64,000 bases of DNA from an uncultured Gammaproteobacteria bacterium (lineage in GTDB: Bacteria; Patescibacteriota; Patescibacteriia; UBA9934). A program made the translations under genes and the position numbers. The DNA lies in NCBI GenBank assembly GCA_964414795.1, contig CAYPWV010000005.1, forward strand, positions 4,336 through 68,335, read 5' to 3'. This document shows positions 1 through 64,000 of this stretch, piece by piece. Numbering within the stretch: position 1 is the first letter of the stretch; each line of letters starts with the position of its first letter. The notes beneath the pieces were generated by a model. The model saw nothing but the letters and a program-made list of their open reading frames with translations. It did no database searches and had not been told where the DNA came from.

Positions 1-2137
1 CTTCAATAATTTCAATCTTTCCCGGAACTTCAGGAAGACCGGACATGCTCCACGAGTAACCCATTTTCGTTGCGTACGCAAAACCAAGATCTTTGAGTTC
101 ATCCAAAATATCTGCAGTGTATTCCTGGCCGTAGTATTCAAGAACATCACGAATAATGTTTGCAATTTCCTTTTTACCAATCACTTTGTTTTGGAAACCA
201 ATTTTTTCTGGGAACTTTTGATTCACGATAATACGACCCGCAGTAGTAACCACACGTTCACCGTTCATGGTAACGCGAATCCATTCTTGGTACGTAATCG
301 CTTGCTGAGAAAGCGCGTAGAGCGCATCCGTTGCACTAGCAAAAGAACGCATCTTCTTTTCGTCAGGTTCGGTAAAGGTCATCGTAAGGTAGAACGATGC
401 CCATGCAATATCTTTACCCGCCGTTGCAACCGGTCCACCAAACGAAGGCTTCAGCAAGTTACGAATAGAAAGCATGATGTTCTCTGCTTCCCAACGTGCT
501 TCTGCCGTAAGCGGAACGTGCACGGCCATCTGGTCTCCGTCGAAGTCTGCGTTATACGCTTCACACACCAAAGGATGAATCTGGAGTGCCTTTCCTTCAA
601 TAAGCTTGGGACGGAATGCCTGAATACCCAAACGGTGCAGCGTTGGTGCGCGGTTGAGCAGCACATAACTATCACGCGTTACTTCTTCTAAGATATCCCA
701 CACTTCAGGGCGATCGCTTTCAATAAAACGATTTGCAGAACGAATATTGTGCACGTATTCACGCGCAATAAGCTTTGAAATAACAAATGGACGGAACAAT
801 TCAAGCGCCATTTTCTTAGGAATACCACATTCCGAAAGCTTGAGGTGCGGACCAACCACAATAACCGAACGTCCGGAATAATCGATACGCTTACCAAGCA
901 AGTTCTGGCGGAAACGACCCTGTTTACCCTTCAAAAAGTCTGCAAGAGACTTAAGCTGACGTTTTTTACCCGTTGCCGCAAGCACCGTTTTTGATTGACG
1001 TGCGGAGTTGTCGATAAGCGAATCAACCGCTTCTTGCAACATGCGCTTTTCGTTACGCGTAATAACTTCAGGAGCGTTCAGCGCAAACAAACGACGCAAA
1101 CGATTGTTACGGTTAATAACACGACGGTACAAATCGTTAAGATCAGACGTTGCAAAACGTCCTCCATCAAGCGGAACCATCGGACGTAAATCAGGAGGGA
1201 TAACGGGAAGTACGCGCAAAATCATCCATCCTGGTGCAACCTCATTTTTTTGCAGCGCACGGAAAAGCTTGAGGCGGCGCATGATGCGATCAGCCTTTGC
1301 TTTAGAAGACGTGCTTTCAAGTTCTTCGGTGAGTTTGATGATGGTGTCAGCAACGTTGATGCGGTCGAGCAATTTAATAATCGCTTCTGCGCCAATGCCC
1401 GCATCAAACATGTGTCCATAGCGCATGGACCAGTCGTGATACGTTACTTCGGAAATAATACGAAGAGGAGCAATTTCCTTAAGATCTTTATCGACTTGGA
1501 TAAAATCTTTTTCAAGCTCATCAAGCTTTTCTGCGGTCATTGCTTCAATGCGTGCAAGTTCCTTTTTCAAATCAGCCTTTTTATCAGCCATGCTTTCTTC
1601 TGCACGCTGCTCATCACGCTTACGCTCGCCTTCAATGGTACGCTTTTTTGCTTTATATTCTTCGCGTACTTGTTCAATGGTCATTTGGCGTGCCTCTTCG
1701 TTCACATCCGTAATAATGAACGCACCAAAGTACACCACCTTTTCAAGCTGCTGCACACCCAAATCAAGCATCAAACCAACTTTTGAAGGCACACCGCGCA
1801 AGAACCAAATGTGCGTTACCGGAGCCGCGAGTTCAATGTGTCCCATGCGCTCACGACGCACCGAGGATTGCGTTACTTCAACGCCACATTTGTCACAAAT
1901 AATACCCTTGTACCGAATTTTTTTATATTTTCCACAATAACATTCCCAATCTTTGGAAGGTCCAAAAATTTCTTCAGCGAACAAACCCTGTTTCTCGGGC
2001 TTTTGGGTACGGTAGTTAATCGTTTCTGGCTTGGTAATTTCACCGTACGACCAAGAACGAATCACATCCGGAGATGCGAGCTTGAGACGAATAGCATCAA
2101 AGTCAGTGGACTTGAGCGTTTCAAATTTCATTGCCAT
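1..2137 (-). CDS. rpoC: DNA-directed RNA polymerase beta' subunit, N-terminal ~710 aa (3' end lies beyond the window start)
   Basis: The six-frame track misses it because the ORF is not closed inside the window. Reverse-complement translation from 2137 gives MAMKFETLKSTDFDAIRLKLASPDVIRSWSYGEITKPETINYRTQKPE...CGVEVTQSRVRRERMGHIEL, the canonical beta' N-terminus with its zinc-finger region. The frame stays open to position 1. It sits 12 nt downstream of the rpoB stop, the classic rpoBC arrangement. Confidence 0.9.
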   Translation of the reverse strand, partial: MAMKFETLKSTDFDAIRLKLASPDVIRSWSYGEITKPETINYRTQKPEKQGLFAEEIFGPSKDWECYCGKYKKIRYKGIICDKCGVEVTQSSVRRERMGHIELAAPVTHIWFLRGVPSKVGLMLDLGVQQLEKVVYFGAFIITDVNEEARQMTIEQVREEYKAKKRTIEGERKRDEQRAEESMADKKADLKKELARIEAMTAEKLDELEKDFIQVDKDLKEIAPLRIISEVTYHDWSMRYGHMFDAGIGAEAIIKLLDRINVADTIIKLTEELESTSSKAKADRIMRRLKLFRALQKNEVAPGWMILRVLPVIPPDLRPMVPLDGGRFATSDLNDLYRRVINRNNRLRRLFALNAPEVITRNEKRMLQEAVDSLIDNSARQSKTVLAATGKKRQLKSLADFLKGKQGRFRQNLLGKRIDYSGRSVIVVGPHLKLSECGIPKKMALELFRPFVISKLIAREYVHNIRSANRFIESDRPEVWDILEEVTRDSYVLLNRAPTLHRLGIQAFRPKLIEGKALQIHPLVCEAYNADFDGDQMAVHVPLTAEARWEAENIMLSIRNLLKPSFGGPVATAGKDIAWASFYLTMTFTEPDEKKMRSFASATDALYALSQQAITYQEWIRVTMNGERVVTTAGRIIVNQKFPEKIGFQNKVIGKKEIANIIRDVLEYYGQEYTADILDELKDLGFAYATKMGYSWSMSGLPEVPGKIEIIE

Positions 2138-2149
2138 AGATGATCGTGG

Positions 2150-5100
2150 TTATGGGCGACGTGGCACATTGCCATCACCAAGTTCTACTTTTTTATTGTG
2201 CTTGAGGAGCTCTACGTCCAAACCAAGACCTTTCAATTCGCGAATAAGCACATTGAACGATTCGGGAATATTCACCTTCACAATAGGCTCTCCTTTGATG
2301 ATAGACTCGTATGCCTTTGCACGACCCGGAACGTCATCGGATTTAATAGTGAGAATTTCTTGCAGCATGTGTGAAGCACCGTATGCCTGCAAAGCCCACA
2401 CTTCCATTTCACCAAAACGCTGTCCACCAAATTGTGCCTTACCTCCGAGTGGCTGCTGCGTAATAAGCGAGTACGGACCAATAGAACGTGAGTGCATTTT
2501 ATCTTCAACCATGTGGTTAAGCTTGAGCATGTACATGATTCCCACGGTCACTGGATTTTCAAATGCTTCACCCGATTTACCGTCATACAGCTCAACCTGT
2601 CCGGTATCAGGGAATCCTGCTTTTACCAATTCTTCCTTAATGGCGTGATCAGGAGCACCCGCAAATACCGGCGTTGCAACGCGGTAGCCAAGTTTTTGCG
2701 CCGCAAGTCCAAGGTGCACCTCTAAAATCTGACCAAGGTTCATACGAGAAACCACACCAAGCGGTGTAAGGATCACATCAACCGGACGACCATCGTCCAT
2801 GAACGGCATGTCTTCAATAGGAACAACGATAGAAACAACACCCTTGTTTCCGTGACGTCCTGCAACCTTATCTCCCGCTTGCAATTTACGAAGATCGGCA
2901 ATAGTTACTTGAATGGTTTTCATCACGCCCGGAGGAAGGTTATCTCCTTCTTCGCGAGAAAAAATCTTTACATCAACCACCTTTCCTTTGCGACCATGTT
3001 CAAGATACAACGAAGAATCGCGCACTTCGCGGGCTTTTTCGCCGAAAATGGCACGAAGCAATTTTTCTTCGGGAGAAAGTTCGGTTTCGCCCTTTGGGGT
3101 AATTTTACCCACCAAAATGTCTCCACTCTTTACTTCAGCGCCTACACGAATAATACCCTCTGCATCAAGATGCTTAAGCTTTTCTTCAGAAACGTTAGGA
3201 ATGTCGGACGTAACTACTTCAACACCCAGCTTGGTATCACGCACATCAAGCGAAAGATGCTCCAAGTGAATGGTAGTAAAACGATCTTGCTGCACCACGC
3301 GTTCAGAAACGATCACCGCATCTTCATAGTTGTAGCCATGCCAACTCATGAAAGCAACAAGCATGTTTTGACCAAGCGCAAGTTCGCCTTGCGAAACCGA
3401 AGGGCCATCCGCAAGTGCATCACCTGCCTTTACCTGTTGCCCAGGAAAAACCGTTGGGCGCTCGGTAATTGCGGTGGAGTTGTTTGAGCGAAGATATTTG
3501 TTGAGCTTATAAGTTTTTTCACCCAAGGTTTTGTAACCCATGGTCACTTTAATACCATCAGAAGCAACAACCGTACCCGCATCTTCTGCCAACAACACGT
3601 GACCGGAATCTCGTGCCGCACGATACTCAACACCCGTTCCCACAAGAGGAGCTTGCGGACGAATGGTAGGAACTGCCTGACGTTGCATGTTCGTTCCCAT
3701 GAGTGCACGCGTTGCGTCGTCGTGCTCAAGGAAAGGAATAAGTGAAGTACCGATAGAGATGATTTGGTTTGATGCAACGTCCATGTACGTTACCTCGGAA
3801 GCAGCAACCAATTTTGGCTTGCCGTAACGACGCGCTTCAACATAGTCATCAACAATATATCCCCTATCATCTAAACGAATGGTTGCAGGGCACGTAACAT
3901 TCTTTTCTTCGGTAAATGCATCCAAATACACAATCTCATCTGTTGCACGCGCACGCCCTTTTTCTTGCACAACTTTGCGATAAGGAGCCTCGATAAAGCC
4001 AAACGGATTCACGCGTGCGTAGCTTGCAAGGTGACCCACCAAACCAATGTTTGGACCTTCTGGAGTAGCAATAGGACAAATGCGTCCGTAGTGCGTAGTG
4101 TGCACATCGCGTACTTCAAAACCTGCACGCTCACGAGAAAGACCACCCGGACCCATAGCCGACAACCGACGCTTGTGCTCAAGCTCAGCAAGAGGATTTG
4201 TTTGATCCATGAACTGCGAGAGCTGGGATGACATGAAAAACTCACGCACCACGCCGATAACCGGACGCGCATTGATCAGTTTTCCCGGCGTAAGACTATC
4301 GATATCCTGCGTGGACATGCGATCCTTTACAATGCGCTCCATACGTGCCAAGCCAATACGCAAACGTGCTTGAAGCAATTCACCCACCGAACGAATACGA
4401 CGGTTACCCAAGTGATCAACATCATCTGGCTCGTGCTGCTCAATGTTCAAACGAATAATTTCACTCACGATGTTCACCAAATCTTGGCGTGCAAGAATAC
4501 GATTTTCTTCAACATGCACACCTTCTTCGGAATTTTGAATGCCAAAACGAATATTAAATTTATAACGGCCTACCGGACCAAGATCGTACCGATCAAAATT
4601 GAAGAACATCGCATGAATAAGCGAACGCGCATTGTCTGCAGTTGCAAGATCACCCGGACGAACACGCTTGTACACTTCGCGCAAACCTTCTTCTTCGCTT
4701 GTAGAAATATCTTTTTGCAAAGTGGATTCGATGTAACTAATAGAAGGATGAATATCAACATCTTTAAACAAGGCAAGAATTTCTTCATTAGTGTTAAATC
4801 CAAATGCACGCAAAAGTGCAGTAATAGCCACCTTACGCTTACGATCAATTTTTACCCAAATAACATTCTTCGCATCGGTTTCAAGCTCAAGCCATGCACC
4901 ACGGTTAGGAATAATTTTTGCTCCGTAGTGACGGCGACCGCGCACCGTTTCTGCAGTAAAAAATGCACCCGCGGAACGCACAAGCTGAGAAACCACCACA
5001 CGCTCAACGCCGTTAACGATAAACGTTCCCCGAGGAGTCATGACCGGAAAATCGCCCAAGTAAATTTCTTGTTCTTTTGTTTCATTGGTACGCAAATTCT

Positions 5101-5461
5101 TTAAGCGCGCCTTTACACGCATGGGAGCCTCAAATGTAACGTTTTTCAAACGGCTCGTAAGCTCATCAAATTTTGGATCATCCAAATAGTACTCACCAAA
5201 GGAAAGCTCAAGATCACGACCAATAAAGTCGCGAATAGGAGAAACTTCGTCAAAAAGCTCACGAACGCCTTGCTCCAAAAACCAGGCATAAGATGCTTTT
5301 TGTGCCGCAATAAGATCGGGGAGATCTGCAGCGGTATTGACGTGCTCAAAAAGCTTACGAGGAGCATGAACAGCAACAGAAGAAGGGGTAGTGTCTACCG
5401 CGTTCTTCTTGGAAGAAAGTGCTTTCGCCATACGCATCAATACCGATTGCCAAAAACGCAA
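2150..5461 (-). CDS. rpoB: DNA-directed RNA polymerase beta subunit (1103 aa)
   Basis: Long ORF carrying hallmark beta-subunit blocks (GEMEVWALQAYGASHMLQEILTIKSDD, NMQRQAVP, the rifampicin-cluster region). True start is probably the internal MRMAKAL. A ~280-nt 5' leader follows. Confidence 0.97.
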   Translation of the reverse strand: MRFWQSVLMRMAKALSSKKNAVDTTPSSVAVHAPRKLFEHVNTAADLPDLIAAQKASYAWFLEQGVRELFDEVSPIRDFIGRDLELSFGEYYLDDPKFDELTSRLKNVTFEAPMRVKARLKNLRTNETKEQEIYLGDFPVMTPRGTFIVNGVERVVVSQLVRSAGAFFTAETVRGRRHYGAKIIPNRGAWLELETDAKNVIWVKIDRKRKVAITALLRAFGFNTNEEILALFKDVDIHPSISYIESTLQKDISTSEEEGLREVYKRVRPGDLATADNARSLIHAMFFNFDRYDLGPVGRYKFNIRFGIQNSEEGVHVEENRILARQDLVNIVSEIIRLNIEQHEPDDVDHLGNRRIRSVGELLQARLRIGLARMERIVKDRMSTQDIDSLTPGKLINARPVIGVVREFFMSSQLSQFMDQTNPLAELEHKRRLSAMGPGGLSRERAGFEVRDVHTTHYGRICPIATPEGPNIGLVGHLASYARVNPFGFIEAPYRKVVQEKGRARATDEIVYLDAFTEEKNVTCPATIRLDDRGYIVDDYVEARRYGKPKLVAASEVTYMDVASNQIISIGTSLIPFLEHDDATRALMGTNMQRQAVPTIRPQAPLVGTGVEYRAARDSGHVLLAEDAGTVVASDGIKVTMGYKTLGEKTYKLNKYLRSNNSTAITERPTVFPGQQVKAGDALADGPSVSQGELALGQNMLVAFMSWHGYNYEDAVIVSERVVQQDRFTTIHLEHLSLDVRDTKLGVEVVTSDIPNVSEEKLKHLDAEGIIRVGAEVKSGDILVGKITPKGETELSPEEKLLRAIFGEKAREVRDSSLYLEHGRKGKVVDVKIFSREEGDNLPPGVMKTIQVTIADLRKLQAGDKVAGRHGNKGVVSIVVPIEDMPFMDDGRPVDVILTPLGVVSRMNLGQILEVHLGLAAQKLGYRVATPVFAGAPDHAIKEELVKAGFPDTGQVELYDGKSGEAFENPVTVGIMYMLKLNHMVEDKMHSRSIGPYSLITQQPLGGKAQFGGQRFGEMEVWALQAYGASHMLQEILTIKSDDVPGRAKAYESIIKGEPIVKVNIPESFNVLIRELKGLGLDVELLKHNKKVELGDGNVPRRP

Positions 5462-5747
5462 AAGGCACCTTGCTGGAGCAAGATGTCTTTAACGAACGAG
5501 CTCGTTTTGGGCTGCGGCCGCAACAAAGGAATAAATTCCGCTTGTAACAGCGCACATTTGGCTATTCGGCATGCCAAACGAGTCAAGAATTTTAGTCACA
5601 AAAGTATAACAGATGGAAAGTGCAGGCGTCAAATACACCCTTCACCCACCAAATATGCAGGACAAGAACACAAACACGAGTTAGAAAAAGCCAAGAGATC
5701 CTGGCAACGTTTGGTCTTACCCCGCAATATCGGTGGACGAAGAGAAC

Positions 5748-5776
5748 GGTACCTCCTGAGAATACTCAGGAGGTAC
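5748..5776 (-). terminator. Perfect 13-bp-stem hairpin (GGTACCTCCTGAG-aata-CTCAGGAGGTACC) just downstream of recA
   Basis: The inverted repeat is visible in the sequence and lies 3' of the recA stop on the minus strand. The downstream U-run is weak. Confidence 0.45.
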
Positions 5777-5788
5777 CAATCTGACAAG

Positions 5789-6865
5789 CTATTCAGTCAC
5801 CGCATCAGGAGCATTTTCGGCCGGATCTTCCGCAGGCTTTTTAACAGGAGGAAGTCCATCTTCTTCTATTTGCTTTGCCTGAACCCGCACGGCATCGGAA
5901 ATCTTGGCAAAAAGCTCTGAATGTTCTTTGAGATATGTTTTTGCAGCCTCGCGTCCCACACCAATTTTTTCTTCACCAAATCCGTAAGAATTACCACGTT
6001 TTTCAATAACTCCCAGCGCAACACCCAAATCGAGCACATCTCCCGTTAAAGAAATGCCTTCGTTATACATGATATCGAACTCGGCCGTACGGAACGGAGG
6101 CGCGACTTTATTTTTTACGACTTTTACTTTAACACGATTTCCAATAATCTTTTCTCCTTGCTTAATTTGCGCACTCCGACGAATTTCTACACGAACAGAC
6201 GCATAAAACTTGAGCGCATTTCCTCCCGGCGTGGTTTCGGGATTTCCAAACATCACGCCGATTTTCATACGGATTTGATTAATAAAGATAACAACCGTTC
6301 CTGATTTGGAAACGATAGGCGTAAGCTTGCGAAGCGCCTGACTCATAAGACGAGCCTGCAACCCCATATGCTGATCTCCCATTTCCCCTTCAATTTCCGC
6401 CTTAGGAACAAGCGCGGCAACAGAATCGATAACAATAACATCGATTGCGTTTGAACGAACGAGGGTTTCGACAATTTCTAATGCTTGTTCCCCACTGTCT
6501 GGCTGGGAAATGATAAGATCTTCAACTTTAATACCAATTCTTCGGGCGTAATCAGGATCAAGCGCATGCTCAGCATCTACAAAAGCTGCCACACCTCCTT
6601 TTTTTTGCACTTCGGCAACGATGTGCTGCGCAAGTGTTGTTTTACCCGAAGATTCTGGACCATAAATTTCTATAACCCGACCACGAGGAACTCCACCAAC
6701 ACCCAATGCTAAATCGATAGAGAGACATCCCGTAGTAATAGAATCAACATTGGTAGATTTTGCCTCACCAAAACGCATGATACTTCCCTCACCAAAACGT
6801 TCCTTAATTTGCTCCATTGCTTGCGCCGCAGCAGCAAGACGCGGATTAACCTGTGTTTTTGCCAT
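5789..6865 (-). CDS. recA: Recombinase RecA
   Basis: [13 protein letters not shown] Walker A, and RecA-typical blocks throughout ([41 protein letters not shown]). Confidence 0.97.
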
Positions 6866-6969
6866 AATGTTGTATAACGAAATGAATAAAGAAAATTTTT
6901 GTACGAGATGATAAAGAGTGCGAACAAAAACCGAACATAAGTGTATCCTACTTTTTCTTTTTCTTCTCC

Positions 6970-7665
6970 TTATTCTCGTAACTTATCCACATCCGCCGGC
7001 TGATATACCACAATTCGCTCATCACTAAACGCAGAAGAGTACCGAGAACGTGCAGAAATAAAAAGGCGATTCGGACCTACTTGCAAAGGCACTTCTAAAG
7101 AAAAAGCCCCCTCAGGCGACAAAGGAACCATTTGATCATTAATACGAATGGAAATATTCGTATCATCCGCCGATCCGGTTACAACAACATAAGGGACACC
7201 TACAATGGATTCTTCAAGAGGAGCAACAACGTGAAGCGTGGGCGGAAGAAAACCTACGTAAATACGAGAACACAGCCAAAAAACACCCAAGAAAAAAACA
7301 AACGCAATAAAACTTCCCGTAAAAATTTGCGGAAGAGAAAGGAAAAGAAATCGGCGAGCACGGGTACGAGGAAGTCGGTGAGGAGCGAGGAGATCGGAAC
7401 GCGCAACCTCAAGCGAAAAAAGTTCGAGAAAATAGGTTTCATCTGCACCAAGATACCGGGCATACGCGCGAATAAAGTTTCGCGTATACAGCGGATCAGG
7501 AAGCTCGTGATACCTTCCCCACTCAAGCGCCTCCAAGTAACTACGTTGAATACGTGTTGCTGCAACAATCATATCCATGGTAACCGCCTGCGTGCGTCGC
7601 AAAAGACGCAAACGCTCGCCGAGCGTTTGCGCCTCACTTTCTAAAGGACGACGTACAAAAACCAT
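6970..7665 (-). CDS. RodZ-like membrane protein: N-terminal XRE-type HTH, single TM segment, C-terminal DUF4115-like beta domain
   Basis: The HTH motif is [35 protein letters not shown] hydrophobic segment ([26 protein letters not shown]) follows, then a C-terminal beta-rich region. This matches RodZ domain architecture. Confidence 0.55.
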
Positions 7666-7689
7666 ACGCCTGTGGTTGTACCTTTCTTT

Positions 7690-10062
7690 TTACTTTTTCA
7701 CGATATCTTCGTCCACATCTTCGTCGATTTCGTCGTCATGATCATTATCGCGAGACGCCATAAATGGCGTCTCTACGTCCTCATCCTGATCACCATCAGG
7801 GGGCGGAAGGTGTTCCGCCCCTGCGTCATCATTATCGTATTCTTCCATACTCGACCCATGCGGCGGCCAGGATGTCACCAGCACCTCACGGGGCTTTGCA
7901 CCATCCGAAGGACCGACAACTCCCATCTCTTCGAGAAGATCAAGGATACGCGCTGCTCGCGAATAGCCAATCTTCATGCGACGCTGTAGATACGACGTTG
8001 AAAGATGCCCTGCATCAATAGCAATTTGAATAGCCTCTTCAAGAAGCGGATCAGCATCATCTCCTCCCAAAGAAACGCCTCCACTATTGTCACCTTTTCC
8101 TCCTTCAATAATTTGATAATTATAATCCGGCGTACTTTCTTTTTTAAGAAAAGAAACGACGTTTTCAATCTCTTCTTCTGAAATAAAAGCGCCTTGAATA
8201 CGCTTGGGTTTACTCAGCTCAGCATTTGAAAGCAACATGTCACCACGACCAAGCAATTTATCCGCACCTGCAACGTCAAGAATCGTTTTCGAATCAACTT
8301 GTGAAGCAACCGCAAACGCCAAACGCGTAGGAATATTTGCCTTAATGGTTCCGGTAATAACATCCACCGACGGACGCTGCGTTGCAAGAATAAGATGGAT
8401 GCCCGCCGCACGCGCCATTTGCGCAATACGCACCACCGTTGCTTCAACATCGCGCTTGTTTTGAATCATTAAATCCGCCAACTCATCGATAATGATAATA
8501 ATGCGCGGCATCTTTTCGGAAGACTTTGCATTATAGGAATCAATATCTTTTGCATTAAACTTCGCCAAATAATCAAGACGTCGTTCCATTTCCCGCACAC
8601 CCCACTTAAGCGCATTCACCGCCTCTTCTGCTTTCACAATAGGCGGCACCAAAAGATGCGGAATACCCGCATACACGCCCAATTCTACGCGCTTCGGATC
8701 AACCATGATGAATTTCAAATCATCCGGACCGTTTTGATACAGAAGCGAAATGATCATGGTATTTAAACACACCGACTTTCCACTTCCCGTTGCACCTGCA
8801 ACGAGCATGTGCGGCGCACGCTCCACTTGCAAAAGGGGAACGCTTCCCGAAATATCACGCCCGAGCGGAACAGAATATTGCGACTTTCTCTTTTCAAAAT
8901 CTGGCGACTCAATAAGCTCACGCAGCGTAACGCGCGCCACCGTTTGGTTAGGCACTTCAACACCCACTAATGCCTTTCCTGGGATAGGCGCTTCAATACG
9001 AATAGGATGCGCAGCAAGCGCAAGAGCAAGATCGTTTTGCAAAGCAATAACCCGCGCAAGCTTCACTCCTTGTGCCGGACGAAATGCGTATTGCGTAACC
9101 GTTGGCCCCACACGCACTTCGCTCATTTCTACATCAATACCAAACTGTCGCAATGTTTTCGCGATAATTTCCTGATTGCGTGTAATATCTCCCGGCTTTG
9201 CTTCGCTCCGACGATTATCAAGAAGATCGAGTGGAATATCTACCGTGCGACGAGGTTCGCTTGAGGTAATAACCTGTTCCCCCTCCTTTTTGGCCGATTG
9301 CATCATTTGAAATACCTTTACAGCCTTTGCGGATTTTTCTTCTTCTGCGGATTCGTTGTCTCCGTCGTCATTATCCTTGTCGCGATCACGAGACGCCATG
9401 AATGGCGTCTCTACGTCTTCATCTTCGTTCTCATCTTGTTCTTTTTGGACGGATGCATTGGTCGATCCCTTTTTTGGCTTACCCTCTTCGTCGTAACGCA
9501 CAACTTTCGCAGTTGCGAGAGACTCTTTTGTGGAACGCAGCACATCAAATAACGGCGCAAGCATCACCCCGAGAGGAATATTCGTAATGCCGATAACGCC
9601 CACAACCATCGCAACAAGCGCTAAAAAGCCCGCAACTAAACCGCCAAATGCTCCCGCAACCCACGAACCAAACACAAGCCCAAACACTCCACCCGCATGA
9701 CGAAGCGCCTCATCAGTAACCGTTCGCACAAAGAGCACGTGCAAAAGACCGGTTACACCAAGCGTAATCGCCGTTGCCGACAACAACGTGCGCAGCGACA
9801 AAAAGCGACGATCGCCTAAAATCATGTCTGTTCCAATACCCAAAAGTAACAACGGAAAAACAATGCGCCCCATCCCTGCACCAGAAGCAAGGGCGTTATC
9901 AATACTATCTCCCGCAGAACCCGCAAGCCCCACCATCGCCAAAAGCATCACCACGCCAAGCGCAATAACAATCACCGCAAGAATACTAGAAAGAATCCCC
10001 CCACCTCCTTCATCAAAGGCATATTCCTCCTCTTCGTACTTTTTTGCTTTTCGCTTTGCCAT
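7690..10062 (-). CDS. ftsK: DNA translocase FtsK/SpoIIIE (790 aa)
   Basis: N-terminal TM helices, an acidic linker, an ATPase core (MLVAGATGSGKSVCLN Walker A, IIIIDELADLM Walker B) and a gamma winged helix (GYSRAARILDLLEEMGVVGP). An unusual ~60-aa acidic C-terminal extension follows the gamma domain. The linker and this tail each carry one copy of the palindromic element. Confidence 0.93.
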   Translation of the reverse strand: MAKRKAKKYEEEEYAFDEGGGGILSSILAVIVIALGVVMLLAMVGLAGSAGDSIDNALASGAGMGRIVFPLLLLGIGTDMILGDRRFLSLRTLLSATAITLGVTGLLHVLFVRTVTDEALRHAGGVFGLVFGSWVAGAFGGLVAGFLALVAMVVGVIGITNIPLGVMLAPLFDVLRSTKESLATAKVVRYDEEGKPKKGSTNASVQKEQDENEDEDVETPFMASRDRDKDNDDGDNESAEEEKSAKAVKVFQMMQSAKKEGEQVITSSEPRRTVDIPLDLLDNRRSEAKPGDITRNQEIIAKTLRQFGIDVEMSEVRVGPTVTQYAFRPAQGVKLARVIALQNDLALALAAHPIRIEAPIPGKALVGVEVPNQTVARVTLRELIESPDFEKRKSQYSVPLGRDISGSVPLLQVERAPHMLVAGATGSGKSVCLNTMIISLLYQNGPDDLKFIMVDPKRVELGVYAGIPHLLVPPIVKAEEAVNALKWGVREMERRLDYLAKFNAKDIDSYNAKSSEKMPRIIIIIDELADLMIQNKRDVEATVVRIAQMARAAGIHLILATQRPSVDVITGTIKANIPTRLAFAVASQVDSKTILDVAGADKLLGRGDMLLSNAELSKPKRIQGAFISEEEIENVVSFLKKESTPDYNYQIIEGGKGDNSGGVSLGGDDADPLLEEAIQIAIDAGHLSTSYLQRRMKIGYSRAARILDLLEEMGVVGPSDGAKPREVLVTSWPPHGSSMEEYDNDDAGAEHLPPPDGDQDEDVETPFMASRDNDHDDEIDEDVDEDIVKK
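7752..7776. repeat. Palindromic element copy A (GAGACGCCAT-aa-ATGGCGTCTC plus TAC), in-frame in the ftsK C-terminal tail encoding DEDVETPFMASRDND
   Basis: Perfect 10+2+10 palindrome read directly. The 25-nt core is shared with the copies at 9390, 28145 and 35041. Confidence 0.8.
9390..9414. repeat. Palindromic element copy B (GAGACGCCAT-ga-ATGGCGTCTC plus TAC), in-frame in the ftsK linker encoding EDVETPFMASRDRDK
   Basis: Same palindrome as copy A. It lies in the acidic linker between the TM region and the motor domain. Confidence 0.8.
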
Positions 10063-10112
10063 ATACGTTCAACATTGTAGCAAAGTATGAAAATCGCTAC
10101 ATATGAACCAAT

Positions 10113-13100
10113 TTAAGCGTAGACCGGTTCAAACTCCTTATAGACACGCACGGTCTCAAAGTAAATGAACTCGATAAGACGCTCAGTTTGTTTTTCTTGA
10201 AGAATGCCTCGTTGAATCAACATCAAACGAACATTCTGACGAATACGAGCTTTAATGGTTTCGTTATTTGTCCAATCGATTGCGAGGTCTCTTCGAATAC
10301 GTTTTGTGAGATCTTTTACGAATTCTTTAATATCAATCCCGGTATCTTTAAGGTCGGGATTCTTTTCTAGCGAATCGTAGAATGCGATTTCTTCAGGGGA
10401 CAGTCCAAGTGCCTGACTTTCTTCATCGAGCTTTTTGATTTCTCCAGCGATCTCAAGAAGACGTTTGATGATTTCCGCCGAGCTAATCACGTTGTTCTCG
10501 TATTTTTCAATGAGATCGGAAAGCAAAGTAAGCATCGTCTCATAGCGCGCCTTGTTCATTCGCATTCGAGTAACAATTTCCTTATCCAGTAATTTGCGAA
10601 CGGTATCAACGGCAAGGTTTTTGTACTCAGATTTGCGAATTTCTTCGGCAAACTTCTCATCGAAAATAGAGATACTCTTCGATTCGTTTGCAACAGCAAA
10701 TAAATCAATGACTTCTTCGGCCTGAACGGCATCATGAAGCAGCGAACGAATTGCACTTTCCGTTTCTTCAGGGAAAACTGCCTTTGGAATAACCGTTTGC
10801 TTCGCGATTCCTTCGCGAACCGCTTGAAAGAATTGCACATCACCAGCAATCTTCATGGCTGGTTCGCTTGGCATGACCAATGCATGTAACTTCGACAATT
10901 TTCCAACGGTACCGATGTACTGCATCTTTTGATCGTCGGAAAGAATTCCGTTCTTTGAAATTACCGCGTTAATACAAGACTGCAACAACCGAGACAATTC
11001 CGTACCCTTCAGTTTTTTCCAATCCGAATATGTGATGCTATCCAGAAACGCGATACTTTGTTTATGTAGCGCATTCATTTCTGAGATAATCTCATCAAGA
11101 GGAATCATCGCCTCTTTTTGAGTTCCGGAATCATATACTGCCAACGCTTTTTTGAGGTTGTCTGCGATACCGATGTAATCAACAATAAGTCCACCCGGTT
11201 TATCCTTAAACACCCGGTTGACACGGGCGATTGCCTGCATGAGTCCGTGGTTTTTAAGCGGCTTATCAAGATACATGGTGTGGAGGCACGGGACATCAAA
11301 ACCCGTTAGCCACATATCGCAAACAATCGCGATCTTGAGCGGATCGTTTATTTTCTTGAATCTTTTTTCCAGCTTCTTTACGTCACGCTCGGTTTGAATA
11401 TCTGACACATATTCATCGCTATCAGATATAACTACCGCGCATTCAGGGGCATTAGGTATCTTTTGAATCTCTTTGTACATTGCAACTGCGATTCTTCGAC
11501 TCATTGTCACGATCATCGCCTTTCCTTCAATAGGGCGATTCGTGAAGTGACGAACAACATCTTTTGCAACTTCCTCTATACGACTCTGCGCTCCAACAAT
11601 CTCTTCAAGTACTGCCCACTCTTTACGAGCTTTTGTTTTCTCATCAACGATAATTTCCCCAAGTAAGCTATCGAATTTTGAATCGATAAACTTATCCGCC
11701 ATGTGCAGTGGCACAAGACGCCCCTCGTAATAAATAGGAACCGTTGCACCGTCCCGTACCGCCTTACCAATGCGATACTCACTTACTATTGGCCCGAACA
11801 CCCTTACCGTGTCCTTATCGTCATTCGAGATAGGAGTTCCTGTAACGCCTAAAAAGCTCGCGTTTGGCAAAGCCTGTCGTACACTCCCAGCAAGACCACT
11901 ATATTGAGTACGGTGGGCTTCATCAGCAAGTACAATCACGTTCTCGCGATCCGTTAATACCGCATTCGCGTCTGGATCTTCCTTAAACTTTTGGATCGTA
12001 GTGAAAATAAGTTCGCTCTGTAAATGTCCGAGTCGATTCCTTAGGTCTGCGATACTCAACGCTCGTTTTGCAAGCGTTCCATATCCTGTCCGTTTAAACG
12101 TCTTAAAAAGCTGATCATCCAAATCTTCGCGATCGGTAAGAAAGACGTAGGCCGGGCCTTTCAATGCATCGATGCGATTGGTTTTGTTAACGTAGAAAAC
12201 CATGGAAAGTGATTTTCCGGATCCTTGCGTGTGCCAGAAAACACCGATCTTGTGATCCTGTTCGCCTCCCACGGCGCGTATCGTGCTTTCAACGGTCTCA
12301 TTGACTCCGTAATACTGATGATACAGACACATTTTCTTCGTGTAGGTAACTGCGTCTCCATCTCCATCTGCCTCGAAGACGATAAAGTTCCGAAGCACGT
12401 CCAAGAAACGATGCTTTTCGAATAAGCCAATTGCGAGTACTTCAAGTTGACTCGCATCTTTTGGCGCATCATCATCCGTCTTTACCCCTTTCCATGCCCC
12501 ATAACGCTCCCAGGAAGAGGAAATCGTTCCATGCTTCGCCGTATGAAGATCAGAAAGTCCGATAACTTGGTTATACAAGAAGAGCTTTGGAATCTCTTTT
12601 TTGTACAATTCGATATCTCGATACGCTTCGCCGATAGAAGCAGTATCACGCACTGCGCTTTTTAGCTCGAATACCGACAACGGCAATCCATTGATAAACA
12701 CCACTACATCAGGACGACGAAGAGAATCCGCTCCCTGTACAGTGAATTGATTTACAACGAGAAATTCATTTGCATCTGCATTCTCATAATCAATAAGTTT
12801 CACTAACTCGGCATTCTCGTTTCCATCAGTTCGCCAAGAATGCTTTTTTCCATCCGTAATCCAGGAAAACATTTCCTTATTACCAAGAACCAGATCCGCA
12901 TGATTATATTCCGCAATATCATCTGCAACTTCCTCGGCCTGCTCTGAAGGCAACTGCGGATTAAGGCGTCGAATAGCCCCAACCAACCGATCCTTCAATA
13001 CAACAGTTCGAAAATCGCCACGCTCAGCTTTTTGCTGACCGGGGTTAATGTCGGGGCCGTATACATATTCATAGCCCTGACCCTTGAGCCAATCTATAAG

Positions 13101-13163
13101 GGATTGCTCGGTTAAGTTTTGTTCGTTGAGAGAGTTCATAGATTGAATTCGGGATATCCACAT
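10113..13163 (-). CDS. hsdR: Type I restriction enzyme R subunit (1016 aa)
   Basis: N-terminal HsdR_N/nuclease region, SF2 helicase motifs (TQGSGKSLSMVF Walker A, VLADEAHRTQ DEAH box, GFDVPCL), and the typical C-terminal helical domain. Confidence 0.93.
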   Translation of the reverse strand: MWISRIQSMNSLNEQNLTEQSLIDWLKGQGYEYVYGPDINPGQQKAERGDFRTVVLKDRLVGAIRRLNPQLPSEQAEEVADDIAEYNHADLVLGNKEMFSWITDGKKHSWRTDGNENAELVKLIDYENADANEFLVVNQFTVQGADSLRRPDVVVFINGLPLSVFELKSAVRDTASIGEAYRDIELYKKEIPKLFLYNQVIGLSDLHTAKHGTISSSWERYGAWKGVKTDDDAPKDASQLEVLAIGLFEKHRFLDVLRNFIVFEADGDGDAVTYTKKMCLYHQYYGVNETVESTIRAVGGEQDHKIGVFWHTQGSGKSLSMVFYVNKTNRIDALKGPAYVFLTDREDLDDQLFKTFKRTGYGTLAKRALSIADLRNRLGHLQSELIFTTIQKFKEDPDANAVLTDRENVIVLADEAHRTQYSGLAGSVRQALPNASFLGVTGTPISNDDKDTVRVFGPIVSEYRIGKAVRDGATVPIYYEGRLVPLHMADKFIDSKFDSLLGEIIVDEKTKARKEWAVLEEIVGAQSRIEEVAKDVVRHFTNRPIEGKAMIVTMSRRIAVAMYKEIQKIPNAPECAVVISDSDEYVSDIQTERDVKKLEKRFKKINDPLKIAIVCDMWLTGFDVPCLHTMYLDKPLKNHGLMQAIARVNRVFKDKPGGLIVDYIGIADNLKKALAVYDSGTQKEAMIPLDEIISEMNALHKQSIAFLDSITYSDWKKLKGTELSRLLQSCINAVISKNGILSDDQKMQYIGTVGKLSKLHALVMPSEPAMKIAGDVQFFQAVREGIAKQTVIPKAVFPEETESAIRSLLHDAVQAEEVIDLFAVANESKSISIFDEKFAEEIRKSEYKNLAVDTVRKLLDKEIVTRMRMNKARYETMLTLLSDLIEKYENNVISSAEIIKRLLEIAGEIKKLDEESQALGLSPEEIAFYDSLEKNPDLKDTGIDIKEFVKDLTKRIRRDLAIDWTNNETIKARIRQNVRLMLIQRGILQEKQTERLIEFIYFETVRVYKEFEPVYA

Positions 13164-13261
13164 CTCCTTGATTTTTAGCCCTACTTAAGGTAGTTTTAAG
13201 GTAAAGGTTCCAACCCTCCGATACGAGCCCCTGGGCTCTTCCGAAAGGATAGGGGGGTTGG

Positions 13262-13987
13262 TCATTTTTTATCTACATATTTGTAAAATTCAGTTGTTCC
13301 TGATTTAAAAATTTCAAAGTGATTTTTAATGTGTGCCTTAATAATTTCGTAAGGCCGAATCTCATTCCTCTCATTTTTAATCGAAACTGCCCAACAGCAA
13401 TAATCAGCAAGTTGACAATTCAAATCAGAATTCGACGAGTGAGAAAAAATCTCAAATGGTACGGGGGGAAATGCTTCTTTCAAAAAATGTTTTAGTGTTT
13501 GCAGAACAATCTTTTTCTTGTCGCCAGTATAGAGAGAGCCCAGAACGACAACAATTTTATCAACTTTTTCGCGCTTTCCCTCAAATAAGTATTTCAACAA
13601 ACACTCACAACATTTCTTATAAAGACCGAATCCTGTTACTCGTTCAATTAATTTTTTTCGTTTATAATAGTTTTTTTTATATAAAGTTGGGTTGGCTTTA
13701 TTTTTTTGAGCTATCACTGAATGCACTTCAAAAGTTCCATTGAGTTGTTCGAACAAACGAAACACTCGATTTCTCACATCTTGTGAATCCTCGGTTGCGT
13801 GAAAAGATTCTTGATCCAAGCCTTGTACAAGTAATCGATAACGCAAGCGCAATAACTCTTCTCGCTTTATCACGGGATCAAAAGTGACAAAACCCGTAAG
13901 AACAAAAAACTTTGTCCCCTTTGGGGAGAAATCAAAATTTCCTGACTCATCCAAAAACACGAAAATTGTCTTTTGTGTGGACTCCAT
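13262..13987 (-). CDS. DUF3800 family protein (241 aa), embedded between hsdS and hsdR
   Basis: Its N-terminus, IFVFLDESGNFDF, is the [FY]xDESG signature I associate with DUF3800. A paralog lies at 16518-17171. The region is AT-rich relative to its neighbours. Confidence 0.7.
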   Translation of the reverse strand: MESTQKTIFVFLDESGNFDFSPKGTKFFVLTGFVTFDPVIKREELLRLRYRLLVQGLDQESFHATEDSQDVRNRVFRLFEQLNGTFEVHSVIAQKNKANPTLYKKNYYKRKKLIERVTGFGLYKKCCECLLKYLFEGKREKVDKIVVVLGSLYTGDKKKIVLQTLKHFLKEAFPPVPFEIFSHSSNSDLNCQLADYCCWAVSIKNERNEIRPYEIIKAHIKNHFEIFKSGTTEFYKYVDKK

Positions 13988-13991
13988 AGAA

Positions 13992-15143
13992 CTAAATCAA
14001 CTTTACTGATAACAAATCTCTTGATTGTTCCAAAAGCTCGACTTCTTTAATTAACCGTTTTATTTCTTCAAACAACGAAGCAACTCTTTTATGAAATAGG
14101 TTAATTATTGCACCGGTGGGTTCTAATACTTTGATATTTGAGAATATATTAGTATTCACATTCAACGTCGTTGATCCACCTGAACCGATAGCTTGTAAGT
14201 CACTCTTTTTACTTACTAAACTGAAGTACAGAAATTCCAGCAGACTCTTACCATTCGGGATGACGGTATTTATCTGTTGATTCGTCTGTGAGTCTTTCGT
14301 TGTAATTGAAACCAATCCAACGGTTGCAATACAACTCACACAAATCGATCCTTCTGGCACAAGTTTATTTTTTTGAGTACTGGCACCTGCTTCTGTGAGG
14401 CTGTCTTCAGTTTTAATGATAAATACCTGCCCATGCATGTCAGGAATTTTTATAAAAAATATATCACCACCAAAATAGCTTGGTTCAGACTTTGAAGGAG
14501 TTTTTCCACAAACTACATTTCCAAAATCACTGACTTTTCCAACTCGCCACCCCTCCGGAATCTCCCCCATCTCACTCTCAACCAATCCGACCTTCTCATG
14601 ACCAGGAAAGTTAAACTTCACAAACCACTCGTCAAAAATGGCTTGTGCAATTGCTTCAAGATTTTTGATAATGGAGTTGTTGTTTTGTATTTTTTCATCG
14701 TAAGAGCTCAAAATTGCCGCAATCTTTTTTTGATACTGGACATTGGGAATTTTTACTTGCATCCCGTGTATGTGATTACGGTTTAGGGTAGGAACTCCCG
14801 TCCCAGAATTGAATTTTTCAAAATCAAATGACGACAAAAAATAATAACAAAACTTTGGATCATTACCGTGAAAATCACTGACGTACAAGGTCGTGTTATG
14901 CGGCCAATAATCCTCCTCCACGTAAAAGATGCCCCCCAACGATCCACTTCGCCCTGTAAATACACCGGGTCCTCTAACCTTGAACTCATTGTGAAATTCT
15001 CTTCGACCATTCGAGAAGACAACCGGGTATTCACCTTTTTTAATCTCCGTCAGAGGCAGATCATAACCTCGATGAAAGGTGATCACTTCGCCAAGAGTTG
15101 TTTCTTTTCTCTCCTTTTTTATTTGTTCCAAAAATTTGTCCAT
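13992..15143 (-). CDS. hsdS: Type I restriction-modification specificity subunit
   Basis: Two target-recognition domains separated by and ending in conserved coiled-coil spacer regions (LEAIAQAIFDEWFVKF...; C-terminal LFEEIKRLIKEVELLEQSRDLL). It starts 5 nt after the stop of the upstream coiled-coil gene. Confidence 0.9.
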   Translation of the reverse strand: MDKFLEQIKKERKETTLGEVITFHRGYDLPLTEIKKGEYPVVFSNGRREFHNEFKVRGPGVFTGRSGSLGGIFYVEEDYWPHNTTLYVSDFHGNDPKFCYYFLSSFDFEKFNSGTGVPTLNRNHIHGMQVKIPNVQYQKKIAAILSSYDEKIQNNNSIIKNLEAIAQAIFDEWFVKFNFPGHEKVGLVESEMGEIPEGWRVGKVSDFGNVVCGKTPSKSEPSYFGGDIFFIKIPDMHGQVFIIKTEDSLTEAGASTQKNKLVPEGSICVSCIATVGLVSITTKDSQTNQQINTVIPNGKSLLEFLYFSLVSKKSDLQAIGSGGSTTLNVNTNIFSNIKVLEPTGAIINLFHKRVASLFEEIKRLIKEVELLEQSRDLLSVKLI

Positions 15144-15145
15144 AT

Positions 15146-16318
15146 TTATTCTTCTTCTGGCACCGGCAATTCCAACGCCTCAATCTTTTGCAACTGAACA
15201 ACTCCGCTAATATCCCCATAAATACCTATCGTATTTTTAATAACTTTTTGAATCTGTTTTTCTCGCTCCGTCCAAATCTTTTCATAAGCAAGACGCTCCT
15301 TTTGTAAAGAAATATTCATACCTTGAAACGCTTCGACAATCGCCTCAATGCGCTGACGGAATTCAACTCCTGAAAGATAGGAATACATAACTTCCATCTT
15401 TTCATTCTTGCCAACCGAACTGAACTTTTCACGAGCTACCGAAAGAAGTTCTTGCCGAAGAAGTGTGGCAACAGAAACGGCCAATTTTATATCGCAAACC
15501 CATACGCCATCTCGATCAGAGATTGCGTCTGCGCCCGTTGGAAGAACGGACGAGACGATAACCGCGAGATCCGCTTTTACCGTTCGTTGATCGTCCTTAA
15601 GTTTTTGAATCCAGCCTTCAGTCCAAACTTTTGTCTTTTTAGACTCCCAAATAATCTTTCCGCACTCAATACCATTCTTATTTTTAACAATCTGAATTAC
15701 ATCAGCTCCGTTAACTCCTTTGGGGACAAGGATGATATCGTCGTAAATAAATTCACTCTTGAGCGTTTCCTCAAGAATCATTTCTTGAACTTCGCCCTGC
15801 GTCTGCTGCGACCCTTGTTCTAACTTTCTAGCCAACTCATCTTTCGCTTTTGTGGCATCGGAGAGCTGCTTGTTTAACTGATCAATCTTAGCTTGCTGAG
15901 CCTCTGTGGCTCGCTTCGATGCGTCTTCTTCGATCTTCTTTCGCTCTTCATCCATCTGACGCTGTTTCTCTAGCTCAAAGCGGTCTTTCTCTTCTTTTAA
16001 CTGCACAGCCTGACGACGAAGTTCAAGCTCTTTTTCTCCTGACTCCTTAAGCTTTTGCTCCTTGTCCTTAAGTTGCTCCTCTAAAAACTTGCGCTCTGCT
16101 TCACCTTCTTTTGCTACGTCGGCTTTTACTTTTTTCGTAAGGTCAGCAGATAGTGCATCCAACTTCTTTGTATTCTCCCTTTCGAGGGATGCCTTAAGAA
16201 CAGCTTCTTTTTCTTCAAAGTCTTTCTTTAGTTTACTCTCAATCTGGTGCGTCAAAACATCATCGATAGAAATCGACTCATGACAGTTTGGACAGATAAT
16301 TTCGTTTGTTTTTGACAT
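15146..16318 (-). CDS. Zinc-ribbon / long coiled-coil / C-terminal PD-(D/E)xK-like protein (DUF2130-like, 390 aa)
   Basis: N-terminal CPNCHESISIDD zinc ribbon. About 170 aa of E/K-rich heptad coiled coil. C-terminal domain with a candidate nuclease motif (GADVIQIV...GKIIWESKKTK reads as D...ExK). It sits between a DUF3800 gene and hsdS. Confidence 0.6.
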   Translation of the reverse strand: MSKTNEIICPNCHESISIDDVLTHQIESKLKKDFEEKEAVLKASLERENTKKLDALSADLTKKVKADVAKEGEAERKFLEEQLKDKEQKLKESGEKELELRRQAVQLKEEKDRFELEKQRQMDEERKKIEEDASKRATEAQQAKIDQLNKQLSDATKAKDELARKLEQGSQQTQGEVQEMILEETLKSEFIYDDIILVPKGVNGADVIQIVKNKNGIECGKIIWESKKTKVWTEGWIQKLKDDQRTVKADLAVIVSSVLPTGADAISDRDGVWVCDIKLAVSVATLLRQELLSVAREKFSSVGKNEKMEVMYSYLSGVEFRQRIEAIVEAFQGMNISLQKERLAYEKIWTEREKQIQKVIKNTIGIYGDISGVVQLQKIEALELPVPEEE

Positions 16319-16517
16319 ATGGGGATAGATTGACTTTTTGTTCAGATTCTGGTATATTCTTTAGTAGAGGCATGCAATAATATCTTATCTGATGCTTCGG
16401 CGTTCCCTCGGAGTTTCTGGGGTTTCTCTCGGCAACGAGAGATGTAGCTGAAGATATTCATCACATAAGACGCTGCTTCTACCAAAGAAAGTCTGTATCA
16501 CAGGCTTTTTTTGTTTG

Positions 16518-17171
16518 TCATGTGAAAAACTCCTTCCCTTGGTCAAGAAAATTATTCTTGAGAATTTTGTAGCATTCTTCACCAAGTGGGGATTTTTCCA
16601 GATAACGATTCAAGGCTCCGGAGATCCAGTCTACAATCTGCATGTTTGCATTCGATGTAGAATCAACCATTTCCACTTGTACCACGGTTCCTGGAGGACA
16701 AAGCGTAAGAATTCGTGCTCGAATTGATTGTTCAAATTCTTTTTTCGTAACGCCATTTAAAGAGCGCTGGTCGCAAAATACATGAATCTCTTTTTCGTCA
16801 TTAGGAAAATATTGTTCGATAATTTGGGTAATAATATTGGTATAAAGTTTACCGCTCTCAATTTTTCCTTTTTTCCGAAAATTACTCGGGATATTATTTC
16901 GCAGTAAATAACCAAACCGAATACGCACGTCTAATTTTGCAATATATTTCAATGTCTTTATACGAAGATCGTCGGTGATGCCAGATTGCGACCATTTGAT
17001 CTCAGCTTGCGATCGCATCTTTCTCGGAAACCGATCACGCCACGCTCGGAAAGCTTTTGCAGTTCGACGCTGATCACCAACCGTAAAAGATCCAATCACG
17101 AAATACTCCTCATGGTTATGCTTTGTAAAATTGCCACTCTCATCCAAAAAGAGAAACATATTAGAATCCAA
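16518..17171 (-). CDS. DUF3800 family protein, second paralog (217 aa), embedded immediately downstream of hsdM
   Basis: N-terminus MFLFLDESGNFTKH carries the same DESG signature. It overlaps the hsdM stop by 11 nt. Confidence 0.7.
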   Translation of the reverse strand: MDSNMFLFLDESGNFTKHNHEEYFVIGSFTVGDQRRTAKAFRAWRDRFPRKMRSQAEIKWSQSGITDDLRIKTLKYIAKLDVRIRFGYLLRNNIPSNFRKKGKIESGKLYTNIITQIIEQYFPNDEKEIHVFCDQRSLNGVTKKEFEQSIRARILTLCPPGTVVQVEMVDSTSNANMQIVDWISGALNRYLEKSPLGEECYKILKNNFLDQGKEFFT

Positions 17172-18957
17172 GCTCTTTCAAGTTGCCCTCAATAACATTC
17201 TCTAGTTCGTGTCCGCGTTTAAAGGAAATATGCAGTTCATCGGAAAGCTTTTTCATCTTTTCCTCGAACGAGATGCCGTCATCTTCCACCTCGGAGAGTC
17301 CGACATATCGTCCTGGAGTGAGGACGTAACCGTTCTTTTGAATCTCATCTAACGTTGCCGATCGGCAATAACCAAGGATGTCCTCGTATGCACCGGCTCC
17401 ATCCTCTCCGCGCCACGCACGAACCGTCCCTGCAATCTTTTGTATATGCTCTGCGTTGAATACAACTTGCTTACGTGAAATCTGCTCGAACAATTCTCGG
17501 GCATCAATAAAAAGCGTTTCTCCTTTGCGAGAGCGGAAGCGGTCACCACCTTTATTTTTTGATAAGAACCAAAGCGATACAGGAAGCCCAACGTTGTAGA
17601 AAAGTTTAGAGGGACAGGAAATAATCACGTCAACAAAATCCGTTTCGATAAGTTTTTGTCGAAGCTCACCTTCTTTTCCAGATACTGCCAACGCACCGTT
17701 TGGCATGACAAATCCAGCGTTTCCGTTGGGCGCGAGATGATGCACAAAATGCTGTATCCACATGAAGTTGGCATTTCCCGAAGGGGGAAGGCCAAGAATG
17801 ATCCGGGGATCGTTGTCCGAAAGTTTCGAGGGTTCCCATTCACCATTGAAGGGAGGATTCGTGATAACGAAATCCGCCTGCAAATGCGGGAACATGTCGT
17901 TATAGTAAGTGTTGCCGAGTTCGATCTTTCCGGAAAGGCCTCGGATCGCAAGGTTCATCTTGGCAAGGCGAAGCGTTGTCTGGTTGCTTTCCTGACCATT
18001 AAATGAAAGTTTTGGCGCATCCTTCCCATGTTCGCGAAGATATTCAGCTATGGATACGAACATGCCACCGCTTCCACAGGCAGGATCAAAAACGCGAGCA
18101 TTCTCTCGCGGCTCAAGAACTTCTACTAAAAGTTTTACGATCGAACGCGGAGTGAAAAATTCTCCGCCACGTTTGCCCTCCGCTGAGGCAAACTGCCCAA
18201 GGAAGTACTCGTAAATGCGCCCAAGGATATCTTTTTCTCGATCAAAATCATGATTGAATGAAATGCGGGAAAAGATGTTAACCAATTCACCCAATACCGA
18301 ATGATCAAGATTTGTTTTTGTATATACGCGTGGAAGTACATTTTCAAGTTGATCAGGATTATCCTTCTCGATAAGCATCATTGCATCATCTAAAACCTTT
18401 CCCAAATCCGCGCTCATTGTCTTCGTTTGGAGATACTCCCAACGCGACCGTTCTGGAACGTAGAAAACACCTTCCGCGGTATAAAAATCTTTAGTCTCAA
18501 GAATTTGCTTACGAGCCTCCTCGTTCGAAACATAGAAATCCTCGTTCTTTGGATCGCGAGTCATTTCCGCGAGTACCTCACGACGTTTGTAGAAAGAATC
18601 CGAAATGTATTTTAAAAAGAGAAGCCCGAGAACGATGTTCTTATATTCGGAGACATCGATATTTCCACGGAGCTTATCAGCGGCTGCCCACAGTTCTTTT
18701 TCGAAGCCAAGATCATGGTGCTGACTCTTTTTTCCGACCACGCTTGCCGTCGCCTTCTTCTGCTCTTCCGTGATTCGTCCTTGAAGCTCCTCGGAAAGAG
18801 AGGCCTTGGGGATAACAAAGGTCGGTTTCGACGAATCGCCGATATTTTCAGCAATAATGTCACCTTTCTTAATTTTCTGGTGAACAGCCACACGAGAAAT
18901 CCCCAGCATCTTGGCTAGCTGGGTTGGAGTAATGAATTGGGATTTATCGATGGACAT
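17161..18957 (-). CDS. hsdM: Type I restriction-modification DNA methyltransferase (N6-adenine) with an extra N-terminal HTH domain
   Basis: HsdM_N region (ELWAAADKLRGNIDVSEYKNIVLGLLFLKYISD), the SAM motif (FDPACGSGGMF) and the catalytic VITNPPFN motif. The first ~80 aa are an additional HTH (ITPTQLAKMLGISRVAVHQKIKKGDI). Confidence 0.93.
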   Translation of the reverse strand: MSIDKSQFITPTQLAKMLGISRVAVHQKIKKGDIIAENIGDSSKPTFVIPKASLSEELQGRITEEQKKATASVVGKKSQHHDLGFEKELWAAADKLRGNIDVSEYKNIVLGLLFLKYISDSFYKRREVLAEMTRDPKNEDFYVSNEEARKQILETKDFYTAEGVFYVPERSRWEYLQTKTMSADLGKVLDDAMMLIEKDNPDQLENVLPRVYTKTNLDHSVLGELVNIFSRISFNHDFDREKDILGRIYEYFLGQFASAEGKRGGEFFTPRSIVKLLVEVLEPRENARVFDPACGSGGMFVSIAEYLREHGKDAPKLSFNGQESNQTTLRLAKMNLAIRGLSGKIELGNTYYNDMFPHLQADFVITNPPFNGEWEPSKLSDNDPRIILGLPPSGNANFMWIQHFVHHLAPNGNAGFVMPNGALAVSGKEGELRQKLIETDFVDVIISCPSKLFYNVGLPVSLWFLSKNKGGDRFRSRKGETLFIDARELFEQISRKQVVFNAEHIQKIAGTVRAWRGEDGAGAYEDILGYCRSATLDEIQKNGYVLTPGRYVGLSEVEDDGISFEEKMKKLSDELHISFKRGHELENVIEGNLKELGF

Positions 18958-18971
18958 AGGTGTACTTTTGA

Positions 18972-18985
18972 TTTACACGTGTAAA
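18972..18985. promoter_or_regulatory. Perfect 14-bp palindrome TTTACACGTGTAAA overlapping the predicted hsdM -10/+1; a second half-site TTTACACA lies 27 bp away
   Basis: Seen in sequence. On the minus strand, TTGACA sits 17 nt upstream of TACTTT, and the palindrome lies immediately downstream. This is the position expected for an operator bound by the HsdM N-terminal HTH (inference). Confidence 0.4.
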
Positions 18986-19053
18986 GTACTATACGGAGTT
19001 CATTTTGTCAACTTTACACATGATAAGGTGCCTTTATTCCCAACGGAACAAAA

Positions 19054-19087
19054 AACTCACTCCATTTCTGAAGTGAGTTTTTTGGAA
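19054..19087. terminator. Bidirectional rho-independent terminator (A-run, AACTCACT...AGTGAGTT hairpin, T-run) between hsdM and efp
   Basis: Hairpin flanked by an A-run and a T-run, just downstream of the efp stop on the minus strand. Confidence 0.55.
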
Positions 19088-19092
19088 AAAAC

Positions 19093-19659
19093 TTACCTAC
19101 TCACGCGCTCCACATAATCCCCCGTTTCAGTATTCACCATCACCACATCACCCTGCTTAATAAAAATAGGCACGCGAACGATAAGACCGTTATCCATTTT
19201 TGCATCCTTGAGCACGTTACCAGAAGCAGTGTCGCCCTTTACCGCAGGCTCCGTTTCTACAATCGTGTACTCAATTTTGAGCGGAAGCTCCATGGAGATT
19301 GCCTTGTCATCGTGCATGATGACCGTGACATCAAGCCCTTCCTTCAAATACTGCGCATCCTCGCCTACGGTATCTCGACCAATGGCAACCTGTTCATACG
19401 ACTGTCCATCCATAAACGTAAGCGTATTTTCATCACCAAAAATGTACTGCATCTTTTTGAATCCCACCGTTTCAAAGGTGACATTTTCTGCAGACTTAAA
19501 GTTATTTTCTACAACCTTTCCAGAAGAAAGGGACTTCATTTTGGTACGCACAAATGAGCTTCCCTTTCCTGGAGAAACGCGCTGAAAGCCCACAATAACC
19601 CAAAGGTCATTTTCATAGTTAAGCACCGTACCTTTGCGAATATCGTTGGGGGAAGACAT
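19093..19659 (-). CDS. efp: Elongation factor P
   Basis: Full-length EF-P (188 aa). The KPGKG-type loop (VSPGKGSSFVRTK) carries the modifiable lysine. Confidence 0.95.
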   Translation of the reverse strand: MSSPNDIRKGTVLNYENDLWVIVGFQRVSPGKGSSFVRTKMKSLSSGKVVENNFKSAENVTFETVGFKKMQYIFGDENTLTFMDGQSYEQVAIGRDTVGEDAQYLKEGLDVTVIMHDDKAISMELPLKIEYTIVETEPAVKGDTASGNVLKDAKMDNGLIVRVPIFIKQGDVVMVNTETGDYVERVSR

Positions 19660-19664
19660 ATAGG

Positions 19665-19790
19665 TGAAGTTGGGAAGTAATGAAGAGATGAAGTTATGAA
19701 GTAGTGAAGGAGGCTAGTAAGGCTAGGCGGGCTAGGTAAGAAGTTCGTTTATACCTAGCCTTCTAGCCCAACTAGCCTACCTACACAAAC
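19665..19790. repeat. Structured repeat region between epmA and efp: five or more (A/G)TGAAGT units about 8 nt apart, then a long imperfect hairpin built from 3x GGCTAG / 3x CTAGCC
   Basis: Read directly: gtgaagttgggaagtaatgaagagatgaagttatgaagtagtgaagg, then ggctagtaaggctaggcgggctagg...cctagccttctagcccaactagcc. Confidence 0.4.
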
Positions 19791-20746
19791 CTCTCTGAGG
19801 GAGGAAAAACATGAATCGAATCGATATCCTTCACTCCCAGGGCCAACATGACGAGCCGGTCAACGCCAAGGGCATTTCCGTATGTTGGTGACGACACAGA
19901 GGATAGACGACGAAGGAGCTCTTCGTCAACCGGAAAGACCTCCTTCCCAAGACTCCGACGTTCCTCGGCTTCTTCCAAAAATCGCCGTCGCTGCTCATCT
20001 GCATCCACCAACTCGGTAAACGCATTGCACATTTCTAGCTCGCCCACATACGCTTCAAACCGTTCGGCATAACGTCCGTCGACACTTACTTTGGATAAAG
20101 ATGCGCACGGTACAGGGAATTCGCACAAAATATATCGCTCACCATGCGCAATCTTGGGCAAAACCGTCGCAAAAAACACCGAATCAATCACCTCATGGAG
20201 CGGATCAGTCATCGCACCAGAAATCTTCGCACCTTCTGCGATCTTGCGAACCCTCTCCCCCGTTGCATCCGCCGGAACAAAGCCATGCACTTTTTCAAAC
20301 GCATCCACATAACTCACCCGATCCCACTTCCCTTCCCAACCGAGCACACTATTGATCAAATCCTCCGTTTCTTCCATGCACATCGTATAATCCGCACCCT
20401 GGCGATACCATTCGAGCATCGTAAACTCAATACTCCATCGCTTGCCAAGCAATTCCTTATTCCGAAATACCGGCGTTACCGTATACAACGCCTCAAATCC
20501 CATTCCCAGCATCTTTTTCATGGAATACTCCGGACTCGTAATCAACCCCGCCCGCACTTCCCTCCCCCCGTCATTCAACGTCTTGAGCGTCACGGCCAGC
20601 GGATCTAAATTCGGCTCCATCCCCGGCGATGCCACCAACAGCGGCGTATGCGTCTCCACAAACCCTCGCGTACGAAAAAAAGTATGAATACGCTCAAGAA
20701 CACGATTCCATGTTTCAAGCCGAAGTTTTGCGTCGTCATAATGCAT
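19781..20746 (-). CDS. epmA: EF-P--(R)-beta-lysine ligase (PoxA/GenX; class II lysyl-tRNA-synthetase-like catalytic domain)
   Basis: Lacks an anticodon-binding domain. Class II aaRS core motifs are present (FRNKELLGKRWSIEFTMLEWY, CNAFTEL, GNALGVDRLVM). It lies immediately upstream of efp, the known substrate context. Confidence 0.8.
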   Translation of the reverse strand: MHYDDAKLRLETWNRVLERIHTFFRTRGFVETHTPLLVASPGMEPNLDPLAVTLKTLNDGGREVRAGLITSPEYSMKKMLGMGFEALYTVTPVFRNKELLGKRWSIEFTMLEWYRQGADYTMCMEETEDLINSVLGWEGKWDRVSYVDAFEKVHGFVPADATGERVRKIAEGAKISGAMTDPLHEVIDSVFFATVLPKIAHGERYILCEFPVPCASLSKVSVDGRYAERFEAYVGELEMCNAFTELVDADEQRRRFLEEAEERRSLGKEVFPVDEELLRRLSSVSSPTYGNALGVDRLVMLALGVKDIDSIHVFPPSERFV

Positions 20747-20862
20747 AAAATTCCAGAAAAGAATACCAGCTCAAAAGTAAAAAGGCTATTTCGCTTAACA
20801 AAATAGAATCTATTCTTTACTCAAATTGGAATTTTTATCTTGAGATAAGTAAACTATTCCTC

Positions 20863-21645
20863 ATGCCCTACATTCGCCAATATACCGAGCTTACTCCACA
20901 AGAGCTACGACAACTTGGATATAAACGCCGCTACAAGGAAGAAAATCCAAGCTGGGATGATTCCATGATAAAACTCACCGATCTTGTCCGCGAGCGTTGC
21001 ACAAAGGAATCAATAGTTCTTGATTTCGGTTGTGGTCGAGGAAATTTTGTCATCGACGAGCTTGCGGAATCATTTTCTCAAAAAATAGGGTTTGACGTTT
21101 CAGCAGAATCCATTCAAGGAAACATTACGTGCGACAAAGTTATTTTAGGAAATAGCACCTCGCTTCCCTTTCCGGATGCAAGTATGGACGTAGTGGTGTC
21201 ATTATGGGTCTTTGAACACATTGAAAAGCCCGAGGAAGTGATGAAAGAAATTTTTCGCGTGCTCAAACCTAACGGCTTTTTCGCGTTTGTGACACCCAAT
21301 AAAAAAAGTGCGCTTATTACTCTCCGTCGCATGATGTCTGATGGAATAGCACATCGTCTTTTAAAGTTCCTCTACGGAAGAGAAGAAAAGGATGCATTTA
21401 GTGTTTATTATCGAGCAAATACCATAAAAGATATCACCTCACTTGCAAAAAAGACCTCTTTTTCTCAAGAAATTGTTCTTGAAAATGCCGACCCTTCGTA
21501 CACGTCATTTAACGAAATAACATACACAGCTTCAAAAATCTTTATTCGATTATTTGGTCCGTTCGCAAAACCGCATATCATTAGCGTCCTTCGCAAGGAT
21601 CAAGGCTACCTTTCGAAAGAAAAAATGTCTTCAATTGCGCAATGA
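20863..21645 (+). CDS. Class I SAM-dependent methyltransferase
   Basis: Motif I VLDFGCGRGNF and post-I acidic residue (IGFDVS). Its 3' end overlaps the convergent XRE gene by ~40 nt. Confidence 0.8.
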   Translation: MPYIRQYTELTPQELRQLGYKRRYKEENPSWDDSMIKLTDLVRERCTKESIVLDFGCGRGNFVIDELAESFSQKIGFDVSAESIQGNITCDKVILGNSTSLPFPDASMDVVVSLWVFEHIEKPEEVMKEIFRVLKPNGFFAFVTPNKKSALITLRRMMSDGIAHRLLKFLYGREEKDAFSVYYRANTIKDITSLAKKTSFSQEIVLENADPSYTSFNEITYTASKIFIRLFGPFAKPHIISVLRKDQGYLSKEKMSSIAQ

Positions 21646-21821
21646 AAAAACTTTGCGATGCGATAAGCGAGAAAGAGTGTCGGGGAATGCTTACCACTTT
21701 CAAAAGAAATGATCGTTCGCCGAGTAATGCCCAATTTCTCTGCCAATTCGTCTTGTGTGAGATTTTTTAAGAGACGATAGGCCTTAAGCTGAGAGTACAT
21801 TTTCTTTTCTTGAAAATTCAT
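21606..21821 (-). CDS. XRE-family helix-turn-helix transcriptional regulator (71 aa)
   Basis: LTQDELAEKLGITRRTIISFESGKHSPTL is a canonical Cro/C1-type HTH. Confidence 0.85.
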   Translation of the reverse strand: MNFQEKKMYSQLKAYRLLKNLTQDELAEKLGITRRTIISFESGKHSPTLFLAYRIAKFFHCAIEDIFSFER

Positions 21822-21826
21822 AGTTC

Positions 21827-21852
21827 AAAATGTGAAAAACTTTTCACATTTT
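21827..21852. promoter_or_regulatory. Perfect 12-2-12 palindrome AAAATGTGAAAA-ac-TTTTCACATTTT immediately upstream of the XRE regulator start (likely autoregulatory operator)
   Basis: Seen in sequence 6 nt from the start codon. Confidence 0.55.
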
Positions 21853-21952
21853 ACCACCTCAATCAAACCAAAAAAAATACATACCAACCACGCCTCTTCT
21901 CAAATCCCTTTCTCTTTTCTTAACGGACATCATCTTCACTTTTTTTCATAAC

Positions 21953-21980
21953 AAAAAGACGCCCTTACGAGCGTCTTTTT
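21953..21980. terminator. Rho-independent terminator AAAAAGACGC-ccttacga-GCGTCTTTTT downstream of rpsR (bidirectional A/T runs)
   Basis: GC-rich 9-bp stem flanked by A and T runs, 3 nt from the rpsR stop. Confidence 0.6.
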
Positions 21981-21982
21981 CT

Positions 21983-22201
21983 TTAGCGTACAACGAAAGG
22001 CAAGAGGCCGATGATGCGGGAACGCTTAATTTCTTGCGCAAGTTCGCGCTGGTGACCCGCACATACGCCATTGCGTTTGCGTGCAACGATTTTTCCAAAG
22101 GAGGAAATAAATCGACGCAACACATCAGTATTTTTGTAGTCGATGACTACTTCTTTGTGAACACAGAAGAAGCAGTGACGACCTTCGGTGCGTTGAAGCA
22201 T
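21983..22201 (-). CDS. rpsR: 30S ribosomal protein S18
   Basis: CFFCVHKEVVIDYKNTDVLRRFISSFGKIVARKRNGVCAGHQRELAQEIKRSRIIGLLPF matches S18 along its length. Confidence 0.95.
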   Translation of the reverse strand: MLQRTEGRHCFFCVHKEVVIDYKNTDVLRRFISSFGKIVARKRNGVCAGHQRELAQEIKRSRIIGLLPFVVR

Positions 22202-22219
22202 AGAAGAAGGAAAAAGGGA

Positions 22220-22669
22220 TTAAAAAGGAATGTCTTCAAGTTTGATTTCGTCGTCGGGGTTGCTGACGGGAGCATCCGCAAGCGCCGTTGCGCCAACAGA
22301 CTGCGGAACAGGCGCACCTCCGGCCATCGGGCTTCCTCCACGATCAAGCATGATCATGTTTTCTGCCACCACTTCGGTTCGATACTTTTTCTGGCCATCT
22401 TGTCCATCCCATTCACGTGTTTGAATGCGTCCATCGATGTACACTTTCTTTCCCTTTACGAGATATTGGCCACAAATTTCTGCAAGCTTTGCCCAGGTAA
22501 CGATGTTGTGATATTCAACCTGATCTTTGCGCTGACCCGAGGCATCGGTATACGAACGATTGGTCGCGATGCTAAAGGTACACACACTTTGACCACCTGT
22601 TGTTTTCTTCAATTCTGGGTCACGGGTAAGGTTGCCAATAAGCATGACCCTATTAAGTGTTCCGGCCAT
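22220..22669 (-). CDS. ssb: Single-stranded DNA-binding protein
   Basis: OB-fold N-terminus (LNRVMLIGNLTRDPELKKTTGGQSVCTFSIATNR), a Gly/Pro-rich linker and the acidic tail DDEIKLEDIPF. Confidence 0.95.
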   Translation of the reverse strand: MAGTLNRVMLIGNLTRDPELKKTTGGQSVCTFSIATNRSYTDASGQRKDQVEYHNIVTWAKLAEICGQYLVKGKKVYIDGRIQTREWDGQDGQKKYRTEVVAENMIMLDRGGSPMAGGAPVPQSVGATALADAPVSNPDDEIKLEDIPF

Positions 22670-22684
22670 AAGAGAAGATGATGA

Positions 22685-23158
22685 TTAAACACCTTTCATG
22701 ATATCGGACTCGAGAATTGCATCAAGCTTTCCTGCGATTTCCTCAGCAGCAGGAGACTTTTCTGCAATCTTTTCAGAAGTTTTTGGCGCACGTTCATCTC
22801 GCTCGTTTGCACGGCGACCTTCTGCAGTGAGAGGAGGTGTGTAAGAAACCATGGAAAACGGTGCAGTTGGGATGCCAGCAGGACGTGCAATGAGCATGTG
22901 ACGTACTACTTCATCGGCAAGACGAAGATTTTGGTCGAGCTTTTGCATGTTTTCTGCAGAAACGTTGATGTAAAGCATTGCGTATACACCGTGGCGCTGA
23001 CGCTTAATAGGATATGCAAGCTTGATTTTACCCAAGTTTTGCTTCTTTTCTACGGTACCACCAGCATTCTCAACGAGTTTTGCAATGGCATCAATGGTTC
23101 CATCTACTTCCGTATCGCTAATGTGCGAAGGAAGAATGGTCATGAGTTCGTACAGCAT
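22685..23158 (-). CDS. rpsF: 30S ribosomal protein S6
   Basis: MLYELMTILPSHISDTEVDGTIDAIAKLVENAGGTV...YAMLYINVS is S6-like. I chose the internal Met as start; the track ORF extends to 23323. This completes an S6-SSB-S18 operon. Confidence 0.88.
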   Translation of the reverse strand: MLYELMTILPSHISDTEVDGTIDAIAKLVENAGGTVEKKQNLGKIKLAYPIKRQRHGVYAMLYINVSAENMQKLDQNLRLADEVVRHMLIARPAGIPTAPFSMVSYTPPLTAEGRRANERDERAPKTSEKIAEKSPAAEEIAGKLDAILESDIMKGV

Positions 23159-23306
23159 AGGCTGATATATTCGGCATTTTGCCGAACTTGGCTCCCCTAA
23201 TGTAGTAGGGAAACGACCCAATAGAATTGGATCACGGACAAGAATAAGTGTGCGAAGGGTAGCGAAATTGTCGATTTGCGTCAAGCAGTGTAGAGTAGGA
23301 GTCATT

Positions 23307-24509
23307 ATGCAAAGCTTTGCCATTCTCGGAACCCATCAAGCCATTTCTGTTGCGGAAGTTTTTGAGCTCAGCCATCAAGAACCCGCTTTTGCGAATGACA
23401 TTTTTGCACTCTACGCAGCGCCCTGGAAAGATGCATCAGAGCTGATGCGCACCTCAGGAAGCGTGCAAAAAATCGGTCGCATCGTAAAAACTGCACCAAA
23501 ACAAGCAACGGAATTTGATCTGCGAACCATCTTGCTCGAAGTTCTTGAAAGTCTTCCCGAGGGGAAAATTCATTTTGGACTGAGCGTCTACGGTGAAGAA
23601 AAAGACGCCGATCGTATCGGAAAGTTTTTGCCAAGTCTCGGCATCAACCTCAAGCGCGACCTTGCACAAAAAGGCCGCTCCGCACGCGTCGTCTCCACAA
23701 AAGGAAACGCACTTCCTGCGGCAAGTATCATGGCAAATAAACTTATCAGCAAAGGTGCAGAAATTATTTTACTTCCTACAGAAAATGAGCTTCTCATCGG
23801 CATAACCGAAGCCGTGCAAAACATCGACATGTGGGTACTCCACGATCGCGGCAGACCCCGCACCAACGCAAAACAAGGCATGCTTCCGCCAAAACTTGCC
23901 CGCATCATGCTCAACCTTGCCGGCGTTTCCGTTCCCGGAAAAACCGTACTCGATCCCTTCTGCGGAAGTGGAACCGTGCTTATGGAAGCCGGCGCGATGT
24001 ACGCACATCACCTTATGGGAAGCGATCTGAACGCCATGGCAACCAGCGATACGGAAGCCAATTTGCTTTGGGCAGAAGAAGCACTGCATTTTCATGCAAA
24101 AACAACCCTCATCACCTCATCCGCAAAAGATGTTGCAGATAAATTCTCTCCTTCAAGCGTCGACCTCCTTATCACCGAGCCCTATCTCGGTCGCCCTCGT
24201 CGCGGCGGCGAAAACAGAGAAGAAATCATCGAGACCATCGACTATCTCACACGCCTCTACGAAGAAAGTTTTGATGCACTAAAAAAAGTACTCAAACCCG
24301 GCGCACGCATCGTCATCGCCTCCCCCGTGCATCTTTTTGAAGATAAAATGTTTGCCGTTCCTACGGAGGCTATTCTAAAAAGTCTAGGCTATATTCCCCT
24401 TCCATTCACTTCAAACTCCCAACTCCAAACTTCAAACTCTCACCTCTTCTACCATCACGAAGGCCAATACGTGGGACGCGAACTCCTCAGATTCACCTTT
24501 AACGCATAA
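23307..24509 (+). CDS. Putative RNA methyltransferase (THUMP-like N-region plus class I MTase; Trm11/Trm14/RlmL-like)
   Basis: VLDPFCGSGTVLMEAG (motif I) and LLITEPYLG (motif IV of amino-methylating MTases). The last ~30 codons are a fragment of the AGTTTGAAG-family repeat. Confidence 0.65.
   Translation: MQSFAILGTHQAISVAEVFELSHQEPAFANDIFALYAAPWKDASELMRTSGSVQKIGRIVKTAPKQATEFDLRTILLEVLESLPEGKIHFGLSVYGEEKDADRIGKFLPSLGINLKRDLAQKGRSARVVSTKGNALPAASIMANKLISKGAEIILLPTENELLIGITEAVQNIDMWVLHDRGRPRTNAKQGMLPPKLARIMLNLAGVSVPGKTVLDPFCGSGTVLMEAGAMYAHHLMGSDLNAMATSDTEANLLWAEEALHFHAKTTLITSSAKDVADKFSPSSVDLLITEPYLGRPRRGGENREEIIETIDYLTRLYEESFDALKKVLKPGARIVIASPVHLFEDKMFAVPTEAILKSLGYIPLPFTSNSQLQTSNSHLFYHHEGQYVGRELLRFTFNA
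24407..24438. repeat. Solo 3'-end fragment of the MITE-like repeat (CACTTCAAACTCCCAACTCCAAACTTCAAACT), in-frame inside the methyltransferase C-terminus
   Basis: Near-identical to the 3' ends of the elements at 47769-47940 and 56434-56690. Here it encodes ...FTSNSQLQTSNS. Confidence 0.45.
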
Positions 24510-24555
24510 TCTTCTCGTCAAACTAAAAAATGGACTTCCTCAGTCCATTTTTTTC

Positions 24556-25632
24556 TTATGCGCCAATGCGGAAGTGACAAACGTCTCCATCTTTCATCAC
24601 ATACTCTTTGCCTTCGATACGCAGCTTTCCCGCATCACGTGCACCTGCTTCGCCTTTGTAGGAAACGTAATCGTCGTAGGCGATGACTTCTGCGCGAATG
24701 AAGTTTTTCGTAAAATCGGTATGGATGACGCCTGCAGCTTCGGGAGCTTTTGCACCGCGGTGCACGGTCCATGCACGCGTTTCTTGCTCGCCGGTCGTAA
24801 GGAAGGTGATGAGCTCAAGCAGCTCGTAACACTTTTTAATCACACGATCGAGACCGGACTCTTGCATGCCAAGCGCTTCAAGCATTTCTTTCGCTTCATC
24901 ATCAGGCAATCCCGCCAAATCAGCTTCAATCTTCACAGAAACCGGAACCGCTAAACGTCCTTCGCCAAGCGGAGAAACCCACACAGGATTCTTTGCATCT
25001 TCTTCACTGGTATTTACCACGTATAAAATAGGTTTATTGGTAAGCAGTTGCACACCCTTCATCGCCTCTCGCTCTTCGTCCGTCAACTCAACACTCCGCG
25101 CAAGCGTTCCCGTAGCAAGCGCTGCATGCCATTTTTCAAGCGCAGACAATTGCGCAGAAAGATCCGCGCTCTTTCCCGACTTCAGCTTCCCTTTCACCGT
25201 ATCCAACATCTTTTCTACGACCACCAAATCAGATAACGCAAGCTCAAGTTCAATCACTTCAACATCACGCATCGGATCAACCGATCCATCAACATGAATA
25301 ATATCTTTGCTTTCAAACGAACGAACCACGTGCGCAATCATGTCGACTTCGCGAATGTTAGCAAGAAACTTGTTTCCAAGTCCCGCACCTTCGTGCGCTC
25401 CTTTTACCAAGCCAGCAATATCTACAAATTCAATTGCGGTAGGAATAAGCTTTTTTGAATGCGACATCCCGGAAAGAACCGCAAGACGTGGATCGGGAAC
25501 TTCAACAACGCCCACATTCGGCTCAATGGTACAAAACGGAAAATTTGCGCAATCAACCTGTTTTTTGGTAATCGCGGTAAAAAGCGTAGATTTTCCTACA
25601 TTGGGAAGCCCAACAATGCCAACGTTTAACAT
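24556..25632 (-). CDS. ychF: Ribosome-binding ATPase YchF (Obg-family GTPase)
   Basis: MLNVGIVGLPNVGKSTLF (G1), NFPFCTIEPNVGVV, and a C-terminal TGS domain. I chose the internal Met as start. Confidence 0.93.
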   Translation of the reverse strand: MLNVGIVGLPNVGKSTLFTAITKKQVDCANFPFCTIEPNVGVVEVPDPRLAVLSGMSHSKKLIPTAIEFVDIAGLVKGAHEGAGLGNKFLANIREVDMIAHVVRSFESKDIIHVDGSVDPMRDVEVIELELALSDLVVVEKMLDTVKGKLKSGKSADLSAQLSALEKWHAALATGTLARSVELTDEEREAMKGVQLLTNKPILYVVNTSEEDAKNPVWVSPLGEGRLAVPVSVKIEADLAGLPDDEAKEMLEALGMQESGLDRVIKKCYELLELITFLTTGEQETRAWTVHRGAKAPEAAGVIHTDFTKNFIRAEVIAYDDYVSYKGEAGARDAGKLRIEGKEYVMKDGDVCHFRIGA

Positions 25633-25689
25633 AGATGGAAGGGAGTGTACCGGATGGAAGAGAAGGTGACAATAAAATAACACAAAAGT

Positions 25690-28002
25690 CTAGAGCGATG
25701 AGGGAATTTCAGAAATAGTTTCAGGAGTTTCTTCCGGCAATGGATCAGGCAACGCCGCATCATCTTGCACTTCCCCACTTTGCAAGCGATTGAGACGCTG
25801 CTGTACAGCCTCATTATCGGGATTAGCTTTTGCGACTTCGGCGACTTCGGCGATTGCCCCTTCAATATCACCCGCCTGTTCAAGCAACACCGAAAGATAC
25901 CAATGTGCATTAGCGTAATTGGGCGAGAGACGAATGATGCGTTCAAGTTCAGCTTGCGCAAGATCATTTTTTTCTTGTCGTAAATAAAGGAGTGAAAGTT
26001 GCATACCTACACCTACGTCACTTTGCTGCAACGCACGCACCGTTTCCATCGCTTGCACCGCATCAACAAGACTTCCTTCGCGTTCATAGACTGCAGAAAG
26101 AAAATAATACGCAGCAGGATAATCTCCTTTTAACGCAATAGCTTTCGTAAACGCATTCTCCGCATACATAAAAGCCGCATCTCTTTTTGTCGTTGCATCA
26201 GCCTTTAGTGCTGCATCTTCCGTACTTGTATTTTGCGCAAAAAGATCTCCCTGCGCAGTGTACGCTCGTCCAAGCCCAACGAAATAGAGCGGATTATTCG
26301 GCGCGAGTTCCGTTGCGGTAAGAAATGAGGTGACGGAAAAATCAGCCGCATGATCAATTGCCGGCGCTACCTCGCGATACACATTCCCACGCACTTCCCA
26401 GTTTTGCACCACACGTGGACCAATTTCGGTTGCACGCACTGCGGCATGTACTGCGGAACCAAGCACAAGTTGAATTTGCTCCGTGGGAGCATGCGCCTCA
26501 ACAAGCGCATTGATACGCTGCAACAGTAATAAGCTCAACTCCCGATAATACACATCATTCCATCGATTAAACGATGCCGCTTGATCTACTTTTGCAATAA
26601 CATCCTCGGGCGCCGCACCTTTTCTTTCTTGCGCAATCGCCTGCGCATAGGTAATTTCTGCCGCATAACGCGTTCCCGTAACAAAAAACGCAAGAAGAGA
26701 AACAATACCTAAAGCAACAACACTCAACACCGCAACAAGCGAAGAACGAGACGAGGAAACGAACGACCACACCACAGTTCGAGACGATCCTATCGACAAA
26801 AGAAGACCAAACAACACAAACATGATAAACACGAGCGGTGTATTCCATGCATACGTCCATGCAGAGACGGAAAGAAAAACGAATGCAAGGTAGATACCGA
26901 GCATATTTCCTCGCTGCGATGCATGCATGCAAGCGTATGATCGAAAACCTGCGACAATTCCCGAGATCTGGAGCAAAACAAACGTAAACGCCGTAAGCAA
27001 TCCTCCCGTTGTCGCAAGTGTGAGGATATGCGAAAATCCGCGATCAAATACCACATTCCAAAATGCGGTTGCGTTGACGGTGGGAAGTGCGTACAGTGCG
27101 TATGAGATGCCGTACGTACCAGGACCTGAACCTACAAAAAATCCAAAACCGTTATGCCAAACGCTCGTAACAATATCTGTACTTAACGAAAAAGAAGGAA
27201 CGATCTCAACAGGAAAGAACCCTTGAAAAATAGGCGGCAAAATCCATCCCACAAAAGACAAAATCACAAGAAGAACGCCGGGGAGAACATGACTCATCGA
27301 GATCTGTTTTTTCTGAGGGACAAGCGTACACAACAGCAAGGCAACACCCGCTACACACGACGGCAGCCACAAAACCCACGCATCCAATAAAAATGAGACG
27401 ATGAGGAAAGAGGCAAGAAGAACATATCCCGCAATCTTTTCAGCTCGTCCAGCCGAACCCATTGCTATTCCTCCCAAAGAGCAGAGCGTCGCAATGCCAA
27501 AAAACAATGCCAGTGCGTGCGGAGCTCCAAATGAAAGCACGGGAGAAAAAGAGAAAATGCCCGTAAAAATAAGCAGTAAAGCTCCCGTCATAAGTAGTCC
27601 TTCAACGGCCCAAACAACACGAACATACTTCAGTAAAAAAGCAGATTGCGCCGACGCCTGTGCAAGTAAAAAACTCATAAGTACACACGATCCTACAAAC
27701 AACACACTTGCATAATCACCTCCTCCAATCCCCAACCAACTCGCCGCAGGATACACAGAAAAACATGCAGAAACCACCGTTACCAAAAAAAAGATACCAA
27801 GAAAAACCAACGGCCACGACCAAAGCAAGCGAAGCTCTTTTGTTCGCGCAACATGAACAAGAAACAGTGTTCCTGCGATAAGAGACGCAACAATCGCCAC
27901 AGTCACCTTATGCACTTCATACGCATCAACAAACCAAGGAAGAACGAGGATGGGAACGATGGCGATCGAAAAAAGGAGAGGAAAAAGAAAGGACTTTCCC
28001 AT
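25690..28002 (-). CDS. Polytopic membrane protein: O-antigen-ligase/Wzy_C-like N-terminal domain (about 12 TM) plus C-terminal TPR repeats (770 aa)
   Basis: Many hydrophobic helices and a large periplasmic loop typical of the Wzy_C/O-antigen ligase/PglL family. The C-terminal ~300 aa are TPR-like (AYYFLSAVYEREGSLVDAVQA, ANAHWYLSVLLEQAGDIEGAIAE). Confidence 0.7.
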   Translation of the reverse strand: MGKSFLFPLLFSIAIVPILVLPWFVDAYEVHKVTVAIVASLIAGTLFLVHVARTKELRLLWSWPLVFLGIFFLVTVVSACFSVYPAASWLGIGGGDYASVLFVGSCVLMSFLLAQASAQSAFLLKYVRVVWAVEGLLMTGALLLIFTGIFSFSPVLSFGAPHALALFFGIATLCSLGGIAMGSAGRAEKIAGYVLLASFLIVSFLLDAWVLWLPSCVAGVALLLCTLVPQKKQISMSHVLPGVLLVILSFVGWILPPIFQGFFPVEIVPSFSLSTDIVTSVWHNGFGFFVGSGPGTYGISYALYALPTVNATAFWNVVFDRGFSHILTLATTGGLLTAFTFVLLQISGIVAGFRSYACMHASQRGNMLGIYLAFVFLSVSAWTYAWNTPLVFIMFVLFGLLLSIGSSRTVVWSFVSSSRSSLVAVLSVVALGIVSLLAFFVTGTRYAAEITYAQAIAQERKGAAPEDVIAKVDQAASFNRWNDVYYRELSLLLLQRINALVEAHAPTEQIQLVLGSAVHAAVRATEIGPRVVQNWEVRGNVYREVAPAIDHAADFSVTSFLTATELAPNNPLYFVGLGRAYTAQGDLFAQNTSTEDAALKADATTKRDAAFMYAENAFTKAIALKGDYPAAYYFLSAVYEREGSLVDAVQAMETVRALQQSDVGVGMQLSLLYLRQEKNDLAQAELERIIRLSPNYANAHWYLSVLLEQAGDIEGAIAEVAEVAKANPDNEAVQQRLNRLQSGEVQDDAALPDPLPEETPETISEIPSSL

Positions 28003-28009
28003 AGGAAAA

Positions 28010-31000
28010 TTAGATCGGATTTGTATCTACGTTCTCGTCCTGTACAACGTCATTATTAGACGCGTCATCGGTCACGGGGGCGGATATGGAATCCGCACCT
28101 ACGGACGCGTTATCATTTTCATCAATCTCCGCCATGTCCTCGTCAGGAGACGCTATGAATGGCGTCTCTACATCCTCATCTGCATTCGCATCTTCGGACG
28201 CATCGTCGGTCACAGGGGCGGGTATGGAATATGCCCCTACAGATGCATCCTCGTTCACGTCATTTTCTACATCCTCGTTCATATCTAGCACTGGCGTAGC
28301 ATCATCAATCGTGGAAGATTCTACCGGAACCATGTCATGACGATACGCAAGCACAAGCCAATCAACAGAGACACCTTCGCTGCCATTCGCATCACGAATG
28401 ATAAACCCTGCGTTTGAACGATCGGTAACATACAGCTGACCCGTAAGACCATTTGGCGTAACAAGAACGCGATAGGAACTTTCGGGAGAAATGATGTCGT
28501 TATACTCTGGGCTTACATTTTCAAAAGAAACACGAGCCATGCCGTTATGCAATGTTGATGTACCAGAAAGTTGCACCATCGTTTCAGGAGATGTGGTTGG
28601 ATAGGTTGAAACGGACGTGTTTTGCAGCGAATGCACAACCTGTGTGAGCTGACCATCCGTAACAATGTCTCCATTCTCTTTAATTTGCCACGTGCCAATA
28701 CCCGAAAGCGTTCCAACATTTATAATATTGCCTCCATTCATGCTGAGGAGATTGGTAATGTTCAACGTTTCAATATCTTGTGAGTTAATGGCAATCGATG
28801 ACGTATTCGATGCTCCCGAAGTTCCTTGGTATTGCGGACGAACAAACGCTGCAATACTTCCCTCCCCAAAACTCCACGACGCAAGTGCGTAGCCAATAAT
28901 CTGTCCGGGTTCCGTCGCTTTCATAGCAAATCCTGCACGGGAAGACGTGGTGAGTGCATCGCCAGACTCGATCGCACCGTTTTCATCGCTTACCTTCAAA
29001 GAAACCCGACCCGAAACGGCAACGGGATATTCACCCAGAGCACTTCCCGCAATAAATCCCGACTGCGATGCAACAACACCGGCAATACGTGCACTATACG
29101 TTTCACCCGACGAACGCACCACTCCCGAGCCGTCGGCCGCAAACTCCACCACATCTCCCGGAACCAACGCATCAGCAGAGGCAAATGACTCGGAGTAGTT
29201 TGAAGCATTTGATGACCAGCCCGCAGCGTTCGTACGCATATACCCCGCACCCGTACTGTCATAATACACATATGCACCGTACTGGAGCACACCACGATCC
29301 GAAGGATAAAAATTGCCCGCGATCGCTAAATCACCCGTGCTGCCAAACGTCATCACGTCAACATTATCGTTATTCGTAAGACTTAAATGAGAAGCATCAG
29401 TTCCTTCAACAACATTGCGCAGGCTTAAAGAAACATCCTGCGCAAAAGATCCATTCCACGCAGATCCCACAAACGCTAAACCAGCCGAATCAAGAAGTTG
29501 ATGCGTTGCCGTTGCATCCGCACCTCCAAGCGCAATGCCATTCGTAAATGCGGTTGCTTCACCCGTGCTCGTCAGCATCTCTCCCCCGTACCACATTGGC
29601 TGCACCAAAACCTTAATAGTTCCCGCTCCACTAGCGAGCGGTTCAAGCGCACGACCAATAATGTAGGTTCCCCCCGGTGCCTTCGCGCCATATCCCGCAC
29701 GAACGGAGGAAGTAGTAATAGCATCGCCTATAGCAATAGATCCTGCATCTGTAGAAACAAACGTTTCAATCTGCCCCACAAGTCCCACAAGCGCATAATT
29801 TGGATCATTTTCTAAACTTGCCTCAGCGCCGGAATACCCATTTCCAATAAAACCCGGATTTGTAGAAACAACTCCCAACACATTCGTATCTCCCGCAGTA
29901 CAAGACTCTACTGCATACGATTGTTCTTCATCCCAACAAACAATGGTATATCCCGCAATGTGCTCAGATGCGGGAAAATATTCCGCGTAGTCAGCACCTG
30001 CGGCGTTCCATGCGCCGTCGGCAAAAGCATCACCGTCATTTTCAAAACGAAACTCGGTATCACGCACACCACCGCTATTATCTGCATCCGATCGAATAAG
30101 AATAACCTCATCATTGTTCGCATTTTCATTCACATCGATGACAAGTGCTTGTGCGGTAGCTGTGGTTGTCGCATTTGCTACTTGATTTTGCGTAATGTAT
30201 ACCGCCGTAGAATCACCGCCTCCCGAGTTTGAAACATTAAGTGCTTTTCCTGTTGAACCTCCCGATGTACGACCTTGCTGAATATCCACTAAAGTTCCCG
30301 TAAAATCTGTAGCGATCGAATCCGTACGCATGATTTGGAATCCCTTTCCCGAAGTTAACGAATTTGTATTCAGTGAAAATGCCGTGGTTGTTGTTGCAGC
30401 CGAAGTAAAAGTAAATGCATCAGTTCCCGTAGTATCGCCCGCACTAAGACTTCCATTAAACGTTGCAGCTCCCGCAGTCGTTACCGACCATGCAGTTCCC
30501 GAATTAATTGCAACTCCCGTACTTGCATGCGTATTACCGAGCGTAATCGTATCTGCCGACGTACTGTTTGTTGCAATATTAATGGTATTTCCTCTATCAG
30601 AATCAACACCTCCAATATCAATGGTAGTTGTTCCCGAAGTATCATCAAAAAGATTTACGGAAGATGTTGTTGAAGAAAATACTCCCGTCGTTGACGAAAG
30701 TGAACCCGCGGCAACCGTATCTCCCTCCGCATCAACACGAAAACGAGCCGAACCGCCATTTGCAATACCAAAAATAGTATCATTTGCCGCAAGATCGGCT
30801 GTTGCCGGATTAATATACACAGATCCTGCGTCTATTCCAGAACTTGCGGGGTTACCGGTAAAAACCACATTACCTGATGAATTAAGAGCCACAATACCTG
30901 CGGCAGTTGATCCGTTATCTTCTGTAGCAAAGCCATTCAAAAGAAGGGCGTTAATTGCAAAAGGCGCAGAAACAATTTGCTTACGTGGACTCAGTGTTTC

Positions 31001-31408
31001 GCCGCCAATAGTTATTTGAAGATACACACTTGCGTTCTCTCCAAAAACGCTATCACTAATAGCGGCATACGCAGGACTTGCAGCCGTATCACCCAAATTT
31101 TCGCTAAAAAGCCCGTCGGTAAGCGTAACCGTACGAGCCGTTGCTGACGCACAGGTCGCCGAAGAGTTCGACCAAAGACACGTACCGCCCGAAGAAGCGG
31201 TGTAAAATTGAAAGATCATGCTCGCTGATGTATCAGAAACCGGCGCACGATTACTATTCAATAACCGACCCTGGTAAGAGATGATACTTACCGGAAGCGC
31301 TGCGGAAACAGGAGTTGCAAAAAGAAAAAGACTTACACTGTAAATAAACAAAAACAAGGCGGATGATATCCTCCAAAGGCTTTTTTTCTGTATACCGGCT
31401 CTATTCAT
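28010..31408 (-). CDS. Very large secreted Gly/Thr/Ser-rich repetitive surface protein (~1130 aa) with an acidic C-terminal tail
   Basis: Signal peptide (FLFIYSVSLFLFATPVSA). A long beta-rich, low-charge repetitive body resembling an adhesin or fibre. The acidic tail contains palindromic element copy C. Start trimmed to the internal Met; the track ORF runs to 31450. Confidence 0.75.
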   Translation of the reverse strand: MNRAGIQKKSLWRISSALFLFIYSVSLFLFATPVSAALPVSIISYQGRLLNSNRAPVSDTSASMIFQFYTASSGGTCLWSNSSATCASATARTVTLTDGLFSENLGDTAASPAYAAISDSVFGENASVYLQITIGGETLSPRKQIVSAPFAINALLLNGFATEDNGSTAAGIVALNSSGNVVFTGNPASSGIDAGSVYINPATADLAANDTIFGIANGGSARFRVDAEGDTVAAGSLSSTTGVFSSTTSSVNLFDDTSGTTTIDIGGVDSDRGNTINIATNSTSADTITLGNTHASTGVAINSGTAWSVTTAGAATFNGSLSAGDTTGTDAFTFTSAATTTTAFSLNTNSLTSGKGFQIMRTDSIATDFTGTLVDIQQGRTSGGSTGKALNVSNSGGGDSTAVYITQNQVANATTTATAQALVIDVNENANNDEVILIRSDADNSGGVRDTEFRFENDGDAFADGAWNAAGADYAEYFPASEHIAGYTIVCWDEEQSYAVESCTAGDTNVLGVVSTNPGFIGNGYSGAEASLENDPNYALVGLVGQIETFVSTDAGSIAIGDAITTSSVRAGYGAKAPGGTYIIGRALEPLASGAGTIKVLVQPMWYGGEMLTSTGEATAFTNGIALGGADATATHQLLDSAGLAFVGSAWNGSFAQDVSLSLRNVVEGTDASHLSLTNNDNVDVMTFGSTGDLAIAGNFYPSDRGVLQYGAYVYYDSTGAGYMRTNAAGWSSNASNYSESFASADALVPGDVVEFAADGSGVVRSSGETYSARIAGVVASQSGFIAGSALGEYPVAVSGRVSLKVSDENGAIESGDALTTSSRAGFAMKATEPGQIIGYALASWSFGEGSIAAFVRPQYQGTSGASNTSSIAINSQDIETLNITNLLSMNGGNIINVGTLSGIGTWQIKENGDIVTDGQLTQVVHSLQNTSVSTYPTTSPETMVQLSGTSTLHNGMARVSFENVSPEYNDIISPESSYRVLVTPNGLTGQLYVTDRSNAGFIIRDANGSEGVSVDWLVLAYRHDMVPVESSTIDDATPVLDMNEDVENDVNEDASVGAYSIPAPVTDDASEDANADEDVETPFIASPDEDMAEIDENDNASVGADSISAPVTDDASNNDVVQDENVDTNPI
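28145..28169. repeat. Palindromic element copy C (GAGACGCtAT-ga-ATGGCGTCTC, one mismatch), in-frame encoding DEDVETPFIASPDED; flanked by ~45-nt imperfect direct repeats at 28055-28105 and 28195-28245
   Basis: Read directly. Confidence 0.75.
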
Positions 31409-33983
31409 GTGATGTACCGTCCTGACGACGAAGAGGAAGGTTGACACCAAAAAGGCTCACTTCCTTCCTATTTTTAAAGTCAACAGGCTTAATCGTTGCA
31501 TCAAGAAATCCGTCTTTTGCAAACGTTACATAATACTCATTCGGACCAAGAGCAAAAACATAACGACCTTGCGCATCAGAAAGTATTGATTCAACAAGCT
31601 TATTATACTTCGGTTCGAACAATCGAATAACCACATTGCCCACAGGATGACGCGACTTTTCATCATATACAATACCCCACGTATCTGCGCGTTTACGATG
31701 CGCGATTTTCCACGTAAGTGCATAGAGTGAAACTTGCGCGCAAAGCATGACAAACGTAAAAATACTTGCTGATACTACAAAAACTCCCAACGAAATAACT
31801 ACACTCAACGGAGACAGTACAAGTGCAATACGCCGCTTTGTGCGCTGCCAGCGAAGCGCTTTCGCAGGAACAGGCGAACCTTCCGGATCCAAAGGAATCG
31901 TAACCGCAAGAGGTTCTGCATCTCTTGTTACTTCAATTTCCTGTCCTGCATACACATCGGCATATATTCCATCTTCCCGTACATTCTGCAAATACAAACT
32001 CGGAAAAACAAATCCCTGCTTAATAACCTGCAGACGATATCGCCCTTCCTGAGAAATACGCAACAAAAACTCACCTCGATCATTGGTAACAACCGTTTTG
32101 ATAAGACGACTCGTTGCCACGTCATACGCACGGACGATAACAAGATCAAGAGGAACCTTGGTAACGCTGTTATAAACGATGCCGAGCTTTTTATGCTTCT
32201 TACGAGCAAAAAAGAGCAAAGGCTGTGATAACAACGAAGAAAGAAGAAGCAAAAGCTGACTTCCACCCACCGCAATCGTTGCCGCAACCGCCGCAATCAC
32301 TGCGGGTGGCGTGGCGATAACTACCGCTTGCTCCGGCGTCACGTCTTGAAAAGCATCCGCAACGCTCTCAAAAAATGCTGAAACTTGCGAAGTCAACAAG
32401 CGCTCATCAGACGGATTTTCCTCTCCCGTTCCAGAGCTAGATTCATCAGAAAAAACCACATCAGGATCTCGGATAAAAACAATCCGCGGAGCAAGAATGC
32501 TATTCGTAACCGTTATCATTGCTTCTGTGGTTTGATATCCTTCTTTTTCTCCCCGAAGAAGATACGTGCCGTTGGGCACATACCATGCAAATCCTGAACC
32601 CGTACTGTCGCTCATTTCTTGCGCTACCTGACCGTAGAGTTCCGCATTCCAAGCCGATCCATCCGATTGAAGCACGGTAATGGTCGCATTTTCTATTCCT
32701 ACAGATTCTCCCTCCCGCACCTCGTACGCAAAACCCGAAGGAACTACATCAAAAAGCAACGGCGACGTTGCAACAACTCCCGAGCTATCTTCAACAACCA
32801 CACTTCCCAATCCGTTTGCAGAACCTACAGAAATTGTTCCCGTCCAAATATCCGTATCCGTCTCAACAAACGGATATCGATCATCACCTATCTCTACATA
32901 CACCGCCGTAGGATTTCCTTCGTCAAACAAAATCTCTACTTCCGCAAGAGAATCTGCAAGAACAGAAACGGTATTATCGACAATAGGAAGCGAGATTTCC
33001 TCCGCAGAAACGCCTACGTCATAAGAAAGCACATCGCCTCCCGATCCACTCGCTGTATCATCACTGCCACTTGTTTCATCAACTCCATCACTACTAGATG
33101 ACGACGGAACTTCTCCCGACGTGTCTGAACCACTCGTATCCGTGCCCGCCGTATCATCAGAAGACGTTTCTCCATCATCCGTATCAGCTGGATCTGTATC
33201 CGTTCCCGGAATTTCTCCGTCGTCAGGTGGAACGTCCGGATCTTCACCAGGAACATCGTCCGGATCTTCATCAGGAGCATCCGGATCGGGTGTTTCTGGG
33301 TCAGGGTCAGGCTCAGGATCGGGTTCGGGATCGGAATCGCCGGTATCTCCCGTATCGCCTCCCGACGAACCACCTCCGCCGCCACCACCACCTCCTCCGC
33401 CACCCGTTGTCGCATCCGGCACATCAACCGAAACTCCCGACGCTGAACTCGTAACAATAGGAACGATCACCGAGCCTCCACTACCAAACGTTCCACCAAA
33501 TGCAATAAAATAACTTCCTACGCCCGAAGGATTGGTCACTTGATGTGTACTCACTCCCGATGATGATGCATTCAATCCCATCTCAATAACAATTACCGAA
33601 TTTGCTGCAATAGTTCCCCCGTCTCCTGTACACATTTCAAACGTTGCAACAGAACCAGAAAAAGAAATTCCCATCTGCTCACTCCCTGCACACGTAGCTG
33701 CGGTGGTGAGATCAACACCATCATCAGCAACGTCAACATCATCTTCGGCAAATGACGTAAGCGCATATCCGGAAGGAAACGTAATCGTCATCGTTTCTCC
33801 TTCTGCCCACGAAGCAGATCCATTGAGTGTAAGAAAAAACTTATAGTTTGCAGATGCACTGGCAAGATGCGTTGTAGCAGTTGCGTAAAGAGACGAAAGT
33901 TCAACCGCAAACACAAAATGCGTCGGCAACACCAGAAGCGACAAAAGCAAACATGCAAGTATCCGAAAAGAGAAACGTTTCAC
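31401..33983 (-). CDS. Large secreted/membrane protein (860 aa): signal peptide, poly-Gly (12x) and Asp/Pro low-complexity region, TM segments, two carboxypeptidase-regulatory-like (prealbumin-fold) domains
   Basis: MKRFSFRILACLLLSLLVLP signal peptide. GGGGGGGGGGGG and DPEPDPEPDPDP tracts. Two GIVYD...GRY...V.K.GF modules typical of CarboxypepD_reg/Cna-B-like folds. Confidence 0.75.
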   Translation of the reverse strand: MKRFSFRILACLLLSLLVLPTHFVFAVELSSLYATATTHLASASANYKFFLTLNGSASWAEGETMTITFPSGYALTSFAEDDVDVADDGVDLTTAATCAGSEQMGISFSGSVATFEMCTGDGGTIAANSVIVIEMGLNASSSGVSTHQVTNPSGVGSYFIAFGGTFGSGGSVIVPIVTSSASGVSVDVPDATTGGGGGGGGGGGGSSGGDTGDTGDSDPEPDPEPDPDPETPDPDAPDEDPDDVPGEDPDVPPDDGEIPGTDTDPADTDDGETSSDDTAGTDTSGSDTSGEVPSSSSSDGVDETSGSDDTASGSGGDVLSYDVGVSAEEISLPIVDNTVSVLADSLAEVEILFDEGNPTAVYVEIGDDRYPFVETDTDIWTGTISVGSANGLGSVVVEDSSGVVATSPLLFDVVPSGFAYEVREGESVGIENATITVLQSDGSAWNAELYGQVAQEMSDSTGSGFAWYVPNGTYLLRGEKEGYQTTEAMITVTNSILAPRIVFIRDPDVVFSDESSSGTGEENPSDERLLTSQVSAFFESVADAFQDVTPEQAVVIATPPAVIAAVAATIAVGGSQLLLLLSSLLSQPLLFFARKKHKKLGIVYNSVTKVPLDLVIVRAYDVATSRLIKTVVTNDRGEFLLRISQEGRYRLQVIKQGFVFPSLYLQNVREDGIYADVYAGQEIEVTRDAEPLAVTIPLDPEGSPVPAKALRWQRTKRRIALVLSPLSVVISLGVFVVSASIFTFVMLCAQVSLYALTWKIAHRKRADTWGIVYDEKSRHPVGNVVIRLFEPKYNKLVESILSDAQGRYVFALGPNEYYVTFAKDGFLDATIKPVDFKNRKEVSLFGVNLPLRRQDGTSHE

Positions 33984-34846
33984 GATCGTAGTATACCCCG
34001 TTTCTTTATAAAAAAGACGACTACTCCTACCAAAAGAAGAACAATTCCTCCAGCAAGAAAAAGAACACCCTTTCCTGGCATCGTACCCAGAGTAATTGAC
34101 GCATATTGTGCTTCTCCTCCTTGCACCGCAACACTGTCAAGGTCAAACGTCACTCTACCTCCCACATGCCACAAGCCAAAATCCGCAAACGGCAACACGT
34201 CAGAAATAACGCGCGTCGTTCCCACCGGCAATCGCCCTTCATGATCCGCAAAAACAAAACGACCAATCTCTCTACCAAACATATCATGCACAAAAATAAC
34301 GGATATTGGTTTTACCAGCGCATCTCCCGTATTCGTAAGCTGCATGATTCCTCGAAATCCTCCATCAGTCGGAATAACCGTAAACGCATCGATACGAAAA
34401 CTGGGCTGCGCTTCGGGCACAACGTCTGTAGGAAAAAGTAACGTAACAAAACCGCCAGAAACCTCTGTATCAACATCACCCCGTTCATATAATGCTACCG
34501 CGAATACCTGATCTGCAGTTACCTTTTCTGGATGAAGAAACGTAATGATAAATTGCTGCTTTACTCCGGCATCAACAAGTGCAGTACGAGGACTAACATT
34601 CGCTTCAAGACTTTCAGGAATGTCAGAAAGTGCACTAATACTTCCATTGGGCGCAAACGTCACTAGCTTCACCTCTGCTTCATAGATTTTTTGAACATTA
34701 TCAGTATTGATCACAAAAAAATCTTGCAATACTTCTGTTGACTGCGAAAAAGAAATGTCGACAACGGATGGGGAAACCTCAAATGCAAAACAAGGGTGAG
34801 GGAAAAGAATCAACGCAATGAAAAGGAGAATTTTTTTGATGAACAT
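33980..34846 (-). CDS. Secreted protein with C-terminal TM anchor and basic tail (288 aa)
   Basis: N-terminal signal peptide and a C-terminal VLFLAGGIVLLLVGVVVFFIKKRGILRS anchor. The architecture resembles DUF916/DUF3324-type cell-surface proteins; this is low-confidence similarity only. Confidence 0.6.
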   Translation of the reverse strand: MFIKKILLFIALILFPHPCFAFEVSPSVVDISFSQSTEVLQDFFVINTDNVQKIYEAEVKLVTFAPNGSISALSDIPESLEANVSPRTALVDAGVKQQFIITFLHPEKVTADQVFAVALYERGDVDTEVSGGFVTLLFPTDVVPEAQPSFRIDAFTVIPTDGGFRGIMQLTNTGDALVKPISVIFVHDMFGREIGRFVFADHEGRLPVGTTRVISDVLPFADFGLWHVGGRVTFDLDSVAVQGGEAQYASITLGTMPGKGVLFLAGGIVLLLVGVVVFFIKKRGILRS

Positions 34847-35040
34847 ACGTCAAGCTTTAGTAAGATTTTCGTCATGTCGAACTCTCTATCATCATCTCCT
34901 GTCATCCCGACGTTAGGAGGGATCTCCCACACTTGTCACGATCACCCCTCATTCTCTCACATTTGTAAACTGATACTTGAACTTTGGATCTTATTTGCCT
35001 TTTGATGCTTGGACTTTGGACTTTTTCTTCAATCCTTGTC

Positions 35041-35065
35041 ACAGACGCCATAAATGGCGTCTCTA
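35041..35065. repeat. Palindromic element copy D (cAGACGCCAT-aa-ATGGCGTCTC), intergenic between two surface-protein genes
   Basis: Same core as the other copies, outside any confident CDS. Confidence 0.75.
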
Positions 35066-35107
35066 CCGCCTCCAACGTAATCACATCACGACGATACAAA
35101 TTTGCGA

Positions 35108-36100
35108 TTAATAATTTCCCGCAAAAAGAACCGTGAGATTCTGTGAATACGCGCCTCCCTGTTGCGATGAACTGATCGCGAGTTTCAACGTAACATAGTC
35201 ACGTGCAAGAAAACTCACCGCAGAACGCGATGCGACAAGCTGCGGGGAGCTAGAAATCGCTGTGTCCTGTATGGCAAAATCAGAGCCCACCAGCGACGTA
35301 TCTGATGATCGAGCCCCGTATTCAGAAACACCCACCGTAACGGCTCCATCTACAACATCGGGAATTTCATCAAGTCCTGACGTTATGAGATTCGTATCTT
35401 CCATAAGATATGCGGAATAACCCGTTGAAATATCCGCAGTTGCCTCCCAGGCTATAACACCCGTTGCCATTGTTGAAGCCGTGGGATCGTTCATGGGAAG
35501 CGATGTACCGTTCGTAGTCATTTTATATACATAGTCTCCTCCCGATCCATCGATAATCGGGGAGCCGCCAGAAAATGCATCAACAGTAATAACCGATCCT
35601 AAAATAGAGGTAATCTCCCCTATCTCGGACACCTGGGATTCCCCCTCATTTTGTACAACTAAGATACGATTTCCCACAGCAAACCCGGACGCACTTGTAA
35701 CCGTAACCGTTGTACTCGTTGCCGCAGTTGCCGCCACTTGAGACGACGTATCCTGAACAAAAATCTGGAAGGTCGATACCGGATCGTAAATACCTCCACG
35801 AAAACCGCCATCAAGTGCGTAGGAATTAGACGTCATGTCTTCTGCAGAGGAACCCAAATCCACAGAAGAGCGCAAACGATAACTTGTTGAACTCTGCGTG
35901 TCAGAAGAAGCTGCAGAAAACGCATCCCATTGAACAATATAATTCGTAGAAGACATCGCCGCGAAGGCGGAAGGCGCAAAAAAGAGAACACAAAGAACAA
36001 AAGCAACAAAAAGGCTTCTTTTCACGAAAGGAAAAAATCTCTCAGCGCATTCAGAGATCATGAACGTAGTATAGAACCAAAAATATGCACAGGTGCACAT
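35108..36100 (-). CDS. Secreted Ser/Thr-rich protein (330 aa), first gene of the surface-protein operon
   Basis: Signal peptide (LFVAFVLCVLFFAPSAFA) and a Ser/Thr-rich, low-charge body. Confidence 0.65.
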   Translation of the reverse strand: MCTCAYFWFYTTFMISECAERFFPFVKRSLFVAFVLCVLFFAPSAFAAMSSTNYIVQWDAFSAASSDTQSSTSYRLRSSVDLGSSAEDMTSNSYALDGGFRGGIYDPVSTFQIFVQDTSSQVAATAATSTTVTVTSASGFAVGNRILVVQNEGESQVSEIGEITSILGSVITVDAFSGGSPIIDGSGGDYVYKMTTNGTSLPMNDPTASTMATGVIAWEATADISTGYSAYLMEDTNLITSGLDEIPDVVDGAVTVGVSEYGARSSDTSLVGSDFAIQDTAISSSPQLVASRSAVSFLARDYVTLKLAISSSQQGGAYSQNLTVLFAGNY

Positions 36101-36290
36101 CTTGGGGATAAAATTGTCAACGCAGTCTTTGACAAAAACGTTTTCCCCAAAATGCCCACAGGCTTATACACAACTTATCCACATATATGTTCCACATGAA
36201 ACTTTATCTATTTCTTAAATAATCGCTAATATAAAACAAATCTACTTGTTTTCCCCGATCTGTATTTTTGATAATAAAAAGTTATGCACA

Positions 36291-36478
36291 GCTTTTCTTA
36301 ATAAGAACCAATCTCATTTCACGTGAAACAAAGTCATCTTTCATCCTCTTTTTATCCACAGGTATGCTCACAGGAAGATCCTTCGCTTCGCTCAGGATAA
36401 CAAAAGCTCCGTTTTTACTTCATGGAATAAAAAGTTTTACATAAAGTTATTCACAGGATTCTTACATAGATATCCACA
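36291..36478. promoter_or_regulatory. Cluster of four co-oriented DnaA-box-like 9-mers (TTATGCACA, TTATCCACA, TTATTCACA, ATATCCACA) within ~190 bp of an AT-rich 500-bp non-coding region
   Basis: Three exact matches to TTATNCACA and one 1-mismatch box, read directly. The region is upstream of the surface-protein operon and next to tRNA-Arg(CCT). Confidence 0.5.
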
Positions 36479-36592
36479 ACTCATCTAAAAACAGTTCACC
36501 GAACTCTGTTACGAGGGAAATGAACATAAAAAATGATAAAACTCATCTAAAACAAAAAAATATGCTCCGTATGAAACATATTTCTTACTATT

Positions 36593-36668
36593 TGGTGTCC
36601 TCACCTGGGGTCGAACCAGGATTACAGGCTTAGGACGCCCATGTTCTATCCAATTGAACTATGAGGAC
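36593..36668 (-). tRNA. tRNA-Arg (anticodon CCT), CCA encoded
   Basis: Manual cloverleaf: acceptor GTCCTCA/TGAGGAC, D-arm GTTC..GAAC, anticodon loop GUCCUAA, T-arm CCTGG-TTCGACC-CCAGG, discriminator A plus CCA. Confidence 0.85.
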
Positions 36669-36820
36669 GGGTGTTTCACATGAATCTCACGTATCATGTC
36701 TTACATGGAACGACTTATGCACACTGTTCGGTATATGTTCGCTATTCGTGCTATACTTTTTAGGCTCGCAAAAAGAGCGCCGATTGAGTATAAATAACAC
36801 ACCTATCCCGGTCAACCATT

Positions 36821-37960
36821 ATGGATCCAATGCTCCTCCTTCTTAGCCTACTTATTCTTGCGCTCATTGGCGTTATTCTTTTTACTCACATAAAAAAGAA
36901 TTCCGCTCATTCTAGCGAAATTATCACTACGTTCGACGCACTCAAACAAGAGCTCACTGACCTTAAACGTCTTTCCACCGAGCAACGGCAAGAGCTCTAC
37001 CAATTACAAACCGATGCTCGCAAAGAACTTTCGCAACATCTCAACACCATGAACGATCAAATGGGACGAGGTCTTTCAGAATCTCATCGCTCCATGCAAA
37101 CGCAATTTTCCCAAACGTCAAAGCTCATCGAAGACGTTACACTCCGCCTCACCACCTTGGATAGCACAAACAAACAGGTACTCGACTTTTCTTCACAACT
37201 CCAAAAAATGCAAGATATCCTCAAAAATCCAAAACAAAGAGGTATTTTAGGAGAATTTTATCTCGAATCACTTCTCGGAAATACACTGCCTCCCGAATCA
37301 TTTCAAATGCAGTACACCTTTCCTGATGCAACCATTGCCGACGCTGTCGTTTTCGTAAATGAAAAAATCATACCCATCGATTCTAAGTTTACACTCGAAA
37401 ATTATAATCGTTGCGTCGAGGCTACTACCGATGAAGAACGAATTAAATTTGAAAAGCTTTTTATTCAAGATCTTAAAGGGCGCATTCAAGAAACCACAAA
37501 ATACATTCAGCCTGCACAAGGAACAACCGATTTCGCGTTCATGTTCATTCCACACGAAGCACTGTATTACGACCTCCTTACAAACAAAATTGGACTAAAT
37601 ACCGAAGAAAACAGTGAAAATATTTTACAACGCGCAGCAGGGAAGTATCGCGTCATTATTGTATCTCCTACAAATTTCTTAGCATATCTGCAAACGATTC
37701 TTCAGGCACTCAATGCCATGAAAATCGAAAAGAATGCCGGGGAAATTAAAAAACACGTTAAAGAACTGCATCGTCATTTTTCCTCTTTTGCAGATTTTCA
37801 TGAAAAAATGGGAAAAAACCTGGGAACAACAGTCAACCAATTCAACCAATCATCCGAAGAGCTTCGTAAACTCTCAAAAGACATCGTCAAAATAACCACA
37901 GGCGAAGTAGGGGATTTACTTGAAATGAAAAAAGTCCATCGTCCGGAAATGATTGAATAG
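36821..37960 (+). CDS. rmuC: DNA recombination protein RmuC
   Basis: N-terminal TM, a long coiled coil, and the conserved RmuC C-terminal domain (FAFMFIPHEALYYDLL, VIIVSPTNFLAYLQTI). Confidence 0.9.
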   Translation: MDPMLLLLSLLILALIGVILFTHIKKNSAHSSEIITTFDALKQELTDLKRLSTEQRQELYQLQTDARKELSQHLNTMNDQMGRGLSESHRSMQTQFSQTSKLIEDVTLRLTTLDSTNKQVLDFSSQLQKMQDILKNPKQRGILGEFYLESLLGNTLPPESFQMQYTFPDATIADAVVFVNEKIIPIDSKFTLENYNRCVEATTDEERIKFEKLFIQDLKGRIQETTKYIQPAQGTTDFAFMFIPHEALYYDLLTNKIGLNTEENSENILQRAAGKYRVIIVSPTNFLAYLQTILQALNAMKIEKNAGEIKKHVKELHRHFSSFADFHEKMGKNLGTTVNQFNQSSEELRKLSKDIVKITTGEVGDLLEMKKVHRPEMIE

Positions 37961-37997
37961 GTACAAAAAATCCTGGTCTTTACACCAGGATTTTTTA

Positions 37998-38264
37998 TTA
38001 CTTCTTGAGAGTATTGATTTTCTTCATCGCACGACTCTTGATGCGGGAAACCGTGTTGAGCTTCAACACCTTCTTGGTTACCGACTTATCAAGGGCTTGC
38101 GTAAGTTCATTCATGAGCTTTTGCGCTTCATCAAACTTCTTGGCTTCAAGAAGTTTGCGGAAACTGCGACGCATGTAGTCAATGTGTTCACGAATCGCGG
38201 TGTTGCGCTCAGCGCGTACAACACTTTGACGAAGGGCCTTTTTGGCATTCTTCAGGTTTGGCAT
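37998..38264 (-). CDS. rpsT: 30S ribosomal protein S20
   Basis: MPNLKNAKKALRQSVVRAERN... is the canonical S20 N-terminus; highly basic along its 88-aa length. Confidence 0.95.
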   Translation of the reverse strand: MPNLKNAKKALRQSVVRAERNTAIREHIDYMRRSFRKLLEAKKFDEAQKLMNELTQALDKSVTKKVLKLNTVSRIKSRAMKKINTLKK

Positions 38265-38303
38265 AGAAAAGTGGTCTAAGGATAGCCAAATGTGAGAAGT
38301 GCG

Positions 38304-39308
38304 TCAAGAAACTTGCTTTACGCGCGCAAAAAGAAGTTCTTCAAGAAGACGTTCAACCAAAATGTCTGCCGAAATACCAGATTTTGTATTCTTATCCCAC
38401 ATAAGTGCCTTTTCCAAAGTCTCCATAAGTGCGTCATGAGAAAAGCATTTTACTCCCTGCAGCGCTTTTTGCGCCACAAAAGGATGAAGCGCAAGCGTAT
38501 CCGCAATCTCTTTTTGCGAAATGATGCCTTGGCGTACCAGCGAAGAAACTCCCACAAACACGCGCAATTGACGAAGAAGTCCGCCAAAAAGACCAAACGC
38601 ATCCGCTCCAGAATCCATTTCTCTCCGGAATGCATGAGTAAGCTTTTCTGGAGTTGCGGAAGAAATGAGATCGAGAAATGCAAAAAAGTCCGAAGAAATA
38701 TGCAAAGGAACAAGGCGCTCAATCATGTCTTCGGTTATAGATGATCCCGCAGCATATGCAGCAAGTTTCTGTATCTCCGTTGCAAGATCTTGGCTCGCAC
38801 CTCCCACGCGTGCATAAAGCACGTTCGCAACTTCTTCAGATATGTTCGCATTTGCCTTGAGTACACGTGCACGAATCCAAGCTATACATTCCGTACGAGA
38901 AAGAGGAGGAATAGGGAAGTGTTTCACTTCTTCTGCAGAACGTGTTCCTAGCCACGTCGCCAAATGACTCTTTTTCCAAGTCGCTTCCGAAAGCTCGTCA
39001 ACAAAGCAAAGCGACGTACGTTCATCTAAACGTCCAAAAACCTCCGTCCAAAAAGGCGCATCAACTTTCTTTAAAACATCCGCAACATTTTTTACAAAAA
39101 TAAATCGCTTCTCCGCTAAAAAGGGCGCGGCTTGAAGCGAAGGAATAAACGGTTCCTTCGAAATCGTAGCAAAATCAAACACCTCAACGTTTAATCGAGA
39201 CGGATCATACTTCGCGACAAACTTTTCAAGCAAATCCTCAGCAAACTCTCGCACACGAAGTGTATCTTCTCCATATACCGCAAGAAACATATAAACAATA
39301 TTACGCAA
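38304..39308 (-). CDS. holA: DNA polymerase III delta subunit
   Basis: 334-aa protein with a delta-subunit N-terminal region (VYMFLAVYGEDTLRVRE). It overlaps the polA stop by 8 nt. Confidence 0.75.
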   Translation of the reverse strand: MRNIVYMFLAVYGEDTLRVREFAEDLLEKFVAKYDPSRLNVEVFDFATISKEPFIPSLQAAPFLAEKRFIFVKNVADVLKKVDAPFWTEVFGRLDERTSLCFVDELSEATWKKSHLATWLGTRSAEEVKHFPIPPLSRTECIAWIRARVLKANANISEEVANVLYARVGGASQDLATEIQKLAAYAAGSSITEDMIERLVPLHISSDFFAFLDLISSATPEKLTHAFRREMDSGADAFGLFGGLLRQLRVFVGVSSLVRQGIISQKEIADTLALHPFVAQKALQGVKCFSHDALMETLEKALMWDKNTKSGISADILVERLLEELLFARVKQVS

Positions 39309-41913
39309 TGTCTCCCCAACTTTTTCCCATCGCTACATCAACAACGAGAGGAACACGGAACGATGCGACCGCAGACATTTTTTCTACAACCATTTTCTGT
39401 ACCTCCTCAACATCGTCTTCATGAACCTCAAGAACAAGTTCGTCGTGTACTTGGAGCAAAAGCTTAGCGCGTAGGCCTGCTTTTTCAAGCGAGGATGCGA
39501 GCGTAATCATCGCCATTTTAATGATATCCGCTTGCGTTCCTTGGATAGGCATGTTCATTGCCATACGCTCTGCAGCCGCAACAAGCTGCGGAACACCCGA
39601 AGTAATATCAGGCAAATAACGCCGGCGACCAAACAGTGTTTGCACATAACCCTGAGCACGTGCTTGCAGCTTCATCGCATCAATATACGCCTGAATTCCT
39701 GGATGCACCACAAAATACCGCGCAATAAATTCACGCGCTTCTTCAAACTTCATGCCCGTTGCACGCGCAAGCGCATGCGGCCCAACACCGTACAAAATAC
39801 TAAAGTTAATCGCCTTTGCTGCCGCACGCTGATCCTTCGTTACCGCATCTTCGGAAATATTCCACACCTCTGCTGCAGTACGGCGGTGAATGTCTGCACC
39901 ATCTTTAAACGCACGAATAAACGATTCGTCATTTGCCAATTCAGCAGCTAAACGCAATTCAATTTGCGAATAGTCAGCCGACAAAAGCACATAGTCCGGC
40001 TTTGCAACAAATGCGTAGCGAATCTTTTTGCCAAGCTCCGTGCGGATAGGAATGTTCTGCAGGTTTGGCGTATGAGAAGACAGACGTCCCGTCGCCGCAA
40101 TAGTTTGACTGTAACACGTATGAATACGACCATCGGGTGCGATAAGCTCAGGAAGCGTATCAGAGTAGGTTGATTTAAGCTTCGCAATTTCCCGATATTC
40201 TTCAATAAGCGGAACAATCGCATGGGTATCCCACAACTTTTCGAGCTCAGGAGCGGCTGTAGAAAAACCTGATTTTGTTTTTTTAATGCCTTTCGTAGGA
40301 AGCTTAAGCGTTTCAAAAAGAACGCCTGCAAGCTGAGAAGGGGAATTAACGTTAAATTCAACGCCCGCTAATGCATAAATCTTTTTGGTAAGCGCAGTAA
40401 TTTTTTCTCCCAAAGCTTGCGAAAAATCATTCAGCATTTTTTTATCAACACAAATCCCTTCATGTTCCATGGTAAACAACACGGCAATAAGCGGCATCTC
40501 TACATCAAGATACAGCTTTTTCATACCAACAGCTTCAAGCTTTTTTTCAAGCACTTCACCCAGTGCAGGAAGTACACACACAAGCTCTTCTTCGGTTTTT
40601 ACCGTTTGCTCAAGAATGTCATGCACAATACTTGCAAGAGGGAAGTCACGCGCACCGGAATTCAGCATGTACGCAATCACCTCTGCGTCATACAGCGACC
40701 GTGATGCAAGTGCATGCGAGATATCAACGCCCATATTCGCAAACGCATGCATAGTGGCTTTTGCACCATGCGTTACTACATACTTCATGCGCAACAATTC
40801 TTGCACAACAATTTCAAGTACCGCTTTATCAGGATGCTCAACACGCCACATCCGCTTGCTATCAGAAAGCGCAATGCTGGCAATATGGGAACCAAACATG
40901 TCGGGCTGCTTGAGCGTCACAAAAAAACCAATCCAATCTCCCATCACCCCACCCGGCGTAGAAATCACCGTCATACCCGAAGCATGTTCGGAAACGTTCT
41001 TTTTTCCTCGCTTCTTTTCTTTTATTTCAGAAGATGCACCTCCGTATTTTTTCAAAAGCGCAGAAAATTCGAGATCGCTAAATAATGCGCGAAGACGCAC
41101 GTCATCGGGCACGCCCACCAAACACGCAGAACGAGAAAAATCTGCTAAAGGAACATTTTGAACAATTTCTCCCAAAAAACGCATCTTTCGCGCAGTCTCT
41201 TCATGCTGAGCAAACTTTTTTGCATACTTCTCAGGAACTTCACCCGTTTTGAGCGCCGCAAGAATGCCCTCCACATTTCCAAACTTTTTTACCAACTCCA
41301 CCGCACTCTTTTCACCAATACCCGGAACACCCGGAAGATTGTCGGACGAATCTCCCATGAGCGCTTTTACTTCAATGAGTTCCAGGGGAGTAACGCCAAA
41401 GCGCTCCTCAACCGCAGCGGCGTCGTACACCTTCACTTCAGAAAGTCCCTTCACAAAAAAAACGACTTTCGTGGTGTCATTCACAAGCTGCAACGCATCA
41501 CGATCACCCGTAACAATAAGCGTTTCCACATCTCCCGCATCTGCATTCATTTTTGCAACAGTACCAATAACATCATCAGCCTCATAGCCAGGAGCACTGA
41601 GCGAAGGAACGCCGTACGCCGCAAGAATTTCTTGAATAGTGGGAATTTGCGCGTAGAGTTCATCAGCTTTTTTTTCGCGCTGCGCCTTGTATGGTTCGTA
41701 CGCCTCATGACGAAACGTTGCGCCCGGCAAATCCCAGGCAACTGCCATGTACGTTGGTTTGTACACGCTGAGCATTTTTTCAACCACGTTCGTAAATCCG
41801 TATGCAGCATTCACCACACGTCCATCACGCGTAACCAGCGGCGGAATAGCATGCCACGCTCGATGCAAAAGAGCGTTTCCATCCAAAACAAGAAAGGTTT
41901 TTTGCGATTCCAT
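39301..41913 (-). CDS. polA: DNA polymerase I
   Basis: 5'-3' exonuclease N-terminus (LVLDGNALLHRAWHA...GYEADDVIGT), HhH region, and polymerase motifs A/B/C (LLSADYSQIELR, RRAAKAINFSILYG, LLLQVHDELVLEV). Confidence 0.95.
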   Translation of the reverse strand: MESQKTFLVLDGNALLHRAWHAIPPLVTRDGRVVNAAYGFTNVVEKMLSVYKPTYMAVAWDLPGATFRHEAYEPYKAQREKKADELYAQIPTIQEILAAYGVPSLSAPGYEADDVIGTVAKMNADAGDVETLIVTGDRDALQLVNDTTKVVFFVKGLSEVKVYDAAAVEERFGVTPLELIEVKALMGDSSDNLPGVPGIGEKSAVELVKKFGNVEGILAALKTGEVPEKYAKKFAQHEETARKMRFLGEIVQNVPLADFSRSACLVGVPDDVRLRALFSDLEFSALLKKYGGASSEIKEKKRGKKNVSEHASGMTVISTPGGVMGDWIGFFVTLKQPDMFGSHIASIALSDSKRMWRVEHPDKAVLEIVVQELLRMKYVVTHGAKATMHAFANMGVDISHALASRSLYDAEVIAYMLNSGARDFPLASIVHDILEQTVKTEEELVCVLPALGEVLEKKLEAVGMKKLYLDVEMPLIAVLFTMEHEGICVDKKMLNDFSQALGEKITALTKKIYALAGVEFNVNSPSQLAGVLFETLKLPTKGIKKTKSGFSTAAPELEKLWDTHAIVPLIEEYREIAKLKSTYSDTLPELIAPDGRIHTCYSQTIAATGRLSSHTPNLQNIPIRTELGKKIRYAFVAKPDYVLLSADYSQIELRLAAELANDESFIRAFKDGADIHRRTAAEVWNISEDAVTKDQRAAAKAINFSILYGVGPHALARATGMKFEEAREFIARYFVVHPGIQAYIDAMKLQARAQGYVQTLFGRRRYLPDITSGVPQLVAAAERMAMNMPIQGTQADIIKMAMITLASSLEKAGLRAKLLLQVHDELVLEVHEDDVEEVQKMVVEKMSAVASFRVPLVVDVAMGKSWGDIA

Positions 41914-42006
41914 AGAGTAAAATCATCATACCAAAATCTCCCAAAAAGATCCCATAAAAACAATCGCCGCCCCCACGTTGTCAGGAGCGGCACGCGGAAG
42001 AACACG

Positions 42007-42522
42007 CTAGCTAGATAAGTCAGTTCCGTGCCCCTTGAAATCCTTCAAAAGAGCAGTGATTCGACGAACCTGTCTCGTCACTTCAGGAGGGGGAGTATCT
42101 TCAAAGGCAAAGAACCAGAGACTGACGTCGCCATTCTTCGCCTTGCTGTCGTCGCGAAGCTCTTTGCTGTCCCGCCCCACGGCAATAAAGAGACAGCCCT
42201 CATCATCCTGAAGGGCCGAGAAAATGATGAGCTTGTCCTCAGCCGAAAGACATTCCCGCTCCGCATCTTCAAGATCGTCAACCCGAGCACCGATGTTATC
42301 GTCGTCCGAGAGAGATTCTTGATCCACGGCATCGATACCAACGAGCTCGGTAGAGAGCATGCCCCGAATCCAAGCCTCGGGCATATCGTCGATCGACCTC
42401 GGACCAAAGACCAAGAAGCGAGCCTCTTTCTCGCCCCGCATTACCGCAGAAACGAGAAGGTACAAAACACCTGTATCACTCGGAATCAACACTCGAGCAC
42501 GAAGTATGAATTCGTCTTCCAT
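42007..42522 (-). CDS. Hypothetical highly acidic protein (171 aa) within the GC-rich islet
   Basis: Strong SD (GGGAGGA) 8 nt upstream. GC-rich third codon positions. Local GC far above flanks. No family recognised. Confidence 0.55.
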   Translation of the reverse strand: MEDEFILRARVLIPSDTGVLYLLVSAVMRGEKEARFLVFGPRSIDDMPEAWIRGMLSTELVGIDAVDQESLSDDDNIGARVDDLEDAERECLSAEDKLIIFSALQDDEGCLFIAVGRDSKELRDDSKAKNGDVSLWFFAFEDTPPPEVTRQVRRITALLKDFKGHGTDLSS

Positions 42523-42569
42523 GGCTTTTTATCCTCCCGTTTAATTCTCCTCGCGAAACAAAGTCTTGT

Positions 42570-42602
42570 CAAAAAAAACAGAAAACCCGGCGCTTGGCCG
42601 GG
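42570..42602 (-). terminator. Rho-independent terminator (CCCGGCCAAGCGCCGGG followed by a T-rich run on the minus strand) inside the islet
   Basis: GC hairpin plus TTTTCTGTTTTTTTT on the minus strand. It is ~250 nt downstream of the 42846 gene stop, leaving room for a small ORF or 3' UTR. Confidence 0.5.
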
Positions 42603-42845
42603 CACTCGGAAGTGAGGAAGGGAAATCTAATGCCACCTCAAAAAATCGTCGTCAGAGTTCGCGCCACGCGCTTCGAGCAGCATGGCGACGAGCGCCTCTT
42701 GCGAGGGTCGCTCCGCGCAAGCAACCAGCTCAGGAGAGGGATTTTGAGAGACGTACCGCAAACTATCTTCACACAAAACAGGAAACCCGGCCCGCAAGGA
42801 TCGCCTCGCTTGACCGGGTACTTGGAGACGAGAAGACGCCAACCT

Positions 42846-43355
42846 TCAGCTGTTGGTCTCGGCGTCGTCGACCGCCTCAGTATCGGAATCAAAACCCCCG
42901 ATAACAAAGAGTTCGATCACATTGGTGGGAGGAGCCGCCGGAACGCATGCGCTCTCAAACACCACTTCTCCAGCAGCCGAGGAAGATCCTTCATCTACCT
43001 CCAGCTCCAAAGACATGTGAAACTGCTCCTCCCGTCGACGGGCAACGGCATTTGAGTCCTCATCGAGATCGATCTCGGGCGGAATCATGATCATTGGGTC
43101 GATGGCCAGAGACAACCCAGCGACATCGTCAGGCTCAGCCGTATCTCCGCCGAAGCTCATCCACTCAAGGCCTGCGCGGGTGTCGACGTCAACACGAGCC
43201 TCCGCATCGTGCCACTGATCAGCCTCCTCGAGGTCGACCTGGTAGGCCGCCTCCCGCTGGAATTCGGTCCACTTGCCGTGGCGGCACCGAATCTCGACGA
43301 GATCTGCAGGGGAAAGGGGTGACTCGAGCGTATCAGAAATACTGGGTTCAGACAT
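42846..43355 (-). CDS. Hypothetical highly acidic protein (169 aa) within the GC-rich islet
   Basis: SD GGAGGA 7 nt upstream of the internal Met MSEPSIS. Asp/Glu-rich (DLEEADQWHDAEARVDVD, EIDLDEDS). No family recognised. Confidence 0.55.
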   Translation of the reverse strand: MSEPSISDTLESPLSPADLVEIRCRHGKWTEFQREAAYQVDLEEADQWHDAEARVDVDTRAGLEWMSFGGDTAEPDDVAGLSLAIDPMIMIPPEIDLDEDSNAVARRREEQFHMSLELEVDEGSSSAAGEVVFESACVPAAPPTNVIELFVIGGFDSDTEAVDDAETNS

Positions 43356-43512
43356 GAGGAAATCCTCCGGAATCCGTGGTGTTTTTGCCGAAAAGGCCAC
43401 GCTAAAGTACCAGAAAACGACAAAAAAGACAAATAATGGAACGAGATTTTACAAAAAGAGAAAAACTTGAAAAAGGAAGCAAAGGCGTGTTATTCTGTTT
43501 CGGCGTAGCCAT

Positions 43513-43587
43513 GGCGGTTATAGCTCAATGGTAGAGCACCGGGTTGTGGTCCCGGCTACACGGGTTCGATCCCCGTTAATCGCCCCA
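43513..43587 (+). tRNA. tRNA-His (anticodon GTG) with G-1 and encoded CCA
   Basis: Manual cloverleaf: G-1 pairing with discriminator C73, acceptor GCGGTTA/TAATCGC, anticodon loop UUGUGGU, T-arm ACGGG-TTCGATC-CCCGT. Confidence 0.9.
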
Positions 43588-43634
43588 CAAAAAATCCTCC
43601 TTTGTCCTTTATGGATGATGGGAGGATTTTTTGT

Positions 43635-44711
43635 TTAAACCTCTTGAATAACATCAAATCCATTAAAACTTCCTACCAAACCCAAGCCAATAATTTTCCC
43701 CGTGCACAATTCTTTTCTTCGTATTTGTCGCGCAACTTCATACATCGTTGCCCCAGATCCTACCGCATCATCAATCAACAAAATATTCTTATAATGTCCG
43801 GTATCTTCAACAACAATGGATTGCTTTACATTTTCTAATCGATCTTCAAGTTTTGTAAGCGTTTTCTGTGGAACAATAATAGGAGTCTTTATTTTTGTAA
43901 TGACGATGCTCGGCAAAGAAATACTCATCTCTTTTTCAAATTCTTTCATAAACTGCACAGAACGTTGAATGGTGGGGGGAATAAAACATATCGCATCAAT
44001 CTTCAAACGATCGATGAGATCAACGATGCGAGGACGAACTTCTTGCACAACATTCTTAATAAGGTCTCGCCGCTGCCCTTGTTTAGCATAAAGAATCATT
44101 TCACCAAGTTTTGTTTTTCCAAAACGCTCAATACTGTAAAAATCAAGATGGAACAACGCGTCAAGGGCACTATCAGAAAAAGTCTTTCGCATTTTTTCTG
44201 TTGCATCAATGACACCGTGATGAATATACGAGTGATATTTCTTCAACGTCATTCGATATTCCTGTGCAGTTTTTTGAGGATTGAGATTTCTTCTAAGACA
44301 CCACGTTACAAAAGCGGATGCACCTGTTTGCAAGACACCATTGGGTTCTACTTTTAAAAAATGTTCGTTAAGAACATGAAGCATCTCTACGTCAAAATGA
44401 TACTTCTGTAATGCAGAAGACTGCATCTTTACAACGTAAAAAACTTTTGGGGGATAGCCCTGTTTTTGAATACGCTCTTCAGTAAGGAGGCGAGTGAGGT
44501 GCCTAAATATCGCCTGCGGGGTAAGTCGCATGTGTTCAGCGATTGTTTTAGGAGAAACTCGCTCCTGCTCAACAATAAATTGAAAAATACGTTCCCGTGT
44601 ATCATTTTTCATATCTTTATTGTTTATAGTATATACTAAACTATAAACTATTACAATAGCACCTACTCCAAAATAAAAAAGACGCCGGACCACAATGAGC
44701 CGTGAACCCAT
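43635..44711 (-). CDS. Winged-HTH plus phosphoribosyltransferase-type domain protein (PurR-like regulator, or ComF-like without a zinc finger)
   Basis: N-terminal HTH (RERIFQFIVEQERVSPKTIAEHMRLTPQAIFRHLTRL). C-terminal PRTase PRPP motif (NILLIDDAVGSGATMYEVARQI). An alternative start lies at 44612 (MKNDTRE). Confidence 0.55.
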   Translation of the reverse strand: MGSRLIVVRRLFYFGVGAIVIVYSLVYTINNKDMKNDTRERIFQFIVEQERVSPKTIAEHMRLTPQAIFRHLTRLLTEERIQKQGYPPKVFYVVKMQSSALQKYHFDVEMLHVLNEHFLKVEPNGVLQTGASAFVTWCLRRNLNPQKTAQEYRMTLKKYHSYIHHGVIDATEKMRKTFSDSALDALFHLDFYSIERFGKTKLGEMILYAKQGQRRDLIKNVVQEVRPRIVDLIDRLKIDAICFIPPTIQRSVQFMKEFEKEMSISLPSIVITKIKTPIIVPQKTLTKLEDRLENVKQSIVVEDTGHYKNILLIDDAVGSGATMYEVARQIRRKELCTGKIIGLGLVGSFNGFDVIQEV

Positions 44712-44921
44712 AAATTCATTTTGAGGCTAAAACAAAACAAAAAAATCTCTCGAGTCTGTTTGCGATCAATTTCATGATCCTGAGCGGACTTGAGAGATTT
44801 TGTTTTTATTGGAGTTTATCGATTTCCAAATTTCTTTTTTACAATTTCAATTTTACCTATCGCACTATTCGTTCACATTTTTGTCGAATATTAGCGGTGA
44901 AATGAATTTATGGGTTCACGG
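44696..44921. repeat. Pair of perfect 21-bp inverted repeats (CCGTGAACCCATAAATTCAT / ATGAATTTATGGGTTCACGG) ~185 bp apart, enclosing a hairpin-rich non-coding stretch
   Basis: Read directly. The left repeat overlaps the annotated start of the HTH-PRTase ORF. Confidence 0.4.
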
Positions 44922-45162
44922 CTTTAGTCGAGGTCAGGATCGTGTTCATCGCGAGACGCAGATACATCTCGAGAGTAGCCAACGAATCCGTCGACATCTG
45001 CAGTGCAGTTTTCCCATGCTGAAAAGCCATCACTCACCGTCCTTTACTATGTAGAAGTTGAATCCGGATACCGTCACCACAAAAGAAATTTCCTGTTTCG
45101 TCTAAAATTTCCTTTGCGCTAACGACATCCTTATCCTCGTGCATTTTTTTATCTTCGTACGG

Positions 45163-45192
45163 GCGGAACATCTTCCGCCCCTGTTTTTGAAC
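45163..45192 (+). terminator. Rho-independent terminator GGGCGGAA-catc-TTCCGCCC plus CTGTTTTTG
   Basis: GC hairpin followed by a T-run on the plus strand. It ends a ~480-nt plus-strand non-coding or sORF region. Confidence 0.5.
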
Positions 45193-45208
45193 TTCCCAAC
45201 TTTCCCCC

Positions 45209-45285
45209 TGGTGCCTCGGGAAGGAATCGAACCTTCGACCTTGAGCTTAGAAGTCTCCTGCTCTATCCAACTGAGCTACCGAGGC
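45209..45285 (-). tRNA. tRNA-Arg (anticodon TCT) with a weak anticodon stem; CCA encoded
   Basis: Acceptor GCCTCGG/CCGAGGC, D-arm GCTC..GAGC, T-arm GAAGG-TTCGATT-CCTTC and loop CUUCUAA are canonical. The anticodon stem has mismatches at 27-43 and 31-39, so a pseudo-tRNA cannot be excluded. Confidence 0.65.
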
Positions 45286-45332
45286 ATGTGCCGTAGTGTA
45301 AGGCGTTTTGTACAGGAGTACAATATGGCCAT

Positions 45333-45812
45333 ATGAAAGGAGATGCAGTGCCGTTTATTGAAAAAATCACCTCGTGGGTGGGATCTTTTGGATCGCTCAT
45401 CATCCATACGCTTCTTTTTGCCATTATTTTATGCGTTGGCGCGCTTGGCATCCTTTCGTGGGACATCGTCCTGCTCGTCCTCACCACGGGCGTATCCCTT
45501 GAGGCAATTTACTTGGCAATTTTCATTCAAATGAGCGTCAATCAGCAGTCACAAGTCATGAAAGAAGTGGAGCAAAATGTCGACGAGATCAAAGAAGATG
45601 TTGATGAAATCCAGGAAGATGTGGGAGAGATTCAAGAAGATGTCGACGAAATTCAAAAAGATATTGATGCAATCGAAGAAGACGTTGATGAAATTCAGGA
45701 AGACGAAGCCGAGGATGACAAACGCGACAGAGAACACCAAGAAACCCTTGCCGCAATGTCCGTCAACCTGCAAAAACTGTTACAAGATATTGAAAAAATG
45801 AAAAAGAGCTAG
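45333..45812 (+). CDS. DUF1003 family membrane protein with a C-terminal tandem-repeat acidic coiled coil
   Basis: Two TM helices and the conserved LSLEAIYLAIFIQMSVNQQ block that I recognise from DUF1003 proteins. Five tandem 24-nt repeats encode (E/K)DVDEIQ. Confidence 0.75.
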   Translation: MKGDAVPFIEKITSWVGSFGSLIIHTLLFAIILCVGALGILSWDIVLLVLTTGVSLEAIYLAIFIQMSVNQQSQVMKEVEQNVDEIKEDVDEIQEDVGEIQEDVDEIQKDIDAIEEDVDEIQEDEAEDDKRDREHQETLAAMSVNLQKLLQDIEKMKKS

Positions 45813-46771
45813 CTACTCTTTTTCGATTTGTCGGAGTCGTGGAAAGATTGGTAGACACGTTTGAGTTCGCGATCAGTAATATGCGTGTACACCTGCGTTG
45901 TGGTAATCGACTCATGACCAAGCATGGTCTGCACCGCGCGAATGTCAGCGCCATTGCGCAAAAGATCGGTAGCGAAGGTGTGACGAAGCGTGTGCGGCGT
46001 AACGGACTTGGTAATTCCCGCCATCCGCGCATACCGATCAACAAGTCGCTGAATGGAACGCGAGGTAAGCGGCTTTGACGTTTCTCCCACGGTTTTGGTG
46101 CGCTGCGCTTTATCGTGTCGCACAAACATGTACAGCGAAATGCTTTGCCGCTTTTCTAAATATACCTTGATGGCATCACGCGCAGCAGGTGATAAAAAAA
46201 CGAGACGATGTTTTTTTCCTTTTCCAAGCACCGTAAATTCCTCATTCTTTAAATTAACCTGCTCAATCTTCAGTCCTGCAAGCTCAGAGACACGCAAGCC
46301 CGTAGAAAAAAGAAGTTCAAGAATCGCCTTGTCGCGATAGCCAAGAATAGTGGGATCTTTTCCAGGTTCCGCGAGAATACGTGGCAATTCTTCTTTTTCC
46401 AAAAACTCCACATGGCGAGAATCTTGCTTTGCAAGTTCAATTTTTTCTGCGGCAAGCGACTTTACGTCACGCTTTGCTAAATATTTTAAAAACGCGCGCA
46501 GAGCAATGAGATGATAGTTCTGCGTTGCCTTTCCCAGTGTTGCCGCATCTCGTCCCGATACATCGCGGTTCAAGTACAGCCGAAACTTCCGCACCATCTC
46601 GCCATTAATTTCCAGCGGGGCAGGGGACTTTGCCCAGTCGCTAAAACGCATCAAATAAAAACGATAATTCCGCACCGTTTTATCCGATCGCCCTCGTTCA
46701 ATTTCTAAATATTCAAGAAATTCCTTAATCAACGGCTCCAAATGCTTCCCCATATACACCAAGTATAGCAC
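45809..46771 (-). CDS. xerC: Tyrosine site-specific recombinase (XerC/XerD-like)
   Basis: Catalytic region R...HTLRHTFATDLLRNGADIRAVQTMLGHESITTTQVYTHI with the catalytic Tyr. The N-terminal core-binding domain is present. Confidence 0.88.
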   Translation of the reverse strand: MLYLVYMGKHLEPLIKEFLEYLEIERGRSDKTVRNYRFYLMRFSDWAKSPAPLEINGEMVRKFRLYLNRDVSGRDAATLGKATQNYHLIALRAFLKYLAKRDVKSLAAEKIELAKQDSRHVEFLEKEELPRILAEPGKDPTILGYRDKAILELLFSTGLRVSELAGLKIEQVNLKNEEFTVLGKGKKHRLVFLSPAARDAIKVYLEKRQSISLYMFVRHDKAQRTKTVGETSKPLTSRSIQRLVDRYARMAGITKSVTPHTLRHTFATDLLRNGADIRAVQTMLGHESITTTQVYTHITDRELKRVYQSFHDSDKSKKSS

Positions 46772-46848
46772 GAGTCGTAAAATGAAAGTCTTGGCTTTGA
46801 GTTACTTCGTCATGCCGGACACCGATCCGGCATCCATCGTTTCTCTAT

Positions 46849-47007
46849 TTATAAAGAATTCTCTCGATACAGAACAAGGGCTTCTTCAAGCATCGAGATC
46901 GCCTCCTTCTTCGTTTTTCCAAAACTCGATACATCAACATCCAAACATTGGGAGACGTATCGATTTTTCTCCTTCCAAACAACCGTTGCGTACGACATCT
47001 TTTTCAT
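46849..47007 (-). CDS. Small HicB-like / UPF0150-family protein (49-52 aa), not in the ORF track
   Basis: Translation M(KKM)SYATVVWKEKNRYVSQCLDVDVSSFGKTKKEAISMLEEALVLYRENSL matches the HicB N-domain pattern (...GYVAE.P.LPGC.S.G.T.EEA..N..EAI.LYLE). No hicA-like partner was found adjacent. Confidence 0.4.
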   Translation of the reverse strand: MKKMSYATVVWKEKNRYVSQCLDVDVSSFGKTKKEAISMLEEALVLYRENSL

Positions 47008-47148
47008 ACGTTCTTGAGCATAAAGAAGAATGTCTTGCTCGTCAAAAATGAAAAAAGTTGATCATGCAAGATTTGCATTTTATGAAAAAAACGACTATAT
47101 TTCTTCGTCGCTGCATGGCATTCCGCCACCGATGAAAGGGAAATTCCT

Positions 47149-47277
47149 ATGTACAATGAAGCAGTGGCGTCGTATGGTCTCCTTACTGTCTTTTGTATTT
47201 TATCAATAGGAATTTTAATCGTTATATTCTCCATTGGACTTTTCCTTCAAGTTTATTTAGAAAGTGGTGAGGAATAG
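47149..47277 (+). CDS. Candidate 42-aa hydrophobic small membrane peptide with its own promoter and terminator (not in the ORF track)
   Basis: Putative promoter: TTGATC, 17 nt spacer, TATGAA. SD-like GAAAGGG. ORF MYNEAVASYGLLTVFCILSIGILIVIFSIGLFLQVYLESGEE. An intrinsic terminator follows immediately. Confidence 0.35.
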   Translation: MYNEAVASYGLLTVFCILSIGILIVIFSIGLFLQVYLESGEE

Positions 47278-47282
47278 CCTCC

Positions 47283-47322
47283 GTGCTCGGCTCCTCACAC
47301 GGAGCCGGGCGATTTGTTTTTT
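47283..47322 (+). terminator. Rho-independent terminator CGGCTCC-tcacac-GGAGCCG plus T-run
   Basis: Seen in sequence directly after the small ORF and before the rpsO promoter (TTGACA at ~47356). Confidence 0.55.
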
Positions 47323-47435
47323 AGAGGCTATGTTTGGCGACTTTTTGACACTTTTCTTCAAATTCGGTACTCTTCTTTGCGTAAAACGTAATGTCCTCCG
47401 TCTTGGTTTCAGGGATTTGAGCTCCTGTTTCTCAG

Positions 47436-47723
47436 ATGGTGCGATTTGTAAAATATATGCTCAGCAAAGACAAAAAACTCAAGATTATCAAGAAGTTCCG
47501 CACCCATGAGTCCGATACCGGATCTCCTCAAGTGCAAATTGCTATCCTTTCTGAGGAAGTAAAAGAGCTTACCGGTCACCTTAAAACCCATCGCAAAGAT
47601 TTTAGCTCCCGCCGCGGTCTTCTCAAAAAAGTTGCAGAACGTCGTCGTTTGCTCAAGTATTTGGAGCGCGAAGATGCAAAAGCATACGCTGAGCTTGTAG
47701 AAGCTCTGGGACTCAAAAAGTAA
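47436..47723 (+). CDS. rpsO: 30S ribosomal protein S15
   Basis: KKLKIIKKFRTHESDTGSPQVQIAILSEEVKELTGHLKTHRKDFSSRRGLLKKVAERRRLLKYL is canonical S15. Confidence 0.95.
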   Translation: MVRFVKYMLSKDKKLKIIKKFRTHESDTGSPQVQIAILSEEVKELTGHLKTHRKDFSSRRGLLKKVAERRRLLKYLEREDAKAYAELVEALGLKK

Positions 47724-47768
47724 CCAGATGAAAACCCTGCTCGATTTTCTCGGGCAGGGATTTTCTTA

Positions 47769-47940
47769 GGAAGTTTGAAGCTGGATGGGGAAGACCCTGA
47801 CGATAGGAAGGGTCCAGCGAACCTACTTGTCAGGAGGTTTCCTTAATCGTGCGATAGGTCCTTCGCAGGAGCTCAGGATCCTGCTCAACGAAATACAACA
47901 TCCACTCACTTCAAACTAACAACTCCCAACTTCAAACTTT
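47769..47940 (+). repeat. MITE-like repeat copy 1 (~172 bp) with terminal inverted repeats GAAGTTTGAAGCTGG ... CCAACTTCAAACTT, a subterminal duplicated CTTCAAACT and internal hairpins; sits between rpsO and the NYN gene
   Basis: Shares AGTTTGAAG, CCTGACGATAGGAAGG, TCCTTCGC.GAGCTCAGGA and CACTTCAAACTAACAACT...CTTCAAACT blocks with the copy at 56434-56690. Confidence 0.55.
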
Positions 47941-47990
47941 CTCACTAAGGTACACTAGTTCACAGATACTTTTTTATATTTTCTCCACAT

Positions 47991-48752
47991 ATGGTCATGC
48001 AATTTTCTCATCAGCATCGTCGCGTTGGCGTGTTCATCGACGTACAAAATATGTACTACAGTGCGCGCAACATTTATGGCAGCAAAGTTAACTTTGGCAA
48101 CATCGTAAAAGCAGGCATCAACAATCAACAGCTTGTTCGTGCAATTGCGTACACTATTTCTACAAAAACCGGTGACGAGCTTCCTTTTTTTGAAGCGCTT
48201 CACAAAATGGGCATTGAAGTAAACATGAAAGAACTCCTCGAATACGAGGGCGGACAAAAGAAAGGGGATTGGGACGTAGGAATTACGGTCGACATTATTC
48301 GCATGCTCGACATGCTCGACGTGGTAGTTATGGTTTCGGGCGATGGCGACTACGTACCGCTCGGCGAATACGTAAAAAATCGCGGTCGCATCTTTCACGT
48401 CATCTCTTTCCGCGAATCAACATCAAGCAAACTCGTAGAATGCGCCGACGAGTACACCAATCTTTCCGATGACCTTGGCACATTCCTCATCCGCGATCCA
48501 AACTATCGCCCACAAACGCATCGCATTGCATCCGTCACCGACACCTTCAGCGACGTCATCGCCGAGCAAGGTGAAAATCGCATGTTTCCTTCCCCCGTTC
48601 CTGTAAATCGCGTTCGTGTGCCAAGCGCTCCTCCCGTACATCCCGCACCAAGCATTCGTCCTCCTCACCTTGCACGCCCATCAGAAGTTCCAAAAAAGAA
48701 ACGCAACAGCAGACCTAAGAAAAATATTTCTCACCCTCCAAAACAATCGTAA
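47991..48752 (+). CDS. NYN/LabA-like domain protein with a Pro-rich basic C-terminal tail
   Basis: VGVFIDVQNMYYSARNIYGSKVNFGNIV and DVVVMVSGDGDYVPL are the two conserved acidic blocks of NYN/LabA nucleases. The C-terminus is PSAPPVHPAPSIRPPHLARPSEVPKKKRNSRPKKN. Confidence 0.75.
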   Translation: MVMQFSHQHRRVGVFIDVQNMYYSARNIYGSKVNFGNIVKAGINNQQLVRAIAYTISTKTGDELPFFEALHKMGIEVNMKELLEYEGGQKKGDWDVGITVDIIRMLDMLDVVVMVSGDGDYVPLGEYVKNRGRIFHVISFRESTSSKLVECADEYTNLSDDLGTFLIRDPNYRPQTHRIASVTDTFSDVIAEQGENRMFPSPVPVNRVRVPSAPPVHPAPSIRPPHLARPSEVPKKKRNSRPKKNISHPPKQS

Positions 48753-48755
48753 CGT

Positions 48756-50990
48756 ATGCCATCAAAATCTTATACAATCACCTGGGGCGGAAAGCTTCTT
48801 ACCATCGAGGTAGGAAAATTTGCACGTGCCGCAAACGGCAGCTGTACGGTTCGTTACGGTGACACTATGGTTCTTGCAACAGCAGTGATGTCCAAAGACG
48901 TCCGCCCAGGAATGAATTTCTTTCCGCTGATGGTGGAGTACGAGGAAAAGCTCTATGCCGCAGGTCGTATTAAGGGTTCGCGTTTTATTAAACGTGAAGG
49001 TCGCCCAACCGACGAAGCCGTGCTTACCGCACGTTTTATTGATCGTGCCATTCGTCCGCTGTTTGATGCCCGCATGGAAAATGATGTGCAAGTGATGGTG
49101 ACCGCACTCGCGTTTGATAAAAAAAATGATACCGATATTCCTGGACTTATCGCTGCATCATGCGCGCTCCATATTTCAGAAATTCCTTGGAACGGCCCTC
49201 TTGCCGCAGCACGCGTGAACAAATCTGCCGATGGATCTTTTATCCTTAACGGTACATACGAGGAACGTCTTGCGGCACGTTTCGATGTAGATGTTGCCGG
49301 AACTCCCGAGAAAATAATAATGATCGAAGCAGGGTGTGACGAAGCAACCGAGCAAGAAGTAACAGACGCGCTTTTTTTCGGACAAAAAAATCTCGCACCC
49401 GTCATTGAACTCATCGAAAAAATTCGCGCAGATCTCGGAAAACCCAAGGCAGACATTTTTGGCATGAAAACCGATGAAGATCGTGCGCGTTTTGCAAAAA
49501 AAGCAGATGTTGAAAAAATTGCAAAGCCGTTCATTGTGGGAGAAGTTGAAAAATATTTCTTCGGTTCGCCACATGCAACAAAAGCAGAACGTTACATCGC
49601 AAAAGATCTCATCAAGAAAAATACGATCGCATTTCTCACCGAACAAGGTCTCGACGAAGAAAGCGTAAAAATGGGTGCATCTATGGTCACCGCAACGCTC
49701 GAAGGAGAAATCACTAAACACATCATTGAAAATAAGCGTCGTGTGGATGGTCGTGGTATTGATGATATTCGCACACTTCTTGCAGAAGTTGCAGTGCTTC
49801 CCTGTGTGCATGGATCCGGCCTTTTTGAACGCGGCGAAACGCAGGTACTTTCGGTATGTACGCTCGGTGCTCCAGGTGATAAGCAAACACTCGACGGTAT
49901 GGAGCTTGTAGGAGAAAAAAGGTTCATGCATCACTACAACTTTCCTCCTTTCTCTGTAGGCGAAGCAAAGCCCGTACGCTCAACTGGTCGCAGAGAAATT
50001 GGTCACGGCGCACTTGCAGAAAAAGCCTTGCAGTACATGATTCCCGATCAAGAACTTTTTCCGTACGCTATTCGCGTGGTTTCAGAAACACTCGGTTCAA
50101 ATGGATCAAGCTCAATGGCATCAACCTGCGGCGCAACCCTCGCACTTATGGATGCGGGAGTTCCTATTAAAGCACCCGTTGCGGGAATTGCGATGGGCCT
50201 CGCGAGTGACGGTAAACGTTATCAAGTCATCACCGATCTACAAGACTTGGAAGATGGCGAAGGCGGGATGGATTTCAAAATCACCGGAACGGCAAACGGA
50301 ATCACCGCAATCCAGCTCGATACAAAAACCGATGGCATTCCACAAGACGTGATTCGCGAAACTATCACGCGTGCAAAAGTTGCACGCCTCAAGGTACTCG
50401 ACGTGATGCAAGGCGCGCTTCCCGCTCCTCGCGCCGAACTTTCGCCTTCTGCGCCACGCATTCTCAAGCTGCGCATCAATCCCGATAAAATTCGTGAAGT
50501 AATCGGCTCGGGAGGAAAAACCATTAATGAAATCATCGCAAAAACCGGCGTTACCGCAATTGACATTGAACAGGATGGCTTGATTATGATTACCGCACTT
50601 GATGGCGTTGCCGGACAAGCCGCATACGATTGGGTTTATAATCTTACGCGTGAGGTAACGCCCGGAGAAACGTTTATCGGCAAGGTGGTGCGCCTAATGG
50701 ATTTTGGTGCATTCGTTGAAGTACTCCCTGGAAAAGATGGGCTGGTACACGTCTCCGAGCTAGCTCCTTGGCGCGTAGAAAAAGTAACCGATATTGTGAA
50801 CCAAGATATGATGGTGCATGTAAAGGTATTGGAGATTGATGAAAAAGGCCGCCTCAACCTTTCCATGAAACAAGCAGAAGGCAATGTGTACACCGAGGAA
50901 ATGAAAGCAAAAGCACAAAAGTCTTCCGCGCCTTCTTCAGCACCAAAAAAACCCAGCGTCATCAAAGCTCCGTCCGTCCACAAATCTTAA
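48756..50990 (+). CDS. pnp: Polyribonucleotide nucleotidyltransferase (PNPase)
   Basis: Two RNase PH domains, then KH and S1 domains (GKVVRLMDFGAFVEVLPGKDGLVHVSEL). Confidence 0.97.
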   Translation: MPSKSYTITWGGKLLTIEVGKFARAANGSCTVRYGDTMVLATAVMSKDVRPGMNFFPLMVEYEEKLYAAGRIKGSRFIKREGRPTDEAVLTARFIDRAIRPLFDARMENDVQVMVTALAFDKKNDTDIPGLIAASCALHISEIPWNGPLAAARVNKSADGSFILNGTYEERLAARFDVDVAGTPEKIIMIEAGCDEATEQEVTDALFFGQKNLAPVIELIEKIRADLGKPKADIFGMKTDEDRARFAKKADVEKIAKPFIVGEVEKYFFGSPHATKAERYIAKDLIKKNTIAFLTEQGLDEESVKMGASMVTATLEGEITKHIIENKRRVDGRGIDDIRTLLAEVAVLPCVHGSGLFERGETQVLSVCTLGAPGDKQTLDGMELVGEKRFMHHYNFPPFSVGEAKPVRSTGRREIGHGALAEKALQYMIPDQELFPYAIRVVSETLGSNGSSSMASTCGATLALMDAGVPIKAPVAGIAMGLASDGKRYQVITDLQDLEDGEGGMDFKITGTANGITAIQLDTKTDGIPQDVIRETITRAKVARLKVLDVMQGALPAPRAELSPSAPRILKLRINPDKIREVIGSGGKTINEIIAKTGVTAIDIEQDGLIMITALDGVAGQAAYDWVYNLTREVTPGETFIGKVVRLMDFGAFVEVLPGKDGLVHVSELAPWRVEKVTDIVNQDMMVHVKVLEIDEKGRLNLSMKQAEGNVYTEEMKAKAQKSSAPSSAPKKPSVIKAPSVHKS

Positions 50991-50999
50991 TACTGTGCT

Positions 51000-52151
51000 G
51001 TGATGCTCAATGCAAATATTCCTCTCAATACCCAAACACCAACCCGCCAATATCCCTGGTGGGTCGGTGTGTTTTTAGGGATTTTTTTGGTGAGTTTCTT
51101 TCTTGGATTTTCGTGCGCAAAGCGCGTGCTTGAAGGCATCCGTGTTCCGCGGCTCACTACCTCATCAGGCGTCGCACTTCGCATCACCCCAGAACACGCG
51201 CTCTGGATCAAACAGCACACTGAAGGCCTTTCACTCAACGGTGAATGTCCTCTCGATCTCCCCACGCTCATCGCTTTCAAGCGTCCTTCATGGATACTCA
51301 TTGGAGACTCCGGCGAAGAACAGCTTTCTTTTATCGGTGCATTTCCCAAGGAATTAGAAAACTATCAAACCGCCTTTGGCTGCACTTTTACACAAAACGC
51401 ATCCGGATTCACCCTCACACCTGTAGGGGCGGGTTTAAAACCCGCCATTACGACACCCCACACCCCACCCCCTACACCCATTTCCTTCACGTTCCCCCTC
51501 GCCATTCCCGACGGATGGGCATGGATTAATGACGATCGCATTCCGCTAACTCTGCAAGAACACGGGCTCAGCATCGCACTGCACAGCACTACGCCAAACA
51601 AAAAAATACCGTGGCCACAAGAAAACCTGACAAACGCCCTGCCACTTGTTCCACTTTCAGAAAACGTTCTCTCTGCACAATGGCAAGGCCTTTCTCATGT
51701 GCTTTCTTCACAAAACGGTGTCGCGTTCTTTTCTTGGACGCATGAAAACGTTGATGCATTTGGCATCGTTCTTCACGAACAAATAACCGATGAAGACTTT
51801 CTCAATCTCATCTCCGACATCGGCAACATTCCTCAAACATCCCAAAAAACCTATCGCGATGACGGTGACGCTTACCTTGCAATCGTCAAAGAAGCAATCT
51901 CCGTCACTTCGCTAGGTACAAAAGAAAAAGAAGCACGTCTTACGGATGGCACCGCAGTAGGATTCCTACTCATACAAAATGGATACTCTCTCATCAGCAC
52001 CGTACCAACAACATGGAAAGATACTACACCGCCTTGGGAAGCAAATCTGCGCTCTACACAACAGCAACAGGCACACAGTCCATCAACACTTGCAGATTTT
52101 GGCAAACACATGTTCACCACAAAAAAGACGGTAACCATTTTTGATAAATAA
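51000..52151 (+). CDS. Hypothetical membrane-anchored protein (383 aa)
   Basis: Single N-terminal TM (WWVGVFLGIFLVSFFLGF). No family recognised. Long ORF in operon position after pnp. Confidence 0.5.
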   Translation: MMLNANIPLNTQTPTRQYPWWVGVFLGIFLVSFFLGFSCAKRVLEGIRVPRLTTSSGVALRITPEHALWIKQHTEGLSLNGECPLDLPTLIAFKRPSWILIGDSGEEQLSFIGAFPKELENYQTAFGCTFTQNASGFTLTPVGAGLKPAITTPHTPPPTPISFTFPLAIPDGWAWINDDRIPLTLQEHGLSIALHSTTPNKKIPWPQENLTNALPLVPLSENVLSAQWQGLSHVLSSQNGVAFFSWTHENVDAFGIVLHEQITDEDFLNLISDIGNIPQTSQKTYRDDGDAYLAIVKEAISVTSLGTKEKEARLTDGTAVGFLLIQNGYSLISTVPTTWKDTTPPWEANLRSTQQQQAHSPSTLADFGKHMFTTKKTVTIFDK

Positions 52152-52542
52152 TCTGTGATACACTTTCTTTCGTAAACGTTCTTTCTATAATTCCGTTTGG
52201 TGTGGTATAGCGTGCGTTGGACGAGTATTCGTCAAACGCGCTATGCACGCACAGCTCAGTAATGCGGACATGCGGCATGATACGAGTGGCACCAGAGAAA
52301 TGCTCAATCCCTTCATCTCAGCTCTGCGATACCGCTTCGATGGCCTGCAAAGGAAAAAGACGTGTTGAGAAAAATGTGCGAATATTTCGTCCTTTTTTCC
52401 CAACATCTCTCCTCCCTTGTCGCACATCAAAAAAGAAAGATCATTCCAAAAAAGATACGCGCCGCATAGGCAATCTTTTGCAAAGGACATGCTCTTTTCT
52501 TTTTTTCTCATATTGCGTACTCTACTAAGAAATATCTTTCCT

Positions 52543-52920
52543 ATGACCAAAAAAGCTCTTTCTGCTGCATTCCTTGAAGAAATGCACACGCTCCTTGTTG
52601 CCGAACTCGCACGCCTAGAAAAAGAATTAGGGAACTTTTCCCATCGCAATCCCGCGCAAGCAGAGGAAGAGATGAGCGATGCAGGAGCAGATGAAGGAGA
52701 AAGTGCAGAGCGTATCGCACAATTAGGTGACGATCTTTCGCTCGAAGAAGAATTAAATCGCGCGGTAAAAGATGTTGAAGGTGCACTCAAAGCCCTTGAA
52801 AAGGGCGAATACGGCATGTGTAAATACTGTAAACAACCTATCGATGAAGCGCGCCTGCGCATTCGCCCAACCTCAACATCCTGTGTTGCCTGCAAACGAA
52901 CCCTTACCCAAGAGATGTAA
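52543..52920 (+). CDS. DksA/TraR-family C4 zinc-finger protein
   Basis: Coiled-coil N-region and C-terminal CKYCKQPIDEARLRIRPTSTSCVACK. I chose the internal Met as start; the track ORF begins at 52417. Confidence 0.75.
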   Translation: MTKKALSAAFLEEMHTLLVAELARLEKELGNFSHRNPAQAEEEMSDAGADEGESAERIAQLGDDLSLEEELNRAVKDVEGALKALEKGEYGMCKYCKQPIDEARLRIRPTSTSCVACKRTLTQEM

Positions 52921-52940
52921 TCTCTCTCGCAAAAAAATAC

Positions 52941-52970
52941 GCATCCTCTCAGGATGCGTGCTTTTTTTTA
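52941..52970 (+). terminator. Rho-independent terminator GCATCCT-ctc-AGGATGC plus T9
   Basis: Seen in sequence 20 nt after the dksA-like stop. Confidence 0.6.
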
Positions 52971-52984
52971 CGATACTTGATGGA

Positions 52985-53362
52985 ATGGTGAAATTTCTTG
53001 CGCTCAACGATAGTCTTCCCGAAATTCATACAAAATTCTTGAGTATCACTTATTTCGCAAACCCCGGCATCGCCTTCAGTATTCCTCTCCCACAAACGCT
53101 CACACTTATTATCACCGGAATACTCATCATCATATTCGGCGTATTTTTTATCAAAACAATAGATAATACTCTCAAAATTGCACTTGCAAGTGCGCTTCTT
53201 GGTGCAGGAAGCAATTTTATTGATCGGCTCATAACCGGCTACACCACCGATTATATTATTTTCTTCTCACGTTCAGCGATGAATATCGCAGATTTCCTAA
53301 TCATTGCAGGAATCGGATACTGCGTATGGTATTATCAAAAGACAGACGTGACAAAAAGATAA
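52985..53362 (+). CDS. lspA: Lipoprotein signal peptidase (signal peptidase II)
   Basis: NPGIAFSIPLP, NFIDRL and DYIIFF...NIADFLIIAGIGY blocks. The start is uncertain: ATG at 52985 or the in-frame GTG at ~52958. Confidence 0.7.
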   Translation: MVKFLALNDSLPEIHTKFLSITYFANPGIAFSIPLPQTLTLIITGILIIIFGVFFIKTIDNTLKIALASALLGAGSNFIDRLITGYTTDYIIFFSRSAMNIADFLIIAGIGYCVWYYQKTDVTKR

Positions 53363-53366
53363 TACA

Positions 53367-54917
53367 TTGCCCAAACTCCACTCCCTATACATTATGGGAT
53401 TTTTTTCTTTACAAGGCGGTTCGGTACAAGGGATGATTGCAAATAAAGTAGATATTGAAGTGGATATTTCATTTGGACTTCCGAAATTTTCCATCGTCGG
53501 ACTTCCAGATACTGCAGTACAAGAATCAAAAGAACGCATTCGTTCTGCGTTGCAAAATAGCGGCTACCCGTTCCCAAGAACCGTCATCACCGTCAACCTC
53601 GCGCCCGCACACGAACGCAAGCAAGGATCGCATCACGACGCTACCATCGCACTTGCGCTTCTTGCCGCAGAGGAGCTCGTCGTTACCACGCACTTCGCAC
53701 ACATCTTTATCGCGGCAGAACTTGGGCTTTCGGGAGAACTTCGTCCCGTACGGGGCATTATTCCTCTTGCACTTCATGCAAAACAACAAGGAATAATACA
53801 CATCATGGTCGCATCATCTGATGCAGAGATCCTCAGACACATTCCAGGAATCTTTGTCCACGGCTGCAAAAATCTTCGCGAGCTCATCGACGTACTTTCG
53901 CAAAAAGCACTACCGGAAAAAGATGCTAAGGATGTAGGGGCGGATTTCATATCCGCCCACAAAGTTCCCATCGCCCACCCCTTCGCACACATCCGCGGAC
54001 ATCATCTCGCAAAACGCGCACTCATCATCGCAATAGCGGGCAATCATCCACTTATGCTTATCGGACCTCCCGGAAGCGGAAAAACACTTCTTGCAAAAAG
54101 CGCACAACAACTTCTCTCACCACTCTCGTTTGATGAAGCACTCGAACTAGCGTGCATCAAGTCCGTACAAAGAGAATATACCCACGATCTCTTTTCCTAC
54201 GAACGCCCCTTTCGCTCGCCGCATCACCACACTAGTGCCGCCGCACTGGTTGGCGGCGGCTCAATGATCGTTCCCGGAGAAATATCGCTCGCACATCACG
54301 GCATCTTGTTCCTCGACGAACTCCCCGAGTTCCCGCAAAAATCCCTCGAAGCATTGCGACAGCCTCTCGAATCGGGAGAAGTGCACATCGCTCGTGCATC
54401 CGGACACGTCACCTTCCCCTCAAGTACACAACTTATCTGTGCAATGAACCCGTGTCCATGTGGATTTTTTGGCGATGCGCAGCGCGCCTGCATCTGCGCA
54501 CCCCAAAAAGTAAAACGCTATCAAGAACGCGTTTCTGGCCCGCTTCTTGATCGTATGGATATTTTTGTCGATCTCCCACGCATTCCCTCGGAAGAACTTC
54601 TCCAAGAACAGAACTCGGCACCCCAACAAGACGTTCCTTCCTCGGAAGAACTCACTATCATACGAACAACACAAAAACAGCGACTCACCTCCTGCGCAGG
54701 AAGCCTCACGAAATATGAAGAACTTGCACAACCAACCATTGAAGCAAAACAACTCTTTAGCAAAGCGGTTGATCGCTTTCAACTTTCCGGACGAGGTTAT
54801 ACGCGCCTCCTTCGCGTAAGCAGAACCATTGCAGACTTGGCGCACGCAGAGCGCGTTGAACCCGAACACGTCAGCGAAGCGCTCAGCTATCGCTCACGAC
54901 TGCTCGTACGCAATTAG
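53367..54917 (+). CDS. comM: Mg-chelatase-like AAA+ ATPase YifB/ComM
   Basis: Lon-like N-domain, then AAA+ (LMLIGPPGSGKTLLA, ILFLDELPEF) and the C-terminal ChlI/ComM region. Confidence 0.9.
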   Translation: MPKLHSLYIMGFFSLQGGSVQGMIANKVDIEVDISFGLPKFSIVGLPDTAVQESKERIRSALQNSGYPFPRTVITVNLAPAHERKQGSHHDATIALALLAAEELVVTTHFAHIFIAAELGLSGELRPVRGIIPLALHAKQQGIIHIMVASSDAEILRHIPGIFVHGCKNLRELIDVLSQKALPEKDAKDVGADFISAHKVPIAHPFAHIRGHHLAKRALIIAIAGNHPLMLIGPPGSGKTLLAKSAQQLLSPLSFDEALELACIKSVQREYTHDLFSYERPFRSPHHHTSAAALVGGGSMIVPGEISLAHHGILFLDELPEFPQKSLEALRQPLESGEVHIARASGHVTFPSSTQLICAMNPCPCGFFGDAQRACICAPQKVKRYQERVSGPLLDRMDIFVDLPRIPSEELLQEQNSAPQQDVPSSEELTIIRTTQKQRLTSCAGSLTKYEELAQPTIEAKQLFSKAVDRFQLSGRGYTRLLRVSRTIADLAHAERVEPEHVSEALSYRSRLLVRN

Positions 54918-56383
54918 TAACGAATATAGTTCGCGGGATTAAGAAACTTTTTCGTTGCCTTATCAATAACCTCAAAGTGCAAGTGCGTTCCTGAAGAATT
55001 TCCCGTAGAGCCACATCGACCAAGTGGATCGCCTACCCCCACCGTCTGACCAGATTGAACGTAAAGGGTATAGAAGTGTCCGTACCGCGTTATAAGACCA
55101 TTTCCGTGATCAATCTCTACGGTGTTTCCATAGCCTCGCCTCGCCCCAGCAAAAACAACCATGCCCTCAGCTGCAGCATAGTTGTCGTTCGTTGATGTTC
55201 CGTTGGCATGTCCGGAACAATCAATATCATATCCCGTATGGAACCAACTTAACCCACGAACAATAGTAGGAAGATCGGTGGGCCATACCATAGAAAAACC
55301 TTCTCCCGGAACCTTATCTCCCTGGCTTCCCACAGGTGCAGAAGTAAAAATGTCCTTCACTGCAACACCCGTGGTAAGTGTAGGACGAGAAACAGGAGTC
55401 GCAGCAATTACTCCTCCCGGAACGATAACCTGTTGACCAATCTGCAATGATACATCGTCCGGGAATTGATTGAACGATATGATCGTCGCCGAATCAACAT
55501 TGTATTTTTTTGCGATCGCCGAAAGCGTGTCGCCACTTTTTATCGTATGCGTAAGTCCAGAAACAGGAAGAATGGCGAGCTCTTGTCCGGGCTTTAATAC
55601 CGAACGAACCGTAAGATTATTTGCCCAAAGAAGGGTATTAAGATTGATACCAAACTTTTCCGAAATGCCCGAAAGCGTGTCACCGCTTTCTACCGCATAC
55701 GTAATAGTTTGCGTACGCGGAGCAACGGTGCCCGAACCAGAAGGAGATCCAGACGACGAAGCAGTTAATGCAAATACGCCATCAGCACGAAGTACTCCGG
55801 GAGAATTTTCAAGCGCCAATACGTCCGTGATTGTTTGGGTTAACGATCCGTCTAAAATACCAGGATCATCATTCTCCGCAGAAACAATATACGCACGTGC
55901 ATCTTTTGGATCGCTGTATTCGTTGATAAAATCCGTTCGCTCATTTGTCGCAAGCGCATACAAAATACTCTGCTGCCCAATAGCATCACCCTCCGCACGC
56001 ACCGCATTTACATGGATATTAGTGATGCCTCCAATGGCCGCAATAAGCATCACAATTGCATAAAACGAAAAACGATTACTTACCACAAACATGAGTCTAT
56101 TTTTTACGGGGCGATATACCGCACCCATATTCCGCTTCGCCAAAAAAAACACGCGGTATCCTGGAACAAAAACTTTTAAACAAATGTTTCCTAATCGCCG
56201 AAAAAGGGGAGCGATGGCCGAAAAAAATTGTAAAAAACGTGCTTTAATAAAAAGCAGCGCACGCACCACACTCAGCCCAAAACGTACCACGAACGACGGA
56301 CGTGAAGGCATATGAGAAACAGTATATGCCTTTTTGCGCATCCTCACAAGAAAAAAGGAGGAAAAACCGCAAACATTAGCCAA
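54914..56383 (-). CDS. LysM-domain M23 family metallopeptidase
   Basis: Two LysM repeats (YAVESGDTLSGISEKFGINLNTLLWANNL; HTIKSGDTLSAIAKKYNV) and the M23 HxxxD...HxH core (HTGYDID...GTHLHFEV). Confidence 0.9.
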   Translation of the reverse strand: MANVCGFSSFFLVRMRKKAYTVSHMPSRPSFVVRFGLSVVRALLFIKARFLQFFSAIAPLFRRLGNICLKVFVPGYRVFFLAKRNMGAVYRPVKNRLMFVVSNRFSFYAIVMLIAAIGGITNIHVNAVRAEGDAIGQQSILYALATNERTDFINEYSDPKDARAYIVSAENDDPGILDGSLTQTITDVLALENSPGVLRADGVFALTASSSGSPSGSGTVAPRTQTITYAVESGDTLSGISEKFGINLNTLLWANNLTVRSVLKPGQELAILPVSGLTHTIKSGDTLSAIAKKYNVDSATIISFNQFPDDVSLQIGQQVIVPGGVIAATPVSRPTLTTGVAVKDIFTSAPVGSQGDKVPGEGFSMVWPTDLPTIVRGLSWFHTGYDIDCSGHANGTSTNDNYAAAEGMVVFAGARRGYGNTVEIDHGNGLITRYGHFYTLYVQSGQTVGVGDPLGRCGSTGNSSGTHLHFEVIDKATKKFLNPANYIRY

Positions 56384-56433
56384 AGACTTTGACTCATTTT
56401 CCTTGGTCTCGTATACTTGTCCGCGTCTTAATT

Positions 56434-56690
56434 AAGAAGTTTGAAGTTGATAGTTATGAGTTTGAAGTGAGTGGAGGTTGTATTTTATTGAGTAGATCCT
56501 GACGATAGGAAGGACCTGTCGCACGAATAAAAGGAGACAATCTGACAAATAGGTTTTCTCGAGATCCTTCGCCGAGCTCAGGACCTTGTGAGCTCAGATC
56601 ATTTCTCTCATCTGTCGTCTGCTGTCTATTATCTCTTAAACTAAAAGGAACTACCTTTCACTTCAAACTAACAACTAAAAGCTTCAAACT
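56434..56690 (+). repeat. MITE-like repeat copy 2 (~257 bp) with duplicated 5' AGTTTGAAGT and 3' CTTCAAACT termini, immediately upstream of tig and ending in a C8 tract
   Basis: Homologous blocks to copy 1, in the same orientation. It occupies the divergent promoter region between the M23 peptidase and tig. Confidence 0.55.
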
Positions 56691-56703
56691 CCCCCCCCAT
56701 CTT

Positions 56704-57993
56704 ATGAGCTACACGATCGAAAAAACCGCAAAGCAGTCTGTTAAAATTCACATCACTATTCCGACAGATCAAGTCACTGCGGGCATGCAGCATGCCGCAG
56801 AACACATGGGGGAAAATCTTTCTATTCCTGGATTCCGCCCGGGGCACGCACCTTATGCGGCAGTAAAGGCAAAACTTGGCGAAATGGCGCTTCTCGAACA
56901 TGCCGCCGAAGAGCTTATTCGCGCCGCACTTTCCGAAGCGCTTATCGCAGAAGACGTAAACATCGTGGGCTCACCATATTTCACGGTGGAAAAAATGGCG
57001 CCCGATAATGATCTCGTATTTACCGCAGAAATCGCGCTCATGCCCGAAGTAACTAAACTTGCCGACTACACAAAACTGACCGTTGCCCCCCAAACCGTCA
57101 CCGCTTCAGATGAAATGCTTGCGCAAGCACACGCCGATCTGCAGCGCATGCGCCAAGTTGAGGTACGCGCCGCATCGGGCACCGCGCTTACACAAGGTCA
57201 CAAAGCAGTTGTTGATCTCTCCATGAAAAAAGACGGTGTCACCATCGAAGGCGGAGATGCAAAAAATCACGGCGTATACACCAACGAACCGCACTACGTC
57301 CCCGGCTTTGTCGAAGCGCTCCTTGGCGCAAAAGAAGGCGAAGAGCGCACATTCTCTCTCAAGTTCCCCGAAGATCACTACCAAAAGCATCTTGCCGGAA
57401 GCGATGTGGATTTTTCGGTAAAACTCAATGAAATTTTCACTATAGAAAAACCAGAAATTGATGATGCCTTTGCAAAAACGCTCGGACTCGCAAGCGCTGC
57501 ACAGCTTGAAGAAAAGTTGAGAGAAAATCTTGCACAAGAAAAACAAACCGAAGAAGATCGCCGACAAGAAAAAACCGTTCTTGAACTGCTTGCAGAAAAA
57601 TCTTCTTTTGAAGAAATTAACGAGCTTTTGGTAAATCAAGAAATTGAAAAAATGATCCAAGAGTTGCGCATGTGGGTAACAGATAACGGTATGGAATTTG
57701 ATGAATACATCAAATCCATTGGAAAATCACTCACCGACATGAAGCTTGATTTTACCCCGCAAGCAATCACCCGCATCAAAGTTGCACTCGTCATCAATGC
57801 CGTGACAAAAAAAGAAAAGATTGCCGTTGATGCTGCAGAAGTAGATGCAGAACTCGACCGCATTGCAGAGATGGTCTCCAAAGATCCCGAAGCAAAAGAG
57901 CGCATTTACGCGCCCCAATATCGCGACCGCGTAGAACAGCAAATGGTAAATCGCAACGTCATCGATTTCTTGAAAAAGACAATGGTACGATAA
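56704..57993 (+). CDS. tig: Trigger factor
   Basis: Ribosome-binding N-domain with the GFRPGHAP signature, then FKBP-like and C-terminal domains. Confidence 0.95.
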   Translation: MSYTIEKTAKQSVKIHITIPTDQVTAGMQHAAEHMGENLSIPGFRPGHAPYAAVKAKLGEMALLEHAAEELIRAALSEALIAEDVNIVGSPYFTVEKMAPDNDLVFTAEIALMPEVTKLADYTKLTVAPQTVTASDEMLAQAHADLQRMRQVEVRAASGTALTQGHKAVVDLSMKKDGVTIEGGDAKNHGVYTNEPHYVPGFVEALLGAKEGEERTFSLKFPEDHYQKHLAGSDVDFSVKLNEIFTIEKPEIDDAFAKTLGLASAAQLEEKLRENLAQEKQTEEDRRQEKTVLELLAEKSSFEEINELLVNQEIEKMIQELRMWVTDNGMEFDEYIKSIGKSLTDMKLDFTPQAITRIKVALVINAVTKKEKIAVDAAEVDAELDRIAEMVSKDPEAKERIYAPQYRDRVEQQMVNRNVIDFLKKTMVR

Positions 57994-58000
57994 GCTGTAT

Positions 58001-58534
58001 ATGATATACAGCCTCGATTCTTGGAAAAAACTGCACTTCACGGTTTTTAGCGACGGAAATCGCGTCGTCAGTCAGCATTTTTCATTCGTTACGTCTCCTG
58101 GGGCGTTTGTTGTAGGAATTATTTTCTTGTGCATCTCAGTACTTGATCTTATTAGTTTTTTCGCTCAAAACGGACCAGAACCCCTTCTTATCATCGCACT
58201 CATCTTTATAGTCGCGGGTGCCGTGCTCACGATAAAAAGCAAAATCGCAAACAATGTCCGCAGAGAGCACGGTGGCATTCACCCCGACGACACACTTATT
58301 ATTCTCGACGCATCACATCAAACGGCAACAAAACAAAAAGGAAATAGCGAAGAACACGTCACTTCGTTCGCCGACATGCAACTTGTCTTGGGTTATTACG
58401 ACAGCAGAAAAACCACAAAACATCAGATTGATCTCATCTACCCCCAAGGAAAAGTGTGTCTAGTAAGTACAAACAATCGAGCACTCGCCGAAAAGCTCTT
58501 GCAAGAGATAAAAACAATACTCAACATCACCTAA
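58001..58534 (+). CDS. Hypothetical membrane protein (177 aa)
   Basis: Two hydrophobic helices; no family recognised. A hairpin follows at ~58545-58580. Confidence 0.45.
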   Translation: MIYSLDSWKKLHFTVFSDGNRVVSQHFSFVTSPGAFVVGIIFLCISVLDLISFFAQNGPEPLLIIALIFIVAGAVLTIKSKIANNVRREHGGIHPDDTLIILDASHQTATKQKGNSEEHVTSFADMQLVLGYYDSRKTTKHQIDLIYPQGKVCLVSTNNRALAEKLLQEIKTILNIT

Positions 58535-58560
58535 AACAAGAGAATCAACAAAAACACCTC

Positions 58561-58902
58561 TCATTTTCTCGAGAGGTATCTTTCTATCACGCACATTTCA
58601 TTCCCACAAAAAGCAAAAGCGCACCCAGAGCGGCCGGTCTCCAGGTGGAGGCTTTGCCGCGCATGATGCGCTACGGTGAATCTTGTTGGGATACCAAGGA
58701 TACAGGCCTTCATCTTCTCCATATCGTAACCAAACACGTGGAGAAGCACGAGCGCACGGTGCTGCGACGCAAATCCCATGATTATCCTAATTTCGCCGCC
58801 GTCCTTAATAGCGACGAATTTGAGAACAGTCGACTCGTCTTCATGAACCCGCTGAATACCGACGTCTTTTGAAAACCCTGCGATCCGTACGGTGATTTTC
58901 AT
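58561..58902 (-). CDS. Hypothetical protein (113 aa) in a short GC-rich patch; coding strand uncertain
   Basis: Open frames occur on both strands (58456-58872 plus also open). Local GC ~58% versus ~40% flanks. No family recognised. Confidence 0.3.
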   Translation of the reverse strand: MKITVRIAGFSKDVGIQRVHEDESTVLKFVAIKDGGEIRIIMGFASQHRALVLLHVFGYDMEKMKACILGIPTRFTVAHHARQSLHLETGRSGCAFAFCGNEMCVIERYLSRK

Positions 58903-58995
58903 TGGCTAATCCTCCGGCAAGAAATATACAGAAAAAACATGTGCGTACAATTTTTCATAAAAATACTGTCGGGGAATTTCAGAAAAGTCTGAGAA

Positions 58996-59517
58996 GTGGT
59001 AAACTTTATTACAAGTATGGACAATCTTCTCCCTTCGGAAATTATTGAAGATAGAATTTACGTTTTTAGAGGAAAGAAGGTGATGCTCGACCGTGATCTT
59101 GCAAGATTATATGGGGTCGAAACAATGCGATTAAATGAGGCTGTTCGTCGAAATGCCGCCCGTTTTCCTGAAGAGTTTTCGTTTCAACTCACCAAAGAAG
59201 AATTTGCAAACTTGATATCGCAAATTGCGATATCAAGTTGGGGAGGAAGACGACACTCGCCACATGTATTTACAGAGTATGGAATCGCAATGCTCTCTGG
59301 TCTTCTTAAGAGTAAAAAGGCAATCACAATTAATATACAAATTATCAAAACCTTTATTCATCTCAGAGATCTTGCCCTAGAAAACACGAATATTCAAAGA
59401 AAAATTGAGATGCTAGAAAAACATTACGATGAACAGTTTAAAATTGTCTTTGATGCATTGCGTCGAATGATGACCGAGGAGGAGGAAAAACCAAAAATAG
59501 AATTTACAAAAAATTAA
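58996..59517 (+). CDS. ORF6N-domain protein (phage antirepressor / KilA-N-like DNA-binding)
   Basis: IYVFRGKKVMLDRDLARLYGVETMRLNEAVRRNAARFPEEF is the ORF6N signature as I recall it. A C-terminal coiled coil follows. Confidence 0.7.
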   Translation: MVNFITSMDNLLPSEIIEDRIYVFRGKKVMLDRDLARLYGVETMRLNEAVRRNAARFPEEFSFQLTKEEFANLISQIAISSWGGRRHSPHVFTEYGIAMLSGLLKSKKAITINIQIIKTFIHLRDLALENTNIQRKIEMLEKHYDEQFKIVFDALRRMMTEEEEKPKIEFTKN

Positions 59518-59526
59518 CTCTATTTT

Positions 59527-60375
59527 ATGCGATTTGGAGCACATGTTTCTGCGGCAGGCGGACTTTGGAAGGCAGGAAAAGCGGGAAAGGAATTGGGATG
59601 CGAGGTCATTCAAATTTTTTCGCGATCGCCACAAACGTTCGCCGCAAAGCCCATAACCGATGAAGATGCGGAAAAGTTTCGTGCATCCATGAAAGAAAAC
59701 AACATTCAAGACGTGTATATTCACGCACCCTACATTATCAATCTTGCGTCCGGAAAAAATACCACACGCTTTGGCTCGGTAAAAATTCTTCGTGATGAAC
59801 TTGAACGAGGAACGCAACTTGGCGCAAAAGCCATTATGTTTCATCCAGGGTCTGCAAAAGAAGTAGGGCGCGAAGCGGGAATTGAAATGGTCACCAAAGG
59901 GCTTGATCGCATTATGGACGGATACGAGGGATCGTGTCAGTTGCTCATTGAAATTTCTGCGGGCGCAGGCGAAGTGATGGGCGATGAGTTTGAAGAAATT
60001 GCTGCATTCATCGACGGCGCTGAACGCGGAAAAGAAATTGGCGTGTGTTTTGATACACAGCATGCATTTGCATCAGGCTACGATCTGCGCACAAAAGAAG
60101 CTGTTGACGCAACATTCGAGGCTTTCGACGCAACAATTGGGCTCAAAAAGCTCGTTGCAAGCCATTGCAACGATTCAAGGGTAGAATTCGATGCACACAA
60201 AGATCGTCATCAGCATTTGGGACATGGATTTATCGGCGTCGACGCGTTCAAATACATTGTCGAACATCCAAAACTCCAGCACATTGATCTCATTCTCGAA
60301 ACGCCCTTTGACGGCGAAGAAGAGGTCGGGAGCCGAGAAGAGGATGTCGCCTTGCTCAAAAAGTATCGCGGATAA
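59527..60375 (+). CDS. nfo: Endonuclease IV (AP endonuclease family 2)
   Basis: MRFGAHVS start, with metal-binding blocks (IHAPYIINLAS, MFHPGS, HLGHGFIG, LILETP). Confidence 0.95.
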   Translation: MRFGAHVSAAGGLWKAGKAGKELGCEVIQIFSRSPQTFAAKPITDEDAEKFRASMKENNIQDVYIHAPYIINLASGKNTTRFGSVKILRDELERGTQLGAKAIMFHPGSAKEVGREAGIEMVTKGLDRIMDGYEGSCQLLIEISAGAGEVMGDEFEEIAAFIDGAERGKEIGVCFDTQHAFASGYDLRTKEAVDATFEAFDATIGLKKLVASHCNDSRVEFDAHKDRHQHLGHGFIGVDAFKYIVEHPKLQHIDLILETPFDGEEEVGSREEDVALLKKYRG

Positions 60376-60393
60376 TGGAGAAGAAATCCGTCT

Positions 60394-60615
60394 ATGAAAT
60401 TTTCCATCTCAGTAAAAACAAACGCAAAGCAAACAAGTATCACTCGCGTTTCGGATACGGAACTTTTCGCAGAAATCCATGCTCCGGCACAAGACGGAAA
60501 AGCAAATACAGCCCTCATAAAAGCACTGTCAATCTTCCTCAACGTTCCTCAAAAAAGAATATCAATAAAACATGGGGTAACAAACAAAAAGAAAATAATA
60601 GAAATTCTCTTCTAA
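60394..60615 (+). CDS. DUF167/YggU-family small protein
   Basis: 73 aa. SVKTNAKQTSITRV...AEIHAPAQDGKANTALIKALS matches the UPF0235 pattern (PE.G.AN..L...L). Weak SD. Confidence 0.65.
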   Translation: MKFSISVKTNAKQTSITRVSDTELFAEIHAPAQDGKANTALIKALSIFLNVPQKRISIKHGVTNKKKIIEILF

Positions 60616-60643
60616 AAAATGTGGATGAAAAGAAAATAAGAAT

Positions 60644-60976
60644 GTGATAAGCTCATCTCATGCCGATATATTTTTTTTAGATTCACGGCGCTGTATAAAA
60701 TATATGCCTCTCACAAAAAATGATATTAAGCTCCTTAAGGAAGGCTTAAAAGATACTTTCGTAACGAAAGAAGATCTTATTCAGGCACTTTCAGATCAAA
60801 CACGCATCACCGTCGATATCATGCGCCAAGAAACGCATGCGATTATAAAAAGAGAACTACACCTAGCAAAGAAAGAAATCATCGATGAAATAAGTGATTT
60901 TATCGGCAACTCCCTCATTCCTCAGCTCGATAATCACGAAACACGGCTTACAAAGCTCGAATCGGTGCGCGTCTAG
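60644..60976 (+). CDS. Hypothetical small coiled-coil protein
   Basis: ORF only; the likely start is the internal MPLTKND. Confidence 0.35.
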
Positions 60977-61221
60977 GGTTCATCAACTCCCCCCGCCGAC
61001 CACGGATGACAACGCAAAACGCGCAAAATCGCCTTTGTATATCCCCGAACAACACCGTACTTTTTAATCGCGCGAATACCGTACTCAGAACAACTCGGAT
61101 AAAAACGACAATATCCATGCGGATAAAACACCTTCATAGGCCCATGGTCGTATGAAAGCGTTTTTTGATACAACAAAAGAGGAAGCGTAGCAATGAATCG
61201 AATCATGTCCCTGAGCGACAT
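60973..61221 (-). CDS. yidD: Membrane protein insertion efficiency factor YidD
   Basis: [41 protein letters not shown] is canonical YidD. Confidence 0.9.
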
Positions 61222-61224
61222 ATA

Positions 61225-61566
61225 TTACGAAGAAAGCAACTTTGCTTTTGCGAAAGTTTTCAACAAACGATCCCGCATTTCTTGAAAAGAAAGCGTGAGA
61301 ACAGGCTTCGAAACAAGGAGTGCAATATCACATGCAGGAAGTTGCGGAATCACTTCTTTGCAAATTTCGCGATATTGTCTCCGTACTTTATTACGATCTA
61401 CCGCGCGCTTACTCACCTTTGTACTTACCACAATAACGAATCGCGGATTTCCTACCGTATTTGCTACAAACTTTACACCACACACCGCATCAAAAACGCC
61501 GCGCTTTGAACGCACGGCACGCATTACCTCTTTTTCAGATCGCAAACGATATTTTTGAGAAAACAT
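61225..61566 (-). CDS. rnpA: Ribonuclease P protein component
   Basis: RLRSEKEVMRAVRSKRG...RVGFVVSTKVSKRAVDRNKVRRQYRE is the RnpA basic signature. Confidence 0.92.
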   Translation of the reverse strand: MFSQKYRLRSEKEVMRAVRSKRGVFDAVCGVKFVANTVGNPRFVIVVSTKVSKRAVDRNKVRRQYREICKEVIPQLPACDIALLVSKPVLTLSFQEMRDRLLKTFAKAKLLSS

Positions 61567-61643
61567 ATACGCATGATAACAAAATCCCGGCGTTGGTAGG
61601 GGCGGAAAATTTTCCGCCCGACAACACGCCGGGAATTTTGTTT

Positions 61644-61796
61644 TTATCTAGGTCGCGCAGTAACCGTCAGGCGTTTTCGGCCCTTTACACGGCGGCGTTT
61701 AAGCACGTTGCGGCCGTCTTTGGTTTTCATGCGCGTCCGAAACCCATGAACCTTCGCGCGTCGGCGCTTCTTGGGTTGGTAGGTACGCTTTGGCAT
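61644..61796 (-). CDS. rpmH: 50S ribosomal protein L34 (50 aa; not in the ORF track)
   Basis: Manual translation [50 protein letters not shown]. Confidence 0.9.
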
Positions 61797-61981
61797 ATAA
61801 AAGTAAGCAGAGCATACGCCTCGATACCGCGGGTGTCAACTTCTTCGCTGAAATTCGCCAACCTTCTAAAAAAGTTATCCACACCTTATCCCTGCACAAC
61901 GTTTATTTCGCCAGTCTCTGCAGAATTGTACCCTGTGGATAAAATGGGTATTATCCTCGCAGTCGTTCATACACCCGTGGG
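61797..61981. promoter_or_regulatory. Divergent rpmH/dnaA promoter region with two convergent consensus DnaA boxes (TTATCCACA at ~61866; TGTGGATAA at ~61932)
   Basis: Boxes read directly; this is the classic dnaA autoregulatory arrangement. Confidence 0.6.
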
Positions 61982-63382
61982 GTGATTAATCTCGTGCCTA
62001 TGAATACACACGAACTTTGGCAGGCAGTACTCGCAGATCTTGAGCTTAAGCTCAGCAGAGCAGCGTTCACCTCATGGCTGGTAAATACGTTTATCGCCGA
62101 ATATCGTATGGGCGATATTGTTATTGGAACACCAAACACCGTGCATTCTTCATGGCTTGAAAAGCGTCATCATAAAGACATCATCACTTCCCTAGAAAAC
62201 GTAACCAATCAACCGGTACGCAAACTGACGTATCGTGTAGAAACAAAAAACACCGGACCTCAGCCTGTCGTACTCGAACAACAACGCAACACCGCAGCAG
62301 ATCTTGGATTTACTACTACTGCAGGCATGGAGATTCCTCCTCCCACAGGAAACATCGCCATCAATCCACAACAAACCTTCGCAACATTTGTGGTAGGAAA
62401 ACAAAACGAACTTGCACACGCCGCATCTCAAGCCGTTGCCGCACATCCCGGAGGAACGTATAATCCACTCTTTATCTACGGAGGCGTCGGATTGGGAAAA
62501 ACACACTTGCTCCATGCAATCGCAAATGAGATCAGAAGAAAATGGCAAAACGCACGTATTATGTACGTAACGTGTGAGCACTTTACCAATGACTTCATTC
62601 ACTCAATTCGCTCCGGAAAAGGAAAAGACTTTAAAGATCGCTATCGCAACGTAGATCTTCTCTTAATCGACGACATTCAGTTCATCACCGGAAAAGAAGG
62701 AACACAGGAAGAATTTTTTCACACCTTCAACGCACTTCATCAAGACAATAGACAAATTGTCATTTCCTCAGATCGTCCGCCAAAATCTATTGCAGGCTTA
62801 GAAAAACGCCTCCAATCTCGTCTAGAATGGGGGATGCTTGTCGACGTTGGCACGCCCGACCTTGAAACACGCATCGCGATTCTGGAAAGAAAGTGCGTTG
62901 AGAAACAAACGCGTCTTTCTTCAGAAATCCTTCACTATATCGCCGCAAACATTGTTTCAAATGTGCGCGAGCTTGAAGGAGCGCTCAATAAAATCATGGC
63001 GGTACACGAATTCCGCAACATGGAGCCTACGCTCGAAACGGTAAAACCTATTGTCGCAAGCTTTGAATCGGAAAATATTAAGAAAACCGTTACGCCAAAA
63101 CAAGTCATTTCTATCGTCGCCGAGTACTTCGACATTAGCACCGATGAAGTCTTGGGAAAGAGTCGCGAAAAGCGTCTAGCTTTTCCACGCCAAATCATCA
63201 TGTATCTCCTTCGGGAAGAAATGGCCTCCTCCTATCCCACCATCGGAACCGAACTTGGGGGAAGGGATCACACCACCGCCATGCACGCCCATGGAAAAAT
63301 TAAGGATTTAGTAGAAAATGGCGAAGAAAAGCTGGTAAAAGACCTGGAACTCATTCGTCAGCGCCTGTACATCGGCGCCTAG
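61982..63382 (+). CDS. dnaA: Chromosomal replication initiator DnaA
   Basis: AAA+ (NPLFIYGGVGLGKTHLLHA), box VII/sensor regions and the C-terminal DNA-binding domain (QIIMYLLREEMASSYPTIGTELGGRDHTTAMHAHGKI). Probable start is the internal MNTHELWQ at 62000. Confidence 0.97.
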   Translation: MINLVPMNTHELWQAVLADLELKLSRAAFTSWLVNTFIAEYRMGDIVIGTPNTVHSSWLEKRHHKDIITSLENVTNQPVRKLTYRVETKNTGPQPVVLEQQRNTAADLGFTTTAGMEIPPPTGNIAINPQQTFATFVVGKQNELAHAASQAVAAHPGGTYNPLFIYGGVGLGKTHLLHAIANEIRRKWQNARIMYVTCEHFTNDFIHSIRSGKGKDFKDRYRNVDLLLIDDIQFITGKEGTQEEFFHTFNALHQDNRQIVISSDRPPKSIAGLEKRLQSRLEWGMLVDVGTPDLETRIAILERKCVEKQTRLSSEILHYIAANIVSNVRELEGALNKIMAVHEFRNMEPTLETVKPIVASFESENIKKTVTPKQVISIVAEYFDISTDEVLGKSREKRLAFPRQIIMYLLREEMASSYPTIGTELGGRDHTTAMHAHGKIKDLVENGEEKLVKDLELIRQRLYIGA

Positions 63383-63716
63383 TTATCCACAAGTTTTCCA
63401 CCTGTGGGTATAAGTGTTTGGTCTTTGTTCGTGTGCATACTATGCGGATAACCCTTGGGATAACTTGGGTGTAACCCTGTTGAAAAAATGCGGATAGAAG
63501 GGAGATAATTTTGTCAGTGTCAAAGAAGAATTCTTCGTCCACACGCTACACGCCCAATCCTCACCACACTGTCCACAGAAAACAAAACAAAACACTCCCA
63601 AAAACATTCATCCTTCCCCACTTATCCCAATCATCCACAGGCTTACTATTACTACCTGTCTTCTTTACTAAAAAATAAGTAACCTGTACTCATCCTTTCA
63701 TCCTTGTCCTTCTTCT
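63383..63716. promoter_or_regulatory. dnaA-dnaN intergenic region with multiple DnaA-box-like 9-mers (TTATCCACA, TGCGGATAA, TTGGGATAA, CTGTCCACA, TTATCCCAA, TCATCCACA) and AT-rich stretches: candidate oriC
   Basis: Boxes read directly; the position is canonical for bacterial origins. Confidence 0.6.
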
Positions 63717-64000
63717 TGTGAAATTCTCCTGTACGAAAGATAACCTCCACCAAGGCCTCTCAGTTACCAGTCATATTAGCGGAAAAAGTGCCAATCTTCC
63801 CATTCTCAATAATATTCTCCTACAAGCGGATATTGGAGGTGTTCGATTAACCTCAACAAATCTCGACCTCACCATTTCCTGCATGATTCGTGCAAAGGTT
63901 GATCAACCAGGAAACTACACGCTTCCCGCAAAACTTCTTGCAGATTACGTAAGCCTTCTTCCTGATGAGCGCATTGATCTGGATCTTTTAGATACGTCAG
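63717..64000 (+). CDS. dnaN: DNA polymerase III beta subunit (sliding clamp), 5' part; GTG start
   Basis: Translation VKFSCTKDNLHQGLSQVTSHISGKSANLPILNNILLQADIGGVRLTSTNLDL... is canonical DnaN. The in-frame upstream stop at 63675 forces GTG at 63717. The gene continues beyond the window. Confidence 0.85.

Follow-up and report, generated by a model that had tools for sequence, protein, structure and literature searches.

The 64-kb window, by which we mean the whole stretch of DNA that was analysed, carries an ftsK gene adjoined by a gene for an HTH_25/HTH_19 protein (6970-7665) and by a type I restriction-modification (R-M) system, and further along an ORF for a putative surface protein of 1146 aa. 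Dispersed among its genes are two families of short hairpins, REP1 with four copies and REP2 with about seven (Table 1), while at least five further REP1 sites are found in MAG fragments of the related Hainich H41 population. An Rfam 15 scan at gathering scores returned no RNA family at the REP copies and only three tRNAs and a DUF3800-V RNA in the window.

Table 1. Coordinates of the host genes and hairpin elements in the window
Feature	Coordinates	Strand	Sequence and context
ftsK	7690..10062	-	Pfam FtsK_alpha, FtsK_SpoIIIE, FtsK_gamma; hosts REP1 copies A and B and one REP2
REP1 copy A	7752..7776	-	GTAG foot, 9-bp stem AGACGCCAT, TT loop (GTAGAGACGCCATTTATGGCGTCTC)
REP2	7801..7820	-	GGGCGGAA-cacc-TTCCGCCC, degenerate foot; 27 nt from copy A, FtsK tail
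REP1 copy B	9390..9414	-	GTAGAGACGCCATTCATGGCGTCTC
1146-aa putative surface protein	28010..31450	-	N-terminal hydrophobic segment, no Pfam match
REP2	28078..28102	-	GTAG-GTGCGGAT-tccat-ATCCGCCC; core of direct repeat beside copy C; VGADSISAP
REP1 copy C	28147..28171	-	GTAGAGACGCCATTCATAGCGTCTC
REP2, decayed	28216..28240	-	GTAGGGGCATATTCCATACCCGCCC; core of the other direct repeat; VGAYSIPAP
REP1 copy D	35042..35066	-	GTAGAGACGCCATTTATGGCGTCTG; intergenic, ~41 nt downstream of the stop of ORF 35108-36100(-)
REP2	45157..45180	+	GTAC-GGGCGGAA-catc-TTCCGCCC; intergenic, adjoins a tRNA gene
REP2	51423..51447	+	GTAG-GGGCGGGTT-taa-AACCCGCC; in frame in ORF 51000-52151(+), VGAGLKPA
REP2	53934..53958	+	GTAG-GGGCGGAT-ttcat-ATCCGCCC; in frame, aa 190 of ORF 53367-54917(+)
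REP2	61596..61619	+	GTAG-GGGCGGAAA-at-TTTCCGCCC; rnpA-dnaA spacer, ~360 nt upstream of dnaA

REP1 has the form GTAG-AGACGCCAT-TY-ATGGCGTCT, a 22-bp palindrome with a stem of 9-10 bp that measures 25 nt with its foot, and every copy in the window lies on the minus strand. A window scan with the string GAGACGCCATNNATGGCGTCTC, allowing up to three mismatches, gave exactly four matches (7752-7773, 9390-9411, 28147-28168 and 35042-35063) and none in 100 dinucleotide shuffles, so that none is expected by chance. All four also share a flank, written CGTCTCTAC on the plus and GTAGAGACG on the minus strand (0.21 expected), and GTAG stands directly 5' of the stem in each. A preliminary description of this DNA had reported four perfect palindromes; the number of copies holds, only the first two matches are perfect, copy C having one stem mismatch and copy D one terminal mismatch, and the positions given there for these last two were off by 1-2 nt. 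As single-stranded DNA the copies fold at -7 to -11 kcal/mol (z -4 to -6; copy A, -11 kcal/mol, z = -5.7). REP1 thus has the short (20-40 bp) palindrome with a stable stem-loop and the conserved GT[AG]G at the 5' foot of the hairpin that characterize GTAG-class REPs. Classical REPs are also predominantly extragenic and often occur in inverted pairs or clusters; here three of the four REP1 copies lie inside genes, as do most of REP2, and no inverted pairs (REPINs/BIMEs) were seen within the 64-kb window. Placement inside genes is on record as a minority behaviour of REPs. A loose census of GT[AG]G followed by any hairpin was too noisy to be of use (26 sites as compared to ~17 in shuffles), and the two specific families alone stand out from it.

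Translation confirms the earlier observation that three copies lie in the same orientation and frame and encode VETPF(M/I)AS while the fourth is intergenic. Copy A occupies the C-terminal tail of FtsK, 19 codons before the stop, and copy B the acidic linker between the membrane and alpha domains (aa ~216-226), both reading DVETPFMASRD, and copy C lies in the acidic C-terminal tail of the 1146-aa protein, 44 codons before the stop, and reads DVETPFIASPD. REP2 (GTAG-GGGCGGAA..TTCCGCCC) belongs to the same subclass and is likewise found within proteins: the copy in the FtsK tail encodes AGAEHLPPP, present solely in the FtsK of the window, and that in ORF 53367-54917(+), a Mg-chelatase/ComM-like protein, sits between the ChlI and AAA domains. 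The direct repeats of ~45 nt previously noted around copy C are real and longer than thought (71 nt, 75% identical, 138 nt apart), and they are two copies of the REP2 hairpin, giving the tail of this ORF a REP2-REP1-REP2 cluster.

One might ask whether gene conversion or replication slippage between acidic low-complexity segments simply copied a patch of 25 nt with no mobile machinery involved, given that the coding REP1 copies all lie in Asp/Glu-rich repetitive DNA and that copy C is within a 138-nt duplicated region. Similarity between the copies stops abruptly at the borders of the element, however, an intergenic copy exists, the same element occurs in unrelated contexts across many phyla, and the apparent duplication at copy C consists of two members of the REP2 family; we regard this explanation as very improbable.

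The FtsK homologues of relatives bear directly on how the peptide arose. VETPF(M/I)AS occurs in only two of 120 homologues, that of the window (P0001) and one that is 87% identical (P0002, locus L121) and holds the orthologous linker copy B; the remaining 118 lack it, including ones 82-89% identical. Copy B is absent from L122 and from P0003-P0120, tail copy A is unique to the window among the 120, and L122 has neither ftsK copy at the DNA level. The FtsK copies thus appear to be recent insertions, with the peptide present in P0001 and P0002 alone. No clean empty site was found at the ftsK linker or tail among the relatives; the DNA around the FtsK copies is of low complexity and has diverged too far for the insertion borders to be placed exactly or for any target motif to be defined. 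A scan of metagenomes for the variant of this lineage gave ten loci, mostly from the one Hainich H41 population.

These comparisons effectively refute the idea that VETPF(M/I)AS is a selected linear peptide motif, for docking or processing, that arose convergently in FtsK and the surface protein. The identical frame and peptide of the three coding copies, each of them in an acidic disordered segment, would be in keeping with such a motif, but close orthologues do without it, the copies agree in nucleotide sequence even at synonymous positions, one of them lies between genes, covariation of the stem involves a synonymous site, and other genomes read the same DNA in other frames or hold it between genes. 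The chance that selection on the peptide explains the copies is accordingly minimal. The proposal that this is a DNA-level element, resting on its absence from close FtsK orthologues, its other frames elsewhere and its intergenic copy, is borne out.

Outside this lineage the palindrome is widespread. A scan of genome contigs found the exact 22-mer in at least 119 stretches and at least 147 copies, among the matches listed in Bacteroidota, Planctomycetales, Omnitrophota, Shapirobacteria/Patescibacteria, Deltaproteobacteria, Melainabacteria, Chloroflexota and others. The identical sequence is present in more than ten phyla. BLAST of the window against the 119 listed loci gave no match, and viral contigs, scanned for the palindrome with a phage origin in mind, gave none either. 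Among the matches listed, 134 of 147 copies have the GTAG foot on one or both sides (GTA..TAC on both in 83, on one in 51), and the commonest form elsewhere is a 28-bp "double-foot" element, GTAGAGACGCCAT-NN-ATGGCGTCTCTAC. In those genomes this DNA is translated as RDAMHGVST, RDAINGVST or RRHxWRL, or it lies between genes.

In some 18 of the 119 listed loci the copies flank, and/or lie inside, an ORF for a RAYT-like HUH tyrosine transposase. Our first RAYT query was an approximate version of the E. coli RayT sequence, and the matches were then confirmed independently by Pfam, NCBIfam and the source annotations: the ORFs match NCBIfam NF047646 REP_Tyr_transpos (E = 1.5e-16) and Pfam Y1_Tnp, carry the motifs MPNHFHGII, WQxRFHDHIIR and YIxNNP, and are annotated by JGI as "REP element-mobilizing transposase RayT". 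Two further loci place a cognate RAYT beside REPs: L133 has GTAGAGACGC...GCGTCTCTAC REPs on both flanks of the gene and one more inside it, and at L006, of Planctomycetales type, the REPs share the TT loop of the REP1 in the window. L133 and another large-contig match, L134, are not CPR genomes.

Variation in the hairpin follows its pairing. For one stem pair the wider matches show C-G 165 times, G-C and A-T six times each and T.G once. Among 120 RAYT homologues retrieved with an insertion-free query, 80 carry a REP-derived peptide, in most of them RDAMH[R/C/G]VST embedded at ~aa 95-145, and in the loci for which DNA was at hand the first base of the R/C/G codon has as its pairing partner the third base of the Ala codon, a synonymous position. 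Stem pairing kept through compensated changes points to a constraint at the level of the hairpin.

The preliminary description did not recognize the sequence, which in fact belongs to the GTAG REP family and has near-identical catalogued relatives. Quentin et al. (2018, PMC6006769) defined TnpA_REP subclass 2.4, which is RAYT group 4 of Bertels et al., by the motifs NH[IFV]H, WQ and YIxNNP and a variable HuH-Y insertion with in-frame REPs, and described its double-foot REPs as well as those in frame inside tnpA_REP; the RAYTs associated with the palindrome in other phyla have both these motifs and the in-frame REP insertion. Subclass-2.4 REPs resemble REP1 in their GTAG foot, perfect stem of 8-13 bp and loop of 2-4 nt, share with it the core GTAGAGACGC...GCGTCT(CTAC), and insert in frame leaving ORFs unbroken, as in the window. 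The supplement of that study catalogues GTAGAGACGCAATTTATTGCGTCT (Cytophaga hutchinsonii) and GTAGAGACGCGATTTATCGCGTCT (Flavobacterium branchiophilum), each one compensated base pair from REP1, and GTAGGGGCGGAATCCATTTCCGCCC (Chlorobium chlorochromatii), which REP2 matches; the exact GAGACGCCAT variant is absent from the catalogue, and the study had no Patescibacteria/CPR, the group of the host of the window. It is therefore highly probable that the REP1 copies are GTAG-tagged REPs of the family that co-occurs with TnpA_REP subclass 2.4 / RAYT group 4. They differ from other subclass-2.4 REPs in being single-foot singletons, sense-oriented and mostly intragenic, with no RAYT found in the DNA available for the lineage; this intragenic location of three of four copies and the lack of inverted pairs are atypical for classical REPs and count against the assignment.

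Three other known systems invite comparison. The E. coli REP/BIME elements and their TnpA_REP (RayT/YafM, subclass 2.2), a monomeric HUH Y1 enzyme that recognizes the REP on single-stranded DNA and co-evolves with it, likewise have GTAG 5' of the hairpin, but their palindromes are imperfect with a bulge, extragenic and arranged in BIME arrays, whereas the stems in the window are perfect (save the mismatch in copy C), unpaired with other REPs and mostly intragenic, and the subclass 2.2 enzymes carry DHLH/WE/YIHYNP in place of NH[IFV]H/WQ/YIxNNP. The GTAG superfamily surveyed by Di Nocera, De Gregorio & Rocco (2013, PMC3733652) shares with the window a short stem-loop, an unpaired or terminal GTAG tag and a location near gene 3' ends; the authors describe intragenic GTAG REPs whose TAG can act as a stop, and REPs wholly within ORFs of known proteins, often of DNA metabolism, that are tolerated at termini and linkers. 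Their ~80 species include no CPR and no ftsK example, and neither the text nor the accessible supplements contain the string GTAGAGACG. The likeness to Rickettsia palindromic elements drawn earlier is apt, these also being in frame in functional genes and adding short peptides in permissive regions, and the same survey treats RPE-4 and RPE-6 as CGTC-type REPs. Those two are tagged with CGTC and not GTAG, no dedicated transposase is known for them, and the classical RPE-1 is much longer (~100-150 bp) and restricted to Rickettsia, as compared to 25 nt and a Patescibacteria host for REP1.

Alternatively, the palindrome might be an operator or chromosome-organization site for a dimeric DNA-binding protein, for instance the HTH protein encoded beside ftsK. 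It is a perfect two-fold symmetric site of 10+10 bp, and E. coli REPs are known to recruit host proteins such as IHF (PMC3479197). Against this, the identical sequence in more than ten phyla tracks RAYT genes and not any HTH gene, three of the four sites are deep in ORFs and away from promoters, and in this lineage the symmetry does not extend to the conserved GTAG flank, making such a function highly unlikely.

A further alternative is an RNA-level role, in which a 3'-end hairpin that ends transcription or protects mRNA is kept for that purpose and was not spread by a transposase. Most copies of the lineage are at or near gene 3' ends: besides A, C and D in the window, REP1 in the relative overlaps a stop codon at L078, where the TAG of the foot supplies the stop, follows a stop by ~48 nt at L058, and precedes one by four codons at L127/L132. 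The copies also share one sense orientation, and known REPs can stabilize mRNA (PMC3733652). Yet copy B is mid-gene, and such a role leaves the sequence identity across phyla and the linkage to RAYTs unexplained. An intrinsic terminator, that is a GC-rich hairpin followed by a T-run, does not describe the element, no T-run following any of the four copies and a terminator scan being silent at copy D. We judge an RNA role very unlikely as the reason for these copies; at most it could be a secondary, exapted one.

The preliminary description also drew attention to CGTCTC/GAGACG, a BsmBI/Esp3I-type hexamer in each arm, as a possible type IIS-like target, and one could further tie it to the type I R-M island. 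Type I restriction sites are bipartite and asymmetric. The two hexamers together number 34 in the window, where a maximal-order Markov estimate predicts ~30, so that outside the repeats there is neither avoidance nor enrichment, and the relative with the linker copy (L121) has no R-M island at that place. The idea is without support and has next to no chance of being correct.

If REP1 is indeed a subclass-2.4 REP, it would fold as a hairpin on single-stranded DNA, where a cognate RAYT would recognize the GTAG foot and the stem, then cleave and rejoin the strand and in this way spread copies to new sites. Coding copies would persist only where the frame is free of stops, GTA-GAG-ACG... giving VETPFMAS and G-TAG being closed, and where the segment is permissive, as the acidic FtsK linker, the FtsK tail and the tail of the surface protein may be. 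The core of the earlier proposal, that a small mobile palindrome is tolerated where proteins are disordered and permissive, stands. Its corollary that coding sequence tolerates one orientation is correct in that the reverse orientation yields TAA/TGA in one frame, but the reverse DAINGVST frame, the one chiefly used elsewhere, is open, and the frame closed by any GTAG foot is G|TAG. Even for E. coli, a demonstration of REP transposition in vivo is lacking; the literature consulted reports in vitro processing only, and Corneloup (2021) calls the mechanisms of REP dissemination "poorly understood".

We infer that these copies were mobilized by a RAYT and that this Patescibacteria genome has, or once had, such a gene. 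Neither the window nor the few kb sampled beyond it (L136) nor ~40 kb of Hainich H41 MAG loci yielded a RAYT-like ORF, for which reason the cognate enzyme of this genome is unproven. When the window, L120-L132 and L136 were searched with a profile of 14 RAYT-like ORFs, noise alone came back. A search with the L006 RAYT protein returned 56 homologues, the named ones labelled Melainabacteria, Omnitrophota or Delongbacteria, and among all named RAYT homologues retrieved there is none with a Patescibacteria label.

Subclass-2.4 REPs and in-frame intragenic REPs were already known; what is new is the Patescibacteria (CPR) host. In this lineage both families are mostly intragenic and single, clustering in 3' tails or interdomain linkers of core genes (ftsK, comM-like, surface protein), and wherever the gene context is clear GTAG is on the sense strand of the gene. 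GC skew is negative throughout the window, and a simple lagging-strand-template model does not predict a sense-strand bias under such constant skew. This leads us to speculate, with little confidence, that the pattern could reflect transcription-coupled insertion on the non-template strand, or REPs that persist or spread with no resident RAYT (mobilized in trans or acquired by transfer) and supply reduced genomes with new disordered peptides for linkers and tails.

For annotation, VETPFMAS and VGAxxxxAP in FtsK, the ComM-like protein and the surface protein are to be read as REP-derived insertions and not as functional motifs. The host range of the subclass-2.4 REP family now reaches Patescibacteria, and its insertions mark recent genome dynamics in a CPR lineage, in which relatives at 85-89% identity offer clean cases of presence and absence in an essential gene. 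Should the pattern of sense-strand, intragenic copies with no RAYT hold for the whole genome, it would be informative on the spread and persistence of REPs in minimal genomes, where hardly any intergenic space is left, and on the way in which small repeats give rise to new protein linkers.

We identify the window palindrome (REP1) as a GTAG repetitive extragenic palindrome (REP) of the RAYT group 4 / TnpA_REP 2.4 system, RAYT or TnpA_REP being the REP-associated HUH tyrosine transposase; the class is already known, its in-frame intragenic habit included. The preliminary description had reported a perfect palindrome occurring four times, and a search with GAGACGCCATNNATGGCGTCTC at three or fewer mismatches indeed returns exactly four matches in the window, with none in 100 dinucleotide shuffles of it; the palindrome is perfect in copies A and B but not in C and D, whose positions also required correction by 1-2 nt. 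The plus-strand flank CGTCTCTAC (minus-strand GTAGAGACG) is common to all four copies (4 found against 0.21 expected), and because of it the REP1 unit is read on the minus strand as GTAG-AGACGCCAT-TY-ATGGCGTCT-C. As first described, three copies encode VETPF(M/I)AS in frame. ORF 7690-10062(-), which encodes FtsK (Pfam alpha, motor and gamma domains), contains both A and B; each copy encodes DVETPFMASRD, one in an acidic linker and the other 19 codons before the stop. Copy C, in the 1146-aa ORF 28010-31450(-), encodes DVETPFIASPD at a distance of 44 codons from the stop. Copy D is intergenic, ~41 nt past the stop of ORF 35108-36100(-). The copies fold as single-stranded DNA hairpins of -7 to -11 kcal/mol (z-scores -4 to -6), and acting as a terminator or mRNA stabiliser could be a secondary role, but no T-run follows any copy. 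The type IIS-like sequence CGTCTC/GAGACG, which had raised the idea of a restriction-modification (R-M) site, is ordinary in number (34 against ~30 expected), which speaks against that idea.

Positions of the REP copies (REP1 on the minus strand; REP2, the second GTAG-tagged hairpin family) and of the R-M island features in the window
Feature	Position	Context	Remarks
REP1 copy A	7752-7773		perfect match to GAGACGCCATNNATGGCGTCTC
REP2	7801-7820	FtsK tail, 27 nt from copy A	encodes AGAEHLPPP, unique to the window FtsK
REP1 copy B	9390-9411		perfect match to GAGACGCCATNNATGGCGTCTC
hsdR	10113-13163	R-M island	island also has hsdS, hsdM, two DUF3800 genes and DUF2130
DUF3800-V RNA	16366-16480	R-M island	Rfam
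REP2	28078-28102	core of one 71-nt direct repeat beside copy C	
REP1 copy C	28147-28168		one mismatch to GAGACGCCATNNATGGCGTCTC
REP2	28216-28240	core of the other 71-nt direct repeat beside copy C	
REP1 copy D	35042-35063		one mismatch to GAGACGCCATNNATGGCGTCTC
REP2	45157-45180	adjoins tRNA gene	
REP2	51423-51447	within ORF 51000-52151	
REP2	53934-53958	interdomain linker of Mg-chelatase/ComM-like gene	in frame
REP2	61596-61619	rnpA-dnaA spacer	

The source organism is a Patescibacteria (CPR) bacterium; NCBI and Logan both have a record of its FtsK, whose homologues bear the label Patescibacteria or Uhrbacteria. Any of the three possible element translations is found in only two of the 120 best FtsK homologues, namely the window protein, with two copies, and P0002 (87% identical), which has just the copy in the linker; they are absent from P0003-P0016 (82-89% identical) and from all more distant members of the 120. 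At the DNA level, AACGTAGAGACGCCATTCATGGCGTCTTCTGAC occupies the orthologous linker site in the relative L121, unrelated acidic codons stand there in the relative L122, and the tail copy is absent from ftsK of both. Since the homologues and the DNA of these two relatives are mostly without copies, the ftsK copies are recent lineage-specific insertions. It had been proposed that aligning ftsK orthologues might expose a clean indel; presence and absence among relatives is clear, but a clean empty site is not definable because the flanks are diverged, low-complexity DNA. Identical insertions in independent assemblies speak against an assembly artefact, and spread of the copies by gene conversion is at odds with similarity that stops at the element borders. 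A selected peptide motif had been weighed against a DNA-level element, and the latter is upheld: orthologues lack the peptide, and elsewhere other reading frames are used.

Between efp and ftsK the window has a type I R-M island with DUF3800 and DUF2130 genes (~10113-19000). It is absent from L121, in which efp directly adjoins ftsK, and from L122, in which a few small unrelated genes separate the two. It looks like a variable defence island.

In a scan of one genome per species, the exact 22-mer was found in at least 119 stretches; the palindrome gave no match in viral contigs. The matches listed are from Bacteroidota (most), Planctomycetales, Omnitrophota, Shapirobacteria/Patescibacteria, Deltaproteobacteria, Dadabacteria, Melainabacteria, Ignavibacteria, Chloroflexota, Spirochaetia and others. 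Among these matches, 83 of 147 copies are bordered by GTA at one end and by TAC at the opposite end, making a 28-bp palindrome GTAGAGACGCCAT-NN-ATGGCGTCTCTAC, and a GTA(G) foot on one side only, as in the window, is present in 51 of 147. The variable stem pair among the listed loci is C-G (165 times), G-C (six), A-T (six) or T.G (once); the stem variants stay complementary, and are compensated changes. In other phyla, too, copies occur within real genes, among them genes for an MmeI-type enzyme, for type I and IIG R-M subunits and for a CCA/poly(A) polymerase, and within T9SS C-terminal sorting domains. Intragenic copies there are found in either orientation, and also as inverted pairs.

Several larger arrangements accompany these copies. 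At four loci (L029, L034 and L035 of MAG JAZDFC01, and L068) several different proteins have a REP1-type palindrome in their T9SS C-terminal sorting domain (Por_Secre_tail), at a constant position within single genomes, 56-61 codons from the end, which suggests a REP-containing C-terminal cassette that was spread or homogenised among paralogues. A Saprospiraceae MAG (L104, 1928-2048) has a head-to-tail array of four REP copies with a 33-nt period, the unit being GAGACGCCATGCATGGCGTCTC plus the 11-nt spacer GGGCCTGGTTG, within an open frame encoding repeated ..RPETPCMASPT... Across different genomes in several Bacteroidota MAGs (L011, L042, L044, L054, L090, L092, L113 and L118) a longer conserved unit recurs that holds the REP, GGGTGAATTCCT-GTAGAGACGCCATTAATGGCGTCTCTAC-A(A/T)ATTGGAT, and could represent a composite or MITE-like structure assembled round it.

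RAYT genes are linked to the REP1 family in other phyla. At ~18 of the 119 listed loci, copies of the palindrome flank, and lie in frame inside, an ORF of one protein family with the motifs MPNHFHGII (HuH), WQxRFHDHIIR and YIxNNP. These ORFs match NCBIfam NF047646, 'REP-associated tyrosine transposase' (E = 1.5e-16, below the equivalog cut-off, and the sole family match), and weakly Pfam Y1_Tnp; many homologues have a precomputed PF01797 assignment, and JGI names the proteins 'REP element-mobilizing transposase RayT'. When the query is a member that lacks the insertion, a REP-derived peptide is present in 80 of the 120 best homologues, nearly always RDAMH[R/C/G]VST directly past the HuH motif. 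At loci with DNA, position 1 of the R/C/G codon pairs with the synonymous position 3 of the Ala codon, which points to selection on a nucleic-acid hairpin rather than on the peptide. L133 shows the linkage in textbook form: its RAYT gene has GTAGAGACGCCCAATTTGGGCGTCTCTAC and GTAGAGACGCGATTAATCGCGTCTCTAC on its flanks and encloses a third copy. The closest pair found to the window element is in two 'uncultured Planctomycetales' MAGs (L006, L014, L024, L037, L057, L086, L112), which carry the single-foot TT-loop GTAGAGACGCCATTTATGGCGTCTC of the window at high density, a RAYT flanked by GTAGAGACGCCATTTATGGCGTCTC, and a protein of >1700 aa with VETPFMASH in frame twice. Neither the window, nor L136 just past it, nor ~40 kb of a related Hainich MAG (H41) has a RAYT-like ORF, and none of the named RAYT homologues is labelled Patescibacteria. 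REP1 might alternatively be an operator for the neighbouring HTH protein, but its cross-phylum distribution tracks RAYT genes and three of the four window sites lie far into ORFs.

The family to which REP1 belongs is established. Quentin et al. 2018 (PMC6006769) equate TnpA_REP subclass 2.4 with RAYT group 4 of Bertels et al. and describe its motifs (NH[IFV]H, WQ, YIxNNP), two REP types (a 'double foot', 5' GT[AG]G ... C[TC]AC 3', and a canonical long type with three G-C pairs at the stem bottom) and, as a 'remarkable and unique feature', in-frame REPs within tnpA_REP genes between HuH and Y. Their supplementary catalogue holds four close relatives of the window REPs: GTAGAGACGCAATTTATTGCGTCT of C. 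hutchinsonii and GTAGAGACGCGATTTATCGCGTCT of F. branchiophilum, each a single compensated base pair from REP1, and GTAGAGACGCAATGCATTGCGTCTCTAC and GTAGGGGCGGAATCCATTTCCGCCC of C. chlorochromatii; the exact GAGACGCCAT variant is absent from it. Di Nocera et al. 2013 (PMC3733652) described a GTAG-tagged REP superfamily that tends to sit just downstream of genes, whose foot TAG can act as a stop codon, and whose members can be contained entirely in ORFs for known proteins, in many cases those of replication and repair. The stop-codon case recurs in a relative (L078), where a ClpB-like ORF terminates in the TAG of the foot.

The second family, REP2, has ~7 window copies of GT[AG]G-GGGCGG(A/G)(A/T)-loop-...CCGCCC, of the 'three G-C at the bottom' type, and its stem agrees with that of a subclass-2.4 REP catalogued for Chlorobium chlorochromatii. 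An identical stem, GGGCGGAA/TTCCGCCC, is present in three copies (0.23 expected by chance), and several further copies are variant or decayed; most lie in frame inside ORFs and encode VGAxxxxAP. Two REP2 copies, as cores of the 71-nt direct repeats, lie either side of copy C, and the tail of the 1146-aa putative surface protein therefore holds a REP2-REP1-REP2 cluster.

By analogy with the IS200/IS605 and TnpA_REP literature, REP1 would fold on single-stranded DNA, a cognate RAYT would recognise the GTAG foot and stem and then cut and rejoin the strand, and coding copies would survive only in stop-free frames and permissive segments. The G|TAG frame is closed in any copy that has the foot, and reversal of the GTA-GAG frame brings in a stop (TAA or TGA) when the loop is TT or TC, as had been noted; the conclusion that only one orientation is tolerated was nevertheless too strong, because the third frame (..DAINGVST..), mostly used in RAYT genes, is open both ways. 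In this lineage the foot is on the sense strand of the local gene for every REP1 and REP2 copy with clear gene context, whether the gene is on the minus strand (7-36 kb) or on the plus strand (51-62 kb), and yet the plus strand has a negative GC skew from one end of the window to the other, a combination that is not predicted by a pure lagging-strand-template model. The bias may be lineage-specific or a small-number effect, since other phyla show both orientations and inverted pairs. In window 61225-63382 and L136, rnpA-yidD on the minus strand is followed by dnaA-dnaN on the plus strand, an order suggesting that oriC is in the spacer at ~61.2-62.0 kb, which holds a REP2 copy; if so, plus-strand genes at 47-61 kb would be head-on to replication.

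The searched literature held no paper linking REPs or RAYTs to Patescibacteria or CPR, and by that literature this is a new host phylum for REPs; the exact REP1 sequence variant and the clear examples of presence and absence in ftsK are likewise new.

Follow-up and report, generated by a model that had tools for sequence, protein, structure and literature searches.

In type III toxin-antitoxin systems such as ToxIN, tandem RNA repeats lie upstream of a toxin that is a ToxN-type RNase, and in the type I systems of Bacillus (txpA/RatA type) the transcripts are convergent with a common 3' end and the toxin is a small membrane peptide. Previous studies described DUF3800 as an accessory domain of retron type VII, which comprises a reverse transcriptase, a non-coding RNA and DUF3800 (Mestre et al. 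2020, PMC7736814), and as a CRISPR-associated domain (PMC10910872, PMC13594972, bioRxiv 10.64898/2026.08.25.746378). According to the main text of Weinberg et al. (2017, PMC5737381), 11 RNA motif classes, DUF3800-I to -XI, are associated with this family, and in such motifs (RF02964, DUF3800-V; RF02968, DUF3800-IX) a structured small RNA adjoins the DUF3800 gene on the same or the opposite strand, and a terminator is frequent. PrrC and RloC are accessory nucleases whose genes lie inside type I R-M operons (PMC12707154, PMC2610378, PMC3458546), a position shared by the predicted nucleases of the locus analyzed here.

This locus lies in a 64,000-nucleotide stretch of DNA (the window) from an uncultivated Patescibacteria (CPR) bacterium and is a chromosomal type I R-M operon. 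Six minus-strand ORFs follow one another in the order hsdM (17161-18957), DUF3800-a (16518-17159), DUF2130 (15146-16318), hsdS (13992-15143), DUF3800-b (13262-13987) and hsdR (10113-13163), exactly as the first-pass annotation had placed them, and profile searches (Pfam) of all six proteins upheld both the gene families and the reading of the locus as type I R-M with non-R-M genes lodged inside it. The methyltransferase subunit HsdM matched N6_Mtase (1e-101), HsdM_N (4.5e-25) and PADLOC MTase_I (6.5e-154), the specificity subunit HsdS matched Methylase_S in two stretches (1.5e-39) and PADLOC Specificity_I (7e-118), and the restriction subunit HsdR matched HSDR_N (3.3e-42), SWI2_SNF2 (2.8e-71), T1RH-like_C (2.2e-68) and TIGR00348 (1.3e-177). 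An alternative ATG of hsdR at 13139 would give 1008 aa, the length also called for the gene at locus L001. HsdM had been described as HTH-fused; its N-terminal extension of about 80 aa possibly holds an HTH, with a weak, sub-threshold match to HTH_17 (E 7.9e-4, 20.1 bits against a cut-off of 27). The claim of an AT-rich core was borne out, the GC content of DUF3800-b (0.347), hsdS (0.384), DUF3800-a (0.388) and DUF2130 (0.421) being below that of hsdM (0.460), hsdR (0.440) and the window (0.454). Tight packing held for three junctions, one of which had been given as a 17161/17171 overlap that depends on a TTG start; gene callers choose the ATG at 17159, one base past the hsdM stop. It failed at two non-coding gaps of 199 nt (16319-16517) and 98 nt (13164-13261), each with one plus-strand structured RNA gene, and these gaps and both small RNAs had been overlooked.

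Comparison with related loci gave the layout of the operon as hsdM, DUF2130, hsdS, a cargo slot and hsdR, and the slot between hsdS and hsdR carries different defence-type genes in different relatives: an AAA_15/AAA_21 ATPase in L014-16 and, judged from ORF length, in L032, a ThsB_TIR and ThsA_Macro pair in L021-23, and DUF3800-b in the window and L024-25. The operon of L024 is the same but lacks DUF3800-a, which in the window is an insertion; at the junction the two sequences agree up to the ATG. DUF2130 directly follows hsdM in four related loci (L014, L021, L024, L032), and therefore does not count as swappable cargo in operons of this type; with L017, five loci have it directly after a MTase gene. 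Thus, the suggested swappable cassette applies to the hsdS-hsdR junction and to DUF3800-a, but not to DUF2130. Nor do the embedded genes form one module, since DUF2130 is fixed after hsdM and each DUF3800 gene makes up, together with its own RNA, a separate self-contained unit.

DUF2130 (PF09903, 8.4e-60) consists of a CPxC motif, a helix of about 145 aa (residues 18-162 in the AF2 model) and a PD-(D/E)xK-like domain, of which no usable model was obtained (pLDDT below 50), and C9, C12, D206, E225 and K227 are invariant. The zinc ribbon proposed for this protein is doubtful, as a single CPxC pair is invariant. Among 80 species, N6_Mtase or Eco57I stood immediately upstream of DUF2130 in 13/59, and AAA_15/21, Methylase_S, OLD-TOPRIM and PDDEXK were found downstream; plasmid-borne copies lay among SIR2, AbiEi and Fic genes. 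DUF2130 is a conserved accessory gene of the operon and a predicted nuclease gene; its product may be a coiled-coil PD-(D/E)xK nuclease that acts as a partner to R-M methyltransferases.

At the hsdM-DUF2130 junction, exactly, sits a unit of about 860 bp made up of DUF3800-a, a common terminator, the 115-nt small RNA that we call RNA-V (16366-16480, plus strand, convergent with DUF3800-a) and the RNA-V promoter. DUF3800-a (213 aa counted from the ATG at 17159) matched PF12686 at 3.4e-15; its fold is that of a type 2 RNase H, acidic residues are conserved, and the best structural matches are RNase HII and HIII. RNA-V belongs to Rfam DUF3800-V, which it matches over its full length and above threshold (RF02964; 55.4 bits against a gathering score of 37.4), and it was located 33-53 nt downstream of DUF3800-a on the opposite strand in 7/7 distinct contexts (dnaJ, PIF1, RhuM/Fic, PGM/TyrRS, a glycosyltransferase cluster, one viral contig and the window), with compensatory changes at 21/42 pairs among the 7 sequences. 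Its sigma-70-like promoter (16330-16358, plus strand; TTGACT, 17 nt, TATATT with TG; 10/12 matches) is the top-scoring site of the region and ends 7 nt upstream of the RNA start, and the reverse complement of its -35 element is the point where similarity between modules stops. A terminator scan found a hairpin at 16483-16513, assigned to no single strand, with a 14-pair stem followed by T7 and with an A-run and a T-run on its flanks. An equivalent hairpin stands between the stop codon and the RNA-V 3' end in 7/7 contexts. The hairpin in the window is the predicted terminator of RNA-V, and probably serves the hsdM/DUF3800-a transcript also.

Such a unit might be a small mobile element that, much like ωRNA and bridge-RNA systems, would use an RNA-programmed RNase H-fold protein to insert itself at host-gene 3' ends. 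The insertion is precise, at a translationally coupled junction with both genes intact, the RNA stands at one end of the unit, and in 6/7 contexts the unit has the same orientation as the preceding host gene and lies 4-90 nt behind it or overlaps its end (the seventh, L192, begins at a contig end). However, the top structural matches are RNase HII/HIII rather than transposases, there was no sign of terminal repeats, target duplications or a variable guide segment, the RNAs vary in parts that are base-paired and covary, and no identical multicopy elements occurred in the loci examined, which makes this reading very improbable.

The second unit combines DUF3800-b, a very divergent 241-aa DUF3800 protein (PF12686, 1.2e-14; invariant residues D13, E14, E60, E66, D67, Q192 and D195), with RNA-b (13203-13270, plus strand), a three-helix small RNA of about 68 nt that is convergent with the gene and runs at its 3' end over the DUF3800-b stop codon (13262-13264). 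RNA-b resembles DUF3800-IX in its long closing helix, GA-rich junction, two hairpins, UAG junction and U-tail, but it differs from DUF3800-IX proper in scoring 25-32 bits (25.3 bits in the window) against a gathering score of 36.8, and is hence a divergent CPR variant. RNA-b was present in 78/80 DUF3800-b loci and had no matches in 1.29 Mb of control loci; our own model, R1, scored 88.2 bits on the plus and 15.9 on the minus strand, although R1 was trained on the plus strand and this is no independent strand test. The plus strand is consistent with the G-U pairs and with upstream promoter matches in orthologous loci, the promoter position having at least 9/12 matches in 36/65 orthologous loci against 3.5% of shuffles. 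Covariation was pronounced: 93.7% of cells were paired, and 141 double-change cells were counted against 45 in shuffles and at most 36 in slid controls (0/500 shuffles attained the observed value). In the window the promoter-like site (13168-13196, plus strand; TTGATT, 17 nt, TAGTTT) is weak, with 7/12 matches. On the opposite strand, this site overlaps the ribosome-binding region of hsdR.

The two DUF3800 proteins had been called paralogs, yet they are not close: BLASTP aligned just the N-terminal FLDESGNF motif, and a full-length profile comparison by hhalign gave 22% identity and a probability of 85.6%. Both retain the DE motif and the Q of QxxD. Each subfamily is paired with its own RNA class in every assessable locus (78/80 loci and 7/7 contexts), and the geometry is fixed, the RNA being convergent with its DUF3800 gene and ending at or over the stop codon. 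Tandem DUF3800 genes are also present at other loci. Most loci of either unit have no R-M gene next to them, and the chromosomal sites are many and unrelated; for DUF3800-b, R-M neighbours are rare (about 4/42 upstream and 6/29 downstream).

This distribution bears on the proposal of the first-pass annotation that the embedded genes act as a back-up nuclease or abortive-infection system set off when the R-M complex is inhibited; in a PrrC-like form of this model, the complex would keep them silent until a phage anti-restriction protein inhibits it. Their place within a type I operon, like that of prrC within ecoprrI (PMC12707154, PMC2610378), is consistent with the proposal, as are the translational coupling between DUF2130 and the MTase gene, which is found in several R-M families, and the upstream methyltransferases mentioned above. 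However, the DUF3800 units are separate, have their own RNA and mostly lack an R-M neighbour, which argues against a back-up wired to this R-M enzyme, and for them an R-M trigger is unsupported. Moreover, operon relatives lack DUF3800-a or carry other cargo instead of DUF3800-b, roughly three in four DUF2130 genes lack a MTase neighbour, and no PrrC/RloC-type ATPase or anticodon-nuclease family was found among the Pfam, PADLOC and NCBIfam matches of the locus. Therefore, we regard the back-up as unlikely; a trigger by R-M inhibition might apply to DUF2130 only.

Our best reading, to which we give about an even chance, is an R-M operon that gathered self-contained RNA-controlled nuclease modules. 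The structured RNA of each unit would bind the RNase H2-like nuclease, as suggested solely by their co-occurrence, and would either restrain it, in the manner of an RNA antitoxin or retron msDNA, or serve as a cofactor. The nuclease activity would then be set free by infection or when the RNA is lost. The DUF3800 and RNA modules may thus provide layers of defence or addiction that do not depend on the R-M enzyme, and be located here because R-M operons gather such cargo. Against this best reading, the conservation of DUF3800-a is unusually high (60-73% identity between orthologs from many CPR lineages) and its flanking genes are mostly housekeeping ones. The best reading is further weakened by the rarity of both subfamilies on viral contigs, by the lack of type III-like RNA repeats upstream of the gene, by an RNAduplex scan that gave no consistent trans-antisense target in 59 loci, by the unmodelled C-terminal fold of DUF2130 and by the weak RNA-b promoter of the window. 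The conservation and the flanking genes would also fit housekeeping ribonucleoproteins of CPR bacteria (e.g. for RNA processing or RNA/DNA hybrid removal) present in the R-M operon by chance, and so would the mostly housekeeping neighbours of the DUF3800 and RNA pairs in general (e.g. dnaJ, rpoD, ligA, tyrS, pgm), the type 2 RNase H fold and the rarity on viral contigs. Yet synteny is lacking (seven different contexts for one subfamily), presence differs among close relatives (L024 and the window), one genome holds two divergent subfamilies in addition to the tandem genes elsewhere, and other DUF3800 lineages are tied to retrons and CRISPR (PMC7736814, PMC10910872), with matches to PADLOC candidate models; we consider a housekeeping role improbable. 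The same associations with retrons, CRISPR and RNA motifs, and the PADLOC candidate match, do not leave DUF3800 undescribed, although the island had been put forward as the strongest candidate in the window for an undescribed defence module.

Compared with the known systems, the locus shares with retron type VII (PMC7736814) a DUF3800 protein and a structured non-coding RNA gene, and DUF3800-b matched PADLOC DUF3800_VII at 1.4e-9; unlike the retron, it has no reverse transcriptase, so msDNA cannot be made, and its RNA lies beyond the 3' end of the gene in convergent orientation whereas the retron msr/msd is upstream of the RT. As in RNA-antitoxin systems, a small RNA gene is the obligate partner of a (predicted) nuclease gene, and the predicted convergent transcripts with a 3' end in common resemble txpA/RatA. 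The RNAs, however, are single structured units and not tandem repeats 5' of the gene as in ToxIN and other type III systems, the candidate toxin is an RNase H-fold enzyme of about 215-240 aa, unlike a small membrane peptide or a ToxN-type RNase, and the covariation indicates selection on RNA structure beyond antisense complementarity alone. DUF2130 has a CxxC beside a long coiled coil like RloC, but the locus proteins differ from PrrC/RloC in having neither an ABC ATPase nor an anticodon-nuclease domain, DUF2130 being PD-(D/E)xK-like and DUF3800 RNase H2-like; silencing by R-M is here purely hypothetical. Beyond what the main text of PMC5737381 gives, our results add the pairing in all assessable loci for both classes, the fixed convergent geometry with stop-codon overlap or a common terminator, and the presence of DUF3800 with its RNA within an R-M operon.

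All six genes that the first-pass annotation had placed on the minus strand were assigned, with strong scores in Pfam, PADLOC and NCBIfam, to the families and in the order it had proposed: hsdM (17161-18957), DUF3800-a (16518-17171 from a TTG start, 16518-17159 from ATG; PF12686), DUF2130 (15146-16318; PF09903), hsdS (13992-15143), DUF3800-b (13262-13987; PF12686) and hsdR (10113-13163). HsdM contains HsdM_N (4.5e-25) and an N6-adenine methyltransferase domain (N6_Mtase, 1e-101), HsdS contains Methylase_S in two stretches representing two target-recognition domains (1.5e-39; PADLOC Specificity_I 7e-118), and HsdR matches TIGR00348 at 592 bits (cut-off 284), its Pfam domains (HSDR_N, SWI2_SNF2, T1R_D3-like and T1RH-like_C) covering the N-terminal nuclease, the SF2 motor and the C-terminal part. 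With high confidence, these protein families predict a standard type I R-M function for HsdRMS. Housekeeping genes lie on both sides of the operon, FtsK at one end and EF-P together with an EpmA-like class II synthetase paralog at the opposite end. The source is a CPR (Patescibacteria) MAG: the cluster of its EF-P at 90% identity has a member named 'Patescibacteria group bacterium', and the homologs found for the embedded genes bear CPR names in nearly all cases. The AT-richer core described earlier was evident from the GC contents of DUF3800-b (0.347), hsdS (0.384), DUF3800-a (0.388) and DUF2130 (0.421), against those of hsdM (0.460), hsdR (0.440) and the window as a whole (0.454). The tight packing also described fails at two junctions, where gaps of 199 nt (16319-16517) and 98 nt (13164-13261) each hold an RNA match on the plus strand. 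HsdM had been called HTH-fused; an N-terminal extension of ~80 aa (about 18718-18957) is present, but its HTH_17 match is weak and sub-threshold, and weak in orthologs too. The extension could be an autoregulatory DNA-binding domain.

Both DUF3800 proteins scored well above the PF12686 cut-off of 21 bits (DUF3800-a 57.5, DUF3800-b 55.7). DUF3800-a has invariant D6, E7 and Q174-I-A/V-D177 (35 sequences) and DUF3800-b has invariant D13, E14 and Q192-L-A-D195 (20 sequences), with E60 and E66-D67 also kept; an N-terminal DE motif and a C-terminal QxxD motif have been described for the family (PMC7736814). The two proteins are homologous over their full length at 22% identity (hhalign probability 85.6%), and an RNase H-like (type 2) fold with its conserved acidic residues was recognised for DUF3800-a. 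Profile searches of PDB sequences with all three embedded families returned no relative of solved structure. Previous studies have described the RNase H-like fold of DUF3800 and its links to retrons and CRISPR (PMC7736814, PMC10910872, PMC13594972, bioRxiv 10.64898/2026.08.25.746378), and structured RNAs associated with DUF3800 genes (PMC5737381).

The RNA in the larger gap, RNA-V (16366-16480, plus strand), matches Rfam DUF3800-V (RF02964) at 55.4 bits (gathering score 37.4) over model positions 1-96 of 96. A sigma-70-like site, TTGACT-17-TATATT with a TG extension, is the best-scoring one in the whole region and ends 7 nt 5' of the RNA; on the 3' side of the RNA lies a hairpin of 14 pairs that runs into a T7 tail (16483-16513). 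Because of this predicted promoter upstream and terminator hairpin downstream, we regard RNA-V as an independently transcribed gene. It lies on the strand opposite to DUF3800-a, 37 nt 3' of the stop codon (16518-16520), so that gene and RNA are convergent. Orthologs of DUF3800-a (60-73% identity) occur in seven distinct contexts: this operon, behind dnaJ, behind a PIF1 helicase beside a ribosomal-protein operon, behind RhuM/Fic, between phosphoglucomutase and TyrRS, in a glycosyltransferase cluster and on one viral contig. DUF3800-V was present in all seven, on the opposite strand and 33-53 nt downstream of the gene, and 21 of the 42 predicted RNA-V pairs show compensatory changes among the seven RNA sequences. 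Moreover, in all seven a hairpin between an A-run and a T-run separates the stop codon from the RNA 3' end (16483-16513 in the window, with equivalents in the comparison loci L003, L009, L011, L200, L202 and L192), which suggests a terminator shared by both directions.

The DUF3800-a unit follows a host gene of the same orientation, with a gap of 4-90 nt or an end overlap, in six contexts, the seventh (L192) beginning at a contig end that hides its upstream side. Similarity between loci is bounded by the ATG of the gene and by the -35 element of the RNA promoter, and comparison of these edges between loci revealed neither terminal repeats nor target duplications. The related locus L024 has the same operon as the window (DUF3800-b orthologs 80% identical) and no DUF3800-a; its junction reads hsdM stop, t, DUF2130 ATG, and that of the window reads hsdM stop, t, DUF3800-a ATG. 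Therefore, a unit of ~860 bp (about 0.9 kb) lies precisely at a translationally coupled junction. The terminator of the unit may uncouple transcription of DUF2130-hsdS-hsdR from hsdM; a clear minus-strand promoter for these three genes was not found in the window.

The second RNA, RNA-b (13203-13270, plus strand), gave 25.3 bits with Rfam DUF3800-IX (RF02968) at 13209-13266 (+), below the gathering score of 36.8, and overlaps the stop codon of DUF3800-b; corresponding elements of the comparison loci L028 and L031 scored 32 bits, also under 36.8. RNA-b has the layout of RF02968, a closing helix around two hairpins beside a DUF3800 gene, but misses the Rfam threshold, and we therefore consider it a divergent DUF3800-IX relative rather than a member. 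A metagenome scan with the DUF3800-b alignment yielded 80 loci (42-65% identity), and almost all of them have the same ~68-nt element on the opposite strand, directly behind the stop codon. From 5' to 3' it comprises AAAGGUUCC, the 10-bp helix P1, GAYAA, the hairpin P2 (GAGCCC..GGGCUC), UU, the hairpin P3 with a GNRA-type loop, AUAG, the 3' strand of P1, and GGUCA followed by a U-run, where UCA corresponds, as reverse complement, to the TGA stop codon that ends DUF3800-b.

This layout is supported by our alignment of RNA-b and by the covariance model R1, with 20 pairs, double changes at 10 of them and 93.7% of cells paired (65 distinct sequences). Both-side changes occur in 141 cells (shuffling gives 45.4 ± 5.0, with 141 attained by 0 of 500 shuffles; at most 36 when the partner strand is slid), and 6 of the 10 pairs of P1 covary. 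R1 matched 78 of the 80 DUF3800-b loci, ten of them outside its training set, the two remaining loci both stopping at a contig edge, and gave no match in 1.29 Mb of control loci. We place RNA-b on the strand opposite the gene because it has many U-G pairs that would be mismatches on the other strand, because the U-tail is then at its 3' end, and because promoter-like sites end ~6 nt before the AAAGG in 36 of 65 loci (against 3.5% of shuffles). R1 scored 88 bits on the plus strand of the window and 16 on the minus strand, which is not an independent test since R1 was trained on the plus strand. The promoter match of RNA-b in the window itself is weak (7/12) and overlaps the ribosome-binding region of hsdR.

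Among the immediate neighbours of DUF3800-b, R-M genes account for about 4 of 42 on the upstream side and 6 of 29 on the downstream side, the others being housekeeping genes, recombinases, one RT, another DUF3800 and genes without a family. The back-up role triggered by R-M inhibition that the first-pass annotation had hypothesised is thus not supported for DUF3800, most neighbours of DUF3800-b being non-R-M and DUF3800-a occurring in seven differing contexts; the DUF3800+RNA units are autonomous. In the comparison locus L112 the DUF3800-b ortholog (907-1605) is preceded by another DUF3800 gene (99-776), so a close pair of DUF3800 genes is not unique to the window. In addition, one sub-clade of DUF3800-b orthologs has directly upstream a conserved protein of ~119 aa that is absent from the window, with copies 29-73% identical to each other (L139 4651-5007, L141 4633-4992, L143 4636-4992, L144 562-918, L150 96-452, L151 200-556 and L156 3277-3639, all comparison loci). 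A Pfam scan of the 42 upstream neighbours of DUF3800-b found no family matching more than two. The ~119-aa protein could be the third member of certain DUF3800+RNA units.

We state the anatomy of these units with high confidence: gene and RNA are paired in every assessable locus, each protein subfamily has its own RNA class, the RNA has an independent promoter, the two converge on a shared 3' end, and the RNA structure is under selection. For the mode of action, we tentatively propose an RNA-protein module in which the RNA restrains the enzyme or serves as its cofactor, a reading we hold to be the likeliest one though short of probable. The cognate RNA would bind the RNase H2-like DUF3800 enzyme and, once bound, would either hold it in check or act as its cofactor, in a role akin to that of msDNA for retron effectors or of the RNA antitoxin in toxin-antitoxin systems, and its working would not depend on the R-M enzyme. 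A purely antisense action of the RNA on the DUF3800 mRNA is less likely, as RNA and mRNA share only a short overlap, the RNA structure covaries and a search for conserved trans targets gave none. RNAduplex comparison of RNA-b with its own DUF3800-b mRNA in 59 loci revealed no consistent interaction site and so lends no support to a trans-antisense effect at the start region. Beyond the proposed RNA-protein module, DUF3800 proteins and their cognate RNAs might constitute a widespread, uncharacterised group of nucleases with an RNase H2 fold that are programmed by RNA, which we judge very improbable; here the RNA would specify the target of the enzyme (a nucleic acid or a gene 3'-end insertion site) besides any inhibition, and the units would be autonomous elements of RNA-guided defence or mobility, this R-M operon having received two of them.

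PrrC is an example of an accessory nuclease embedded in a type I operon (PMC12707154, PMC2610378). PrrC and RloC have an N-terminal ABC-type ATPase and a C-terminal anticodon-nuclease domain; Pfam, PADLOC and NCBIfam assigned the three embedded proteins no ATPase and no family named for PrrC or RloC, and we rejected membership on domain content. Retron type VII combines an RT and msr/msd with DUF3800, and the window corresponds to it in the DUF3800 component only; this candidate was also rejected, because the large ORFs in 7.7-20.7 kb, all accounted for, include no RT. Type III toxin-antitoxin systems (ToxIN-like) have a tandem-repeat RNA antitoxin upstream of an endoribonuclease toxin, whereas the RNAs of the window are single-copy, downstream and convergent.

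The DUF2130 protein of the window scored 202.6 bits with PF09903 (cut-off 26.7), a family placed in the PD-(D/E)XK superfamily by Pfam and by Steczkiewicz et al. (PMC3424549). It consists of one invariant CPxC, a ~145-residue helix, the invariant stretch QGSQQTQGEVQE and D206...E225-x-K227, the D, E and K being invariant in 15 sequences. We infer that they are the catalytic residues of a D...(D/E)xK nuclease site. An AF2 model from a shallow alignment had a pLDDT of 59.9 overall and below 50 in the C-terminal half, and its element order is compatible with the αβββαβ restriction-endonuclease-like fold but the model is unreliable. In residues 9-162 (gene 15146-16318) the single invariant CPxC directly precedes the ~145-residue helix, and one might speculate that the two form a Rad50/RloC-style dimerisation zinc hook rather than a zinc ribbon.

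In related type I operons, DUF2130 orthologs (65-97% identity) lie directly behind the methyltransferase gene, and the hsdS-hsdR junction serves as a cargo slot of varying content: an AAA_15/AAA_21 ATPase in L014-16 (with an ORF of matching length, 481 aa, in L032), a ThsB_TIR and ThsA_Macro pair in L021-23 (L021 9364-10751, Thoeris-like parts), and DUF3800-b in L024-25 and the window. The swappable cassette envisaged earlier is hence only partly upheld, as slot content and the presence of DUF3800-a vary but DUF2130 stays behind the methyltransferase in relatives. In L017 (422-9789; also L018-L020), an SNF2/PLD-type protein, typed from family matches of the L019 copy only, and an Eco57I/MmeI-type methylase are followed by DUF2130 and a DUF2779 protein, a second kind of R-M-like setting in which this accessory gene occurs. 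We then typed DUF2130 neighbours in 80 species-level genomes (homologs at 44-83% identity) by Pfam scans of the adjoining ORFs, tblastn with the window Hsd proteins being too insensitive. The upstream neighbour was N6_Mtase in 9 of 59 and an Eco57I-type methylase in 4 of 59, others including RhuM, GmrSD, MTES_1575 REase and SF1 helicases, and the downstream neighbours (n=65) included AAA_15/AAA_21 ATPase (12), Methylase_S (6), AAA_13 (5), OLD-like TOPRIM (4) and PDDEXK_1 (3). On plasmids of cultivated bacteria, DUF2130 lies amid SIR2, AbiEi, Fic and caspase-family genes. Because of these chromosomal and plasmid neighbours, we assign DUF2130 to defence-island contexts. Roughly one copy in five lies directly behind an R-M methylase.

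As far as the searched literature shows, in which DUF2130 is mentioned by 4 papers and DUF3800 by 21, four features are new: a CPR operon layout in which related loci place DUF2130 behind hsdM and which includes a cargo slot; a CPR form of the DUF3800-IX RNA that escapes the Rfam model at its threshold; the strictly convergent arrangement of gene and RNA; and the presence of two different DUF3800+RNA units in one R-M operon. The purpose of the structured RNA classes beside DUF3800 genes has been an open question since 2017 (PMC5737381), and our literature search returned nothing relevant on later functional work for the drum, skipping-rope or DUF3800 RNAs. The question becomes sharper with this locus and its relatives, which show pairing in all assessable loci, one RNA class per DUF3800 subfamily, a fixed convergent geometry with a shared 3' end, conserved acidic residues in a type 2 RNase H fold, and a ~0.9-kb unit that behaves as portable cargo and, as a two-gene construct, is easily synthesised. 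Further, the recurrent CPR R-M layout of hsdM, DUF2130, hsdS, cargo slot and hsdR offers a slot that could be mined for more defence genes, and DUF2130 is a candidate nuclease with links to R-M and defence islands.

The closest relative of the operon in the genome collection was L032 (CAZVGV010000011.1), with HsdM 87% identical and DUF2130 and HsdR 83% each; its genome is labelled 'uncultured Gammaproteobacteria', which points to a mis-binned MAG or a recent horizontal transfer of the operon. In L021, whose related R-M operon adjoins an S-adenosylmethionine synthetase gene, we also observed a SAM riboswitch (4510-4606) upstream of that gene, an ordinary feature.

What the first reader, a model, noticed from the sequence alone, without database searches (positions are those of the whole stretch)
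13262..17171. Two divergent DUF3800 paralogs bracket hsdS and the DUF2130-like gene
Both proteins (241 and 217 aa) open with the F-L-D-E-S-G-N-F signature and share predicted secondary-structure rhythm, but have diverged strongly elsewhere (similarity outside the N-terminal motif is low by eye). Duplicated, divergent copies flanking a specificity subunit suggest either two specificities or partner-specific functions.

The conserved acidic DESG motif at the extreme N-terminus is compatible with a metal-binding catalytic site, for example an RNase-H-like fold. DUF3800 remains functionally uncharacterised as far as I know.
Basis: partly seen in the sequence, partly recalled or inferred. Interest (0 to 1): 0.65.

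Follow-up and report, generated by a model that had tools for sequence, protein, structure and literature searches.

The report
Two nuclease–small-RNA cassettes inside restriction operon
The two DUF3800 genes are real, but each is half of a two-part cassette, an RNase HII-like nuclease gene plus its own structured small RNA gene on the opposite strand, and both cassettes sit as cargo in a type I restriction-modification operon; what such pairs do has been unknown since 2017.

Summary
ORFs 13262-13987 and 16518-17159/17171 (minus strand) both match Pfam DUF3800 and bracket DUF2130 and hsdS.

They are not a local duplication. They belong to two anciently diverged subfamilies (21% identity between family profiles), each with hundreds of close relatives, mostly in Patescibacteria.

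Both fold like RNase HII (pLDDT 87 and 93; Foldseek E about 1e-5 to 2e-6). This fold was already predicted in the literature.

- Rfam DUF3800-V at 16366-16480 (55 bits), with its own promoter-like and terminator-like sites.
- A DUF3800-IX-like RNA at 13203-13273, below Rfam's threshold but backed by 75 homologues. 97% of cells are paired and 15 of 18 pairs show compensatory changes.

The pairing is exclusive: IX-like RNA in 79/80 A loci and 0/80 B loci; V RNA in 74/80 B loci and 0/80 A loci. The RNA is always convergent with the gene.

A related operon lacks both cassettes, so they are swappable cargo. DnaA boxes are enriched at the sRNA promoters.

Function is untested. My best guess (about 0.4) is an RNA-restrained nuclease, like a type III toxin-antitoxin, backing up restriction.

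The parts
17161..18957 (-). hsdM, type I methyltransferase with an N-terminal HTH
   Evidence: Pfam N6_Mtase E 1e-101, HsdM_N E 4.5e-25, HTH_17 E 8e-4. PADLOC MTase_I E 6.5e-154.
16518..17159 (-). DUF3800-B, RNase HII-like protein (213 aa from ATG 17159; 217 aa if TTG 17171)
   Evidence: Pfam DUF3800 E 3.4e-15. PADLOC PDC-M04A E 3e-10. 274 homologues. AF2 pLDDT 92.6. The top 13 Foldseek PDB hits are all RNase HII/H2, E 2e-6 to 3e-3, TM 0.50-0.58. Invariant residues: D6 E7, E53, D130, S167, N172, Q174, D177.
16483..16520 (+). Terminator-like hairpin and T-run ending the V RNA; it abuts the DUF3800-B stop codon (16518-16520)
   Evidence: 14-pair stem CAAAGAAAGTCTG...CAGGCTTTTTTTG followed by TTTGT. 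Equivalent hairpins occur in many homologous loci.
16366..16480 (+). DUF3800-V small RNA (Rfam RF02964), 115-nt form with an extra hairpin at about 16424-16442
   Evidence: cmscan 55.4 bits against a gathering score of 37.4, E 1.6e-9, full model. MFE -43.5 kcal/mol, z -3.8. RNAalifold on 58 homologues: 34 pairs, 29 with compensatory changes. nhmmer finds it in 74/80 B-family loci and 0/80 A-family loci.
16330..16358 (+). Sigma-70-type promoter-like site for the V RNA (TTGACT, 17 nt, TG-n-TATATT)
   Evidence: 10 of 12 matches plus an extended -10, ending 8 nt before the RNA. TTGACA/TATAAT-like pairs sit at the same place in most homologous loci.
15146..16318 (-). DUF2130 gene (N-terminal CxxC, coiled coil, C-terminal DUF2130)
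   Evidence: Pfam DUF2130 E 8.4e-60. A 2012 survey of the PD-(D/E)XK superfamily mentions the family (PMC3424549); I did not read the passage. Relatives lie directly after a methyltransferase gene in 3 of 3 contexts sampled, so it is probably part of the core operon.
13992..15143 (-). hsdS, type I specificity subunit
   Evidence: Pfam Methylase_S E 1.5e-39, two stretches. PADLOC Specificity_I E 7e-118.
13262..13987 (-). DUF3800-A, RNase HII-like protein (241 aa) with a rearranged acidic set
   Evidence: Pfam DUF3800 E 1.2e-14. PADLOC DUF3800_VII E 1.4e-9. 565 homologues. AF2 pLDDT 86.7. Foldseek top hit RNase HII 1eke, E 1e-5, followed by PIWI domains of short Argonautes at E about 1e-2. Invariant residues: D13 E14, H63 E66 D67, H183, D188, N190, Q192, D195. 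It has no counterpart of B's D130.
13203..13273 (+). DUF3800-IX-like small RNA: P1 (10 bp) closing two hairpins, then UCAUUUUUU. Its 3' end overlaps the stop codon and last codons of DUF3800-A.
   Evidence: Rfam RF02968 gives 25.3 bits, below the gathering score of 36.8. Alignment of 76 instances: 97.4% of cells paired, 15/18 pairs compensatory, 0/500 shuffles reach this, slid controls 39-60%. nhmmer finds it in 79/80 A loci and 0/80 B loci. With my model R1 the window scores 88.5 bits (it was in the training set); held-out loci score 81-87 bits.
13154..13162 (+). DnaA-box-like 9-mer ATATCCACA (one mismatch), 40 nt upstream of the IX-like RNA and 5 nt upstream of a weak -35/-10 pair (TTGATT 13168-13173, TAGTTT 13191-13196)
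   Evidence: Exact boxes occur at this distance (35-43 nt) in 10% of IX-like and 28% of V loci, against 0.1-0.6% of random windows. The weak promoter is my reading of the sequence; the scan did not call it.
10113..13163 (-). hsdR, type I restriction subunit (start possibly at 13139; gene callers give 1008 aa)
   Evidence: Pfam HSDR_N, SWI2_SNF2, T1R_D3-like, T1RH-like_C. PADLOC REase_I E 3.6e-249. Gene call.

Best explanation
What it is (shown). A type I R-M operon of a Patescibacteria genome has the core hsdM-DUF2130-hsdS-hsdR. It carries two independent cargo cassettes of about 850 bp each.
- Each cassette is a DUF3800 gene (RNase HII-like fold, acidic motifs conserved) plus a small structured RNA gene on the opposite strand.
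- The V RNA has a strong promoter-like site of its own; the IX-like RNA has only a weak one that the scan did not call. Each RNA's 3' end abuts or overlaps the protein's stop codon.
- Cassette B + DUF3800-V RNA sits after hsdM. Cassette A + IX-like RNA sits between hsdS and hsdR.
- Each protein subfamily is found only with its own RNA class.

How it most likely works (inferred, not shown). The RNA binds its cognate nuclease and keeps it inactive, as an RNA antitoxin does in type III toxin-antitoxin or abortive-infection systems. The RNA acts as an uncleavable all-RNA pseudo-substrate for an enzyme built to cut RNA-DNA hybrids or DNA. Convergent transcription additionally damps the nuclease mRNA. 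If RNA supply fails (host transcription shut-off, RNA decay, or altered DnaA activity at the sRNA promoter), the nuclease is freed and attacks replication intermediates or nucleic acids of the invader or the cell. Placed in the R-M operon, this would give a second line of defence when restriction is evaded.
For: Anatomy:
- Pfam and Rfam matches.
- Promoter-like and terminator-like sites on the + strand flanking the V RNA.
- Strong covariation in both RNAs.
- All 79 IX-like and all 75 V matches lie on the strand opposite to the gene. The IX-like RNA ends a median of -1 nt from the stop codon, the V RNA a median of 32 nt.
- Exclusive pairing: 79/80 versus 0/80, and 74/80 versus 0/80. The B loci without an RNA hit appear to be contigs that end just after the gene. 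R1 finds a related RNA next to A relatives of only 27-35% identity.

Fold:
- RNase HII/H2 are the top structural matches for both proteins.
- D-E, N-x-Q-x-x-D and further acidic residues are invariant in each family.

Cargo status:
- A 73-77% identical operon (L191) has hsdM and DUF2130 three bases apart. It carries an AAA_21/DUF4435 gene where cassette A sits.
- L010 carries RhuM in place of B + DUF2130.

Defence context:
- R-M families top the census of neighbours of both subfamilies but not of genes at least 5 kb away.
- Neighbouring cargo includes an OLD-family nuclease and weaker matches to HEPN and Bro-N.
- PADLOC models DUF3800_VII (retron VII) and PDC-M04A match.
- The literature links DUF3800 to retron type VII and to Cas12a2/a3, Cas13 and type III loci (PMC7736814, PMC10910872, PMC13594972, PMC12669027, bioRxiv 10.64898/2026.08.25.746378).

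Precedent:
- RCd22, the RNA partner of AbiF in C. difficile, carries two conserved 'abiF' RNA motifs. It was shown to be a type III-like RNA antitoxin that binds its toxin (PMC12373285).
Against: - No toxicity, RNA binding or nuclease activity has been shown for any DUF3800 protein.
- Obligate co-occurrence fits an RNA cofactor as well as an RNA antitoxin.
- Classical type III antitoxins are tandem repeats upstream on the same strand. Here the RNA is single-copy and convergent.
- Subfamily A lacks the counterpart of B's D130, so its catalytic competence is uncertain.
- Most family members sit among housekeeping genes in small Patescibacteria genomes.
- Both subfamilies are unusually well conserved for defence genes (55-80% identity across many lineages).
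- The operon must be transcribed through both sRNA genes in antisense to reach hsdS and hsdR. This could mean the RNAs mainly regulate expression.
Confidence: 0.4

Rival explanations
1. Ribonucleoprotein enzyme. The small RNA is an obligatory cofactor or scaffold that activates the RNase HII-like protein or gives it substrate specificity, as in RNase P or guide-loaded Argonaute. The RNP, not the free protein, is the active nuclease.
For: - Near-obligate, class-specific co-occurrence and co-evolution.
- Invariant single-stranded and junction nucleotides, such as 5'-AAAGGU, GAyAAGAG, GGAUAG and GGUC, suited to specific recognition.
- Structural similarity of A to PIWI domains of short Argonautes at E about 1e-2.
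- Published suggestion that DUF3800 acts in interference or crRNA metabolism in Cas12a2 loci (PMC10910872).
Against: - Neither RNA has a variable unpaired segment that could serve as a guide. The variable part of the IX-like RNA (P1) is fully base-paired and covaries.
- RNase HII enzymes need no RNA cofactor (established knowledge).
Confidence: 0.25
2. Replication-linked RNase H function. The pair removes or controls RNA-DNA hybrids (R-loops, primers) under DnaA control. It would serve mainly the cell's own replication fidelity, or the exclusion of R-loop-primed replicons, rather than acting as a suicide module.
For: - DnaA boxes are enriched about 15- to 80-fold at the sRNA promoters, abutting the -35.
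- The canonical box is valid in this organism, because it flanks dnaA itself.
- RNase H is classically known to enforce DnaA/oriC-dependent initiation by removing R-loops (established knowledge).
- Many loci are in housekeeping neighbourhoods.
Against: - The family is sparse: 372 confirmed matches in a collection of 185,579 species genomes.
- The cassettes are swappable cargo.
- R-M genes are enriched locally.
- Only 10-42% of loci have a box, and the window's V promoter has none.
Confidence: 0.1
3. Pure antisense regulation. The RNAs are cis-antisense transcripts whose only role is to down-regulate the DUF3800 mRNA, and in this operon hsdS or hsdR, by transcriptional interference and duplex formation, as in convergent type I toxin-antitoxin loci.
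For: - Strictly convergent layout, with the RNA 3' end overlapping the stop codon.
- The operon must read through both RNA genes in antisense (sequence).
Against: - An antisense role needs no conserved fold. Both RNAs have heavily covarying helices and sequence conserved across phyla, outside the coding region.
- Each RNA class tracks one protein subfamily.
Confidence: 0.08
4. Selfish mobile cassette. The nuclease and RNA promote their own insertion or retention, like a homing or TnpB-like element, and R-M operons are merely tolerated landing sites.
For: - Compact cassettes of about 850 bp, present or absent between otherwise colinear operons.
- RNase H-fold nuclease plus an RNA overlapping the gene's 3' end, as in TnpB/omega-RNA (general knowledge).
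Against: - No terminal direct or inverted repeats flank either cassette.
- No guide-like variable RNA segment.
- One copy per locus.
- Rare on viral contigs: 1 and 7 loci.
Confidence: 0.05
5. The two paralogs are accessory subunits of this R-M enzyme, providing two specificities or pairing with particular Hsd subunits.
For: - Fixed slots. B follows hsdM in the 8 R-M-embedded B loci with an adjacent hsdM match. A lies between hsdS and hsdR in 5 of the R-M-embedded A loci, and directly before hsdR in a sixth contig that is cut just upstream of A.
- Start codons are tightly coupled to the upstream gene's stop.
Against: - About 90% of relatives are not next to R-M genes.
- None of 160 other loci has both subfamilies.
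- Related operons work with other cargo or none in the same slots.
Confidence: 0.03

Closest known systems
DUF3800-associated RNA motifs (DUF3800-I to -XI; Weinberg et al. 2017, PMC5737381; Rfam RF02964 and RF02968)
   Same: The B cassette is a standard member: a DUF3800 gene next to a DUF3800-V RNA above Rfam's gathering score. The A-associated RNA has the DUF3800-IX architecture: a C-rich/G-rich closing helix, GA junction, two hairpins, UAG junction and a U tail.
   Different: The A-associated RNA misses the IX gathering score here (25.3 against 36.8). It also misses it in all 20 homologous loci tested, so it is a sister class not captured by Rfam 15. The exclusive subfamily-to-class pairing, the fixed convergent geometry, the R-M slots and the DnaA boxes appear in none of the papers I read. 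The 2017 supplement was not available to me.
Type III toxin-antitoxin / abortive infection systems (ToxIN, AbiQ, CptIN; AbiF-RCd22, PMC12373285)
   Same: A nuclease-type protein is genetically locked to a small structured RNA expressed from its own strong promoter. AbiF's RNA partner RCd22, which carries conserved 'abiF' RNA motifs, proved to be a protein-binding RNA antitoxin.
   Different: The toxin fold differs: RNase HII-like, not ToxN/Kid-like or HEPN. The RNA is single-copy, not tandem repeats, and is convergent rather than upstream on the same strand. No toxicity or binding data exist.
PrrC-EcoprrI (anticodon nuclease encoded between hsdS and hsdR of a type Ic R-M operon)
   Same: A latent nuclease gene sits in the hsdS-hsdR slot of a type I operon. 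That is exactly where cassette A sits here, and in 5 other loci with both hsdS and hsdR matches. The idea of a back-up to restriction is shared. This comparison is from my own knowledge.
   Different: There is no sequence or fold relation. PrrC is restrained by the R-M proteins, whereas here the candidate restraint is a cognate RNA. Most DUF3800 cassettes live without any R-M system.
Retron type VII (RT + ncRNA + DUF3800; Mestre et al. 2020, PMC7736814)
   Same: A DUF3800 protein is teamed with a non-coding RNA in a predicted defence system. Protein A's best PADLOC match is the retron-VII DUF3800 model.
   Different: No reverse transcriptase is encoded in or next to the operon, so there is no msDNA. 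The RNA classes are unrelated to msr/msd.
RNase HII / RNase H2 (PDB 1eke, 3p83, 1i39, 1io2, 3puf)
   Same: Whole-domain fold match (TM 0.5-0.58). The N-terminal strand ends in adjacent D-E followed by a small Gly-containing loop: DESGNF here, DEAGRG in RNase HII (the latter from memory).
   Different: Only 12-18% identity and no Pfam RNase_HII match. There are extra helices between strands 2 and 3. Subfamily A lacks the strand-4 Asp and has shifted acidic positions.
CRISPR-associated DUF3800 proteins (Csx32 in Cas13 CASK loci; TPR-DUF3800 with Cas12a2/a3)
   Same: Same Pfam family. All are accessory to nucleic-acid-sensing immune systems, and function is unassigned.
   Different: Those proteins accompany CRISPR effectors and often carry TPR domains. 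These are bare domains with a dedicated sRNA inside an R-M operon.

Membership tests
Pfam DUF3800 (PF12686) | Profile match above the curated gathering score (21 bits) | tested here: met
   A scores 55.7 bits and B 57.5 bits, both over nearly the whole profile.
Pfam DUF3800 (PF12686) | N-terminal D-E motif and C-terminal Q-x-x-D motif (as quoted in PMC7736814) | tested here: met
   A has D13-E14 and Q192-L-A-D195. B has D6-E7 and Q174-I-V-D177. All are invariant in their family alignments.
Rfam DUF3800-V RNA (RF02964) | Covariance-model score at or above the gathering score (37.4 bits), next to a DUF3800 gene | tested here: met
   55.4 bits, full-length, at 16366-16480(+), 38 nt from the DUF3800-B stop codon.
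Rfam DUF3800-IX RNA (RF02968) | Covariance-model score at or above the gathering score (36.8 bits) | tested here: not met
   25.3 bits in the window. None of 20 homologous loci reaches the gathering score. 2 of 10 give sub-threshold matches of 32 and 27.9 bits. The architecture is the same, but I file it as IX-like, not as IX.
Structured RNA (any class) | Base pairs maintained by compensatory changes beyond controls | tested here: met
   IX-like: 97.4% of cells paired, 15/18 pairs compensatory, 0/500 shuffles reach this, slid controls 39-60%. V: 29 of 34 pairs compensatory.
RNase HII / type 2 RNase H | RNase H-like fold most similar to RNase HII | tested here: met
   Foldseek against PDB. B: the top 13 hits are all RNase HII/H2, E 2e-6 to 3e-3. 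A: 1eke at E 1e-5.
RNase HII / type 2 RNase H | Complete D-E-D-D catalytic set at equivalent positions | tested here: inconclusive
   B has D6, E7, D130 (end of strand 4) and D166 (after strand 5) at the expected elements. A has no counterpart of D130, and D188 replaces D166 four residues later. I made no structural superposition of side chains.
RNase HII / type 2 RNase H | Sequence-profile membership (Pfam RNase_HII) | tested here: not met
   Only DUF3800 is reported by Pfam at E up to 0.01. No PDB sequence match at E up to 1.
Type III toxin-antitoxin | RNA antitoxin made of tandem repeats, upstream of the toxin gene and on the same strand | tested here: not met
   The RNAs are single-copy, downstream and on the opposite strand in all 154 matches. 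No tandem array was seen in the region.
Type III toxin-antitoxin | Protein is toxic and is neutralised by direct binding of the RNA | not testable with these tools
   Needs expression and rescue experiments and binding assays.
Type I restriction-modification system | hsdM, hsdS and hsdR in one operon | tested here: met
   All are on the minus strand, 10113-18957.
Retron type VII | Reverse transcriptase and msr/msd ncRNA adjacent to the DUF3800 gene | tested here: not met
   Every ORF from 7690 to 19659 is otherwise assigned, and there is no RT domain.
Genes embedded in defence operons (as in TgvAB in a type I operon, PMC11411939) | Present or absent between otherwise colinear operons, with other cargo in the same slot | tested here: met
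   L191 lacks both cassettes and has AAA_21/DUF4435 in slot A. L010 has RhuM in place of B + DUF2130.

The most novel reading that the evidence does not exclude
DUF3800-sRNA pairs are a widespread, so far unrecognised class of two-component immune or addiction modules. A family-specific structured RNA restrains an RNase HII-like nuclease. In many lineages, transcription of that RNA is wired to DnaA, so the module reads the cell's replication-initiation state. Type I R-M operons recruit such modules at fixed slots as a back-up. The two orthogonal pairs in this operon would then be two independently triggered fuses.
Probability: 0.2. Interest if true: 0.8.

Novelty: new variant of a known kind. 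Interest (0 to 1): 0.6.

Why it matters
DUF3800 is found in many phyla and recurs beside retrons, Cas12a2/a3, Cas13 and type III CRISPR loci. Its many partner RNAs were called curious in 2017, and no function was proposed.

This locus turns the puzzle into a clean experiment. It holds two small proteins and two small RNAs that are naturally orthogonal. The predictions are clear:
- cognate but not non-cognate RNA binding or rescue;
- dependence on the acidic residues;
- activity on RNA-DNA hybrids;
- control of the sRNA promoters by DnaA.

It also adds an RNA class of at least 80 members that Rfam 15 does not detect. It shows that type I operons in Patescibacteria have fixed cargo slots.

Tried and rejected
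- The supplementary text of Weinberg 2017, which discusses the DUF3800 motifs, is not held.
- No paper mentions PADLOC's PDC-M04. PF12686 appears only in unrelated genome surveys.
- Profile searches of PDB sequences found no solved DUF3800 protein.
- NCBIfam has no model for either protein. PHROGs gives only unknown-function families for B.
- I looked for transposon-like terminal repeats around the cassettes and found none. The only meaningful repeat is the shared N-terminal coding motif.
- I tested whether the families are phage-borne. Only 1 (B) and 7 (A, distant) viral contigs carry a relative.
- I considered the minus-strand reading of the 13164-13261 spacer, as a 3' UTR structure or tRNA-like pseudoknot (13 bits). 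I rejected it because G-U pairs and the family alignment fit only the plus strand.
- I considered a mini-ORF (AUG CAA UAA) in the V RNA. I rejected it because the AUG is not conserved.
- I expected the two subfamilies to co-occur elsewhere. They do not, in any of 160 loci.

Full report
**1. What is there**

On the minus strand the window encodes, in order:
- hsdM (17161-18957)
- a DUF3800 gene, here called B (16518-17159)
- a 199-nt spacer
- a DUF2130 gene (15146-16318)
- hsdS (13992-15143)
- a second DUF3800 gene, here called A (13262-13987)
- a 98-nt spacer
- hsdR (10113-13163)

FtsK and EF-P flank the operon. Both DUF3800 ORFs pass Pfam's cut-off (55.7 and 57.5 bits against 21). Both begin with F-x-LDESGNF. 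BLASTP sees only that N-terminal stretch (13/31 identical).

B probably starts at the ATG at 17159, one base after the hsdM stop (213 aa), as in independent gene calls and homologues. EF-P clusters with Patescibacteria proteins. The same gene order was also assembled from a public sequencing run; I did not check whether that run is independent of this window's sample.

**2. The two genes are not a local duplication**

Each has hundreds of close relatives. A has 565 hits and B has 274, mostly at 50-80% identity and mostly named Patescibacteria where named.

The two family profiles align over 214 columns at only 21% identity (HHalign probability 92.7%). Their DNA shares nothing beyond the N-terminal motif.

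**3. Fold**

AlphaFold2 on the family alignments gives confident models: A has pLDDT 86.7 and pTM 0.84; B has pLDDT 92.6 and pTM 0.90.

Foldseek against the PDB gives the following.
- For B, the top 13 matches are exclusively RNase HII/H2 (3p83, 1eke, 1i39, 1uax, 1io2, 3puf). E ranges from 2e-6 to 3e-3 and TM from 0.50 to 0.58, over about 200 columns.
- For A, the top match is RNase HII 1eke (E 1e-5). PIWI domains of short Argonautes follow at E about 1e-2.

The conserved residues sit where an RNase H-type site is expected.
- B has D6-E7 at the end of strand 1, D130 at the end of strand 4 and D166 after strand 5. N172/Q174/D177 lie on the next helix.
- A keeps D13-E14 and N190/Q192/D195. It has no counterpart of D130, and it carries D188 four residues after the position of B's D166. 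It also has invariant H63, E66, D67 and H183.

This agrees with published predictions of an RNase H2-like fold with a rearranged site (PMC7736814, PMC10910872, PMC12669027). No DUF3800 protein has a solved structure detectable by sequence.

**4.

*The V RNA.* Rfam places a DUF3800-V RNA at 16366-16480 on the plus strand, antisense to the operon (55.4 bits, gathering score 37.4). A promoter-like site (TTGACT, 17 nt, TG-n-TATATT; 16330-16358) lies 8 nt upstream. A terminator-like hairpin with a T-run (16483-16520) follows and touches the stop codon of B. The RNA folds at -43.5 kcal/mol, z -3.8.

*The IX-like RNA.* The spacer after gene A matches Rfam DUF3800-IX on the plus strand, but only at 25.3 bits (gathering score 36.8). 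I therefore tested it by comparison. I fetched 80 loci with A relatives from species-representative genomes. In 75 of them, the 70 nt after the stop codon on the opposite strand carry the same element:

AAAGGUUCC - P1 5' strand - GAyAAGAG(P2 hairpin) - UUCC-GAAA-GGA(P3) - UAG - P1 3' strand - GGUCAUUUU

On the 76-sequence alignment:
- 97.4% of cells form standard pairs.
- 15 of 18 pairs show changes on both sides (215 cells).
- None of 500 column shuffles reaches these values.
- Sliding the partners by 1-3 columns drops pairing to 39-60%.

G-U pairs fit only the plus-strand reading. The RNA's GGUCA includes the reverse complement of the TGA stop codon, and its U-tract is encoded by the last Lys codons of A.

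Rfam's IX model does not reach its threshold in any of 20 such loci. It gives sub-threshold matches in only 2 of 10. This is therefore an IX-like class that Rfam 15 does not capture. My covariance model R1 scores held-out instances at 81-87 bits. It still finds a related RNA next to A relatives of 27-35% identity on viral contigs.

The V RNA is equally well supported: 29 of 34 pairs are compensatory over 58 sequences.

**5. Pairing and geometry**

Sequence-profile searches of all 160 loci and the window give:

| RNA | A-family loci | B-family loci | Window |
|---|---|---|---|
| IX-like | 79/80 | 0/80 | 1 |
| V | 0/80 | 74/80 | 1 |

The six B loci without a hit appear to be contigs that end just after the gene. 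The one A locus without a hit (L053) has a different promoter-driven sequence in the same place.

Every one of the 154 RNA matches is on the strand opposite to the gene. The IX-like RNA ends a median of -1 nt from the stop codon, and 74 of 79 lie within about 15 nt. The V RNA ends a median of 32 nt away. TTGACA/TATAAT-like promoters precede the RNAs in most loci.

Each protein subfamily thus has its own cognate RNA in a fixed tail-to-tail arrangement.

**6. The cassettes are cargo in the R-M operon**

L191 is a related operon (73-77% nucleotide identity in hsdM, DUF2130 and hsdR). There, hsdM and DUF2130 lie three bases apart, so window 16310-17157 (B + V RNA) has no counterpart. An AAA_21/DUF4435 gene sits where cassette A (13141-13991) lies.

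L010 keeps A + RNA + hsdR but has a RhuM gene in place of B + DUF2130.

DUF2130 relatives follow a methyltransferase gene in 3 of 3 sampled contexts. The core operon is therefore probably hsdM-DUF2130-hsdS-hsdR.

No terminal repeats flank the cassettes.

**7. Context survey**

Type I genes lie next to A in about 7-9 of 80 loci and next to B in about 9 of 80.
- In five of the A loci, A lies between hsdS and hsdR. In a sixth contig, cut just upstream of A, it lies directly before hsdR.
- In the 8 B loci with an adjacent hsdM match, B lies directly after hsdM.
- The HsdM proteins of these loci are only 29-62% identical to the window's.
- One further A relative sits just upstream of a whole type I operon.

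No other locus holds both subfamilies.

Census of neighbours by Pfam family:
- 100 immediate neighbours of A in 50 genomes: ResIII 8, HSDR_N 7, SWI2_SNF2 6, Methylase_S 5. Then AAA_23/SMC_N, N6_N4_Mtase, AAA_15, Eco57I, integrase, PLDc_2, AAA_21, GmrSD_N and HNH.
- B neighbours: N6_Mtase 5, Eco57I 4, Methylase_S 3, HsdM_N 3.
- 50 ORFs at least 5 kb away in the same loci: mostly housekeeping, with Methylase_S 1 and Resolvase 2. This output lists only the top 25 families, so the control is approximate.

Other cargo in DUF3800-bearing type I operons includes an OLD-family nuclease, plus weaker Pfam matches to HEPN_Apea and Bro-N.

R-M adjacency is thus clearly enriched. Even so, most cassettes sit among ordinary genes of small genomes, for example between dnaJ and miaA. 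Both subfamilies are rare on viral contigs.

**8. An unexpected extra: DnaA boxes**

Share of loci with a DnaA box in the -70 to -10 window upstream of the RNA 5' end, compared with random 60-nt windows of the same loci:

| Box | IX-like loci | V loci | Random windows |
|---|---|---|---|
| Exact TTATCCACA | 10% | 28% | 0.1% / 0.6% |
| Up to one mismatch | 20% | 42% | 1.6% / 2.8% |

The box usually ends 35-43 nt before the RNA start, abutting the -35 hexamer.

The window has ATATCCACA at 13154-13162, 40 nt upstream of the IX-like RNA. It has no box before the V RNA.

The canonical box is valid in this organism. dnaA itself lies at 61982-63382 (Pfam E 4e-71) and is flanked by exact boxes.

**9. 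Mechanism**

Nothing about function has been shown for any DUF3800 protein in the papers I could read.

The near-obligate, class-specific, co-evolving gene-RNA pair implies direct protein-RNA interplay. This is an inference.

I consider an RNA-restrained nuclease most likely (about 0.4). The sRNA binds and silences its RNase HII-like partner, and loss of the RNA releases the nuclease. Points in favour:
- a dedicated promoter for each RNA, strong in most loci;
- the convergent layout, as in convergent type I toxin-antitoxin loci;
- the defence-operon cargo status;
- the links to retron VII and CRISPR loci;
- the precedent of AbiF's partner RNA RCd22, which carries conserved 'abiF' RNA motifs and proved to be a protein-binding RNA antitoxin (PMC12373285).

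An RNP in which the RNA is a required cofactor is the main rival (0.25). Against a guide role, no unpaired variable segment exists.

The remaining rivals are less likely:
- A replication-linked RNase H role under DnaA control (0.1).
- Pure antisense regulation (0.08), which is contradicted by the conserved, covarying folds.
- A selfish cassette (0.05).

**10. Comparison and verdict**

B + V RNA is a new member of the known DUF3800/RNA association (Weinberg 2017). A + IX-like RNA is a variant class not captured by Rfam.

The following appear in none of the papers I read; the 2017 supplement was not available to me:
- the dual, orthogonal cassettes in one type I operon;
- the fixed slots;
- the exclusive pairing;
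- the DnaA boxes.

The arrangement resembles PrrC in EcoprrI in position and type III toxin-antitoxin systems in logic. It meets the defining features of neither.

I rate it a new variant of a known but functionally unsolved kind, with interest 0.6.

Noticed in passing
window 13154-13162; loci L081-L160 and L001-L080, upstream of the sRNA genes: DnaA boxes (TTATCCACA) are enriched at the sRNA promoters. Exact boxes occur in 10% (IX-like) and 28% (V) of loci, against 0.1-0.6% of random windows, and usually end 35-43 nt before the RNA start. The window has a one-mismatch box before the IX-like RNA only.
   Followed up: partly
window 61875-63391: dnaA (61982-63382, Pfam Bac_DnaA E 4e-71) is flanked by exact DnaA boxes at 61875, 61934 and 63383. 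The replication origin is probably at or just beyond the end of the window. More boxes lie at 36175 and 36352, in the spacer next to the tRNA at 36596-36668, and at 6983.
   Followed up: partly
window 17161-18957 (HsdM residues 9-54): HsdM carries an N-terminal helix-turn-helix (HTH_17, E 8e-4). The related HsdM in L191 has it too. It may be a built-in regulator of the operon.
   Followed up: no
window 15146-16318; L187, L191, L192: DUF2130 (CxxC, coiled coil and a C-terminal DUF2130 domain that a 2012 PD-(D/E)XK survey mentions) follows a DNA methyltransferase gene in 3 of 3 sampled contexts: two type I operons and one Eco57I-like MTase with an SNF2 helicase. It is 65-97% conserved in Patescibacteria. 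It looks like a regular but uncharacterised R-M accessory.
   Followed up: partly
L191 6676-8187; L010 5550-6752; L034 4323-6230; L119 7522-8247: The slots used by the DUF3800 cassettes hold other cargo in related type I operons: AAA_21/DUF4435, RhuM, an OLD-family ATPase-TOPRIM nuclease and a protein with a weak HEPN_Apea match (E 2.9e-4, below Pfam's cut-off).
   Followed up: partly
L097 11034-11098: An orphan partial copy of the V RNA (model positions 32-96, 55.8 bits) lies 2.4 kb from the complete gene-RNA pair, with no second DUF3800 gene detected.
   Followed up: no
L053 about 8640-8800 (opposite strand, after the A-family gene): This is the only A-family locus without the IX-like RNA. 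It has a different sequence with a TTGACA...CATAAT promoter in the same position, possibly yet another partner RNA class.
   Followed up: no
window 16424-16442: The window's V RNA has an extra 19-nt hairpin (UCUCUCGGCAACGAGAGA) relative to the Rfam consensus. A minority of homologues (for example L083-L088, L093, L154) share a 115-nt form with a hairpin at this site.
   Followed up: partly
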